Source: Okamejei kenojei
Lineage: Eukaryota
Assembly (NCBI GenBank): GCA_035221665.1
Contig: CM069145.1
Span: 7,006,001 to 7,070,000, forward strand
Reading direction: 5' to 3'
Length of the DNA stretch: 64,000 nt
A program made the translations under genes and the position numbers. The notes under the pieces were generated by a model. The model saw only the letters and a program-made list of their open reading frames with translations, ran no database searches and was not told where the DNA came from. Below, one piece after another: positions 1 through 64,000 of the stretch (the first letter of the stretch is position 1; the number at the start of each line of letters is the position of its first letter).

Positions 1-194
1 TCTAGCTGGTGGTCTGCCGCCCGGAGCCCGAGCAGGATGCGGATGGCGATGCAGAAAGTGAGCGCCTTGGCGGCGGGGTAGACAGCGAGCGGGGCGCGTT
101 GCCGGCACCAGGCCTGGACCCGGGAGCGGACCAGCCGCTGGGTGCCGGGGATGTAACTGTCCAGGGCGGCGTGACTGAACACCCGGGCCAGCAT
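1..194 (-). CDS. CYP26C1: CYP26C1 coding exon 3 (partial, runs off the window start)
   Basis: Acceptor CCCCTGTGTTTGCAG|ATG. Manual translation gives MLARVFSHAALDSYIPGTQRLVRSRVQAWCRQRAPLAVYPAAKALTFCIAIRILLGLRAADHQL. The LARVFS.AAL and KALTF..A.RILLGLR segments resemble CYP26C1 more than CYP26A1 or CYP26B1. This frame is absent from the ORF track. Confidence 0.92.
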   Translation of the reverse strand, partial: MLARVFSHAALDSYIPGTQRLVRSRVQAWCRQRAPLAVYPAAKALTFCIAIRILLGLRAADHQL

Positions 195-489
195 CTGCAA
201 ACACAGGGGGAGCGAGCGTGAGACCAGTCAGGGCACACACCCGCCGGGAGATCTGGTCCAAATGCTCAAACAACCGAGTCAAACAAGACCCAGAAATCCA
301 TCCACCGGTCTGCCATTTGTATATAGTCAATTAATCCAGGCTTTTTAAAACAAATCGTGTCTGCATGCAGGAGCCCTCCCCGCGACTCGGTGCCATTTCG
401 TGCAACCCCCCCCCCCCCCACTAATTGCTGGAGGAACTGAGCGGGTTGAGCAGTGTCCATGGAAGGAAAGCGATACTGACTTACACCGA

Positions 490-668
490 TGCCGGAGTAA
501 CTCAGCGGGACAGGCAGCGTCTCTGGGCAGAAGGAATGGATGATGTTTCGGGTCGAGATGCTTCTTCTGGTCTCAACCCTTCTCCCCAGAGATGCTGCCT
601 GTCCCGCTGAGCTACTCCAGCATTGTGTGTGCATCTTCGGTGTAAACCAGCAGCGGCAGTTTCTTCCG
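490..668. mobile_element. Short fold-back Penelope terminal-repeat element in CYP26C1 intron 2 (older related fragments at about 425-470 and 870-985)
   Basis: Inverted arms GGAGTAACTCAGCGGGACAGGCAGC...GCTGCCTGTCCCGCTGAGCTACTCC plus a one-sided GTAAACCAGCAGCGGCAGTT tail. The same sequence ends the GIY-YIG-containing copies elsewhere in the window. Confidence 0.75.
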
Positions 669-1059
669 ACGCAGCATTATCTTTGATATGTTCCCCAATC
701 AAAATATACTGCCGCCAACTATTGAAGTGAAGCTATACCCCTCTCCATTTTCCAGCAGTTTCTAGAAGATTGTTGTTCAGTGCAATAAATGTAAATAGCT
801 AATGATGCCCTTGGAACTAATTTATACCATGACCCTGGACTGATGTAATTTTCGCTTTTTACCGACTGCTAAATAGATGACGCTGCGGTTTTGGGTCGAG
901 ACACTGCATCCAGATGTTGCCCGACCCGCTGAGTTCTTCCAGCGGTTTGTGTGGGTTTTGTTTTTTTGCTCCAGATGCCAGCATGTGTCTGTGTTGTTGC
1001 CACTGGCAGCCGGCGGTGTGTGAGGAAGGGGGTGGCTCGGCGCCAGTGCAGCTACTTGC

Positions 1060-1284
1060 CCTCCTCCTGTGGCGGTGCAGCTCCCCGCTGGAGTTGGCCA
1101 GGGTGTTGGTGCCCAGCAGGATCCTGGTGCTGAGCGGCCACTGGGCGCTCACCAGACTGTGCTCGCCCATCAGGATCTTGCGGATGTTCTCGGCGCCCGT
1201 CACTCGGATCACCGGCCTGCCCAGCAGGTGCGTCTTGAAGACGTTCCCATATTTCTCTCTCCTGGAAGCGTGGAAGTTGGCACC
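1060..1284 (-). CDS. CYP26C1: CYP26C1 coding exon 2
   Basis: Acceptor ..CGGCAG|GGT. 225 nt encoding [75 protein letters not shown], with the CYP26 signature [21 protein letters not shown]. Ends at AGG|GCAAGT (GC donor). Confidence 0.93.
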
Positions 1285-1689
1285 CTGCCGCAAGGAAGGG
1301 AGAAGTCACCGGGAATCGAGGGCTGGGAATCATTCTAACTGCCCCCTCTAAACTGCTTCCGACGTCTGAAGACACCTGTAATTAACAATGAGTGCTTCCG
1401 AATGCTTGGGATTGAGCCTTCAATCACGCCTCGCCGCTGAGAACACAAACCCGCAAACCCACAAACCATTCTCATGCCCCAGTCAGCAGCGAGCGCCCAC
1501 AGCTTGCTGCCCGAGCTGCATTTGGAGCGGGTTCCCCCCGCAATGTCAAACCGGGCGGGCTCTGCGTGGGACGGTTCACAAACCAAGACACAGGGGTCTG
1601 CACGCTGCCACTTCGTTGCTATTCGCCACTTCCTTACCGTCCCCTCATCTGGAATATTACAAATCAGTCCATTATTTCTCTATAATTAG

Positions 1690-1868
1690 ACACAAAATGC
1701 TGGAGTAACTGACTCCGCGGGTCGGCCAGCATCTCCGGGGAGAAGGAATGGGTGAAGACACGTGTTCATTCCTTCTCTCCAGAGAAGCTGCCTGTCCCGC
1801 GGAGTTAGTTACTCCAGCATTTTGATTCTATCTTCAGTGTAAACCAGCAGCGGCAGTTCCTTCCTGCG
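1690..1868. mobile_element. Short fold-back Penelope terminal-repeat element in CYP26C1 intron 1
   Basis: Arms 1693-1750 and 1767-1824 are near-perfect reverse complements, followed by a tail to about 1868. Confidence 0.8.
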
Positions 1869-2348
1869 CAATTATTACTGTGCTCTCTGTGTGGGTAATC
1901 TGCCGACATAGACCTGAGCTTCAGTGAACGCGTGCATGTGGAGATTGGATAGTTTCCTTTCGGAAGGCAAAACTCGGCACTAAGGTAAACTCGACCAAAC
2001 GGATTCCCCCACGAGTTTATGAAGACTTAAAAAAAATAAACACAATTTTTGGAGGGATGTGATGGTCATATTATGACACCACCGTGTTTGGACTTTCTCG
2101 GGAGCAGTAAGGGATGGGGATGCACATCTACCAATATAGATGAGACGCGCAGAAAGGAACGCTGGTGACTGCATTTCGCTGCATTTCTATAATATCAAAG
2201 TACGAGTGTTCGCCAAGTGAAACCACCAAAAGCCAAACAGTAATTGAGCAGGGCGGACGCCCAGGTTAACTGCCCCACCCCTTGATATAAAACACCTCTC
2301 GGGCAGGATTATCCGCTTCGCTGCCGACTAGTGCCGACTCTTCCATAC

Positions 2349-2552
2349 CTGTACCATCCAGTGCAGCGTCTCTCCGAGTAGCGGCCAGCCCATGGAGCCT
2401 TTGGGAAGCGGCAGCTTGCTGTCCCTGTCTCTGGTCACGTTCCAGGCGAGGGTCCACAGCTGTCTGGACACGGCGAGCAGAAGCAGCGCCGACAGCAACG
2501 AGGCGAGAGCCGTAGCCAGCGCCGAGGGGTAGTCAATCCCCAACAGGAACAT
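2349..2552 (-). CDS. CYP26C1: CYP26C1 coding exon 1 (N-terminal membrane anchor and proline-rich hinge)
   Basis: ATG at 2552 (context GCCATG). Encodes [68 protein letters not shown], the typical CYP26 N-terminus with [11 protein letters not shown]. 204 nt, phase 0, followed by donor CAG|GTATGG. Confidence 0.95.
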
Positions 2553-4800
2553 GGCCAGCAACCAACTCGTTTCACAGCGTGGATGGAAACGTCGGCCGCG
2601 TCCCCGAGAACTTGGTCTCAATAACAAGGGTTTATTATTAAAACGACGCTTCTGTCTCGCTGTGGATGAGCTACCTTCGGCCGATCTTCAACCCCCGCTC
2701 GTATCCTACACACAGAAGATTCATATACTCTCAGAAAAAAATATAAACCACTAGAACCGCCAAAGAAACGATCGTCCCTGAAAATGTCCACTAGAATGGC
2801 AGAGATTGAAATGAAAACTTACCCTATAAACAAATACAATCCGTTGGAACTGTTTTAATTGTGTGTTTAGTCGTTAACGAAGGGCACGTCTTTAAACGAG
2901 AAAAACAGGAAAACAAGTTTTATAAAGACTATTATTTTAAAGAATACATTTACTTCGTGTTCCGGGTCAATTGGGTCGCGGTTGTCAATGAGAATCCGCG
3001 GAACGCAGCCCGTTTGTTCTCTATCACCATTTACAGAAACAACTCTCTTTAAAGCTATATTTCCAGAGCATTTGAATGCAATGCTAAGCAAGCAAGCAAG
3101 CATGATAAAGCTGCTGACCCACACGTATCCCGTCATTTGTTCAACAGAGCAACAACACGTGGTTTATTCGGCGCAGGGCAGCGCAGGGAGCTCATATTTT
3201 TGAAGACTGGATATTATTGTTGGAAATTATCTTCTGTTTGTTCAGGTCTATTTGGGAATAGGATTAACCAGAACCCCTAATGGCAACGCCGCGCCTTACA
3301 ATTCAACGCACATACGCAAGATGCTTTATACGGAAGAGTCTACAAACGATCACTTATTTAAGCTGGGCAGGAGTATGGTTAACATTGAGACAACAGCACG
3401 TGTTAAAGAGAGATGATCAACACGACATTAGGTTGGAACAGTTCTCCCATTAACCGATTTGTTATTAGTTGGTTTAATTCGAATATGTTGGTTTAAGTTG
3501 GACCTTGACATTTGCCAATGGGGTGAATATTACAGTGTGTTGGGTGAATGGGACCGTGGGTCTGCCGGCCAGTTCTCCACGATCACATACATCAGCGCTG
3601 GGCTCAATCCCAGACAAGACCCGGCGACAACACGTGAACATTTGCAGTCCGTATTCACACGTGTCAGCGAAAGAGTGGAAACAAATAACAGATTCGCTAA
3701 CGAGAGAAACCACCTGAAAAAAAAAAACAACTTACTCTGGTGATGAAAGTGCAACTAGGATGAGTCGGTCGGCTTTGCCAGATAGCGCAGTAGTTTTCGA
3801 TTAAATTTCCACCAAAAACCTGTTCCGCATGAGTATTGGAGTGTTTCTGTGTCCAGCGGTTTTACAGATATTCGCGAACCGGACCATCCACCTCCTCGGA
3901 TGACGTCGTTGGTCAATTTAAATTCTTTGTAAAGCTGCAACAAGCAGGTTGTGAGTGTCCATGTGATGCCACGTTAGAAGGATTTGGGTGGCATTGATCG
4001 CAATGATTAGAGTGGAAGGAAGCGAGAAAGACTTGAGTGGGGAGAGCAGACAGTGCATCAGATCACTGAAGCTGTCGGGACTCGAGAGTGGTTCAATGAG
4101 AGAAGACAGGTAACCAATAGCAGGAACTGCCAGCTCCATGTCTACACAGGCAGCCACTGCTCTAGATTCCAACAGAGACCAGTCAGTAAACCCCAAAGAA
4201 AACCGCGCCACGCCCCCCCCCCCCCCCCCCCAATCTCCCCTCCCTCCCTCCCTCCCCCTCCCTCCCAGAGGCAACCCGATCGCACACTTTTTCTGCGGTT
4301 CTGACGAAGGCTGACCGCTTCGTTGTGTTAAGCAGACAGTTGAACCCTGGAGTAAAGTCGGCAGCTGGAGGCGATCCTAAACCATGTCAATTTTAAGATG
4401 CTTCACAAACAAGGAAACACACCAGTTTTTTCTGCTAATCTGCATCTATTTAATATCTGGGAGGAGGGGTCACAAAAATCTACAGTATCGATTAAAATCT
4501 ACAGTATCGATTAAAAGAGGCTCTTTTGCGTGGCCGGTGCTCGGCCATGGGCGAATGAATGCCTGTTTCACGAGATTCGCGCCGTCTCACCGCACCTGAT
4601 GTAAACCATGAGGTACCGAGCACAAGCCATTGAGACGGGGCTACAAACACCAGGCCTTTATGCATCATCAGTGCATGTGTCTATCGCGGTGTATTGACCT
4701 GGACACCCCACACCAGCCAGAATCACCCTGAATTATCGGGAGCGCCAAGTTGCCTCAAAGTAGGGCGCCTGTCCACTTATATTTCCCCCAACAAACTAAA
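2553..4800 (-). promoter_or_regulatory. CpG-rich 5' leader and promoter region of CYP26C1
   Basis: Lies directly upstream of the ATG, is CpG-rich and free of recognisable transposons, and has a C-rich/GC-box-like tract at 4205-4266. The transcription start site cannot be placed from sequence alone. Confidence 0.55.
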
Positions 4801-5684
4801 CAGTAAGAATGACAAATGATTTGGAACAATGATGTGCGGTGTTGCTCGTTGGCCTTCACTTATAGTGAGGGCTGTCCCATAACCACTTACCCAGCTGTAA
4901 TGCCTTCTCCACTGCTGAAACATAATTAATTATGCGGTTTAAAAGTAATCCGAATTAAAAATTATCAACAACTTTAAATAATTCATACCAGCATCAAATA
5001 TGCAGTTTAACTTTATATTTCAAAACACCCCCAAGATAAATTATTAGCAGACACAAGGTACATAAATGTCTGATTGGGTATGTTTCACCTTCATTAAATT
5101 GAAACGAGAATCTGATGAACATTTACAGGTGGAGAGATTGAAACCAACCTGACAATCAGTTTCAACAGGTTGGCAATATGGAAGAAAGCTAGTGCAAATC
5201 GGAGTAATAGATTGTTTAATAATTTACAGTCTATTATTGTTTTAACGTGCAAATCCTAAAAGCATATGCTTATCACATATGATACCGAATTGCTGGTTCA
5301 GTAATTTACAGCCCGCCGCGCTGCCGGCACTGTACCGTGATAGATAGTCCCTTCTCACGTTAGCTGCATTTTCTGTCCAACCTCAATTTTTCTCCAACAC
5401 GTTTTACGATCATCTACAGCACAATATTACTAACCTGGTCTCTGACGCAGTCGATATTTTTTACATATGCCCAAGGTTTCCCTGACATCAGAATACTCTA
5501 GACACCTTTGAAATAGTTGCTCTCCTCCAGATTTATTTTCCTCCCAGCAGAGATTTGAGTGGTTTTGGATTTAATCATCCGCCATGGGGTTTGTCTTTCC
5601 GAACTGTTCCTCCTTAACGCAGACCACCAACTGTGAGAGCGTACTGCATCCAAATCCTTGAAAATACCACTTGAAAGCAGAGGG

Positions 5685-5893
5685 NNNNNNNNNNNNNNNN
5701 NNNNNNNNNNNNNNNNNNNNNNNNNNNNNNNNNNNNNNNNNNNNNNNNNNNNNNNNNNNNNNNNNNNNNNNNNNNNNNNNNNNNNNNNNNNNNNNNNNNN
5801 NNNNNNNNNNNNNNNNNNNNNNNNNNNNNNNNNNNNNNNNNNNNNNNNNNNNNNNNNNNNNNNNNNNNNNNNNNNNNNNNNNNNNNNNNNNNN
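5685..5893. other. Assembly gap (209 N)
   Basis: Run of N bases. Confidence 1.
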
Positions 5894-8800
5894 ATAAACT
5901 TGATTTTTTTTAAATCAAATTCTCATACAATTTCTATTAAGTGAACTCTTTCATTTGTTTTTAACTTAATGCATACGGGGTTATACAAAACTCGGGGGGT
6001 GGGCGTTCGAGTATTTTCTGGGTTTAGTTCTGTGTTACATTCGGCTTTTTTTTTCACAAAAGGTGATCAACCTTTTCTTAGCTGATTTTGTCCCTTCATA
6101 CCTCATTTTGAATTTATCATCCGCAGTTCATCACCCAGTTCCAGGTGCATTGTCTCATTTCCCGTCCCCAGTTATTGAAAACACCTGTTGGAATTTGTTG
6201 GTGTAGTTTATAATTGTGTGTGTGTGTGTCCCTTTACCAGTAACAAGAAACATCCAGTCTCCCGAGGGAAGGGTTCTTTCCCACTCGGCTCCAGAAACCC
6301 ATCCTCACAATCCTCTTGTGCCTTTTTTTTCTGTTTGGTCAGCCTTTTCCCAATCAATTAAAACTATTTAAGTTGCTGTCATTCCGTTCCTTTGAATGTC
6401 GCTCGGAAATGTGCTTCCCCTCAATATGGAATCAATCCCCTTCCAAGGCCCTAAGTTATACCTGCCTTTCTTCTACCTGACGTGACCAGATATCACAGTT
6501 GCACGACTCGCGGCAACTTGAAACATTTAGCTCAATCGTGAAATATATACATTTAACTTCTCTGCTTCAATATTAAAGACATATCTTCACGTTAACATTT
6601 GAAATATTACAAACAAGGAGATTTTACAAATTCACGCTATGTAACACAATTAATGTATCTACATTTTCCTGGGCATTAAAATATTAATATAAAATGAATA
6701 CATTCTCGAGTGAACTGGCAATTTAAAAGCACTTGCGTTTGCATTGCATTTTTGGCACTCCCGTGAGAATGTTTTTGAAGTTCTTTATTGCGCTTTTTGA
6801 TTGTGGGCCTTGTGTAGGAATGCGGCAGCACATTTGACAGCTTCCACAGTGCGGTAACGACCAGATAATCTGCTTCCTTTCTTGTGTGTTGTTTCGTTAT
6901 TAGCCAGAACATTGGGGATAGCACTCACATTCAACTGCTGCCACGGGATCCATGGCACTCCTTGGTTTATAACATGGTCTCAATGAGCACCACTTTGGAG
7001 AATTCATCTAACTTCTATTTGGTGCTCAAGTGAATCTTAAATCCCCAACTTTCTATTCAGAGACATGATTTGGCCGACGCCATCTTAACCTGTTTCTTAC
7101 TATAAGCGAACTATTTTGAAATTCGCGCATGCATCCAAGATGTCGTGATTATTACTCAGGAAAACATTTGCACAAAGTAGAAAAAAACGTGCACGTCTAA
7201 TTCAAGTCAACACACAAAACCAAACACAAAACGTCATGTGCACAATTTCAGGTTTAACCACTATGTCCCGTTACGTCAGGTGGTTTTCCAGTGGAATCAT
7301 TTTGACAAAAGCCATGGTGGAATTTCCAGTCAAGCATCACCTTGCTTTTAACTCGGGTCTGTCTTCCATTCAAACTCCCACCTCGGGATTAGCTTTTTGC
7401 GCATGCCTGCCTACCTGTAAACATGAGCCGCTTGTTTCCGCCTGCCTGCATTCTCCAAAGCATCGATCTTTGGAAATGGAGACACGGTAACGTCCTGACT
7501 GTGGAGACGCCATCTCCAAGAATATGCAGTGCCGGGATCTGTACAGGATTCTTACTGTTCAGGACTTCTTGAAGTCGGTCTGGCGCTTCACTGGAATTAA
7601 ATTCCACATGGTGAAACTCTGAAAGGAGTGAGACTGAGTCTTTCAGAGTTTAACGGGATTTTACGAGGGAGTCAGGTACAGAGTTTGTACACATTTTACG
7701 AGGGAGTCAGGTGCAGAGTTTAACTTTCAGAGTTTAACAGGATTTTATATTCTTTAGTTCGGTATCCCTTGTTTTTGCAATGCAAGCGTATTAAAACAAA
7801 ACTTTAACAAAGAAATTGCTTAAAAGTTACGAAAGGCACAAAAAACCCGTGTGCTTCATCACAAAGCAACACGTCGTGGTCTAAAAAATGCAAAAGATCA
7901 AGGCTTTTTCAGCCTAATCCACTTGGGCAGCAGCAGCTTAGTTTACAAGCAGCGGCAGAGCGCTGGCAGGGGGATGTGAAATAATGCCTTCATTGCATTC
8001 GATCTCGCTGCTTCAGGAATACCGCTTCTTTCCATGTTTCTTTTCAACACAATTAGGGGACGGGTTGTTTCATCTTTTGATAAATTAATCTCTGCGTCAG
8101 AAATTCATTTGGCTCCCATTTCGTAATCCGAAAGCAATTTTAAAGATCGGCTCTGCACTCGTCCGCACTCCCCCGTTTCTCTCCATATCTACCGGACATG
8201 AGTTGTAATTCGACAACAACAAACAACTCACGAGTGTCCATTGGGTATTTTCTTTATTGAGTTCGTCCTTTGCCGCAAACCTCTCTCCCCGATATGATTC
8301 AGGCCACACACAACACACACACACACCGACACATGCCCCACGTCCACAGGAGAAACAGAACACGGATTCGCCCGGAGTGAGACGGAACACATCATACGGT
8401 TCTCTTCTTCCTTGGAGACATTTAAAACGTGTTTACGGAAACAAAACCAGTCCTTTCATCAAGGTCCTGAGCAGTTTTGTAGACAAAACCTCGTGTTATT
8501 TAAAAAACAAACCCATCCTTCGTTCAATCGCACATCCGAAGGCAGCCTTCAAATGTAATCGGTCATGTAGGAGCGCACATCCGAAGACATCTGTCAGTTT
8601 TGCTGTGTGTGGGTTATGTAACACAACCCAATAGAAAAACCCAAGGGCCGGCACGAGAGGAGTGTTAGTGTGAACGGATCGCCTAGGTTTTGTAACATCG
8701 AATGTAGGTTTATGTGTCGTGTAATGAAACTACCCGCGTTCCAAAATGCATGTTGCTTCCAGCCAATGCCACCAAAACTCATTGTGAAAGAGTTGCTTCA

Positions 8801-9194
8801 GGTTGTGATTTTTTTTCCTGGCGCTTAATATGAGGCTACATTTGCCTGATAGTGATTGTGTTTACTGCTGCATTCGTATAAGTAGCTTTTCTTTAAGTCA
8901 AGGAGCTACTTTAGGGAAAGAAGCATTGAAGCCAGCATAAAGACAATTCATATGAAACCAACATCACATCTAGTTGAACAAAGGGAGCAAAAAAAATCCC
9001 AAACAGGATGGAGAGGAAACTGTTATTTTTTAATAGGGATGCAAATATACCTAATTGTGGCCACGTTTAAAGTTTAATCTCTTCACGACTAAAAAAAATA
9101 TTTTAAGTTATTGGTAATCAACCGAGTGGGTCTTTTGTCGCTGCAATGATTTGTCAGCAAGACATTAAAAAATAATCAGTAAATAATAACTTGT

Positions 9195-9335
9195 TTAAGA
9201 AGGAACTGCAGATGCTGGAAAAATCGAAAGTAGACAAAAAATGCTGGAGAAACCCAGCGGGTGAGGCAACATCTGTGGAGAAAAGGAGCAGGCGACGTTT
9301 CGGGTCGAGACCCTTCCTCAGACAATAACTGAGTT
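9195..9335 (-). mobile_element. Penelope 3' terminal repeat fragment
   Basis: AAGAAGGAACTGCAGATGCTGG...GGCGACGTTTCGGGTCGAGACCCTTCCTCAGAC matches the terminus of the 17473-19005 element. Confidence 0.8.
9292..9323 (-). ncRNA. Minimal type-I hammerhead ribozyme motif (Penelope type), best-preserved copy
   Basis: Minus strand reads GT-CTGAGGA-A-GGGT(CTCG)ACCC-GAAAC-GTC-GC: both catalytic-core boxes, helix II, palindromic ACGT at helix III and a GUC cleavage triplet. Helix I is very short and activity is unknown. Confidence 0.6.
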
Positions 9336-9634
9336 ACTTTATTCAGAAATAACTCCCTAAATGGTGATAACGTAAAAGGCTTTCATATTGAACTTTTTTC
9401 ATTGGCTTTGCTTCTTTATAACAGAAAATGTACATTTTAAAAACGAATAATGTTTATATTTACACAATGTAAGCGCTGTAGCAACACTAAATTCTCCGTG
9501 AGGCAAATTGAAGATTGAAACTCAATCAAATGTATACATCCCCCTTTGCCAATAATGCCATTCAGAGTTAAAGAAAATGGAAGCATAAAAAACATGAACA
9601 TCCATAATCATCTAACCTGTCATTAAAGGAGTAG

Positions 9635-9635
<1 letters not shown>

Positions 9636-9666
<31 letters not shown>

Positions 9667-9713
9667 GCGTGTGCGTGTGCGTGTGTGTGTGTGGGGGGGG
9701 GGGGGGGGGGTGG
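9636..9713. repeat. Compound microsatellite (GT)n-(GCGTGT)n-(GT)n followed by poly-G
   Basis: Directly visible in the sequence. Confidence 0.95.
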
Positions 9714-10189
9714 GTCTTGGTAATAGTGCCCTATTGAATACCCTTCAAAATAAGTGTCTGGAGAGAGGGGCCCGCGCAGAGTTGCAAGGGGAAGCCACAT
9801 ATTTTCCCATTATTGTGTTGTGCCGCTACCGCCGTCTCAAAGCTATTCCTGTACTTGCTTTTCATTTACAACTGTTGTCCACTTTTCAAGGGCTTAAAGA
9901 GCTTCCTGTGCCTCTTGCCCAATACTATTGCTATCTCCACCTACTTCCCTGCTGGTTCTAACATTGCTAAGCGTCTGCACCCCTCATCACTTCAGTAACG
10001 TTGAATTGTGGAACAAATAAGCGCCACCGTATAATTTAACGCACAAAAAAACGATTTTTCCAGTGTTCTGTTTTCGTCCATGTTCAGTGATCATTTTCCA
10101 AAGGAATGAGATTTTTGGCAAAGTGACATTAAATATTATGTAGATGTCGATAGTAAAATTGTCAAATCAATCCAAGACAATGTAGGAAC

Positions 10190-11605
10190 AAAGAACTGCT
10201 GGTTTATGAACAAAGAAAAGTGCTGGAGTAACGCAGCAGATTAGGCAGCATCTCTGGAGAACAGTTAGGTGGCGGTTTGGGTAGGGATCCTTCTTCGGAC
10301 TGTTTGTGGTGCGGGAGTGTGGAAGAGGGGGGAGAAAGAAGGTGGAAGAGATGGGAAGGATAAAGTGTTGGCAAGTAGTAGGGGTCACAGAGGAGATGCA
10401 GGTGAGGGATTCATCTATGAGAGCAGTGGAGGAATACCATGTTTACTAAAGACAGAGGACATCTCGGATGCCCTAGAATGTAAAGCCTCGTCTTGGGAAC
10501 AGATGCAGTGGCGATGGAGAAATTGAGAGCAGGGAATAGCTTTTTTTTTTCCCCAAATTGCTGGGTGGGAGGAAGTGTAGTCCAGATAACTGTGGAAGTT
10601 AATAGGTTTGCAGTGACATCAGACTCTAGTCTTTCCCCCGAGGGAGACAGTGAGAACAAAAAAGAGGTTGGTGACAGAGATGATCCAAATGAATTCAAGG
10701 GCAGGGTGGACGTTAGTGGTAAAGTAAATTAAATCAACAAGTTCTGTGTGAGTGCGGGATGCAGCCCCCAAGCGGTCGTCGATGTAGTGGAGTTGGGGGG
10801 GATAGTCCCCGTGTGCATTTGGAAGAGGAGTGTCCCTCCACCCTTTCTCTCACCTCCACCCAGGGACCCCAGCATTCCCTCCAGGTGAGACTGAGGTTTA
10901 CGCGGACCTCGTCTAACCTCATTTACTGCATCCAATGTTCACGATGTGGCCACACGTACATTAAGTGTCAACTCAGCGACCATTTCAGCCAACACCTGCA
11001 CTTGGTCCACCAAGGCCTACTGGATATCCCAGTTGGTAACATTTTAACTACTCATCCCATTCCCATATTGACCTTCCTGTCTTGGGCCTCCTCCAAAGCC
11101 AGAAGGCCACCACACATAAACTGGATGCACAGCACCTCATATTCCGCTCGGGCAACTTACACCCCAACAGCATGAATATTGAATTCTCCAATTTTAGTTA
11201 ACTTCAGGCCCCTCTGCTCCCTCCCACCTTCATTCCCTACACCTATTTCTTCCCCTCCCCTCCAATCTATGTCCCATCTGGACTCGCACCTATTACGCTC
11301 TTCCCCGTCCATCTCCATTCCTTCATCTTGCTTCACAATTTGCAACTCTTCAATCCTTTTGTCTCACACCTTCTATCTTTTAATCTCTAGCCTTTCTCCA
11401 ACCATCTGCCTATCAGACCCCTACCCCTCACCTGTATCTACCTATTACTTGCCAGGCTTCAACATGTTCCTCCTCTCTTCCAGCTTTCTTCCCTTCCTTC
11501 CCCCCCACCACAATCAGTCTGAAGAAGGGTCCCAACGCAAAACATCACCTATCTATGTTCTCAAGATGTGCTACCTGACCCACTGAGCTACTCCAGCACT
11601 GTGTC
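10190..11605. mobile_element. Degenerate Penelope-like element with inverted 5' part (minus about 10190-10810, plus about 10810-11605)
   Basis: The plus part encodes a GIY-YIG remnant (RFTRTSSNLIYCIQCSRCG..YI; ORF 10759..11175). The terminal repeat is present at both outer ends in opposite orientation. Confidence 0.8.
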
Positions 11606-12829
11606 TCAAACCAAGGCAAGTGGTGCAAAAATCATTTTAAAGCAATAATCTTGCACTCGCTATAAATATGACAATACAACCAGACCTTTTGGGACGTCAA
11701 TATACAATCAGAGAAAATTGATGAATCAGGTGAAAATGGCCAAACTAACATCAGTAATGGAAATATTTTTGAAGTGTAAAGAATGCCAGAGAGTGACTGT
11801 AATATAACAATAAAAATATTTGATGTGTATCAAGCAGCAAAACGATGCTTTGTTGATCTAGCTTAGTAAATGGCTTATGCCAGGAATTGCTATGACCCAT
11901 TAAACCATTAAGAAGGCTTAATTAATTAAACCATTAAGAAATCTCCCCTTCAGAAAGATATCATTCACTTTAGCACCTCATCATGAATCTTGGCCTTAAT
12001 TTTCCATCTTATGATCAAGCTATAATATCCATTTATTGTTATAAAACGTGTCCGTTTTATACCAATACCCGCTGTCAATGTGGTACTTTACAGTAGTGAA
12101 AATGTTTGCATGAAGACTTCATGAATGCCCCATAAAATGAAGATTTAAGGAGAGATTAATGAGAGTGGCATTCACGTGGAAGGATAAAGAGTTATTCTCA
12201 TATTAAAACATTAATGACTTCACTTGGGAAGATTAATGACAGAAAGCTTCATGTTGAAACATTATTGGGAGTGACCCTCATTAGCGCAATAATGAAGGTG
12301 ACTCACATAATGAAGAATTAATGAATGATACAAATTAAAACATTAATGAGTAACCTTTTGGGAAATCTTAAATTAGAATAATAGATATTGATAGTACCTT
12401 GAAAGATACTAATATGAAATGGTATAATTCCAAAATACAACAATCATTTCTAAATATCATGCAAAATTATAGCCGTTGATGAACATTACCCAGCAAAATA
12501 AAATCAAGACATTGAAAGTAACAATTAAAAAGTGCTCAGGGTTACTTTTATTGCAGAGTAGAAATAAAGTACTGCAATACATCAATGTACAGAATTTAAT
12601 ATCCTTCATTAATGTCTGTCTTATAAACAAGTCAACAAACTGGGAGGTCAAACAGTAAGATAACGGAGCTATACACCATATTTCCTATTGATTGTGCAAA
12701 GAAGGATCCGATCTGAAAATCAGAATGACACTACTATCATGTTTCTCCATTTGTTTTTGAATCAAGGTGAAAACTGTTTCTGAAAGGAGAAAATGGGTTG
12801 AAGTAGACCAAAAGTTATATTCCTTCTGA

Positions 12830-13548
12830 TGAGTGAGAATTGCTTTAGTTAATTTTAATATTTTAGCAAAAAACAAAATTCACAATATTACAGCCCTGAG
12901 TAAAAACATTAAAAAAAATACAAATGTACGTGCAATCATATCTGTAACGTGAAGGTAAAACATTCCCAAACATCTCCCCCAGAACAAGAATAGTGAAAAC
13001 AAAATTAGACGGAACAAAGCAGGCAACACATACAAAACGGTGGTCAATAAAGTGAAAAGGAAACAACAGCCAACTCTATACAAAATTGGAACATCATGCC
13101 TTTCTTTTTTATTTACAAAGTTATATCACAGTCAATCCACAAAAGTTAGAGATTACAGTGCAACTACTAAACTAAAAAATATTGCAAATGTAACTTGCAA
13201 ATCTGTGAAATGTTTTAACACGCCCACCTTACTTCTTATTGACTACCCATCCATCATTTGATTTTCTAATATACATTTAGTTTTCCAGTGTCCTTAAACA
13301 AATTTAATATGAACATTTGCAGTGTGGAGTACAGACCATTACACATGTTCAGAAAGTCTCAAAACACCAAATTCTGCATGATTTGAAAAATACATACAAA
13401 ATATTTCCCCTTTTTATTTTATACCAGTACACCCTTTACATTCCTAATTGGTTTGCTCTGTTGGTACTTGACATTCTTTTACATTCTGTTGTACACAAAT
13501 GCTGGCGGAAGAATCAAAGGGTGGGAACAAAATAACCAGGGCAACAGG
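12830..13548 (-). other. EXOC6: Probable EXOC6 3' UTR
   Basis: Follows the stop codon, is U/GU-rich on the minus strand and repeat-free. Candidate poly(A) signals on the minus strand: AATAAA at 13413-13418 and 13108-13113, ATTAAA at 12854-12859, and a further AATAAA at 12547-12552. The true 3' end is uncertain. Confidence 0.55.
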
Positions 13549-13681
13549 CTATGTGTGTTGCGACATGCCATTCACCAAACTGCGTAGTTGCTTCACTACT
13601 GTCTCGATTAGTTTCTGTTTATCACGGTCATTTTTTCTGAACTGAGAAAATATAATGTTTTTTTTGTTGGTATCTTTCATT
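13549..13681 (-). CDS. EXOC6: EXOC6 (Sec15A) last coding exon
   Basis: Acceptor TTTTGCAG|A. Encodes (K)MKDTNKKNIIFSQFRKNDRDKQKLIETVVKQLRSLVNGMSQHT* with TAG at 13551-13549. The ..RSLVNGMSQH ending matches EXOC6, not EXOC6B. Not in the ORF track. Confidence 0.95.
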
Positions 13682-13940
13682 CTGCAAAATAAATTAATGC
13701 CATTTTTAGTGTTTCATATCTGCTAAATTGAAATAAATGTTACCACATTAATACATCACCAAAAGAACACAGCATCCAATGCAGAAGAAATGATGTTCAA
13801 AAGTACAACTTGCAGTAGCATGTTATGTTAGAAGCATAAAGATCAGCCTCCCAATGTTCACTCTCCCCAAAGGTTTAGTCAGATAGCTCTGATATCTGTC
13901 CTCTGATTCACACTTAGTGTTGAACAACTGTCACACCAGA

Positions 13941-14163
13941 AGCACCGATCTACACTACACAAAGTAATCTCAATACCAAGTGTTAATAAAACTCAGCGGG
14001 CCAGGCAGCATCTTTGGAGGGAACGGATAGGTGACACTTTCGGTTGAAGAAGCATCCCAATCCAAAATATTGTCTGTCTATTCACTCCACAGATGTTGCC
14101 TGACCCGCTGAGTTCCATTAACATTTGGTATTGAGATCACTTTGTATAGTGTAGATCAGTGCT
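13941..14163. repeat. About 220-bp hairpin: fold-back Penelope terminal-repeat element with extra inverted outer arms
   Basis: 13941-14000 is the reverse complement of 14104-14163 with few mismatches. The inner part matches the Penelope terminal repeat. Confidence 0.85.
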
Positions 14164-14309
14164 ACACCCAAGTTCCAGAACTCCCTTCCCAAATCCGTCG
14201 ACTGACTTTTAATTTGAGAATTCTGCCATGAGATATGTTCCTCATTAAGTGCCGCTGGAACGTTTTGATTGCTGCTGTCCATCTGATCAGGGAGCTCTCA
14301 TGGTGATAT

Positions 14310-15038
14310 TCGGTGTGGCGGCGCCTTGTGGCTGCGGCTCACCTGTAGTCCGTCTGACTTTTTTCTTCTTTTTTTCGTCTTGTTAGAGTATGTTTTCGGT
14401 ATATTTTTAGTTGTGTATATTGGGGGGGGGGAGGGGGGGGAGGGGGAAACTTTTAACTTTTTAATCTTCCTTGACGGAGAGGTGGCCTTTTCCTCGTCAT
14501 GTCTCCATTTGTTTGGGCCTAACATCGTGGAGCCTCGGAGGCCTCACCATCGCGGAGCTGGCTGGCGCAGAGGCTGTGGTGGCGTGGCAGCCCGACTGCG
14601 GAGCTTCAGAGGCCTCGGCTGCAGGCCCTGTGGAAGGTAAAATCGGGAGCCCACAGGTCCCTGGAGTGAGACCGATTTCTGAGAGCTCCTGCAACGGCAA
14701 CTTCGCCCTGAATCGAGGGGTTTGAATCGGCCCGTCGCAGGGCCTTACATCGCCCGGTGAGGCTTAATCAGCCGCGGGACTTACCAACGCCCGCCGGGGG
14801 CTTTAACATCAAGAGCCTCAATCGCCTCGACGCGGGAGAAGAATAAAGAACAGGGAAGAGTTAAGACTTTTGCCTTCCATCACAGTGAGGAGGTGTTTGG
14901 AGATTCACTGTGATGGATGTTTGTGTGAAACTGTACTAATTGTGTATTATGTTTATTTTATTGTTATGAATGCAGGGAATGAAATTTCGTTCAAACCTCT
15001 GTCTGTTTGAATGACAATAAAGGTTATTTGTATTTCTA
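14310..15038 (+). mobile_element. Unclassified GC/CpG-rich non-autonomous retroelement-like insertion
   Basis: Abrupt GC-rich block in an AT-rich intron, with internal repeated GGAGC/GGCCTC/AACATC motifs and a 13-bp perfect hairpin TCCATCACAGTGA...TCACTGTGATGGA (14876-14917). The 3' end AATTTCGTT...GAATGACAATAAA resembles L2/Rex-Babar-type LINE tails. No credible ORF. Confidence 0.6.
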
Positions 15039-15199
15039 TTGGTGAAGTGGCTCCAGGATTTCAACACAACACTGAAGGAATTGAGATACATTTCCATGTT
15101 AGGTCATTGTGCGATTTTCTTAGGTGAACTTGCTTGGTGTGATTCTCAACAGATACAGATTTGGGAGATGCTACTGAATCAATTTTCTACACAGTATAT

Positions 15200-16060
15200 A
15201 TTATGGCTATGGTGTTGGTGAACATCTAAGGTCGCAGGCCGACTGTCAAACTACATTGTCTCCTTGGATGAAGAGCGCTGTGTGCTTTTGGGTTGTCACT
15301 TTTCTAGCGTAGTGGAGAGTACCCCATCACATTCTCAACATGTGATTTAGGGGTGGTGAAAAGGCTTTGGGGAGTTCAGGTGCTCAGTTTCTTACTGGCA
15401 CTTTTGGCCAAGGTAGATATAGTTTGTCTCATGATTGCACATGGAATATGTCACTATTCACTCATCAGCCCCCTACCCAAAAGTGATCTAGATTTCCCGC
15501 AAGCAGGCATGGACAGCTTCATTTCCTAACGAGTTGGAAATGAAACTGAACATTGTACAAACATCAGTAATCCTACCTCACTTCCGACAGAATGGAAAGC
15601 CAAGGCGAGTGATTTTGGTAATGCTACAGTAATGTCCTGGGGCTCAGATAACTGATCTCCAGCAACCACAACTACTTTTTTTGAAGCAAGTATAACTCCA
15701 GCCAATGGAGTTTTTCTCCCGACGCCCGGACTTCACCTTTACCAGTGTGCGTCGATGCTACATTTGATCAAACGTTGTTTCTTGTCAGGGGCAGTCACTC
15801 TCATCTCATCTCTGAATTTGACATCAGAACTCCTTGGTGCAGGAAAGCCTACACCAAGCATTGCTGTACACATGATGAGCAGATACATGCCACCAGGTGG
15901 GCAGGTAAATGCCACATGATAAGCTTTCCATGATATCTCTCATCACATAGTGACAATGTAAATGTATAGGGCAGCGATTGGCTAGATTGGATTTGACATG
16001 CTTGTTCTGCGCAATATTGTCATTGCGGTGGGATTCAGAACATTGTGGATTTCAAAGGAT
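15200..16060 (-). mobile_element. Highly degraded LINE (CR1/L2-like) reverse-transcriptase remnant
   Basis: Recognised from DNA-level resemblance only (for example TGAACATTGTACAAACATCAG and GTCAGGGGCAGTCACTCTC). No intact frame. Confidence 0.35.
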
Positions 16061-17472
16061 TTCCAATTCATCATGTTAACCACAGGACCTCAATTACTGA
16101 GCAAACCTGTCATTATTTCTCACAACCACCTTGTTGCAATATCTTCTTACGTGCATAGGTGTCAGGTTATGGCTATAAATGCTCCTGAGAATTAACATGG
16201 AACATTTTGCTATGTTTAAGCAACTATTCCAAAAGAAAGTGGTTGTTTGTTGACCCTTTACCCAAGAGAAGATATTGTGAATTATTGGTAAGCACAGTGA
16301 TGATCTAACATCACATTAATGTTGAGGGGAAAACAGCAAGCAAATAATATGTTAATTACTCTTGGATGCCTCTTTGAAGCTGGGACCAAGGGTGGTTTGA
16401 GTGCAGACTACCTGCAGGATGCATGACGCAAGACTTGAAATATCTTTTTAAGATCTTCTACATCAGCAATGCTTTGACCAGGCAAATGAAAGTGATTGGG
16501 TCTGTCAATCAAGCTTGATGACCACAGTGCTGCAATTGACTTGGATCGATTTTACATATGAAATTCATATCCAACTATTCTTCACTATGTTTTCACATAT
16601 TTTTGATAAAATGATCTCACCTTGGTGTCGGCTGTGATTTTTGGTTCTTCTGTTCTTTAAACAGACTCTTTCCTGAATAAGTTGATATTGTAGTATAATA
16701 AACACATTGTGCTCCACCTTTCACTCATTGGCCAATGTGCTTGTCAATAAATACTGTTAGAAAGATCAGTAACAACTCAACCTACTCTCATTTCTGTCCA
16801 AATATTGGGAATTTTACTAGAGCATGACAACGGATCTGCAATGGAAATCATTCATTTCATCTCAATCACCCTTTAAAAGTAACCATTTACAAACAGCAAC
16901 AACCTGGGGTGCTTTTGAAAGCTCTTCTCACTCACACCAGTCACTCTTTCTCTGTAGGTATGTAAACAACCAAACCTGAAACATCACCCATCCTTTTTCT
17001 CCAGTAATGCTGCCTGACCCACTGAGTTGCTCCAGCACTTTGTGTCTATATTTGGTATAAACCATTAATCACACTTCTTTGTTTCTAAAAGTATGCATAC
17101 TCTTTGTGAAGGTGGGTAACTGGATCAGGGCACTGGTGGAATTCTCTTTCCACATGTACACATCTAGTATCGTTTTTAATTATGTTATAATGCTTAGTTT
17201 AATAGCAAAATATGGACTTTGGCAAGCTTAGACATTTATTGAAAAACTGGAGGTAGTATACTGACACCACTGGCAGGAAGGTTCAATTACAGCATGTTCA
17301 CCAAAGCAGGAATGTTAAAAGATGAACAGTAAATAAACACACATGTAACTGTGACATATTGAAATTATCAGATCACTTTAAAATTGTGAGTTAACAGTTC
17401 TTAATACTTTCTGCACAGGGTTTCCTCATCTCTCTTTTTAAAAGCTATCTGGTGAACAACCATATCTTCTAA

Positions 17473-19005
17473 TGTTTGTGAAAGAACTGCAGATGCTGGA
17501 AAGTCGAAGGTAGACAGAAATGCTGGAGAAACTCAGCGGGTGAGGCAGCATCTATAGAGCGAAGGAATAGGTGACATTTTGGGTCGAGACCCTTCTTCAG
17601 ACTGATGTGGCGGTAGGGGGTGCGGGAAGAAGAAAGGAAGAGGCGGAGACAGTAGGCTGTGGGAGAGATGGGAAGGGGAGGGGAAGGAGGGAGAAAGCAA
17701 GGACCACCAGAAATTGGAGAAGCCAATCTTCATACTGCTGGGGTGTAAACTACCCAAGCAAAATATGAGGTGCTGCTCCTCCAATTTGCAGTGGGATTCA
17801 CTCTGGCCATGGAGAGGGCCCAGGACAGAAAGGTCAGATTTGAAATGGGAGGGGGAGTTAAAGTGCTGAGCCACCGGGAGATCAGGTTGGTTAATGTGAA
17901 CCGTGCGGAGGTGTTTGGCGAAGCGACGGGCAAGCCTACGCTTGGTCTCACCGATGTAGAGCAGTTGCCACCTAGAGCAGCGGATGCAATAGACGAGGTT
18001 GGAGGAGGTGCAGGTGAACCTCTGCCTCACCTGGAAAGACGGCTTAGGTCCTGGGATGGAGTCAAGGGGGGGGGGGGTAAAGCGACAAGTGTGTCATTTC
18101 CTATGGTTGCAAGGTCCAAACCAGGGCATCAGAGGTGTCCTCATTCTTTAGGGAACGGGGGTTCCCCTCTTCTACTATAGCTAAGGCTCTCACCAGGGTC
18201 TCTTCTATATCCCGCAGCTCCGCTCTCACTCCCCATCCCCCCCATTCGTAACAAGGGCAGAAACCCCCTTGTCCTCACCTTCCACCTTACCAGCGTCACA
18301 TACAACAAATAATCTTCAGACATTTTCGCCACCTCCAACGGGATCCCACCACATCTTCCCATCTCCTCCCCTTTCGGCTTTCCGCAGAGGCCGCGCCCTC
18401 CGTCACTCCCTGGTCAATTTGACCCTTCCCACCCAAACCAACCCCTCCCCTGGTTCTTCCCCTTGCAACTGCAGGTAATGCTACAGTTGTTGCTTTACCT
18501 CCCCCCTTGACTCCATCCAAGGACCTTTCCAGGTGAGGCAGAGAGGTTCAACTGCACCTCCTCCAACCTCATCTATTGCATCCACAGGCTTGGCGGTCGC
18601 TTTGCCCAACATCTCTGCACAGTTCGCAATAACCTACCTGATGTCCCGGTGGCTCAGCACTTCAACTCCCCCTCCCATTCCGAATCCGACCTTTCTTTCC
18701 TCCATGGCCAGAGTGAGGCCCACAGCAAATTGGAGGAGCAGCACTTCATATTTCGCTTGGGTAGTTTACACCCCAGCGGTATGAACATTGACTTCTCCAA
18801 TTTCAGGTAGTCCTTGCTTTCTCACTCCTTCCCCTCCTCTTCCCAGCTCTCCTACAGCCCACTTTATCCGTCTTTTCCTTTCTTCTTCCCGCGCCCCCCC
18901 ACCCCCACATCAGTCTGAAGAAGGGTCTCGACCCGAAACATCATCTATTCCTTCGTTCCATAGATGCTGCCCCCCGCTGCGTTTCTCCAGCATTTTTGTC
19001 TCTCA
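17473..19005. mobile_element. Penelope-like retroelement, 5'-truncated with a large inverted duplication (minus 17473-18115, plus 18115-19005)
   Basis: ORF 17533..18030 (RQRFTCTSSNLVYCIRCSRWQLLYIGETKRRL..RFAKH...PVAQHFNSPSH) is a GIY-YIG endonuclease. The plus arm has frameshifted RT-thumb/linker sequence (HIFPSPPLSAFRR..SL..SLV; PCNC) and the same GIY-YIG region. Both outer ends carry the hammerhead-containing repeat. Confidence 0.92.
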
Positions 19006-19199
19006 TCTTCTAATGTATTCTCTACCAATTTTCATTCCCATCCAAATAGATGTTCAATGAACTTCCACTTCAGATAGTCCACCTGTGATTGGTAATTAAA
19101 TTTGCACTGAAATCTAATCATGACTTGTAATTACTTTGTTGAAAAACTTCATTTAACTTTTGTTAAAATAAACCACAGTGAACCTGCAGCCCATATTCA

Positions 19200-19545
19200 T
19201 GAAATTATAACACAAATTAAATGGGCTATTAGTTGGTATTAATAACTTTTGTACAAAGTTTTAAGAGTACTTTATGAAAGTTGTGTTCAGCTTTGGTACC
19301 CTTGTATGGTGGGTGATACAGAAATTATGGAAAGAATCAGAGCAGGGTCACATAAATAATTACAGTGTTTAAAAACTTAATTTACTCAGAAATTACTTTA
19401 CAGACGCATTAATGAAAGTGGTAACGGACCGATTCAAATTTAAAAATAGGCCATGCTCTCATTGATAGATTATTTGTTAGAATGGGGAATATGATGGATA
19501 TATATTATGCGAGGGTAGATTATAGCTAACACTCTTTCCCAGAGT
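19200..19545 (+). mobile_element. Old CR1 fragment, followed by a Penelope terminal fragment (19545-19670, minus)
   Basis: Degenerate CR1 RT 3' motif (TTGTGTTCAGCTTTGGTACCC, corresponding to CVQ.W.P). The following fragment matches the Penelope repeat. Confidence 0.45.
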
Positions 19546-20721
19546 GTTAAAGAAGGAACTGCAGATGCTGGAGAATCGAGGGTACACAAAAGGCTGGAGA
19601 AACTCAGCGGGTGCAGCAGCATCTAAGGAGCGAAGGAGATAGGCGACGTTTTGGGTCGAGACCCTTCCCAGAGTGAAGAAATTATAATACTCTTTCCCAG
19701 AGTATTCTGTTACTTTGAACAGGTTACTAGCTTGTGCGGAGTGCTAATTCTTTAGACTTGGAAAAAGTTAGCTATTTCAAGCAAAAAGAGTCTTTTGAGC
19801 TAGATCTTGTCGATTTAAAAACTTTGGACAAGAATTCTTTAGCTTTTTTCCCCTCCCCAGAACTGTATATATTTTTTCCTCATGATAATTTAAATCAATT
19901 TTAATGCTCTCGGGTTGTCCACATCGTTTCTACTGTCCACAGACTTTCCACAGATACATGTCTAAGAATTAGAGGCAGTTTAAAGGAATCCCTCAAGGCT
20001 GGTTCACCTGTTATTTATGTACAAGGCTGGGTAAAGCACAGATAAAGGACAGATTAGGAATACATAACATTGGCTGCTGTGTGGAGTAAAGGAAGGGGAA
20101 AAAAAAACAGAAACCTACATAACTAGCAATCATCTACTGCGCAACTTTCGATTATTCAGATGCTGAAACTACCTCCATGCATTGGTGTATCATTTAATTA
20201 TACACATCTATGGTTTAATCTTGTGGAGTATATTTTTGTTTCAGATTACACAGTAATTCAATTAACTGTGAATGATTCTAACTGAAGTATTTGATTTGGA
20301 TTAACACTGTGGAAGATTAACTCCAGCCCCTACGGTGAGGGTGAAAAGTGGGAGATGGTGGGGGAACAGAAGAGCAAGTTGACCATGGGATTTGTACAGA
20401 AAATATTCCTGCTGCCACTAAGTGGAGTGGGGGAGGAGTAGGTTGAATTAGGTCAGCAGGACATTAAGATAGCCAAACTAAAGAATAGATAAGAATAAAT
20501 TTAGTTATTTATAGCTCAGAATGACTTTGAGGATTTCATCATTCAGTTGATCAAAAAGCCTAATTTATCATTTGTCTGAACAATGTTGTCTGATAGAAGG
20601 CTTAAGTAAAAGTACGTTGTTGCTTTGAGTACAGATCTAGATAGCTTAGTGTTCAATTCAGTTGTGAACTTAACGCTTCACTCGTGGATTTACAGATTCT
20701 TGGTTCTGGAACTTCGTACAT

Positions 20722-20938
20722 ATGATGCACATTCTCATTTAGGCATTTGGGCTCATGCAGCGATGTCAAATGGAAAACTATTTGCATTTTAATAGACCTT
20801 ACACAAAATTGTTCTGCACCAACGTGGGCTGGGTCTGAATATTGAAGTTGACCTTATCCAGAGAAGAGAGGCCAGTTTTTGCATTACTTATGAACATCGC
20901 TGCATGAGCCCAAATGCCTAAATGCGAATGTGCATCAT
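20722..20938. repeat. 45-bp near-perfect inverted repeat with a 127-bp spacer
   Basis: 20722-20766 ATGATGCACATTCTCATTTAGGCATTTGGGCTCATGCAGCGATGT matches the reverse complement of 20894-20938 with 1 mismatch. Confidence 0.9.
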
Positions 20939-23900
20939 TTCGCAGCACCAACTTCATTACACCAGAACTTCATTGGCCATCAAGTACTTTGGGACACTCA
21001 AACGTCATGAAAAGCATGATATAAATTCATAAGACCAAAAACTCCTTTGTTCTTAACTTGAGTTAAGCGCTAGATTTGGTGAGGGATAAGGGTCCAGAGC
21101 ACCTTGGTGGACAACAATTGAAATGAAATGAAGCAACAATGGCAGGAAATTGCAGGAGAGATTAGTAGTAGGAATGTCTCTACAAACCCTGCTGCAATGT
21201 CTGAAGACATTCCAAACATTACTTAAAAACTAGGTGGCCCTGCAGAGCTCATACTCTCACCACTTTTCCCAATCTTAACATCTCATAACCACCCCCACAT
21301 TCACAAATAATCCGCGATGAACCCGATTTCATATTAACACACGTTGCTTTGTGTTAACACACAAGCAGCAGTTTCCCTTTGTCAAAGCCCATTGTAGAAG
21401 AGAGGTGGAAAGTAATCTTGTCCAGTTTGAAGAGGCATCTATTAGTCCTGATAATGGGGCGAGCACTGAGAGCACGCAAGGCTTGAAGAAGCCAATGATA
21501 CCAAAGGTGAAGGTAATGCAAACATGTGGTCAACCCTTTTAGATGACTCGTCTCTCAAAGCACAATATACATAGTTGCTGAATGCTCCCTTTAACAATGA
21601 TCTGATCTCACCATTACCAGAATCTAGAATATTACAGTCTCACAGGGAGACCCAACTCCTTGGCTCACCCATTCAACTTCACATTTGGAAGCCTGGGAAT
21701 CTTGACTGAAACTGCAGTGAACCTTTCCATTATTTAATTCACAACCCGTCCTCAAAACTCAATTTGAAAAAATGTGGAAGCGATAATGGTCTCCAGTTTG
21801 AATAAGCACACTCTTCAGCCATAACAACAGCTGCAAGAAGATTAAATGAGTGGTTCAACGTGGAAGCCAGGACATGTCAATAGAATTAAATGATTTATGG
21901 ACAGTGCCCTTTTCTGCTGTACAATCCTAGTCTTCCTGAGCCACCGATGGATTATAATGGCACACCAGTAAACATAATAATGCAGTGGTTGAATCATGTT
22001 ACTGAACTGAAAGAGTGGCTTCCATTGTATTTTTATTGCAATCTGCAGCGAGAGTCAAATGTTTAAATACCAAACCTCTATTAGGACGTTTCAGATTTCT
22101 TAACATTCTTGTTATCCAATACATTTTTAATTAAGCCAGGTTTTTCTATAATGATTGTTAATCTTAAAAGAAATCTTTACATGGTTAAATGGTGTGCACG
22201 AGGCCTGTTTTATCAATGGATTTGATCAATTCCGAGCTATCACAATGATGTGATATTAGCAAGGTTGTGTTTTGTAGGTTGCACTTCTCCAACTGTTTAC
22301 AGCACAGAGTGACATTGGTCATTATTTCAATAACCCCAAGTCAATGCTAATGCTTCCAATAGCAATGGAATCCTACAGCTTGGCAGTGAAAAGGTAGCCT
22401 ATCATTTTCCATGTTATCACCTCCTGCTTCAAACGACACTGAAGTGCAGTCTTCACGAGGAGCTCTATGCTTCAAAGCATGCCTTGGCAAAAGAAGACCT
22501 TCTTTGATACCGTCTGCAGGCATGCTACATCTGGATGTTTTTCAGCAAACATCAAAACCTAGGTTTATTAAATATCCATGTTGACAAAGTGTGTGAGCCT
22601 TGCTTGGGACATAAGGATACCCCCAATGTGGTGCAGAACCCAAGTTCTGTTGAAGATCCTGATGTCATTCTCCATTGGGCTCCTTCGATATAATGCTCCT
22701 CAGGGGTGGAGCAATGGCCCACTGCACTGCGGGATGATAAAATCAGGTTATGAGCTCTTCTTTCCTGACTCCTTTGTGGTTCGCTCTATCTTTAACCCTT
22801 CACATTTAGCTTTCACAGAACATCCAATGGAACCACTACTGGAGAAGTCAAGGCAAGGTAATAACTGGAGAAATTACTGTGGAGAACATCACCAAATTTT
22901 GCAGTTTGGCATCTCTGCCTTTACAATATCCAACGGGCAATATCCAACCATCTTTGCAACACAATGTATCCTCAAATGAAATATGGCTGTAACCCTTTAA
23001 AAAGCAATTGGAAAATGTCAAAACGGACAGCATTCACCAAGAAAGAATTTGGGATGAAGAATTCATTGGATATTTTTGCTGAATGACATTGAATATAACC
23101 ATTTCTCTCTTTATTGACCAATGTTTTTACTTCAGAATTTCACATTTCCCTCTTGTCCTCCTTTAAATAGCAAAGTTTATTAATCAGATAAATGAGATGC
23201 AATTTCAGCTGGCAATGATGAAAGTGTTCATTGTCTAAGATGTCATCTGTTCACATTTAGTGTTTACGCTTGTATATAATGTGCATGGAAAATTTTAAGT
23301 TAAATGTTTTACTGCATTTATGTGGAATTATTGTGCTCCAGCAAAATCTGCACAACTACAATGAAATTCACTCATTAACACAAAATCTCATAACACAAAT
23401 GAATCTTAAGTTCAACTTCTTTCTATCATTAACATTTCTTCTTTACCTGCACAGTTTATTCTCCTTGACTTTTTTTTAATTATAAACAATTTATACACTC
23501 ATTTTACTCCAGATGGTTATTGATGGGTATATTCTATAATTCTATGAAGATGAGTTAGACACACAGGCTGGGTAAAGAGATTATTTATTCATTAGCATAG
23601 TGCATGAATAATGAACTCTAGCATTGAAGCCACTGTTAGAACCATTCCCAAAATGCAGCATCGGAAATTTAAAGCTCTTGGGCAACAATCATAATTCATT
23701 TCTGTCTGACAAAGAAACGTGCTCAGATTATAAGAAAATCAAACTGCATTAAATTGCCCAAAGGCATAGCTTTCAATCTCATTCAGTTAGATGTTAACCC
23801 TTTCCCCAAACAGGCTTACTGATGCAATTTCAATGCAGTTAAAATCAAGCATATCACAAATATGTTTTGTCAAGACTTCATAAATCTATGATGTTAACGA

Positions 23901-24420
23901 TGCATACATTAATCATGAAAGTGATCACTAACACAAACTAAAATTTCAAAGCATGAACATTCAATTCACAACAATGAATGAGTGACACGACCTGGTACAT
24001 GAAAACTACTTACCTTTTGTAGATTCTGTATAAGAGAGGAATGACAATGACGATAGCATGTCAGAAGCTATTTCAAATTATTAGAAAGGATAGCTGCTTA
24101 AAGCTGTTGGTGCATATTTAACAGTCGACATGGAGAGTGTTGGTATAGTGAGTAGAGAATAACATTCTCTATTTCAAACGCTACCATAAATGCAATATAC
24201 CTTACTAGCAGTTGAAATTTGGATAGAGTTCTACAAAAATCATAGATTTAAAATATATATATTTATTTTAAATTCTATCCAAGACATGAAAAAGTTGGCA
24301 GACTAATAGTTTCTTTCAGAATAGAATTAACTCAAAATAATTACATGGTCTATGTTATTTTATATCGGGTATAAATCAGTCTTTATGTACACATGTGAAA
24401 CTGTAAATAAGGTTGCTTAC

Positions 24421-24533
24421 TTCTCAAGAAGTATCAGAGCTGTGCTGGGATTTACTCTCAGGTACTTGGACGTTGCTTGCCCGTAATCAGCTAGATAGGT
24501 TGACCAGTCCCACACCATAAACAGATCGAGTAG
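24421..24533 (-). CDS. EXOC6: EXOC6 penultimate coding exon
   Basis: TTTGCAG|CTA...GAG AA|GTAAGC. 113 nt encoding LLDLFMVWDWSTYLADYGQATSKYLRVNPSTALILLE(K). The phase-2 end joins the single A that starts the last exon. Confidence 0.95.
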
Positions 24534-24849
24534 CTGCAAAAGACAAGCAGAACACAGTACTAAGCAATATGTTTGGTAAGTGTCCATGTAATTGTATGAT
24601 TTTGCTCTAAGTACCTTTACTCTGGTGTGAAAACTATCAAAACAAGATTATTTTAAATTAATTTGTGTAATTTAAAGCACATCTGATAAGCACAGGTTGA
24701 GATGCCATAGAAATTGACTGCACAGTTTCAAACAGATAATGGGACTGAATTAGAATGCAATACAAATTATTAAACATTTAAGCGGCTCTTTTTTTTTCTC
24801 AAAGTGCAGCAAATCGGAGGAGAAAAAATGAACAAATCTAATCTGTGCG

Positions 24850-25570
24850 TATCAGGTCAGGCAGCATCGCTGGAGAACATGGAAAGGTGATGTTTCGGAT
24901 GGAGATCCTTCTTCAGATTGATTGTGGGGCAGTCAGAGGAGAAAGAAAGCTGGAAGAGGGAGGGGCAGGACAGAGCCTGGTAGCATAAGGTGGATTCAGG
25001 CGAGGGGGGCGGAGTTGATAGGCCGATGGCTGGACAAAAGTCAGAGATGCTCTAAAGAAGGATCTCGACCCGAAACATCACCTATTCCTTATCTCAAGAG
25101 ATGCTGCCTGACACGCAGTTACTGCAGCCTTGACACAAAATGAAAAGTCAGAAGACATGAGATAAAAGGATTGAAGAGTTGTGTATAGTGAAGCTAGAAG
25201 AAGGAATGTCGGCGGAAGTGGTGAGGAAGGGGAGAAATAGGTGAGAGTTCAGGTGGGGCACGAGGGGAAGGATCCTATAAACAGACATAAGGCTCATGAA
25301 CTTCTCATTGTTTCTGGGTTGGTGCATTGTTCAACTATTGGGGCATAGTCCAACCATCTGCCTGTCAACCATCCAACCTCTCCTCCCCCCCCCCCCCACC
25401 AGTGTCGACTGATTACTTGCCAGGCTTTGCCCTGCCCCCCCCCCCCTTCCCAAATTCAGTCTGAAGAAGGTTTGCAACCTAAAACGTCACCTATCCATGT
25501 TCTCCAGAGCTATTGCCTGACCATCTAAGTTATGCCAGCACTTAGTGTCTGCAGTTTCTGGTTCCTACAG
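24850..25570. mobile_element. Nested, inverted Penelope terminal-repeat fragments
   Basis: Three hammerhead-like segments (24886-24920 minus; 25051-25082 and 25457-25492 plus) with the associated purine-rich and pyrimidine-rich 3' UTR arms. Confidence 0.75.
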
Positions 25571-25722
25571 TGTTAGATTGGTGATCCATTATGGTCAGGT
25601 AGGTGAGCATCAATTAAATGGTAAATCCGAGTGTCACACCCATTTTCACTTCATCTGTATGCATCTATTTACTGCTCGAAAGCATAACTTGATTTCCCAC
25701 ATTTTACTCAATTCAGGTTGGT

Positions 25723-26600
25723 ACAGTAAACCCTCGTTTTGACAGACCCCTTTATAACAGTTTTCAGTTGTGGAGACCTGCCCATACCACACCCAGTTGT
25801 CACCACCTCTCCTCCACTTACACCCCCAGCTTCTGACACCACCCCCGACTAGCAAGGGGCACCAACAAGCCCTTCTTCACCCACCGCACGGTCCGATTTG
25901 ACGCTTTTATTGTTGCAGCTCACGTTGTAGATCCTGGGAGTAGCGATTTCTTCAGGCCGCCACCACTGACACCGTGGGGCTCCCTCCACTCCACTGCCAT
26001 TTTTTCCTTCATTTTGTCCACCCGGCCTCTCCCTACTCATCACCACTCGCACCCCAGAGTCAACGACATATTCCACCTTAGTGCCGACAACTGTGGGGGG
26101 AGGAGGAGGAGGCGGCAGCAGTGGAGCAGCCGAGCGGACAGAGCGAAGGAAGAAGCAGCAGCAGGTGGGAGGGGATGGAGCCCCAGGCTGACTGAGCACA
26201 TCCTGACCGGAGCGGCGGCCTGAATGAAGCATGTCCTGTCGTGGCTACAACACGAGCCACAACTGCAGCCGTGTCAATCGATGAAGAAAGGCTCGGCCTT
26301 TTGCTGGAAAAACCAGCAGCATCGGCGCCTAGTTTTGAGGTTAAATGACACAAAGTGCTAGAGTAATTCAGCAAACTGAATCAGTCTGGGGAAGGATCCC
26401 GATGTCACCTATCCATGCTCCCCAGAGATACTGCCTGACCTGCTGAGTTACTCCAGCATTTTGTGTCAATCTTTGGTATAAACCAGCATCTGCAATTCTT
26501 TATTTCAACTACATACAATGATAATACCGTACTCAGTTGTTGTGGACAGTGGGCAATAACAGACACATTCCCCATGGGCCGTTATAAGCTATTTACTATA
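25723..26600 (+). mobile_element. Non-autonomous Tigger/pogo-like DNA transposon, copy 1
   Basis: Begins TA|CAGTAAACCCTCGTTTTGACAGACCCC and ends with a degenerate reverse complement, CCGTTATAAGCTATTTACTATA. Has GC-rich internal inverted repeats (about 25900-25990 versus 26170-26270). Homologous along its length to 53955-55452. Confidence 0.7.
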
Positions 26601-26749
26601 CTCAGGCCTCCCTACCATAATTCTGAATATTCAATTAACAGAAATTGTAGCAAGTGCATTTTACTCTCAAAACATATGTACAAATCCTCACTTTAGCATC
26701 ATGTATCATTCCTGAGTAAATGCTAACCTTTAATACCTCTTTAGTGCAG

Positions 26750-27040
26750 TCAGCAGCATTCTCACCTTTGAAATTGAAGCTCCACTCAAAGAATGAAAGA
26801 TAGAATCCAGACTAACATTTCACTGCCTTACTCTGGCAATGGTAGAAATGTCTGTTTGATCGTTAAGGTGAGTTGTAAAATGCTCCAACTCAAAAACAAT
26901 GAGAGGTTCATTCATCTCATGTCTGTTCATATAATCCTTTGTGCAAAAGAGCATCTCCCTACAAAGAGCTATTGCACTTCAAAGTAATTCAGTGTACGTG
27001 AAGTACAATTTGCCAAAGTGCACTGTAAATACTTGTTCAC
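26750..27040 (+). mobile_element. Ancient DeuSINE-like (SacSINE1/AmnSINE1-like) remnant
   Basis: Degenerate head and a tail ending CACTTCAAAGTAATTCAGTGTACGTGAAG...GTAAATAC, recalled as similar to that family. Confidence 0.4.
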
Positions 27041-27899
27041 TTATTCCCTCACATATGTAGTGATTTAAAAAAAAGTTAACAATGAAAGAATATAAATGAA
27101 TATTTTACTTTAAATTAACTAAATTTCGAGATAATAAATTGGGTGTGTAATCAACATGGTCCTTTCACACACAAATTTCACACCTTTGTCATATCCTCAA
27201 ACTCTAACATGCCATATTCACAGGGTAATGCAGCACAAAATTGAATTTTCAATTTTCCTTTGTGACTAGGTTAGGCAATGTAGGGAATTCAGTAAACAAT
27301 TTTGGTAGTCTCACAAGGTGGAGGATAACAAGATTTTTGGATGGCAATGTCAACCTATTTAGTAATTTAAAAGCCATCGAGGAATTAGAGTCTGTACACT
27401 TCAGAGAATATGTGGGTCATTTGATTCTGTTCTGTGTTGAATGCAAATCACACAATCTTGCAGCTTGTCATATCTAATAAAATTGTTTACTTCTACATAG
27501 TACAAATTATGAAACGCTACAGTTGAAAGCCTTGACACACTTGCACTTCCAAGGGCTTTTGGTGGCAGTAGACTGAAATATATCTAGTTGCACCACACTT
27601 GTATGGGGCTAGATTCCAGTATGGACATACTAATCCCATGCATGTGTTCTTTCAGGGATAATATTCATAATTAAAACACAATTATAACATCTGCAGTCAA
27701 ACATTAAGTTTCTAAGGATGAATTTGTTACACGTTCACGTAAAGAGAAGATAATATTCATCTGGGGTAATAAAAGGAAATATTATGCTTAGCAAATCTCT
27801 GTGATTCTAACATATTAAAATACAAGAGGTAATGTACACAGGCTTGTGGAATCCTTTCATAAGATACCACTGAGATTCCATTAGGGAAAATTAATGAGC

Positions 27900-28460
27900 A
27901 TGAGATTACAAAACAGAAATAAATGTGTGTGCATGTGTTACAGTAAACCTTGCAGAGTGATTGGGTAGTTAGTGGTGTCCCACCAAGTTCAGTACTGGAG
28001 TATTACTAGGCATTACGCCGATCAAGGATTCGGACAGAGGCATAGAAAAGGTGGTATCAAAATCCATTCGTAATATGAAAATAAGAGATAGATACCCTGG
28101 AAGACCAGCAAAAACGACAGGGCGTTATTGATAGTGTCCTAAAATGTGCCAAATTGAATGCAGTGCCTATGTGATGATTTTAGCTATTTTGATCAATAAA
28201 TGTGTTGATCATGATGGCTGTGCTGTTAATATGCTCAGAAATGTTGGAGATCGCTCACTGGAGTTTAAAAGCAGTATCTCATGTCGTTAAGGTGCAAAGT
28301 AATAACATTGTAACTTCATAATGGAGTGCAGAATATACAAGTGAAGGTAATGATGATTTTACTTATTCTTAATAAGGCCTAACTGGTGATTAACTACTGG
28401 AGTCCATTCAACAGGGATGGAAAAAGCAAGCTGTTAGCAACTTTAGGGAAAGACAGGGAG
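27900..28460 (+). mobile_element. Very old CR1 RT remnant
   Basis: AGTGGTGTCCCACCAAGTTCAGTACTGG corresponds to SGVP..SVLG; the rest is heavily decayed. Confidence 0.5.
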
Positions 28461-31183
28461 GTATAAATCATCAGGAAACTGGCAAGAAATCATTTGAAAC
28501 AGGAATAATATGTTTTCTATTTATTGTTCATTGATTATACCATCTGGTGCTGTTAAATTGCGAGTAAGTTCCACTGAAGCAATCGCAACACAAATATCTA
28601 GCTTGATATTTTACCACAGCACTAATTGGAGGTGCCACCTTTTGCATGAGATATTATGGTATGTGTCCATGCATTACAATAAGATGATTAAATGTCAAAT
28701 TATTTCCCTGTTCTGAAAAGGGCAAAAAAAAGGCAGTCTTTGTTTTGTTTTTTATTGCTCTAGGCCAAATCATTTCAATCCTAACAAAATTGAAATTTGT
28801 AAAAAATAAAAAATGTCTGAAAAGATGAGCAATAATGACATTTCTTTAGAAGTTGATATTGACAAACAATGAGACAGCTTCAGTGTTGTAGCAAGACTTG
28901 TCTTTCAACCAAACAAAGGACTGAACTAGCTGACAGTGCGTTTTGTCGATTCACAGGCATGTCATTAAAATGATGAAGCACCTTGCAGGAGAGGAGAGCT
29001 TTTGCAGGAAGAGAGGCAAAAGTATTTGGCTCCCATGGACAGTCAAAGAATGGTGCTGACAATTGTTATGGAGCACTCTTTCCTCAAATGGAAACAGACT
29101 ATGTGGTCTCAAGTGTTCATATTATGTTGTTAGTAGGGTAAGAGAGGTGAGGAATGAAACACCAAGTCATAGGTTTAAGTAAAGCTTCTAAAATGTAAAG
29201 CATACTTTACATTGCTTTGTGCATTTTGGATATGTGAGGCGTTAAGACAATGAATGCATGAGTTAGCTGTTTTCTTAAGTTAAAAATAAATTACATTTCC
29301 AAAATAGCTCTCAATTTTCTCTTCCATTGCCTGTCATACTGCATAGTCACTGAACCACAAGCCACTTAAAACCACATTATTTAGAGCAGAATCAAACAAA
29401 TCTAAAGGGCTAACAGCAGTAGAAGCAAATATCAAAGGGGGAAATGTTTGGAATTTCCAAGTAAATCAATGCTTGCTGTTGCTTTTCACACATTGCCTAT
29501 CCCTTCTACAAACGCCAATTTAACATAATATTTAACGGTGAATAATGTCCCTGCAATCTTAAACTCGTAATACTTGACAAAAAATTGGACAAAACATTAC
29601 CCTAAATGTGATAAAATTCAAAACATTTTCAACTTTAGGATTTTACTAATGCATTTTAAGATTCAGGAAAAAAAAATGATACACTCTAAACTAAACATTA
29701 CTAAACTCTGCAATGAGTGCGCTAGATAAATTTGCATTAATAATTACTGGAATTAAAAATGAACAAGTTTAAAAATGTTAAAAACGCAAAATCATTTACA
29801 CTATTTAACTGTTAACGAGAATATTCCACCAAATTATATTAAGGGCTAAACATGAAGAATAACTGAAAAAAATGTAGCAACTGACTTTTAATTTGATTAT
29901 ATAAGTTGAAAATAATTTGAGTAAATAAGATACATTGGTCATGAATTATTGGTAATTTACCAAATACAATTCAGGTAACTATTTTAAATTCATCTAGGTT
30001 CAATTATTTCATCCCATAATATTTAAATGAAACATTCCTTGAATACATGTGTAGAGATAACTGGTGACTAATAAGATTAAGATTTTTACCAATCTTATTA
30101 GTTTAAATGGAAAAAGAACTTGAAAAAATATTTTGATTAGAGAAATTTGATCTTTACTATTTCCCAATTAATGGTTTGAATCCTTCTAAATGCATTCAAC
30201 AGTGGATGGCATCTTGTCTTATTCTATTCTTGGCTGGACCACAAGGTGGGGTACTTCGTAAATTGGGGAGAAAAAATGACCACTCAGAATCCGAGATACA
30301 GCATGAAAACAGGCCATTCGGCCCACCATGGCCATACTAATTATCACACCCATGAGTCTTCAAACATCATGACGATATGAGAATGCATGATCCATATAAA
30401 AATTAAGAAAGAAAAAAAACAGTATTTCCCATTGAATAAAAACAATTTAATAATGAGTCCTTTGAACTGCAATAACATTGGATACAGTTATCTTTTATTA
30501 CTAAAGTTACATATCATACATGAGAAAATCCATAACTTGCATGCATATGTTGAAGTGTGGCAAAATAGACCATTACATTGCGATTTTGTTTTAAGTATTT
30601 AGCATTTCAAAGAACTGAGAATTTTAGATACCAACTATTTAAAAAATTAATCCAGAGCACTAACTATAAGAAATCTACAAAACAGCAATTAATTCTACAA
30701 TTACTTACTATCATTTCCTTTACATTATACTAATGCACTGCTATAAGTATTGATCTTGAACAGCATCTTGAAAATGCCAATTGACTACAAATGTAGGTCC
30801 ACAGATATTAGCAGCTCTAATATCTGGCTACTTTTCATACAAGATCCATTGCTGGCACGCTACTTGATAGTGCAAGGCACCTGAGACGAGATATCATGCA
30901 TAGTTTCCAGCAGGGGGAACCATTAATGAACAGAAGACCCAGCTGATCTATATCTTTTTAATACGTAGGAAAAAAATCGAGACCCAATTGCAATCATTGT
31001 ACCCACATCAATTTATTCAGTACGTATCAGCGTTAAAATAATCTTAATTGTCTTGTATAGCAAAATGGAACAATGAAATTCTAACTTGCCATAGCAGAAC
31101 AGGTCTGTAAACTCAGTACTCATAAGAAAACATAATAAACAAACAACAAATAAAACAAATACAAAAAAACAGGGCAATAGATA

Positions 31184-32686
31184 CAATGCCCTCCATAATG
31201 TTTGGAACAAATACCCATCATTTATTTATTGGCCTCTGTACTCCACAATTTGAGATTTGTAAACAAAAAAGACACGTGGTTAAAGTGCACATTGTCAGAT
31301 TTTATCAAAGGCCATTTTTATACTTTTTGTTTCACCATGTAGAAATTACAACTGTGTTTATACATAGTCCCCCCATTTCAGGGCACCATAATGTTTGGGA
31401 CACATGGCTTCACAGGTATTTGTAATTGCTCAGTTGTTTAAATGCCTCTTTAATGCAGCTATAAGAGAGCTCTCAGCACCTAGTCTTTCCTCCAGTCTTT
31501 CCATCACCTTTGGAAATTTCTATTGCTGTTTATCAACATGAGGACCAAAGTTGTGCCAATGAAAGTCAAATAAGGCATCGTGAGACTGAGAAACAAGAAT
31601 AAAACTGTTAGAGACATCAGCCAAACCTTAGGCTTACCAAAATCAACTATTTGGAACATCATTAAGAAGAAAGAGAGCACTGGTGAGCTTACTAAACGCA
31701 AAGGGACTGGCAGGCCAAGGAAGACCTCCACAGCTGATGACAGAAGAATTATCTCTATAATAAAGACAAATCCCCAAACACCTGTCCGACAGATCAGAAA
31801 CACTCTTCAGGAGTCAGGTGTGGATTTGTCAATGACCACTGTCCGCAGTAGACTCCATGAACAGAAATACAGAGGCTACACTGCAAGATGCAAACCACTG
31901 GTTAGCTGCAAAAATGAGATGTCCGGATTACAGTTTGCCAAGAAGTACTTAAAAGAGCAACCACAGTTCTGGAAAAAAGTCGTGTGGACAGATGAGACGA
32001 AGATTAACTTGTCTCAGAGTGACGGCAAGAGCAAAGTATGGATGAGAAAAGGAACTGCCCAAGATCCAAAGCATAGCATCTCATCTATGAAACATGGTGG
32101 TGGTGTTCAAACAAATGCCTCAAAACTCATTGGCTGACGGTTCATTCTACAGTAAGAAAATGATCCCAAAGCTAAAGCAACAATGGAATTTTTCAAAGCT
32201 AAAAAATGGTCAATTCTTGAGTGGCCAAGTCAATCACCCGATCTGAACCCAATTGAGCTTGCCTTAAAGAGAAAACGGAAGGGAACTCCCCCAAAACAAG
32301 CATAAGCTAAAGATGGCTGTAATACAGGCCTGGCAGAGCATCACCAGAGAAGACACCCAGCAACTGGTGGTGTCCATGAATTGCAGCATTCAAGCAGTCA
32401 TTGCATGCAAAAGATATGCAACAAAATACTAAACATGACTTATTTCATTTACATGACATTGCTGTGTCCCAAACATTATGGTGCCCTGAAATGGGGGGAA
32501 TGTGTATAAAGACTGCTGTAATTTCTACATGGTGAAAGCAAAATGTATAAAAATGGCCTTTATTAAAGTCTGACAACGTGCACTTTAACCACATGTGATT
32601 TTTTCTATTACAAATCTCAAATTGTGGAGTACATAAACAAATAAATAAATGATGGGTCTATGTCCCAAACATTATGGAGGGCACTG
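31184..32686 (+). mobile_element. Tc1-family (IR-DR type) DNA transposon, defective
   Basis: About 220-bp TIRs (31184-31404 and about 32463-32686), each with an internal direct repeat CCATAATGTTTGG(G/A)ACA. Flanked by TA on the left and CA (mutated TA) on the right. Confidence 0.95.
31538..32432 (+). pseudogene. Tc1 transposase pseudogene
   Basis: Paired-like HTH with GRPRKT, then WTDETKI, HGGG, Q*ENDPK and [12 protein letters not shown] motifs. Stops occur near 31570 and 32135, with frameshifts. HGGG is fused directly to VQTNASKLIG, indicating an internal deletion in the catalytic domain. Confidence 0.92.
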
Positions 32687-32688
32687 CA

Positions 32689-33005
32689 GGTTGAATGGAC
32701 ATAGTAGGGGAGTCAAGGAACAGAGGACAAATGTTTAATGTGAGAGGCAACAGCTAATGGGAACCCGAGAGGAAACTTTTTCACTCAGAAGGTGGTGGGT
32801 ATATGGCACGAGCTGTTGGAGGAGGTTGTTGTGGCAGGAGCTATAACAGCATTTAAAAGACACTTGGACAGGTATATGGGTAGGAAAGATTCTGAGGGAT
32901 ACCAGCTAAACACATGCAAAATGGGACTAGTTTAGATGGGGCACCTTCATCAGCATGGATAGCTTGGGCCAAGGGGCATGTTTCAGTGCAGTAAGTCTAT
33001 GACAA
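32689..33005 (+). mobile_element. CR1 LINE 3' fragment
   Basis: GAGGAAACTTTTTCACTCAGAAGGTGGTGGGTATATGG...TTTAAAAGACACTTGGACAGGTATATG, followed by a CR1 3' UTR. Confidence 0.8.
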
Positions 33006-33189
33006 TAAATGTTGCAGCTACCATCATGATTTGCATCGAAGCTACTAACAAATTAGAAAAAAACTAGAGAAAATAGAATATTAATTAAAAAAAACTTTAC
33101 TTCTAATGAATATCGCTGCATTGATATCTCTATAGATGAGGTGCAATACAAAGATAACGTCCAGAGGTTGAGCTCCTAGTCAAAGTTGA

Positions 33190-33870
33190 CGCTTGCTGCA
33201 GCACACACGATGATGGGCCACATTCACAGTACAATGGTCCTCAACCAATCTGCCCCTCTCTGCAAGATTTCTCCACAATAATAAGTGCTCACAGCAAAAC
33301 CCCGGAAAGTCAAATTCCTTCCCATGTTTCGGAACCCATTTTCTGGCAGCGATGGATGTCAATGAAGAAATTCACCATTACTGTCAATGCGCAGCACCGC
33401 TTTTGGTTGACGAAGGCAAAGGATGTTTGCGGTTGACCGAGCTAAAGGATGTTTGTAGACCAAGATTTCAAAGCTGACATAAATTTGACATCTAATGGGC
33501 AGCATTGGTATCTGTCTTCCTATATGCATCAGAGATTTGGGCTGCTTTAAAGCTACCAGAAAATTACCAGAGTCAACCACTAAATCCTCCCACTGCATGA
33601 GAAAGATAAGTGAACTGTCCTCTCCTAGGCCAACATCCTCAGAGTTGAGACCCCAGTTACACTCAGTAAACTCTGTTGTGCAGACTACACCATTGTCTAC
33701 TTAACATCAGACTCCCAAAAATAGAGCTCGCAATAGAGGGAAGAGATTATCAAAAAGGTTTATGGATGTTCTCAAAGTCTCCCTGAAAAAGAGCAATATC
33801 CCTTACGACTCCTGGGAATCCCATGGCCCATGATCACACAAAGTGGAGGAGTTCGTTCAGAAAGAGATTT
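33190..33870 (+). mobile_element. Degraded RTE-clade LINE 3' fragment, probably 5'-inverted
   Basis: Decayed motifs resembling A..AFG.L..R.F, LLYASE.W and RLPK, plus GACTCCTGGGAATCC..GGCCCATGATC. Confidence 0.5.
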
Positions 33871-34177
33871 GAGAAACCCCTCACTAAATAAATATTCACT
33901 CGCTGCAGCAGGCACTTACTGTCAAATTTTGTGGAAGAATTTAAGATTCCCTCATCCATAACCTCAAAACCAGAGTGGATGCAGGTCACCCTCAACTCCA
34001 AAAGACTTTGATGACAAGTAGTCACTTTTACTTAAGTGATTTAATTCATTATCACAGCATGGAATACTATTCAGATGAAGATGTAAAATTGGCCCCAGAA
34101 ACAAATTAATCCACTCAGATATAAATGCAATATATTAATAATAGCTTTAGAGATTTGGTTCCATCAATCTGGATACT

Positions 34178-34928
34178 ATGCGTCAAGTTAGGAAAAGGGG
34201 AAGTACAACGGGATCTGGGGGTCCTTGTACATTAGTCTATGAAAGTAAGCATGCAAGTACAGCAGGCAGTGAAGAAAGCGAATGGCATGTTGGCCTTTAT
34301 AACAAGAGGAATCGAATATAGGAGCAAAGAGGATCTTCTGCAGTTGTACAGAGCCCTAGTGAGACCACACCTGGAGTATTGTGTACAGTTTTGGTCCGCT
34401 AATTTGAGGAAGGACATTCTTGCTATTGAGGGAGTGCAGAGTAGGTTTACAAGGTTAATTCCCAGGATGGCGGGACTGTCATTTGCTGAGAGAATGGAGC
34501 AGCTGGGCTTGTACACTCTGCAGTTTAGAAGGATGAGAGGATATCTCATTGAAACATATAAGATTGTTAAGGGTTTGGACACGCTAGAGGTAGGAAACAT
34601 GTTCCCGATGTTGGGGGAGTCCAGAACCAGGGGCCACAGTTTAAGAATAAGGAGCAAGCAATTTAGAACGGAGACAAAGAAACACTTTTTCTCACAGAGA
34701 GTGGTGAGTCTGTGGAATTCTCTGCCTCAGAGGGCGGTGGAGGCAGGTTCCCTGGATGCTTTCAAGAGAGAGCTATATAGGGCTCTTAAAAATAGCGGAG
34801 TCAGGGGATATGGGGAGAAGGCAGGAACAGGGTACTGATTGGGGATGATCAGCCATGATCACATTGAATGGCGGTGCTGGCTCGATGGGTCGAATGGCCT
34901 ACTCCTGCACCTATTGTCTGTTGTCTAT
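34178..34928 (+). mobile_element. Young 5'-truncated CR1 LINE (ORF2 C-terminus open)
   Basis: ORF 34239..34838 (..LYRALVRPHLEYCVQFWS...IEGVQSRFTRLIP..RMRGYLIETYKI..RTRGH..FFSQRVVSLWNSLP), then a 3' UTR and a CTATTGT-type tail. Confidence 0.95.
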
Positions 34929-35951
34929 GCCACGTCTTTCTTTGTTGTATTCAAAATAAATGACTCCATTCACATTGATTTAAATGCAAAGGGTTACTAT
35001 TATGAACACAACAGTAATATTCTGGCTGAAATGCTGCTTCTCTCAGAGAAACCATTACCTGCTCTTAGCTTCTTGTCACTTGAGGAATTAGTCTTCATGG
35101 TGTATTACCAATTTAAATCTCTTGCACTCTGGGTAGAGCAATGAATCTTACACACATGCTCATAACAACGAACTCTTAGGTTGTCTACTTTTCATCAGTA
35201 GCAGAGCAGCCCAAATGTTTTTGAAAGTCCCAAACCTGTGGTTGAATGTGCAGTCACAGTCATTATTCAAACTGTGGAATAGGCCAGGCCTGTTTACATA
35301 ATCATCAGCAGCCTACACTGATGAAGAGTGAGAAATGGGAAAAGTGGATAGTTAGGATTTTATGAGAGGTGCAATAACGAACACAGGAATTTGACTGAAG
35401 CTGTGGATCTAAGCTCTGGGGTCTGTTTCGTTAGAAGACTTCTTCAGCAGTCAAAAAAATACTTACTGAATCATGTTCACTAATAAAGTTTAGGCCTTTA
35501 CACCTGCATTTGGAAATTATATCAAAACAGATGCTATAATATTCTGTTGGACATGTTCAACTTTCCATATGACAACTTAAAAGAATGAATTATCGATGGC
35601 AATGTGTAACAACATTTGGTAACATTTTTATCTTCATGCAACTCCAAAGAAACCTGATCTCCCCAGTAGTGGCAAACAATTTATCTGTGCATGCCCAGGC
35701 TGAACATAGAACTGATAGGCCCATGCTTTGAGAGATCCAAATAACACAGACTTTCCTTCTACTTACCTGCTTTGTTTGGATTACAATGAACAACTGGAAT
35801 TTATGGACTGAGTTTGAGTTCAGGAAGCATGGATGCTTCATGTGGCAGCAAGCACGAGGTGCAAAAATAATTCAGTCAGAGTTGTGCAGCACAAAAACAA
35901 ATCCTTTGGCCCAACACGTCCATGCAGATATTTCTGCCCATCTATGCTAAT

Positions 35952-36258
35952 TAGGGCCACAGCTTTAGAATAAAGGGGAGGTCATTTAAGACCGAGGTGA
36001 GAAAAAACTTTTTCACCCAGAGAGTTGTGAATTTATGGAATTCCCTGCCACAGTGAGCAGTGGAGGCCAAATCACTGGATGGATTTAAGAGAGAGTTGGA
36101 TAGAGCTCTAGGGGCTAGTGGAGTCAAGGGATATGGGGAGAAGGCAGGCACGGGTTATTGATAGCGGACGATCAGCCATGATCACAATGAATGGCGGTGC
36201 TGGCTCGAAGGGCCGAATGACCTCCTCCTGCACAGATTTTCCATGTTCTATGTTCTAA
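35952..36258 (+). mobile_element. CR1 3' fragment inserted into an older minus-strand CR1 (35875-36590)
   Basis: RGHSFRIKGRSFKTEVRKNFFTQRVVNLWNSLP and a GTTCTATGTTCTA tail. The flanks on both sides are reverse-complement CR1 3' sequence. Confidence 0.85.
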
Positions 36259-36594
36259 TTCTAACTACCTACATATTAGATCCTTATCCTTCTATATTTT
36301 GCTTGGTTAAGTGCCTGTCAAAATGTTTCTCAAATATAGCAATTGTATCCGACTCCACCACATCCTCTGGTAGCAAGTTCCAGATATAAACAGCATGACA
36401 ATAAAGTATCACAATCATCATCACAATAAAGAATCATGACAAAAAAAATAACTAGTCCAATCCCCTTCTGCTCACCTTCAACCTATCCCCTATTATGGGG
36501 AGAACAATTCTGAAAATCTACCCTACCTATGCTTCTTATTTATTAAGTCACCCCTCAGCCCACTGTGTTCGAGGGCAAACAGACATCTTCTCAC

Positions 36595-36820
36595 TGTGAC
36601 CTTGTTTGCGTTTCTTCCAGGTTCTCCGGTTTCCTCCCACATCCCAAAATAGTGTGGACTTGTAGATTAATTGCCCTCTGTCAATGAACCTAGTTTGTAG
36701 GAAGTAGATGCTAAAGTGGGATAACATAAGACTAGTATGAACGGGTGATTGATAGTTGGCATGGACCCAATTGTCCATTGGGCACGTTTCCACGCTGTAT
36801 CTTTCAATCAATCAATCAAT
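36595..36820 (+). mobile_element. 5'-truncated HE1-like SINE
   Basis: CTCCGGTTTCCTCCCACATCCCAAA central domain and a GTTTCCACGCTGTATCTT(TCAA)n tail. Confidence 0.75.
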
Positions 36821-36864
36821 TTTCAATCTTAAAAAACGGACTAAAATTAATGTCACATTTCCCA

Positions 36865-37190
36865 AACACAAAAACTGCTGGACAAGTTCAATCGAACAGG
36901 CAGTATCAGTGGCGGCAGAGGAATAGATGCTTTGGTTTTTAACCCTGCGACAGGATAGAGTGCAGAGGAGAGATAGCCCATAGAAGTGAGGGGGACGTAG
37001 GACCAGGCAGGTGATAGGTGGATTTCCATCCTTCCCCTGCTACCCCTGCCTCTCTCCTCCACCCCTTTATATGTGTAACCCTGATGCAGGTTCTCAACCT
37101 GAAGCGTCAATTCTACCCATCTCCACAGATACTGCTTCACCAACAGTTCATCCAACAGTTAGTTTTTCTCCCCTCTAGATTTCTGCATCT
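36865..37190. mobile_element. Older fold-back Penelope terminal-repeat element
   Basis: Inverted arms with a variant core CTGATGC-AGGTT-CTC-AACCT-GAAGCGTC at 37081-37108. Confidence 0.6.
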
Positions 37191-39519
37191 TCCCAAACAA
37201 AGCAATGCAGACTATTCCCGATCTGCCTTTCCAAATGAGCATAAATCCTATCCCTGAACATTTTCTCCAGTAATTATTTGGGTTATTCCTTCTGCCCCTC
37301 TTAAATAAATGAAATATTAACCATCTCAGTATTTTACCACCTCACAAGTAGCTAATGAAGATGCAAAAATCTATGTCAGGGCCCCAGCTATTTTGGGATA
37401 GCTCTGGGCCACCTTTGGGTACTTACCTTTGCAGACCTTTGCATCCTGTGACATTTAACATTTTCTCCTTCTTTTGGACTGCTCCAGATTATCCACATAC
37501 TTCTCCCTGAAGGCACCATCTTCCATGTCTTTCTTCTCAATTAATACGGATGAGGTCCTCATTTTGGACCTCACCCGCATACCTTTGTTCAATACAGATT
37601 AGCATTTTGGTCCCCAAGTGAACCACTCCCTCCCTGCCTTCTTGCTCTTCACAGAATGTCTAGGGATTCTCCTTGATCTTACTTGCCAAGCATATTTTTT
37701 TGCCCCTTAGTGTTCTCTCCTACATACACTACATTCCTCTGGAGATGCCCTCAACCCCAGTTGCCTTCCATTCTTTTCCTTTCTCCTGATGAAACCTTCA
37801 ATATCCTTTATAATCCAGAATCCTTAATCAAAACTTAAAACACAATTTAGGAACTTCGATAAAAATGTAAACAGGGGGCAAAAAAAGTAACAGATTGACC
37901 AAACTGTTTTAATCCTATGTACAATAATTTTATACATTTAACTAATTTCAAGTGGCTTTATTCAAGACCTCTTTATCGTCACTCATTCTTTTGTTTTTCC
38001 CCTCCTCTTACCATTTATTTTTTAACAACTTTCTGTACAGGAAAATTAATACTTTCCTTTCCAACTGATTGGCTGAGCAAGAAATACTGTCCATCATTCC
38101 CACGTAACTCTCATACATTATGTTAAGAATACAGACAGCTGGCAGTGATTCATCCTTCCTTATTATCTTATCCTCCACCACTCAGCAATCAATTCCACTT
38201 ACGACTCCCCTATTTCTCACCACCACTAATCAAACAAAATATGTGTGGCCAGGTAATAATTAGGAAACCTTTAGGATCTTGGGTTTCATTCCATATAGTC
38301 TGTTTCTAAAGAGTGCTTCACAGAATCATTGAGAGGTTTGAAGTGCTAATGCGTAAGACATGAAAGTTTTATTACTTTACAAGACGTAATTATGTAATAA
38401 AATACTAATATCACAACCGGTGGATTGTGTAGATTGCTTGTACACCACTTAAAACTTTTTTCAAAGTACATTCTCGTCCCCCAATGAGAACTGCTTTGTT
38501 GATTCACTCTGGCACACGTATAGGTACATACTTCCTTGGACTTAAGATAGTCCTTCACTTGGGCTTTTTGCTGCTACGTAGGGAAAAAGTTGCAAATCCC
38601 TACCCTCTTCTGGTATATTTGCAGCAATGATGGACTCATGAGTTGGTGTGGACTAGCGAACGTCCACCACATAGACCCACTGAGTTACCCCAGCTTTTTG
38701 TGTGTACCATATAAGAAGTCTCTGGGGTGTGGAGAGATGAGCAGCAACATAAAGGGGGAGAAGGCAGCTTCCACCTTAGGTGGTCATGACCGTAACCATA
38801 GGCTCTGGACAGTTGTCAGGCTGGTGTTCCAAACCCCCAGCAATGGTGATTGTGTAGAAGCACGTCTCATCCAGCCTATCCAACACCAGCCCTAAATGGC
38901 AGCTTCTCCACACCGAGCCAAGGGCAATTCTGGATTTGTATCTGATCTCTGGCACCCAGATTCTGGGCACAACAGCAAAAACATGGAGCTTGTGCTGGGT
39001 TTCCTGCACAGCAGTGCTCTGTCTTACATGTATAATGTTATAATCATCCCATTTAGTATCAATTACATTAGCGCAATCATTTTTGGGAAAGCATCTGGAA
39101 CATAAACTACCACCAGTGCACTTGTTATAAGAAAATGTGGCAACATATGATTTTTGAGGATATCATACGGATCTGCATCAGAAAACAAAAACGATTCATT
39201 TTTGGGGAGGAGAATCATTCATTTTTTCCAACAAAGTTGTTCAATCAAATCCATAGTGTAAGCTTATAATTGAAGAGTACAAACCATACTTTAACATATG
39301 AATTCTTATGCTGAATAATTATTAAAATAATTATGTGGTATTACATACCTTTTAGATCAGCTAGTTTAAAAATTATCAACCAAAGGGATTCCAACAGCTT
39401 TTGAATGAAAGGTAACATTATATTGCAGTAAATGTAGACACAGGAACTGCAGATGTTGATTTACTTTAATTTAGATATGATGATGTATTAACATTAATAT
39501 ATGGTCAAATAGTTGATGA

Positions 39520-39672
39520 AACAAAAAGCTGGAGTAACTCAAGCGAGAAAGGTAGCATCTCTAGAGAGAAGGAATGGATGACGTTTTGGGTCGAGACCCT
39601 TCTTCAGATGAGTTACTCCAGCTTTTTGTCCCTATCTTCCGTTTAAACCAGCATCTGCAGTTCCTTCCTACG
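39520..39672. mobile_element. Short fold-back Penelope terminal-repeat element
   Basis: AAAAAGCTGGAGTAACTCA...TGAGTTACTCCAGCTTTTT arms, with a hammerhead-like core on the minus strand at 39577-39609. Confidence 0.8.
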
Positions 39673-41416
39673 CATCAAATAATTGATAACTTTTTGATTG
39701 CTCCATTTTAAACTATGGTGCTTAGGATTTCTAACAGTCAAGGCTAAACCATTAGCTTTAAATACAGGACATGTCTACTGTGCATCCTTGATTAACCCCT
39801 AATCATCCAGCTGCCTTTGGACCCAATTGTAAGTGTAATTACCTTTTTGTCAGGTACAATTTGCCTGATAAACATGTCAGAACACTTGCTGCTTAGTCTA
39901 TTTCAACAGATAACTGCTGCCCATCGACAGCCTACAGGCACAATTACCAAAGAAGAGGGCTGTTATAAAACACAGAAGCTAATGCACTAAAGGAGCCCCC
40001 GAAAAAGAAATACCCACCTGACCTCTGGATAACCCAAGCAGGAGATTAGCCTATTTCCAAACAAGCAGGCTGTCACACATAGCTTGGCCAATTGCACTCA
40101 TTGCCACTGTGCATACAGTTCTTACACAAGCTAATGAGGGCAGACTGCTATGCTATTATTTCTGTACCCTTTCTTAAGCCAAGTACTGCAAATGCTTTTC
40201 ATCAATGCCATGGCAGAAAAGGCCCAAAATCAAAGTGAACACAAAGGGTGAAAAAGTTCAAAAACAAATTTTAATTGGGACTTTAATACCTATGCTGCAT
40301 AACCATGAGAAACTTGGTGACTGCTCTGCTAACACTAGATGCCTTATATATATGAGTATTGGCCACATTGTAAAATCTTTTAAAGCTTCAAAATATTTCT
40401 GAAAATTACCTTGGAATTTACTGATTATTTGCCATATAAAAATGCAAATAGCATTATTTTCACAGTTGGCCTTTCAATTAAGGTGAATTAAGCTGCTTCT
40501 TTTATCAGGTGTTGACTGGGTCCCAGACATATTTACTCATCCCTATTAGTACCCATCCCCACTCATTCCCTACTGAGAATGGCTATCAAGGAAATGAATG
40601 TATACAAACTCGTAACAGTGTTTTTCACACAACAAAGCTAACACTTCCTGAGATGGCAGCAGTTTATTACCAGTTCAATGGCCAAACTACAAAAATTACC
40701 TATACTTCACGGGTTTGCGTCACATACCAAAATCCCACAAAATCCTTGACTTTTTTGTTAAACCTGCTTTCACTTTGATCAGAGGTGCAAACAGCCTTCT
40801 CTGAGGGATACGAAAGCCACCTGCTGTTGCTGGTAAGGCAGCTGCTAATTGGTAAAAAAATCTTCAGAACTTGCCTAATAGATCCCAGGTTTTTTCTCCC
40901 CCAAGTAAAAAGCAGGATTGATTGTAGCACAATGAAAGCCTGCTCATGGGGGATCATGCATCAAAGGAATATAAAACTATATGTCCAAGACCTGTAAAAT
41001 ACATCCCTCAAAGCCAATTTCAAAACTACGCTTTCCCCTCTTGAAAAATATGCACAGATGTGTTTGTTTTTGCACTACAATCATTAATGTTATATATAAA
41101 TGCTACTGTAATTTCTGAAAATGGCTCCTCATACACAAAAAATGCAGGGAAATATGTTTTATGTTTCATACGTTTTAACAGTGGGAACAGAGAGATTTGA
41201 AAGTTTGAGGAAGAAATTAGTTCTTTGTGTTCATAGCAATCAGCCAATTCTCTCCAGGGTAACTTCAATTCCCAAAACTATACCCTCCGGTTGCAATGCA
41301 GAGGGAAGTCCGGTCTTGTTATAATCAGAACCAAACCCTAACAGAACCACTGCTGTTTTAATCTTAGACACACTCACTTAACACGGGTCCAATGACAAAT
41401 CTAAAAACTAAACGGT

Positions 41417-41590
41417 AGACACAAAAAGCTGGAGCAACTCAGCGAGTCAGACAGCACCTGTGGAGAAAAGGAATAGGTGACGAAGGGTGTCGACCCGAAA
41501 CACTGAGTTACTGAGTTAACTCGACAATGAGTTACTCAAGCATTTTTTTGTGTATCTTCCGTTTAAACCAGCATCTGCAGTTCCTTCCCA
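41417..41590. mobile_element. Short fold-back Penelope terminal-repeat element
   Basis: Same arms and GTTTAAACCAGCATCTGCAGTTCCTTCC tail. The internal junction contains a repeated TGAGTTA motif. Confidence 0.75.
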
Positions 41591-42216
41591 AACAAACACT
41601 GGGAACCCCAAATTATCCTACTAGTTGACTGTTATTTGAGTAAAGTCCCAAAAGATGTGCAAATCAGAAGTACATGCTTTCCAACTTTCAAGATGTTTCG
41701 TAACCATAGCCAATCAAAAGTTGGTATGGTTGGGCAAAATTCTACATATAAAAAACCATGCCGTCATATGATTGTTTTTACATGAATATAATTTTTCTTT
41801 TACATACATGTCAGTATGAAATGGTGGTCCCTTCACATGGATCATGTTGTATAACTTCCAATGTGCAAAAAAACTATTACACTAATACAGCCCTAGTTGA
41901 CAAAAGGACAATTGAAGATCAAGCCAATAAACTGCACAAAATGGAAACTTGGGTCATCTTACGAGGCACTCCAAAGGAAGGGATGGAGGTCATTAATGCA
42001 GTCTTAGAAAAATCCACCGAATCCACTGGCAGGAGAAGCAAACCAATTTCAGTGTCCTGTCGCACGCCACCATTTAAGATGGTCTAATTGCAATCAATTG
42101 GCTGTCATGCCGTTCACATGTGTGATACCAACTTGCTAAAAACAAACACTCTATTCTGAACTCTAACACAGAGTTACCCACTGTTGAAAGAAAAACCTTA
42201 AAATGAGGAAAACCTA

Positions 42217-42522
42217 GGGCGCCAGTGACACAGCTGGTAGAGCTGCTTCCTCACAGCATCAGAGACTCCATTTTGATACTGACCCTGGGTGCTGTCTGTG
42301 TGGAGTTTGCAAGTTCTCCCTGTGACCATGTGGGTTTCGTCAGGTTGCTCCGGTCGTGCCGGGGGCAGGGGGATTTGTAGGGTAATTGAGCTCTGTAAAT
42401 TGTCCCAAATGTGTAGGGAGCGGATGAGATAATGGGATAACATAGAACTAGGGTGATCAATGGTCTGCCTCGATTCAGTGGGACAAAGGGCCTGTTTCCA
42501 TGCTGTTTCTTTAAACTAAACC
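42217..42522 (+). mobile_element. HE1-like tRNA-derived SINE
   Basis: Head GGGCGCCAGTGACACAGCTGGTAGAGCTGCT, core GCTGTCTGTGTGGAGTTTGCAAGTTCTCCCTGTGACC and tail GGGCCTGTTTCCATGCTGT..TAAACTAAA. AAAACCT occurs on both flanks (possible TSD). Confidence 0.85.
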
Positions 42523-44171
42523 AAAAACCTCCTTTAAAAATCAACATCCACTGATTCCAGAGAATCCCTGCCCTATGATTGAAGTAGAGAAAGATCTTGG
42601 AAATGGCATCAAGAAACAGATGCCATTTTTGTTTGACATGGCAATGGCAATGGCATTTGGGAATGGCATTGAGTACCAGATGTGGTGCACCATTTACCAA
42701 ACGAGCTGCCCATCTGCCATGCCAACCACTATACTCTGTACTCTATATGCTATACTCTATACAACCACTATATCTTTGGTTTAAACCAGCCAGCGTCTGC
42801 AGTTCCTTCTTGCACCTATTCTGGACAAAATGTGCAATTCTCATATTAGCCTGATCCATCACCTCAGAAGCCAGCGCTGGAGTGAAATCGAGTAATCTTT
42901 GAACCTGGGGGCTCACTTGAGGAGGAAAAACAACTGACCTTTATCTAATGTATGATAGGGTATGTGAGAATCCCTCTCACACTGCATCATACATCATTCC
43001 CATGGTTTTGAACCATTTTAATCTTGGCAGAGAATAAAAGCTCATGCAATAACATTAAAAAAGAACCAACCATGCACGTGGTGGAGTTACCACTCTGAGA
43101 TACAACATATGCTAATAACAGTTATTGTACCAATTACATAGTTGTAGTATATATCAATCTGACAAATTACATCCTATTTCACTAATTTGTATTGGTTAGA
43201 GTATTACACAACATACTTTCAACTTCTTTTACACGTTCCTTGTGATCAACTTGCCATTGACTCATCCCATCTGTAAAGGAGAATCTTGAAAAAGGCAACA
43301 TCATCTGCACACAAGGGTATTAATTAGCTGTGCTCCTTAGTAGCTGTGGATTTTGCATGCAATCGTATAAACTCTCTACAGGGAGTACAGGGAGAAGTTG
43401 AATGGATTTTATGTCATTGCTCCCAGCTGGGGAAGTCAATTTCTATCAAATCGGTTTCCTTCTGCCGACATGAGCAAGTATGTTTTGACTGGCTATAGTG
43501 AAGTAGAGATCAAAGAGAGCTAGTCTTAACTAACATGTGTACAGTTTTTGTTTAAAGGTACAGATAGCTTTGTGGTTTCTTTTGTCAACTTTTTGTATTA
43601 AAATAATTTTGGAGTAGATATACTTAGTTACAGAATGGAGCCTATTGATTCTAATTTGTATAGGTACTTAATATCACTCAACATTCTTGTTAGGGCAAAT
43701 TTCAAGATTCAAACATAATCTAGGTTTGAAATTTTGTTTATAAAATAAATTAAATACTTATTTAAAATATTTATTTAAAATAAATTAACACTTTTCAGGA
43801 TGAAAATGTACAATGGAATAGCATTTTGTACACAAAAGAGAGACTTAAAGGTAGAATGCAAGATGGGGAAAGAATGCTACAGTACAAATGTATACAATGT
43901 CAAATTATACTGCAATAACCAATGTTCTGAGTGAAATTGAATTAAAGTACAATAGTACCGAGAGATCTTTTAAAACCTAGTCGGATGTGCATGGGGTTAA
44001 TCTAATGTATGATTGAAATGCAGCATTTCCATTAGAAGCATTTGCATGGTTTTTGGTCACAGATCTTCGGGAGCGGGACTTGAACCCAGTATGCTGCACG
44101 AATGACGAATAGACTGGTGCAACACTGCGATTTCTAACACTGATCATTCTTCATAATATTCTAGTCGAATG

Positions 44172-44640
44172 TAGACACAAAATGCTGGAGTAACTCAGCG
44201 GGACAGGCAGCATCTGTGGAGAGAAGGAATGGGTGAAATTTCGGGTCGAGACCCTTCTTCAGACTGATGTCAGGGGAGTGGGCGGGGCAGAGATAGAATG
44301 TAGTCGGAGACAGTAAGACTGGTGGGAGAACTGGGAAGGGGGAGGGGGATGGAGAGAGAGGGAAAGCAAGGGCTATTTGAAGTTAGAGAAGTCAATGTTC
44401 AAACCGCTGGGGTGTAAGTTACCCAAGGTAAATATGAGGTGCTGGTCCTCCAATTTGTGCTGGGCCTCACTCTGACAATGGAGGAGGCCCAGGACAGAAA
44501 GGTCAGATTGGGAATGGGAAGGGGAGCTGAAGTGCTGAGCCACTGGGTGGTCAGGTATGTTAAGGCGGACTGAGCGGAGGTGTTCAGCAAAACGATCGCC
44601 GAACCTGCGATATACAGGAGTTGACACCTGGAACAGCGGA
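44172..44640 (-). mobile_element. Penelope-like element 3' fragment
   Basis: ORF 44373..44657 (..RFGDRFAEHLRSVRLNIPDHPVAQHFSSPSHS..KLEDQHLIFTLG) is the GIY-YIG C-terminus. The terminal repeat contains an intact CTGAAGA..GAAA core at 44232-44266. Confidence 0.9.
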
Positions 44641-45572
44641 TACAATATCCTAGGCAAGTTGATTATTTACTGGGTAGATTCCCAAATGGATTAAGGCTCA
44701 GCTCAGTGAAAATGATTTCATTTCACATGGAAACATTTGGGTGGCACCCTCCTAAGATCTTTGTCCCAATGTGGACTAGATTCAAGCTAGCATATGAAAG
44801 AATGTTGTGCTATCCCACTGCTTCTGAACTCACTTTAATTATTATAGCTCCATTATTAATCAGCATCGTTCGAAAAGAACACAAGGAAAATAAATTATCT
44901 CCAAATTTTCCCTCTAAAATTTACAGAAAGATAATGGTTAATTTACAAATTATAGCAAATACACTTGTGTAATTAATTTTGACAGATAGACAATTACCAG
45001 AACCAAATTGGGTTAATAAATGGTCTTCAATTACATACATTTGTTTGTTTTTTTCATCAACAGTATTTTAAATCATTTTCCTGCAAAATTGAGGTTTTCC
45101 ATAGGATAAAATTATATAAAACATTTTTTGCAGACATTTAAATTATTTCAGTTTTCAAAATCTTGGTGGCAGCAACTAGTTTTCATTCGATGCCTTTGTC
45201 TGGTGCAGGTCACAGTTCAACTCAGCACCGTGTATATTTGGCTTGATCAACAATAATGATAAACTCTCACACATGTCCTGTGCTTCCCTACTTGACAAGA
45301 TACATCACTGTATCCACAGACAGGTAGCATTCCAACTGTAGGTATTCTTTTGTTTCTGTACCTTTGCCAACTATTCAAAAATATGTCATCTGGAGCTTCT
45401 GTTGATGTGGTGGTGCAGTACATGAGTATACACCATCTCAAATAGAGACCAAGAAGAACATTTTCACACCTATTTTCCATTATCTATCCTCTCCTGAGAG
45501 CATTAATGTCAGAAGCCTTTTAATTTTTCACCGAAAGTGCACTATGTATCTAGTGTCTCCCATAGTACCAAT

Positions 45573-45848
45573 GATGGCACAGCGGTGGAGCTACTACCCG
45601 GGTTCAATCCTGACTACAGGTGCTTGTCTGTAGGGAGTTTGTGCATTCTGAGTGGGTTTTCTCTGAGAACTTCATTTTCTTCCCACACTCTGAAGACGTA
45701 CAGGTTTGCAGGTTAATTGGCTTGGTATGAATGTAAAATTGTCCCTAATGTATGTGGGATAGTGTTAGTGTGCGGGGATCGCTGGTCGGTATGGACTCGA
45801 CGGGCCGAAGGGCCTGTTTCCGCACTGCATTTCTAAACTGAACTAGAC
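45573..45848 (+). mobile_element. HE1-like SINE
   Basis: A-box-like TGGCACAGCGGTGG and B-box-like GGTTCAATCC, a conserved central domain, and a GGGCCGAAGGGCCTGTTTCC tail. Confidence 0.88.
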
Positions 45849-47419
45849 TGTCTGGCTATTCCACCATAGAGACCACAACAATCTAATTCAGAGAGTTGAA
45901 ATCTCTAGATACAGTTGGAAATGGTGGTCTTATTTTGTCTTCTGTCATAATGTTATAGACCCATCATCTTCTGTTGCCACACTACTTTAATTCAATTCCT
46001 TGGTTTAAAGTAAAATTTAAATTGCCCTGTTTCATCGTTAAATGAAGTAAACTGAATGATGCTAAAATGACGATATGCAAAGTTTCTCAAGGTACCACAG
46101 AAAATGTATCAATTACAAAAGTGATTTTCTTTCCCCAAATTTGTTGGGGAAGAGATACCTCCCAAAGGTACACCATTTAAAAGTATGAAGGGAATGAACA
46201 GCGTGAACTCCCTCAAAACCACATTAGTCTGATGGAAAATTGAACATATTTCATGAACTTTCACTGGCAAGAAAAAAAATCTGAGGTCAGATCAGGGAAA
46301 GGAAGACCCGTTGCCAGGGTGAACATCTTTGGAAGGATGAATGTGCTGATTGGGAAGCTTAAATTTCTTAATTGATTCAGGACAATGTGGGTCTCTCGGA
46401 GGTATATTCAGTGACAACTTTGAATGGACCCCATGGTGCCAATGTGAGTTAATCAGGACTTTCAGGTGCAAAGGGAAAATTTAAATTTAACCAAACTGAA
46501 GGCATTTGCGATGAAGGGGACAGATCACCTCATTCACAAAAACTCCACATTTGCTCATTTTGTGATCTTGTACGGGAAAGGCATTATGGAATGCAGAGTC
46601 ACAATTTTTTTTAATTAGAGATTTGGGGGACACAGCTGGGGAAGGTATTTAAAATCAGAGAACATGTCCTACTTGAAGGAGTCCCTGGAGGAGAAAACAA
46701 ACAATGCTGCAGCCCAGTGGTGGCTCTGGGCTTTGTGTAAGGAGGTGAAGTTTGGGAAAGTGAATAATGCCTTACTGGCCTGGGAGCAGCATTTAAAGAC
46801 TCTGTTGATCTTGATCTCACGAAAGACTAATTGGACAAGTGTGGGTGGGTAGCACAGAGGATTAGCATTCCTTGATCTATTAAGAAATCTTTCTATAAGT
46901 CATATATACGATTACATACACATTGCAAGGTTTCACTATAGTTAGACCAACAAAGAAAATATAATATAAAATTGGACAAAATACATTTGTGGTTGCACGT
47001 ACACTGGAATTGCCAGTAATTAAGCTATTTTAAATAGGGTAACGATAAGAAAACAGAAATCTAATAAATGCTTAATACTAATCAGGGTATCATTTGCTAA
47101 ATGTATATCAAAACCCTTTTTTTGTTTCTAGGAATTCTAATAATTCTGAAATTGTTGAACTTGCTGACAAACTAGTTTTAATTTTCTTTTTAAAGTTTAA
47201 GTTGCAAAACTTAACCTAATGCTGTTATTCTTCCCCAAGTGGAATAATTATTCTAAATTCAAATTATGCCTATTCAACAACAGTTGAGTCACAAGGCCAC
47301 AAAAATGAATTAATCTTCATGCAAAATATTAAAGACTATTAACAATTTTGGCTGCTTTTCAAATCCACAATTATGTAAGTTGAAAACGTTAGTGAAGACA
47401 AATGTAAACATCTTAATCA

Positions 47420-48026
47420 TATAACATAACCATATATCAATTACAGCACGGAAACAGGCCCTCTCGGCCCTTCCAGTCCGTGCCGACCATTTATTTTCCC
47501 CTAGTCCCATCTACCCGCACTCAGACCATACCCCTCCATTCCCTTCACATCCATATACCTATCCACTTTACTTTTAAACGTTAAAATCGATCCTGCCTCC
47601 ACCACTTTTGCTGGAAGCTCATTCCACACAGCCACTACTCTCTGAGTAAAGAGGTTCCCCCTCACGTTACCCCGAAACCTCTGTCCCTTAATTCTCATGT
47701 CATGCCCTCTTGTTTGAATCTTCCCTACCCTCAATGTGAAAAGCTTATCCTCGTCAACTCTGTCTATCCCTTTCATCATTTTAAAGACCTCAATCAAGTC
47801 CCCCCTTAACCTTCTGCGCTCCAAAGAATAAAGACCTAACTTGTTCAACCTTTCTCTGCAACTTAGTTGCTGGAACCCAGGCAACATTCTAGTAAATCTC
47901 CTCTGTACTCTCTCTATTTTGTTGACATCCTTCCTATAATTAGGCGACCAAAATTGTACACCATACTCCAGAATTGGTCTTACGAATGCCTTGTACAATT
48001 TTAACATTACTTCCCTACTCCTATAC
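47420..48026 (-). mobile_element. Young 5'-truncated CR1 LINE
   Basis: ORF 47501..48007 (LYKAFVRPILEYGVQFWSP...IERVQRRFTRMLPG..RRLRGDLIEVFK..QRVVAVWNELP). Confidence 0.95.
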
Positions 48027-48199
48027 AGATCTTACAGTCAAAAAACAATTTACAACAGGGAACAAGAAATTGCAGATAAAATAATTTGGTTCTGTCTCCA
48101 AAGAGACCCAAAATTATTTCCCAGATATGCTAGGGTATGACGAAAATGAATTAAAAAGAATTAGTAATGGTAAAGAAAGGAGAACAGGTGAAATTAAAG

Positions 48200-49400
48200 A
48201 CTCAGTAAGATAGCAAATCCCCAGTCTGATAATCTGCAAACCAGAGCATTGAAAAAGCAAATATATAAGTTGTCATCTTCCAAAATTGTACACATTATTT
48301 TATAGTAGCTCCTCCAAATGTAATTTAAATATATTTTTTAAATGAAACAAGACAGAAAACTGTTAACCTATCATTGGAGACAAGGGAAAGTGCTAGAGTC
48401 TGTTACAAAGTAACACTCAGAAAATATCAAAAGGCTAAATATCATAAGACAAAGTCTAATTTATAAAAGGGGAATTGTCTTTGACAAACCTATTGGTGTG
48501 TTATTTTTTGAGGAAGTAACTGGTAGACAGTTAAGTGGAATTGGTGCATTTAGATTTTCAGGAGGCCTTCGATCCAGTCCGCATGTAGATGTTTAATGTG
48601 CAAAATTAAATTACCAATGATTGGGGGCATGTTGTATGGATTGAGAATTGGTTGCCAGACAGGAAAAGAGTAGGAATAAATGTGGCATTTTTAGGATGAT
48701 GCAAGCAATTAGTTGAGTTCTGCAGGGATCAGTGCTTGGACCCCACCATATCAAAGATTTGGATGCGGAAACTTAAGGTATTATTTCCGAGACTACTGAC
48801 AACACAAACTGAGCGGAAATGAGAGATGTGAGGAGGATGCAGACTTCAAGACAATTTGGACATGTTTAACGATCGGGCAAGTACATAGTAAATGCAGATG
48901 TGTACAGTGTACACAGAGCAGTTTAATATTAGAGAAAATCTAAAATGGGCATGTGATGTTAAATCTGTGGAGACCTTGTTTAAACTACAGTGTATTGTGT
49001 CCTGTTCAGGTCATCTTTGCCCTTAAGAACCAATCACTCTGGAACGTATATAAAACAGATTTATAATAATGTTACCAGAATTGAGAGGATGACACTGTCA
49101 AGAGTGATTGAATGGTCTCCAGTTCTTTTTCTCTGGGAAATAAACTAATAAAAAGCCACAGAGGGGTCATTAAAATTACAAAGAAATTTGATGGGGCCAA
49201 TATTGAAAAACTGTTTTCACCTATCTGGAACAAAAGGGCATTAAAAATAATAGAGCCACCAAGTAATAAAAAATAATGCTGAAGGTGCTAGGAATGCAGA
49301 CCCATCAGTCACATAGCACGACTCAAGTGGATGACATTGATACCTTTAAGGGAGGGCAAGATTTTTATGAGAGAACAGAGCGAAATGGAAGACATTAATT
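48200..49400 (+). mobile_element. Old degraded CR1 RT region
   Basis: Remnants of KSP.PD (AAATCCCCAGTCTGAT), LDFQ.AFD (TTAGATTTTCAGGAGGCCTTCGAT) and QGSVLGP (CAGGGATCAGTGCTTGGACCC). Confidence 0.75.
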
Positions 49401-49714
49401 GAAGGAGGCTTAGGCATAGGCAAATGTGAACAATACTATATATCTTTTGGACAAAAGAGGTGTTGTTGAATTTTAAGTAAGATATTATGCAGACCTATTG
49501 AGAACAATATTTGCTTTAGCGACCCAAGAGACCACAGATCATAGAATCGAGATCAGGAAGGGTTTGAAGAAGTAGGCGGCTTTGGTGGGAAGCAATGGGT
49601 GAACCTGAAAACCTTGGTTCACTGATCCCTTCCCATCGGCAGCTATGTTCCCTTCCATCCGCAGAAGATGCAACATTTGTCCTCCCTTCCTCAGGCTGCT
49701 TGAAAAGAAATGTC

Positions 49715-50425
49715 ATCAATCCAAGGAGCCCAGCAGCCCTTCCAGGTGAGGTGGTTCACATGTACCTCCTCTAACCTCATCTACAGCCCAATGGTGCCTT
49801 CTTTACACGGTGACACTAAACACAGACTAGGCAACTGTATCACCAAACACTTGCGTTTGGTCTGCCTAGGCCTGTTGAATTTCCCACTTGCTAACCATTT
49901 TGATTCTCCTTACCATTCCCATATCAACCTCTCTGTCCTGGGCCTCCTCCATTGCCAGAGTGAGGCCACACGTAAAGCAGAGGAAAAGCACCTCATATAC
50001 GGCTTGTGTGTGTTTCAACCCAACAGTCTCAACATTTCATTCTCCAATTTTAGGTGACACCCGTCCCCCCACACCCCTCCCCAACCCAGTGCACCCCCAT
50101 TTCTCGCACTATTCCACCTCCCCCCCCCCCCAACCTACCCCCCTCCCTCTGGCCTTACTTTTACATGGTGACCCTTTTGCGTCCTTTCATCGCTAACCTT
50201 CATCCACGCATCTGCCAATCACATACCCCCCTCACATGCATCCACCAGTCATTTGCCAGGCTTTATCTCGCTCCACCTCTTTTTTCCAGCTTTCTTGCCC
50301 CTACTACAATCAGTCTGAAGAAGGGCCCCGACCCAAATCATTGTCTCTCCATGGCCCTCCAAAGATGCTGCCTGGCCACTCAGTTGCTCTGGCACTGCGT
50401 TCTACTCAAGATTCCAGCATCTACA
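49715..50425 (+). mobile_element. Degenerate Penelope-like 3' fragment
   Basis: ORF 49710..50057 (FQVRWFTCTSSNLIY...PLANHFDSPYHS..LSVLGLLHCQSEA), followed by the terminal repeat. Confidence 0.85.
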
Positions 50426-51166
50426 ATGTGTTGTATCTTACAGTTTCCATTACACAGCTCAATTAGTTGGAAGTTTCCTTCTTAATGAATGTAAGCTTTC
50501 CAAATCTATATTAAATGGGAGAACAGCAAACTGGATGATCCAAGTAATTGAATTCTTCCAAGGAAGAAATAAGGTGTCCCACGATTCATAAAATCCAACT
50601 TGTAATTTACATATATGTCCCAAGCACAAAAAGTCATTCCATGACTACCACAGGAATTCCACCGAGTTTAAAACATGCCACACTGCGCCATAACATGGCA
50701 AAGCATTGCACACGAGAAAAACCCTTCCAAAATATAGATACTATTCCGTAATGGTCAAAGTCGCTTAATCCATATGATAGAGCTACCTTAAAACTTCAGA
50801 CAAATTAGCATAATCCCCTTAATATAATATTGCATCTCAAATATTTTAGAGAGATCCATTGGATATTAAACAGCAAGTAGGTGCAGAGAAATAATGAATA
50901 ATACTGGCAAAAAGAGAGCTCTAGAAGAAAACCAATTGCTGTGGTTACATTTTAGAAAGATTTCTGAGTATACGATTAAACTGTCACTACCAAGTCAAAA
51001 GAACAATATAGGCTTGAAATTGTTATTGGTGACCATAATGAATGCTTAATACAGACATCAGACTGGTTGCTATATAAACAAGCATTCATTTGTTTATTTT
51101 AAATGGGCGAGTTTCTGTGTTGTGTTGATTTTTTAAAAAATGTTCCAGAAGCCTGCTTTAGGAAAG

Positions 51167-51490
51167 CAGCACAATGGCACAGCAGTTATCACTGCAGCCT
51201 GGCATCTCCAGAGGCTCAGGTTTGATCCTGATCTTGGGTGCTGCCTGTGTGGAGCTTGCATGCTCTCCCCATGACCAAATGGATATCGCCTAGGTTCCAT
51301 CCCATGTTATAAAGATTGTAATGATACACATTATATTGATTGCTAGATTAACTGGCAAGTGACAGATGAATTGGGATGGGGAGGGAAGAGAGGGGTCCAG
51401 GAATAAAAACTGGTCATCATAGAAAAAATAGTTTAGTGGAAGATTACACTGGCATAGCAGTGAGTGGTAGGACCATGCTGTATGACTCTT
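51167..51490 (+). mobile_element. Degraded HE1/V-SINE-like element
   Basis: GGTTTGATCCTGATCTTGGGTGCTGCCTGTGTGGAGCTTGCATGCTCTCCCCATGACC. Confidence 0.65.
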
Positions 51491-51549
51491 TGAACACCCA
51501 TGGCATTTTACTTTTATTTTACAACAATTTTGAACCTAATTTATCTTTA

Positions 51550-52922
51550 AGAAGTGCTGAAGGAAGTCAGCTGGTTGGGTAACAAACATCTCTGGAGAAT
51601 TTGGTCAGACAATGGTTTGGGTCAGGACTCTTTTTCAGACTAATTGAGTAGGGCTGAGAAAGCTGCAAAAGATGCGAGGTAGGACAAAGTCCGGCAAGTG
51701 ATAAGTGGATACAAATGCGTGGGGTGCAGGGGAAGGTTCGATGGAAATATGGGTGGAGTAAGTGATAAAAGCTAGACGGTGTCAGATAAGGAGTGAAACT
51801 TAAACCCTCGATGGTGGGATATTGGAGGAATGAAATGGGAGACTCGTGGATGGAAGGAGTGTGCAAAAGTGGGGAAAGGTGCAAGGTGACTGGGATTGTG
51901 GGAGACGGTGGGAGGGATGTGTGCACATTGGGTGAGGGCTGGGCAGGGAAAAAGAGAGGGTGGTGGTATTTGTTGAAAATGGAGAGTTCAATGTTCTTAC
52001 TGTTGGGTTGTAAAGTACCCAAGGTGATGGTTCCTCCAATTTGTGAATGGCCTCATTCTGGCAATGGAGAAGGCCAATGACAGAAAGCTCTGTATTAGAA
52101 TGAGAAGGGCATTAAAATTGTTGAAAACCAGGAGGTCAGCAGGCCTTGGCAGTCAGAGCACAAGTGCTCGGTGAATCTGTCACCTAGTTTTTGATTGGTC
52201 TCACCAATATAAAGGAGGTCGTATTGGGAGCACAGAATGTGGTTGACAAGTAGACACCTGCCCCTACGCTTCCTCTTCATTTAGGAACCAAGAGGAGATC
52301 GTCAAAGTGAAGCCACCCTCATACCAGAGAACCAGCATGTCATGTTTTACTTACGTAGTTTTCAACCCAACGATAGGAACATTTATTTTTGCAATTTCAA
52401 GCAATATTTCCTCTGCCAGTCTCATTGCCCTGCCCCCCACCACTGTGTACATACATTTCTGCCACCATCTCCCACCCCTGCTCACCCTGTTCCTTTCCCC
52501 TCCTTTATACACACAATGCCCATCCTTGAGACCCCCATCTCATTTTATCCACCCCCCCCCCCCACCCCGTCTCACCCCCATCCCCTTCGTAGCATATTCC
52601 TTCCACCGGGTTTATATTTCACTTCTCTTCCCTTCTCCTTATCTCACTCCTTTTGTCCTTTTCATCTGTAGCTTTTGTTACATTCTCCAATCATCTGCTC
52701 ATCCAACCCTATCCCCTCATCTGTGTCCAGCTATCACTTGCCAGGCTTTGTCTCACCCAGACTCCTCTTTTCCAGCTATTATTCCTCTACTCAAATAAGT
52801 CTGAAGGGTCCCGACCCAAAAACATCACCTGTCCAATCCTTTCATAGATAATGCCTGACTCAGAGTTCCTCCAGCACTTTGTGTTTTACTCAAGATTCCA
52901 GCATCTGTAGTTTCTTGTGTCT
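51550..52922. mobile_element. Old Penelope-like element with inverted arms (minus about 51550-52260, plus about 52270-52922)
   Basis: ORF 52095..52280 (..LLYIGETNQKLGDRFTEHL) is a GIY-YIG remnant. Terminal repeats occur at both outer ends. Confidence 0.8.
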
Positions 52923-53292
52923 CTAGTTTTTCTAAAGTTTGAAAATACAAACCGCAAAGTCGGTGGGTCGGGAACTGGGGAGAAAAATATGGATACAAAT
53001 TCATTTTATTATTAGCTTTTGTATATAACTGCTGAAACTACTTATATTTCAGCAGCATAATTCCCATCTAAAAAAATTACCATGGTCACCGGGAGGTTTG
53101 GTTCATGAGCGGATGCAGTAGTACAGCAGCTTTGATGGGTAAAGGTTATTATCGAGGAACATTACAGGTATTTGTAAAGATCTTAATATTAAGTTATGAG
53201 AACGCAAGGAATTTGATTCTGTAAACTGCTTGCACTCCTACAAGAGCCCTGGGTTAAAATTTTAAATAATCTTGCCATATCATGTGACTCTA

Positions 53293-53665
53293 AATAGACA
53301 ATAGACAATAGATGCAGGAGTAGGCCATTTGAGTCAGCGTCGCCATTCAATGTGATCATGGCTGATCATTTCCAATCAGTACCCCGTTCCTCCCTTCTCC
53401 CCATATCCCCTGACCACTATTTTTAAGAACCCTATCTTGCTCTCTCTTGAAAGCATCCAGAGAACCTGCCTCCACCGCCCTCTGAGGCAGAAATTTCCAC
53501 AGACTCACCACTGTCTGTGAGAAAAATGTGTTTCCTCGTCTCCATTCTAAATGGCTTACTCCTTATTCTTAAACTGTGGCCCCTGGTTCTGGACTCCCCC
53601 AACATCGGGAACATGTCGGGAACATGTTTCCTGCCTCTAGCATGTCCAGGCCCTTAACAATCTTA
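53293..53665 (-). mobile_element. CR1 3' fragment, same subfamily as 34178-34928
   Basis: MFPMLGESRTRGHSLRIRSK is identical to the 34-kb copy. (AATAGAC)n tail. Confidence 0.92.
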
Positions 53666-53954
53666 AGTAAGTAATGGCCATCAAAACATCATCATAATGT
53701 ACAATTTTTCTATCAAAATTCAAAAAATGTTAGGCATGGCACTAAAAAAAAAAGATATAACAGGCAAGAAAAGACCAGCTGGCGGCTGACGGATTATGAA
53801 TAAATACTTCCTACTGACATATGAAATATCATCTCTTCAGCATTCACATCCACCTTCTGTAATTTATTTGGACACCACTGGTTAATAACTCTTCTTTTTA
53901 TGTCTTGAGTTTCTTCATAACAAAATGCTAGATGCATCCATAACTTAATATCTT

Positions 53955-55452
53955 ATACCCTCATTATAACAGACCATAAGGGGGGTGGGGAATGGTGTCC
54001 GTGATTGCCGATTGTCTGCTACAACCGAGTAAAGTATTATCATTATGCAAGTAGTAAAAACATAGAACTGCATGATGGTTAATACACAAAATGTCACAAA
54101 GTACTGGAGGCACTCAGCACGTCAGGCAGTATTTCTGGAGAACATGGGTAGGTGATGCCGTGACCGTTTTTCAGACTGATTCAGTCTGATGAGTTACTCC
54201 AGCACGTTGTGTCGTTTCACATTAAAACTAAGTGCTGGTGCCGTTGATCTACACCCGTGAGCTGTTGCATGGTCCGGTTGAGGCGGCTGTTGTTACGGCT
54301 CACATCGTAGTCCCTGGTTGGCATAGCTTCCTTCAGGCCACTGCCAATGCGAGGACACGCATGGTCACGGCGGGGCTCCCTCCCCACTCACCAGCTGCCC
54401 CTTCATGTTCGCCGTCGTTTTGTCCACTCACCGCTTCCAAGATCTTCCGAGACTCTGGGGGAAGAAGAGGCCCAGTGGACAGAGCGACGGGAAAAGGAGA
54501 AGGCGGCGGCGGTGGAGGGGAGGAGGTGGATGGAAAGAGGCAGAAATAGAAGTTGTGATGTCATCTTGCAGTTGCATTAGACGTTGGTGAGACCGCATTT
54601 TGGAATATTGTGTTCAGTTCTGAGCAGCATGTTAGAGGAAAGATATTGTCAAGCCTGAAAGGGTTCAGAAAAGATTTACGAGGATGTTGTCTGGACTAGA
54701 GGGTGTGAGCTATATGGAGAGGTTGAGTAGGCTGGGTCTCTATTCCATGGAGCGCTGGAGGATGAGGGGAGATCTTATAGAGGTGTACAAAATCATGAGA
54801 AGACTAGATCGGGTAGATGCACAGTCTTTTGCCCAGAGTAGGGGAATCAAGGACCAGAGGACATAGGATCAAGGGGGAAAGATTTAATAGGAATCCGAGG
54901 GGTAACTTTTTCACACAGAGGATGGTGGGTGTATGGAACAAGCTGCCAGTGGAGGTGGTTGAGGCTGGGACTATCCCATTGTTTAAGAAACAATTAGACA
55001 GGTACATGGATAGGACAGGTTTGGAGGGATATGGACCAAGCGTCGGCAAGCGGGACTAGTGTAGCTGGGACATTGTTGGCCGGTGTGGGAGAGTAGGGCC
55101 GAGGGGCCTGTTTCCACACTGTATCACTCTATGACTCTAGGCGGAGTAGACAAAGTGACGGGCTGGCAGCAGAGGAGCGGTAGCTGGTGAGAGGAGAGGA
55201 GCCCCACAACGACCGAGCACGTCCAGTCGTTGGCAGCAGCCTGAAGAAAGCGCTGTCCCAGGGGCTACAATGCGCGTCGCAACAACAGCCGTGCCAACTG
55301 CGAGTTAGGAAGTGCTTGCTGGTGCACTTTGCGAGCCAGGGGTGGTGTCAGGAGACGGGCTGTATACGCGGTGCGAGCTGGGTGGCATCGGCAGGTCCGT
55401 CTGCTATAACCAAAATCAGTTATAAAGGGGTCCATTAAAACAAGGGTTTACT
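53955..55452 (-). mobile_element. Non-autonomous Tigger/pogo-like DNA transposon, copy 2, interrupted by a CR1
   Basis: The right end ..GGGGTCCATTAAAACAAGGGTTTACTG|TA is the reverse complement of the copy-1 start. The left end CCCTCATTATAACAGACC.. matches the copy-1 end. Confidence 0.7.
54555..55138 (+). mobile_element. CR1 3' fragment nested in the Tigger-like element
   Basis: ORFs 54684..54866 and 54817..55059 (MRGDLIEVYKIM; FFTQRMVGVWNKLP) and a CACTCTATGACTCT tail. Confidence 0.92.
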
Positions 55453-56958
55453 GTATATTCAATTTAATTGTCGTTAAATGTTATAAAGCCTATTCACAGG
55501 CCGTTATTGCTTTCAAATTTTCTTATGTCTAAAGATATGCATGCACCAGCACTTCGATGACTTTACATTAAAGAAACTAATTACCTTCTACTATTCTTGG
55601 ATTTGCTTGTTCTGGAGTTCTTTTTAAAAAGGCAAGAGCCTCTGAAATTAATTGTCTCACTGTCAATACTTAATCCTTACACGCTGCCATCTATTAACAA
55701 TACCTTTAATCAATGGCATGTAAAACACACATCAGATTACACAGTCTAATTAAAATGTACAACTATGTGTTCGGAAGAACTGACTGGCATTACTTGAAAT
55801 GGTTTCTCAGAACTCTCCAGGATCATTGATCACCTTGCATTTAAGGCAGGATATTAAAGTTCAGATTTTCCCAGGCAATAAAGAAATCTTCTTGCAGATG
55901 AAAGAACTGAATAAACTATTTTTTAAATTTTTGACTGCTCTGCATATAGATTAACTTCTAAAATATAACCAAATATTTTCTTAATACCACATATCATTAA
56001 TAGAAATGAAATTTAATGAAACTCTTTGATCGAGTGTTGATTTTAATATGACAACATTATCTCAATGCATATGGTCAAACTCAGGATTTTAAAACAGAGT
56101 TTGTTCCTACATCCCAACTAATCCTAATCATCCACAATCTTTTAAATTAAGGGAGAAAGGGAGCTGCTATTGAGACAGCCAGCTTCCATTAGTGATCTAA
56201 TGATTGGCAGTGGGATCATGACCTCTCAATCTCGGGTCACTTACTTTTCTAAAAAGGGCAATCCCACTGATCCATCTTTTAGCCACAGCTTCTCATCCAA
56301 TCCCAAGCCTCTTGCCTTTTAGCTTTGATTTGGTCAGGCTTTCCTTGGTATCACTCTCTACCTGTCATCAGCTCTTCTGTAAAGCGGTGCAAATATCAAG
56401 ATTCTAACCCTGGGGCACACTCAGGGTGGGCAGGTAAAACCTGGCCACTGGAGTTACTTCCTTATCTTTCAGAACCTCCAAGGCATGGCAGAGTATCAAA
56501 TTCAAACTGGAGAACAGTACATGAAACAGCCAGATGCCCCAATGGAGAGGTTCCTTATAAAAGGCACTGTTTCCTCAGACTGCTTGAAAAGAAATGTCAT
56601 CTATCACATTAAAAAATAAATGGATCATAGGATTGTATGACAGGGAAATTGGCACATGTTATTCATACTGCAGGAGAGTGCTGATAAACACAAGTGCTTG
56701 TGTTTTTCTGCATTCCAGATATATCGTCACTCAAGGCAGAGAAACTGAAAGAGGTTTAAGGCCGGTTGATTAATGGGAAAAAATATGATCCCTTATGAGA
56801 ACATTGTACTAAAGCTACTTTACATCAAACAAAAGAAAAAGTTTAAAGCATGTTATTAACACAATGATGCAGCTAGATTAAGATTTGCACCCAAGATATC
56901 TATGTATTTATATATCTATTTTCTTTGCTCAGAATGTTTGCATGCAAAACAGACACCT

Positions 56959-57440
56959 GGATTTATACTGCACCTTTTGGGACCATGAAAAGTCAAAAAG
57001 CACTTTACAGCCAATGAAGTATCTTTAGAACTGCAATAATTATTGTGAAGTGAAAAAGATGACTACACGGCAAATTTCTACAATTGACACAAGGATGCTT
57101 GAATCTTGAGTGAAATACAAAGTGCCAGAGAAACTCAATGGGTTAGGCAGCATCTGGGGACAAAAATGGACAAGTGACGTTTCTGTTCGGGACCTTTCCT
57201 CAGAAATTCGAACAATCAATATAATAAGTAGGTGATCAATTCAGTGATGTTGATTCAGAGATAAACATTGGTCAGGATACCAAAGATAATTACTTTGCTG
57301 TTCTTTGTAACAATCAATAACATAGAATCTTTCATACTAACATGAGCGAGCAGATATCAAGGTCTAACAGCACAACATAAAGAAAATAGCTCCACTGACA
57401 AAGCAGCACTCCGGCAGGGATGGGCATGCAGAATAAAATC
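56959..57440 (-). mobile_element. Ancient DeuSINE-like remnant interrupted by a Penelope terminal fragment (about 57085-57205)
   Basis: Tail AAAGCACTTTACAGCCAATGAAGTA and Deu-domain-like GATGTTGATTCAGAGATAAACATTGGTCAGGATACC. Confidence 0.55.
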
Positions 57441-59868
57441 ACCAAGTTGAGAAGCAAAGACCACAAATAAATTGGGAAAGACAACACTAAATAATATTTT
57501 AAAAAGAGCCTTCTGTTTATGATGCCTAAACTGTGTTGTAAGTTACCCTAATACAGTTTCTTTATATAAAAAAACATAAAAATACAACAAATGCTGGAAA
57601 TTTGAAATAAAACTAAATACTAGGTTAGATGTATGGAGATAGGAGCACATTAACATTTTAGGTTGACAACATTACATTAAAGGTAGCAGATCAGAAATTC
57701 AGGTCTCTTTCATCATTTCTGATGCATGGCCATTGAAAACATAATTCTGTTCTCTCCCCACAGAATCTGTCTAAACTGCTGAGTGTTTTTGAAATATTGT
57801 TTTATCACCATTTTCAAAGTCTCTTAAAGATTGACAGCGAGTCCCTTTGCTTAACATTGCACCAGTTTCATGCAAGAATTTGCAGCTGCAATCCTGGGGG
57901 CTAGTCTTTAGAAGGAACACTGGCTCAATACAAGCATCATTCTTCCAGCTTCCGGAGAGTCCTACTGTTCCAAGAATTGACGCAGCAATTATGGGAAGGG
58001 GGCAGGGGTGCAGGAGGGAGAAACAATAAACTTGTGGAATACAGCACAAGTTTGATCTTCACGTCTTCTACCTGCAGGTGGGTAATTATGGCAGGTTGCT
58101 TGCTATAAGGCAGAGGGTATTACAATGCAAGACAAGTCTAGGAATGTTTATGCTTTGGGAACATCTGCAATGGTAGTTTAGATTAGGGCTGAAAGAAATT
58201 ATAAAATCTTCTCTCCTCAATTCTGGAGCGTGAACAATAAACTGCATGATGTGGCATAGATTGGCTGAATGTCATTGCAAGGAAGCTGATTTTCCATGGT
58301 CTAGATCAAATCCAAATCCCAGTGGGAACTAGCTTCCATGTCTCTTCCACCTGGGTCTGAGAGTTCACATACAGGTCTATTTCCATGCTATTCCCACTGG
58401 AACTATTCCCACTGGAAGTCCGTCTGGAGTTCAGAAAAATCATTTAGACTACAATAAAGGTCTAGAATAAAGAGTGAACAGTGTGCATCATGGCTTGTGT
58501 TCTGCTGCAGCACGAGGAGTTTATAGCAATTTCATGAGACTATACGTTAGAAAAAGCTGGCTGTTCCGCAAGTAATAAGAACCATCAGTTTTTGGAATGG
58601 TAAGGTTATAAATCACAGTGAAGATGAATCCTAGGTGTGGCATTATTATTGACATTGCACTATTTTGGAAAACAACCACTTCTTAAACTTCCATTTACTA
58701 TTTACTTTTATTATTAACTACGTCCTCCCATGTGAAAGTAGAAATGGTTAGACTGCAGAGCTAATTTTGGTGGGTAAAAGTGGTCCTGCCTAAAATGGAT
58801 TAGGTCTTAACATTAGAAGGAAACCTGATTGTTCAATAGGATTTGACAACAAGATGTTTTTCTCATGAAAGGAAAGGAAGGGAATTTCATTAGGAGCCCT
58901 ATACTGGATGTCATTCCTCCTCTTCTCATGTGAAACCATTCCCTTGTTATAGGCTTCCCATTGTTCTCATCTTTGTTTTGCCTCTAGTTTCAGTTTCTAA
59001 TCAATTTACAATAGATCCTCTTCACTCAAGAGCTTTTCGTCAGACCTGGCATAGATAATGTAGCAAAGGGATCAATAGCAGAATCTGCCTGGTGACAATC
59101 AGGGAACAATGCAGGAGGTACTACACCTCTGGGTTTACCATCAAGTTGCTAGAGGGGATAGAGGAGAATCTGAGCAGGAAGATTTCAGAAAGATGAAGGA
59201 ACTTCAGTAGTCAGAAGGAATTTTGTTTTTCATGTTGCTAACATAGACCGAAAAAAGTGAAACTTTCCCAAAATTTCTGCAAGAAACCCTGATCCAAGTT
59301 CATCAAGGAAGCAAAATTATAACTGTACTGGAAATGGTGAAATCATGTATGGTTCAGCAGGGTGCATTTGGAGAACATAATCGTGACCAAATACTCAAGT
59401 GCAAAATATTTTCCAGAAAAGGGTTTAGTTAAAGAGATCCAACCAAAATGGATTGAAATTTCAAATGGATCTGCAATGGAGGATCTACAAATAGACAAAA
59501 GAACCATGCTTAAAAAATAAAATGAACCAAAAGAAAAAGGAGAAAAGACAATGACAAAATATTAAAAAGCTAACCTGAAGGGAATGCAAAGGTCTTTCAT
59601 AAATATACAAATAACAAGAGAGTTGTAAAATAGTAAGTTGCTTAGCGACCACAAAGAGGTGCAAAGTATACTAAATAAAGATGTTGCCAAAACAGGTGGT
59701 AGTGATTTTGATGAGGCAAAAATAAAGAGGTGGTATGTCGAAGGTTGGCAAGGTTACATTTAGAAATGGTCCGAACAAGATGTTTTATACATTACTACAA
59801 ACTGTAAGATTCTCTACATAGCTTTCCAATAAAAGAACAAAGAGATTGAAAATAATACAGAATATTCT

Positions 59869-60186
59869 GGGCAACATGGTGATGCAGCAGTAGAGTTGCT
59901 GCCTTACAACGCTTGCAGCACCCGAGTCCCGGATTAATCCAGACGAAGGGGTGCTGTCTATACGGAGTTTGTACGTTCTCCAGTGACTACGTGGGTTTAC
60001 TCCGAGATCTTTGGTTTCCTCCCACACTCCAAAGACGTACAGGTTAGTAGGTTAATTGGCTTGGTATAAATGTAATTTGTCCCTAGCGTGTGTAGGATGG
60101 ACTTAATGTACGGGGATCGCAGGTCGGTGCGGACTCGGTGGGCCGAAGGGCCTGTTTCCACGCTCTATATCAAACCAAAACTAAAA
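59869..60186 (+). mobile_element. Near full-length HE1-like SINE
   Basis: tRNA-like head GGGCAACATGGTGATGCAGCAGTAGAG, central GGAGTTTGTACGTTCTC..GGTTTCCTCCCACACTCCAAAGACGTACAGG, and CR1-like tail GGGCCGAAGGGCCTGTTTCC. Confidence 0.9.
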
Positions 60187-60289
60187 CATCGAAAGGAAAA
60201 GGGATACACCCTGTTATCACAGGCTTATCAGTCCATTAGTGGAGGTAACCATAATATGGCAAAATACTATTTGCTGGAGGAATCTTGAG

Positions 60290-60485
60290 CAAAGTACAAA
60301 GTACTGGAGGTACCCAGCAGGTCAGCCAGCATCTGTGGAGTGAAAGGACAGACAATGTTTCAGGTCTGAGGCCCTATCTATATAAATGTGTTCTGTCCAT
60401 TCTCTTCACAGATGATGCCTGACCTGCTGAGTTCCACCTGCATTGTGTTTTGCTCAAACTTCCCACATCTGCAGTTTCCCGTGTA
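60290..60485. mobile_element. Older fold-back Penelope terminal-repeat element
   Basis: Inverted arms CAGCAGGTCAGCCAGCATCTGTGGAG...TTCACAGATGATGCCTGACCTGCTG. Confidence 0.7.
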
Positions 60486-61781
60486 ACTATAAAGTGGCAG
60501 GCGAAATATTACGATCAAATACAAGTCAGCGTATTTGACAAAAGCAATGTGTTTACTTAATTTGAGCGCGTTTTACTGGAGCAACTGCGAAAGTAAGTTA
60601 GAATACACAGACTTTGAAAAGATATTTTATCAAGTATCACAAGGCCATCTGAGCAGATATAGTTCCATGATCCTGCCATTTTACAGTCTCATTTAAATTC
60701 AAGTAATGGCAGAGATAATTCCTACCAACCTATTTCAGAATTATATCCTGCTATTTGACAGTAATTATATAGCCAGATTAACGACTACACCCCCCTCTGC
60801 ATCCCATACCTCTCCCCCAAACCCCAAAACCAATGTGGACTCATCCCCACACGACCGAGCAATTACAAATTAGAGCCTGAACCAGTAAGATGAACTAACC
60901 CTTTATCTTTCTGGGTTCCCAAACTCCCCAACCGCAATCACTCTGCAAGATGAATGAAGTCAATTGCCTCCTCTCGATTTATAACTACCTCTTTAATCCT
61001 TCTCATGTCCTTAATCTACTTCCCCGTTTTATTGAATCAAATTAATAAGCCAGTCCACAAACTTAATGAAACCGATCTCAACTCCTGCTTCATAATGTCA
61101 TGGGATGTGTATCTTTGGATTCAAGCATCAATTATCTAAATATCACAACTAATTTGGTATTGAAAAGCATAGTGCTGCTTGAAAACCAATCAGTTTTGAG
61201 CCGTTTCCACATTTATTTAAATATATTATGTTGATCTTTATCTCAATTCCACTCACCTAATTTTGACCAATTCACTCATGATATACTCATCTGACAAAAG
61301 TTCTACAATATTTTTCTTGTAAAGTTACTTACCAACAATGTTTATGGGAGAGAACTTCACATTTCTAATACCCCATTGCATATGTACGAACATTACATAA
61401 GACATACAAAATCTTGTAGCCATACATCATTTCAGAACTAGTTAAATTAAGTCTTATTTGACAGAGAATATACTTACTAGCTCAGGATTTTTTTTACAAA
61501 AGGATTGCTTTTCTAAAAGAACAAACTGCTTTAAGCGCTATTAAAGTTAAGCACTTGTTACATGAAGTTAAATTTTAGAGTTTATTTGAATCAAAATATT
61601 TTGTTCAGCACATCACAATCAATGGAGGCACTTTAGTCATGGTTCGCAGTATTTTGATTCAGAAAAATAGGTTAGAACTTTTAAAAATAGAGTAAATAAG
61701 CAAACAATCAACATCATTGACTGGTGTTGTACCTCTGGCTTCTGCATCACTCATCAATAAAAAATAATCCCAAGGACTTAC

Positions 61782-61855
61782 TTGTCTGAGGTCGATGAAT
61801 GCTAACTGCAGGGTGTCCCCTTGGAAACCTGGCACCGGTTCAGAGCTAGCAAACA
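61782..61855 (-). CDS. EXOC6: EXOC6 third-from-last coding exon
   Basis: TTTTCAG|TG TTT...CAA|GTAAGT. 74 nt encoding xFASSEPVPGFQGDTLQLAFIDLRQ, inside track ORF 61659..61865. The phase-0 end joins LLDLF. Confidence 0.95.
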
Positions 61856-64000
61856 CTGAAAACAAATATCAAGTGGAAAGTTAATTCTTGAAGCAAATTT
61901 ACATTTTATATAAATCTTGAACAGAAGAAAACATTATTTACGACAAATAAAAACAAATATCTAAGTCCCTATCATTTTCCATACAGGAATAAACCCAATT
62001 GAAGTGAAGTAAATATATTTTAGTTCCAGTTTTCTAATGCACAAGACATTTGAATATTAGGTACAGTTCAATGAATTTGTGCGGGCTTCAGAATATCACA
62101 TGCCTTAACAATCAAAGATGCACATTTTATAACATATGGTAAAGCTGCAGTAACGACAGATTTTTCACCTCAATTTCTGGTTCCAGAAATTGACTACAAA
62201 AGCATTTTAAGAAAATACCAATTCCATGGCTGTCACCATATTTTTTAAACATCTGCTTTGTTATAGCATCTGTTCAATAAAAATGCTACCTCTAGCCAAA
62301 CTGCAATTAAAGACAGACAGTAGGGTGGAAACTTGCTTAACTTGCAGACAACAGGTGGAATGCTCCCAGCACTGCAATCTTACTTGGCTGGAATGTCTGT
62401 TTTTGCCTTGCAAGATATTTTGATAATTTAATATAAGAGTTACGGTGGTTAAAAATGATGATTGAAAGAAAAATGAAAGCTTGACCAATTGGAAATCCTA
62501 CAATTAAAGGTTACGAAAACACTTTCATTTCACACCATCAAAATCCATGCAAGGTGATAAATACACCTACCTGTCTCTATAAAAACTATGGGACTAATTT
62601 ACAAAAAGGGGGACTATGGATGAAATATACATATTTTGCCCCTTTGAATTAAGGGCATCTTCTATTTCAGCAATGTTTTATTCATTTTAAGCCATATGTC
62701 ACTAGACTCATTTAAAAAGATGACTACTTCTATATTGGATCTTTCCCCTGACATCCACTTCCCAAGGCTGCACAAAAACATGGATTTGATAATGGGCTGA
62801 AAGGAATCACACAAAGGGATACTCTTCCTCAAAATATTTTGTGATGTCATGATGTTACTGATGCACCCAAGTGACCCTTCCAATTGATGCTCAATATTCA
62901 ACATGAGCTCTTGCTTGAAGCTCAATTTGCTTTTGCCTCAAGGTATTTCTTGAAAAAAGACAGATCCATTATTTGTATTCCCGTGAAGATCCGAGGGACA
63001 GCTGGGTGGAAGTTTTTGTGTGTGGAAGGTGCCCGAGAGGGAAAAAAAGACAACATCCCCAGCAAAACAGGTAATCTTCCCTTCTTCTACAAATCAAATT
63101 CTCTACACTGCTGGAGGCTGGCCAAGTGATAATCACAATGAAGAGAAAGGATTTCTTAGTGAAGGGACACTCCAGCTGCCAGAGCAAAATGGCTTCTGCT
63201 GCTGCTGCTAATTTAAACACATTTTGGTGAAAGTACATTAGACTAATCCATATAGTTCTCTTAATTTGTTAAACACAATCATTTATTGCATAGGCATATA
63301 GCAAACAGTTGTAGAATGTATAGAACAGACCACCAGCGTTACTACATAGGTAAAATAAACGTTGTATATTTTTGACACGTCAAGTCATCTACCAGCTTAG
63401 TGCAGGATTTGGTATTTTCAATGAGAAAGGGTAATTCCTTTGCAGTGCCTAAAGAGCTTTACGGTAATTTAAAATTAGAGTGCAAGAATTAGTGATGTAA
63501 ATAAAACCAGGATACTGTCATTGGCATGAAATTCAGATCTGTTGTACATTATCAGCAACTCAAATCAGTTGAGGGTGACCAGAGTCAACTTTTAGATTCT
63601 TCAGTCACAGGTGCTAAGGGGTTCACAATGTGGGATCAGTTTGCTCATGTCAAATTAAGTGCTGGTTTATACCGGTTTGAGTCAATCTGGATTTACTATT
63701 CTAAACCACCATTTTGAACCATATACACAGGTAATACAAAGAAAAATAACCAAAGTTCACAATGTGGTGCTACACTGTTGTAGACTTGCAGCTCCAGAGA
63801 AAATGCAGACAATGTGTGAGGGTCAAAATGAAGAAGGCTGGGAGATCGGGGGCTGCAGTGGGGAAGAAGCAGGTTTCTGAATCTGGTGGTATGCACTTTG
63901 TATCTTCTGCCTGCCCGGGAAAAGGGGGAAGAGGGAATGACTGTGGTAAGTGGTCCTTGATTATGATGTCTGCTTTACCAAGGCATCGTGAAGTATTGAT

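Follow-up and report, generated by a model that had tools for sequence, protein, structure and literature searches.

What is the repeat that carries a hammerhead ribozyme motif again and again through this stretch of skate DNA, and how were its many short copies made? The window (the whole stretch analysed) comprises 64 kb from Okamejei kenojei. In the original prediction the repeat was a Penelope-like pseudo-LTR from a very large family, present here in about 20 copies and consisting largely of tiny non-coding derivatives. Our overall reading, to which we give a probability of roughly 0.7, is that it forms the pseudo-LTR of a Penelope-like element (PLE), likely of Neptune type, that its hammerhead is mostly broken, and that the short copies are likely run-off cDNAs of uncleaved, likely capped RNA.

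A profile built from eight copies finds 33 arms of a 100-140-nt module in the window at E<0.01, compared with no matches in 10 shuffled windows and none in the reversed window. Three further, very short arms were found by eye (26340-26377, 39609-39640 and 54184-54215). Counted manually, all these arms group into about 23 insertions, or roughly one per 3 kb, close to the predicted number. The five sites first called intact, and those changed to CAAAA or TAAAA, proved correct in position and strand. The family is indeed very large: in each of three DNA runs, about 103,000-105,000 contigs match at 80% identity or more, these being contigs and not reads, with a depth that does not equal copy number. 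The main features are collected in Table 1.

Table 1. Features of the window discussed in the text (C3 and H17 are hammerhead positions)
Feature	Position	Strand	Details
Short stub with tail; sole complete minimal hammerhead	9184..9323	-	Hammerhead 9292-9323 with C3 at 9321 and cleavage predicted between 9294 and 9293; starts 2 nt before CUGA
Head-to-head insertion	10190..11606	.	Minus arm: RT YIDD and thumb start, 10427-10792; plus arm: GIY-YIG remnant, 10831-11198; 14-nt imperfect target duplication
Final three coding exons of host gene EXOC6	13552..61856	-	61768-61856, 24420-24533, 13552-13680
Short head-to-head pair, another subfamily	13941..14163	.	Same different 3' extension on both arms
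Short stub with tail	16973..17085	+	Begins inside helix II
Model head-to-head insertion	17473..19002	.	12-nt target duplication; minus arm 17473-~18126 with tail, plus arm ~18095-19002 without; each arm with GIY-YIG remnants, CX4CXXC linker, pyrimidine-rich 3' region and hammerhead motif
Hammerhead motif of its minus arm	17573..17603	-	C3 at 17600, H17 at 17573; G12 and G16.2 gone through CpG decay; 17603 is A+1 of initiator-like TCAGTCT, site of the 5'-end pile-up
GIY-YIG endonuclease remnant and Cys-rich linker	17710..18141	-	Pfam PF01541 E=1.3e-4; tblastn; one stop in linker
Short stub with tail	19545..19676	-	13-nt target duplication; 5' end within first core box
Head-to-head pair	24826..25131	.	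Plus arm begins 1 nt before CUGA
Copy extending into pyrimidine-rich region	25268..25557	+	G12 lost
Short head-to-head pair	483..676	.	No tail / tail
Short head-to-head pair	1684..1879	.	No tail / tail; palindromic junction
Short head-to-head pair	26340..26512	.	No tail / tail
Short head-to-head pair	41403..41595	.	No tail / tail
Head-to-head pair, oldest and most decayed	36868..37200	.	
Short head-to-head pair	39517..39677	.	13-nt target duplication; minus arm tailless and ending at CUGA box, plus arm tailed
5'-truncated copy with GIY-YIG remnant	44163..44662	-	Imperfect 12-nt target duplication; hammerhead mismatched in helix III; tail partial
Older-subfamily copy	49687..50438	+	GIY-YIG remnant and tail
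Older head-to-head insertion	51550..52925	.	Endonuclease remnants; minus arm without tail, plus arm with tail
Short head-to-head pair	54090..54215	.	Tail / no tail; each arm begins a few nt before CUGA
Short stub with tail	57085..57204	-	5' end 1 nt before CUGA; broken helix II
Short head-to-head pair, older subfamily	60270..60484	.	Partial tail / tail

The repeat is almost certainly the pseudo-LTR of a PLE and carries a minimal hammerhead. In long copies the module sits 100-330 nt 3' of the end of a GIY-YIG ORF, and the remnants directly upstream of it bear out the predicted identity: tblastn recovers the endonuclease at six loci and, in one arm, the RT motif YIDD. No full-length copy of the element lies within the 64-kb window. 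The linker between RT and endonuclease (EN) holds a CX4CXXC finger at 18114(-) and 18446(+), each with a stop. Protein relatives come from rays and sharks (Leucoraja, Rhinoraja, Stegostoma, Hypanus, Rhincodon); two of the four full-length relatives scanned have both RVT_1 and GIY-YIG, and CX2-5CXXC stands upstream in 92 of the 97 that have the GIY motif. Only Neptune and Poseidon have been reported among vertebrate PLEs. According to PMC3846280 and PMC8557442, a CX2-5CXXC finger between RT and EN is the mark of Neptune, and on the basis of the linker the element very probably belongs to that clade. The same linker speaks against the Penelope/Poseidon clade, which lacks one (PMC3846280).

The known architecture of EN+ PLEs is present: an inverted 5'-truncated arm, a tail of 30-40 nt at one end and a target duplication. 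Inserts are often head-to-head pairs with a target duplication and a tail on one arm. The 3' ends occupy two positions separated by about 35-40 nt, one for arms without the tail and one for arms with it. By hand scoring, the tail is one-sided in 8 of 12 pairs and is never full on both arms; target duplications scoring at least 10 occur in 4 of 19 inserts, compared with 1 of 500 random pairs. Because the tiny copies share the two 3' ends and the junction style of the long ones, they look like products of the autonomous element and not like a separate non-coding family.

The hammerhead call itself agrees with the published minimal layout (consensus in Fig. S3 of PMC4209133). Most young copies have CUGANGA and GAAA boxes, an extra base after A9 and a G10.1-C11.1 helix II. 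In sequencing-run contigs C15.2 makes up 69-87% of the depth and G16.2 about 90%. Helix I has 2 bp (U-R, G-Y), or 3 bp with a bulged 1.2; 82% of its cells are paired, with no two-sided change. A 2-bp helix I also appears in the published list (PMC4209133).

The motif is broken in nearly all genomic copies. Both boxes are, literally, intact in the five copies first named. A descriptor scan of the window finds boxes plus helix II in four copies only (9321-, 18915+, 24916- and 44262-; mean 0.34 and maximum 2 in 100 shuffles), and the full minimal hammerhead, with palindromic ACGU, NUH and a helix I of at least 2 bp, in just one, 9292-9323(-), and in none of 100 shuffles. The copies at 18912 and 24886 have a C.A mismatch at 15.2/16.2, that at 44232 a U.U mismatch, and that at 57173 a broken helix II. 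Decay in the genomic copies takes place at CpG and has also affected the general base G12, which is lost in 10 of 19 aligned copies. An excess conservation of the core or of helix II pairing, by which the original prediction was to be judged, does not emerge: apart from the loss of G12, covariation among 20 decayed genomic copies is 0.102 against 0.100 when shuffled, a value reached in 222 of 500 shuffles, and supports neither helix. Rfam gives no hammerhead match, even at E<=1. In nearest-neighbour folding, which leaves out tertiary contacts, the active fold is disfavoured by 5 to 9.5 kcal/mol in the monomer and by about 19 kcal/mol in the dimer; naked RNA is predicted to misfold, the monomer trapping the first core box, with a helix II probability of about 0. 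We still lean towards the view that the hammerhead of the master element cleaves in vivo under some condition.

What is new in this analysis is where the short copies begin. Rather than at the predicted cut, their 5' ends gather where the hammerhead begins, immediately before the CUGA box and on an initiator-like site. Within the window the ends of 11 of 23 short arms lie at -7 to +4 of C3, the other 12 lying elsewhere (binomial P from 1e-5 to 4e-4 over the range of nulls, for an interval chosen after the sequencing-run ends had been seen); none of the 23 lies within 2 nt of the cut. In sequencing-run contigs depth within the module is 0.9-1.3, dropping to 0.03-0.07 immediately 5' of it; divergence between subfamilies also lowers depth in the 3' region. 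Among the 24 of 1383 loose ends listed, those with a unique flank stop behind 17602 in four of four runs, with C as the first loose letter in all four, and behind 17603 in three of four, with C in two of the three. Eight of the 12 short-insert joints listed (of 393) leave from 17602-17604, five of them with a single extra C. The pile-up rests on these 24 and 12 rows, from which an excess over neighbouring positions or over the cut site is not measurable. The junctions inside the window have no clear extra G, and most of them adjoin the inverted arm with microhomology.

An initiator-like YYANWYY occurs at -3 in 8 of 10 long copies; the match is not independent evidence, given its partial overlap with the conserved core and the relatedness of the copies. 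In L1 an extra 5' G is a sign of capped templates (PMC11702581), and Penelope of Drosophila virilis is described in PMC2377424 as having an internal TATA-less promoter with an Inr. This placement of the 5' ends at an initiator-like sequence instead of the cut, together with the frequent extra G, suggests run-off from capped, uncleaved RNA. That the stubs are run-off from an RNA start site we hold at about even odds.

If so, Pol II would start at the TCAGTCT, with A+1 three nucleotides before C3, and the RNA would begin 2-3 nt before the CUGA box, leaving no more than its first 2-3 nt to form the 5' strand of helix I (U-R, bulge, G-C, A-U). The RT/EN of the element would nick AT-rich DNA, and the RT would prime at an internal site beside a stem-loop, some 90 or 125 nt from the 5' end of the RNA, as was demonstrated in vitro for anole Poseidon (PMC11167929). 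It would then run off the capped end and add an extra G, leaving a stub; the inverted arm could come from priming at a second nick or from fold-back. For long copies, read-through transcripts of tandem arrays would be required. Stubs would not depend on the ribozyme, which in the master element may cleave only as a dimer or with the help of protein. In the anole element, PAc, the template is unprocessed RNA and the hammerhead cleaves only with protein (PMC11167929).

Could the clustering have another origin? The same element might leave stubs by ordinary 5' truncation, the cluster then marking a block and not a transcription start, which we regard as rather unlikely. The RT may detach as it reaches the C/U-rich tract that precedes the hammerhead, where nascent cDNA is G-rich, or junctions may gather at CTGA and palindrome microhomologies. 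The upstream region is 69-84% pyrimidine, CTGA stands in the core and in the downstream stem, several junctions in the window use it (39609, 54184), and the short arms that end elsewhere would fit. However, the listed ends, with a random AT-rich flank (agreement about 0.31, median 129-249 nt), stop at two exact positions before the tract, their first loose letter is C where A or T would be expected, and the start recurs in head-to-tail joints (17602 to 17480, in 12, 14, 10 and 2 contigs). Such joints, of units of 96-123 nt in all four runs, would suit a separate non-autonomous family of the retrozyme or SINE kind, in which tandem units are transcribed, cleave themselves as dimers, are circularised and are mobilised in trans by a PLE. 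Animal retrozymes derive from PLE pseudo-LTRs and are present in one chondrichthyan (bioRxiv 10.64898/2026.07.22.740005). Of all the alternatives this comes closest to the tiny non-coding derivatives of the original prediction. We find it improbable: there are no tandem copies among the 33 arms of the window, tandem joints occur in 1-14 of some 100,000 matching contigs genome-wide, units are bounded by the proposed start site and the RT-start ends and not by the cut site, within 2 nt of which none of the 23 short arms begins, and the predicted double-hammerhead fold lies some 19 kcal/mol above the misfolded dimer.

The pyrimidine tract and CAG at the start site also make a good splice acceptor, followed by helix I, and in D. 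virilis Penelope an intron ends at helix I (PMC4209133). Copying of stubs from spliced RNA is nevertheless quite improbable, as the listed loose ends have no common upstream exon (agreement 0.31), the listed 3'-region skips end in TG/GT/GG..AA on the plus strand, which are not sense intron ends, and AT-rich, flank-like sequence directly adjoins the end at 9184-9323. A benefit to the host, with some intronic copies cutting the EXOC6 pre-mRNA or nearby read-through RNA, is the least probable of all. The last exon is 100% identical to EXOC6 of Amblyraja radiata and, as predicted, minus-strand copies lie in the sense of the gene: 12 of the 24 arms in the two introns between the three exons. A role in the pre-mRNA does not follow, as the other 12 are antisense, leaving no bias, and no intronic copy is complete. 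The one complete hammerhead is in EXOC6 sense and about 20 nt after an AATAAA, but it lies about 4.2 kb downstream of the stop codon, four AATAAA sites precede it, and the monomer is predicted to trap the first core box.

Returning to run-off from capped RNA, we propose tentatively that skate genomes contain fossil products of a single Penelope element, numbering some hundreds of thousands, which record an internal RT start at two sites and a capped run-off end 2-3 nt before the hammerhead. If this is true, the ribozyme stands at the very start of the mRNA and cutting removes the cap-bearing 30 nt. Cutting would then be an off/on switch between translation and copying rather than a processor of unit lengths, and the helix I of the cDNA itself may prime the inverted arm (joints 17603 to 17566-17570). 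No hammerhead family of a vertebrate would then be more numerous.

Since minimal hammerheads in PLEs are already known, the core finding is ordinary; what it contributes is the elasmobranchs, at a very high copy number. What could matter is the end pattern, which bears on the origin of the inverted arm and tail and on the role of the hammerhead in EN+ PLEs, called unclear in PMC8557442. The size of the family offers, in any skate assembly, a natural census of junctions bearing on capped or uncleaved templates, the RT start and inverted-arm priming. Dead copies will flood ribozyme scans of shark and ray genomes.

We know several related systems. Animal non-LTR retrozymes (PMC7229834; bioRxiv 10.64898/2026.07.22.740005) share with the skate repeat short type-I hammerhead units related to PLE pseudo-LTRs, and rare tandem units exist in the skate too; the retrozymes occur in tandem and for the most part have canonical hammerheads and circular RNAs, whereas skate copies are dispersed, solo or head-to-head. 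With no tandem array in the window and only rare tandem joints genome-wide, the repeat is not placed among them. In the Anolis carolinensis Poseidon (PAc; Frangieh et al. 2024, PMC11167929), as in the skate, a pair of neighbouring RT start sites sets the tail, about 60-100 nt 3' of the hammerhead cut, and targets are AT-rich; its template is unprocessed RNA, as is proposed for the skate. Its ORF starts in the hammerhead. Unlike the skate element, it has no Cys linker. Clustered 5' ends or an extra G are not described for it in the main text and text supplements searched. Neptune-clade PLEs share the RT, the Cys-rich CX2-5CXXC linker and the C-terminal GIY-YIG, as well as the inverted 5'-truncated arm, the tail at one end and target duplications. 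As for the metazoan PLE hammerheads (Cervera and de la Pena 2014, PMC4209133), the Fig. S3 list has no chondrichthyan, and shark, Callorhinchus and Leucoraja are absent from the paper, one supplementary file apart. Those hammerheads have the same CUGANGA with one extra base, G10.1-C11.1, GAAA, palindromic 15.2-16.2, NUH and helix III without a loop, and they too are mostly single dispersed motifs from truncated PLEs, with some close opposite-strand pairs. The skate motif differs in its weak helix I (2 bp, or 3 bp with a bulge) and in abundance, one insertion per 3 kb or so implying far more than the 4,000-9,000 motifs of coelacanth and Xenopus.

The original prediction spoke of about 20 dispersed copies of a hammerhead motif, and we count about 23 insertions; all the motif sites that it named were found, on the strands that it gave. 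Repeat searches of the window show that the 35-nt motif is a segment of a longer module. With a profile built from eight copies, 33 module arms of 100-140 nt were recovered in the window (E<0.01), with no match in ten shuffles or in the reversed window. Together with three very short arms recognised by eye, these make up the approximately 23 insertions, including 13 head-to-head pairs, i.e. two opposed arms of one insertion. A descriptor scan of the window found both core boxes with helix II in four copies (100 shuffles: mean 0.34, maximum 2) and a complete minimal hammerhead in a single copy (0/100 shuffles). Rfam gave no hammerhead match on the window and one chance scaRNA match, on a GT repeat; we infer that the missing match reflects the canonical hammerhead models of Rfam. 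A motif pattern scan of viral contigs returned nothing. Metagenome contigs gave one match (L001), which lies inside a bacterial ORF and was dropped as chance.

By the features tested, the skate repeat is a Penelope-like element (PLE) with a GIY-YIG endonuclease (EN+) and a minimal hammerhead. In long copies, the module lies 100-330 nt 3' of the stop codon of the GIY-YIG ORF (Pfam PF01541, E=1.3e-4), and tblastn on the window finds endonuclease remnants at six loci, together with thumb and RT remnants. The arms, tail (an extra 3' stretch of ~35-40 nt) and target duplication of the model insertion have the architecture described for PLEs in PMC8557442. When 12 of the 13 pairs were scored by hand (the old 36868/37081 pair was left out), the tail was one-sided in eight and complete on both arms in none; the remaining four have partial, damaged or other-subfamily tails. 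Strong target duplications flank 4 of 19 inserts compared with 1 of 500 random pairs.

The RT-EN linker of the window remnants contains CX4CXXC. Among 158 proteins, 97 relatives have a GIY motif that can be identified, and 92 of these also have the finger; those relatives that carry a species name belong to two skates, one stingray, the whale shark and the zebra shark. This Cys finger separates Neptune and Nematis from Poseidon (PMC3846280, PMC8557442), and Neptune and Poseidon are reported to be the only PLEs in vertebrates (bioRxiv 10.64898/2026.07.22.740005). Poseidon, the initial guess, was ruled out by the presence of the linker, which is the sole basis for a likely placement in Neptune.

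A search for the module in full-length relatives gave no matches. The zebra-shark gene model (P0008, Stegostoma tigrinum, RT-GIY-YIG) runs through the pyrimidine-rich 3' region, and its terminal peptide (residues 508-518, LMKGLRPKRQ vs LRKGLDPKRR) corresponds to the skate hammerhead translated in frame. Because of this match, the zebra-shark relative probably carries the same motif, as judged by back-translation only. Two other gene models, P0001 from Leucoraja and P0002 from Rhinoraja, join an N-terminal part of host origin by splicing to the linker and GIY-YIG domain of the element, which is either exonisation or an annotation artefact.

Features of the window
Feature	Position	Strand	Remark
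Complete minimal hammerhead	9292-9323	-	in stub 9184-9323(-); 4.2 kb beyond the EXOC6 stop codon
AATAAA to hammerhead	9343-9323	-	~20 nt ahead of the sole complete hammerhead, in EXOC6 sense; four AATAAA sites precede it
Body-tail stem, 9 bp	9184-9275	-	encloses a smaller hairpin; also in other tailed arms
RT motif YIDD	10427-10792		tblastn
Model insertion	17473-19002		minus arm tailed, plus arm without tail; target duplication 12 nt
Thumb	18093-18353		tblastn
EXOC6, last exon	13552-13680	-	100% identity with Amblyraja radiata EXOC6, 98% with rays; marks the host as a skate
EXOC6 exons	24420-24533; 61768-61856		with the last exon, bound two introns holding 24 module arms
Cytochrome P450 first exons (Pfam p450)	859-1305; 2328-2687	-	downstream of EXOC6
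Tc1/mariner DNA transposon	31184-32686		inverted repeats ~220 nt, 89% identical
Transposase remnant	31574-32137		
Second LINE family, 3' fragments	34236-34929; 35954-36252; 47501-48031; 53294-53665; also 36656, 42371, 45597, 59928		presumably CR1/HER1-like
Assembly gap	5685-5893		209 N

If cleaved RNA were the template, the stubs (short copies) would be expected to start at the predicted cut after GUC. None of the 23 short arms in the window starts within 2 nt of the cut, and 4/23 start in a 12-nt interval at it (P 0.26). Eleven of the 23 begin between -7 and +4 of C3, the C of the CUGA box; P is between 1e-5 and 4e-4 according to the null range used, for an interval picked after the contig data. 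These short-arm ends exclude 10 long arms, and five positions were corrected by eye (41478, 14045, 39517, 26378/54092 and 19583).

Contigs from four sequencing runs (three coded organisms) were placed at 17462-17720 with at least 80% identity; they number 104,969, 103,028, 105,168 and 10,731, which are not copy numbers. Run X15 was flagged as probably DNA and excluded as expression evidence. Relative depth is 0.9-1.3 in the module. It drops to 0.03-0.07 immediately 5' of it and is 0.04-0.13 where the ORF ends, in data that consist of contigs only and with subfamily divergence upstream also lowering the depth there. Among the 24 of 1383 loose ends listed, those with a random AT-rich 5' flank occur behind 17602 in all four runs (first letter C in four) and behind 17603 in three of four (C in two); none lies at the cut. 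Of the 12 short-insert joints listed (of 393), 8 leave from 17602-17604 and five have a single extra C. A plus-strand C is an untemplated G in sense; a clear extra G was not seen at 5' junctions within the window. Position 17603 is the A of TCAGTCT, which fits the initiator consensus YYANWYY; the site fits it in 8 of 10 long copies. In full-length L1 inserts an extra 5' G reflects capping (PMC11702581), and the Penelope promoter of D. virilis is internal and TATA-less (PMC2377424). A candidate DPE at +28..32, a partial match to Penelope RGACGTGY shifted by 3 nt, was not counted.

In the 15 of 118 head-to-tail joints listed, those combining the start at the initiator match with the tail end measure 123 nt (12, 14, 10 and 2 contigs), and those with the same start and the no-tail end 96-97 nt. 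Other recurrent joints lead from this 5' end, plus the extra C, to 17566-17570, just beyond the 3' strand of helix I; the 17603-to-17567 joints reflect either folding back of the cDNA by way of helix I or a hammerhead tandem of 36-37 nt.

The position of the module in the element, its two 3' ends, the inverted arms, the clustering of 5' ends and CpG decay form the observed basis of a tentative reading, to which we give a probability of roughly 0.35-0.5. Transcription would start at A+1. RT would prime internally near the body-tail stem, at two sites as in PAc (Poseidon of Anolis carolinensis), and run off at the capped end, leaving 90-125-nt stubs with an uncut hammerhead; read-through of tandem arrays would give long copies. 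If correct, this also accounts for the shortness of helix I (2 bp, or 3 bp with 1.2 bulged), as only the three opening bases of the transcript would make up its 5' strand. A module ATG in the downstream stem is a candidate ORF start, open in one tail type and followed by an early stop in another. The body-tail stem is a candidate RT-binding element; of 11 tailed arms, about 5 form it in their minimum-energy structure, and z-scores are weak (-1.1 to -1.5). The tail spacer varies between subfamilies and the pairing arm of the stem is retained.

Several other explanations can be weighed against start-site run-off. The tract between the GIY-YIG ORF and the module is 69-84% pyrimidine, and an RT block or microhomology there is a possible, if doubtful, source of 5' ends that fall at an initiator match and often bear an extra C. 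Use of the same tract as a splice acceptor appears decidedly improbable for such ends. A retrozyme-like family is unlikely; the tandem arrays typical of retrozymes were not found among the arms of the window.

A host role for the module seems very improbable. Minus-strand copies in the sense of EXOC6 had been pointed out, and such copies do occur in its introns; the introns show no strand bias, with 12 arms in each orientation. The downstream P450 gene, which we take to be CYP26C1-like, has three module insertions in its introns. Insertions occur in the window once per ~3 kb. For a skate genome of 2.2 Gb (bioRxiv 10.1101/2025.06.08.657570), extrapolation from this one window would give several hundred thousand copies.

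Base losses in the core speak against function of the genomic copies: in the alignment, 10 of 19 copies have A for G12, and 11 of 20 no longer have G16.2. In the run contigs 62-75% of the depth retains G12, the reference being biased toward the broken allele. Hammerhead pairing is 82%, with covariation equal to that of shuffles, in what are decayed genomic copies. For the one complete copy, folding predicts that the first core box pairs with a downstream C/U tract, and the probability of helix II is ~0. Opening the core would cost +9.5 kcal/mol in the complete copy and +5.2 in the young majority, and a double hammerhead in the dimer would lie ~19 kcal/mol above the misfolded form, in predictions that ignore tertiary contacts.

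Literature searches, with PMC7229834 and PMC6155905 among the texts compared, found neither a skate family with this module nor a cap signature in PLE stubs. Repbase/Dfam, subscription papers and the supplements of the retrozyme preprint lie outside that search; these supplements, which cover its one chondrichthyan, may bear on novelty. The predicted misfolding agrees with what is known of related ribozymes: minimal hammerheads cleave weakly (PMC4209133), cleavage of the anole PAc hammerhead is protein-assisted (PMC11167929), and one of nine Xenopus dimers was active (bioRxiv 10.64898/2026.07.22.740005). The layout of the skate motif agrees with the consensus that Cervera and de la Pena published (PMC4209133) in the extra base after A9, the G10.1-C11.1 pair, the palindromic ACGU and the GUC.
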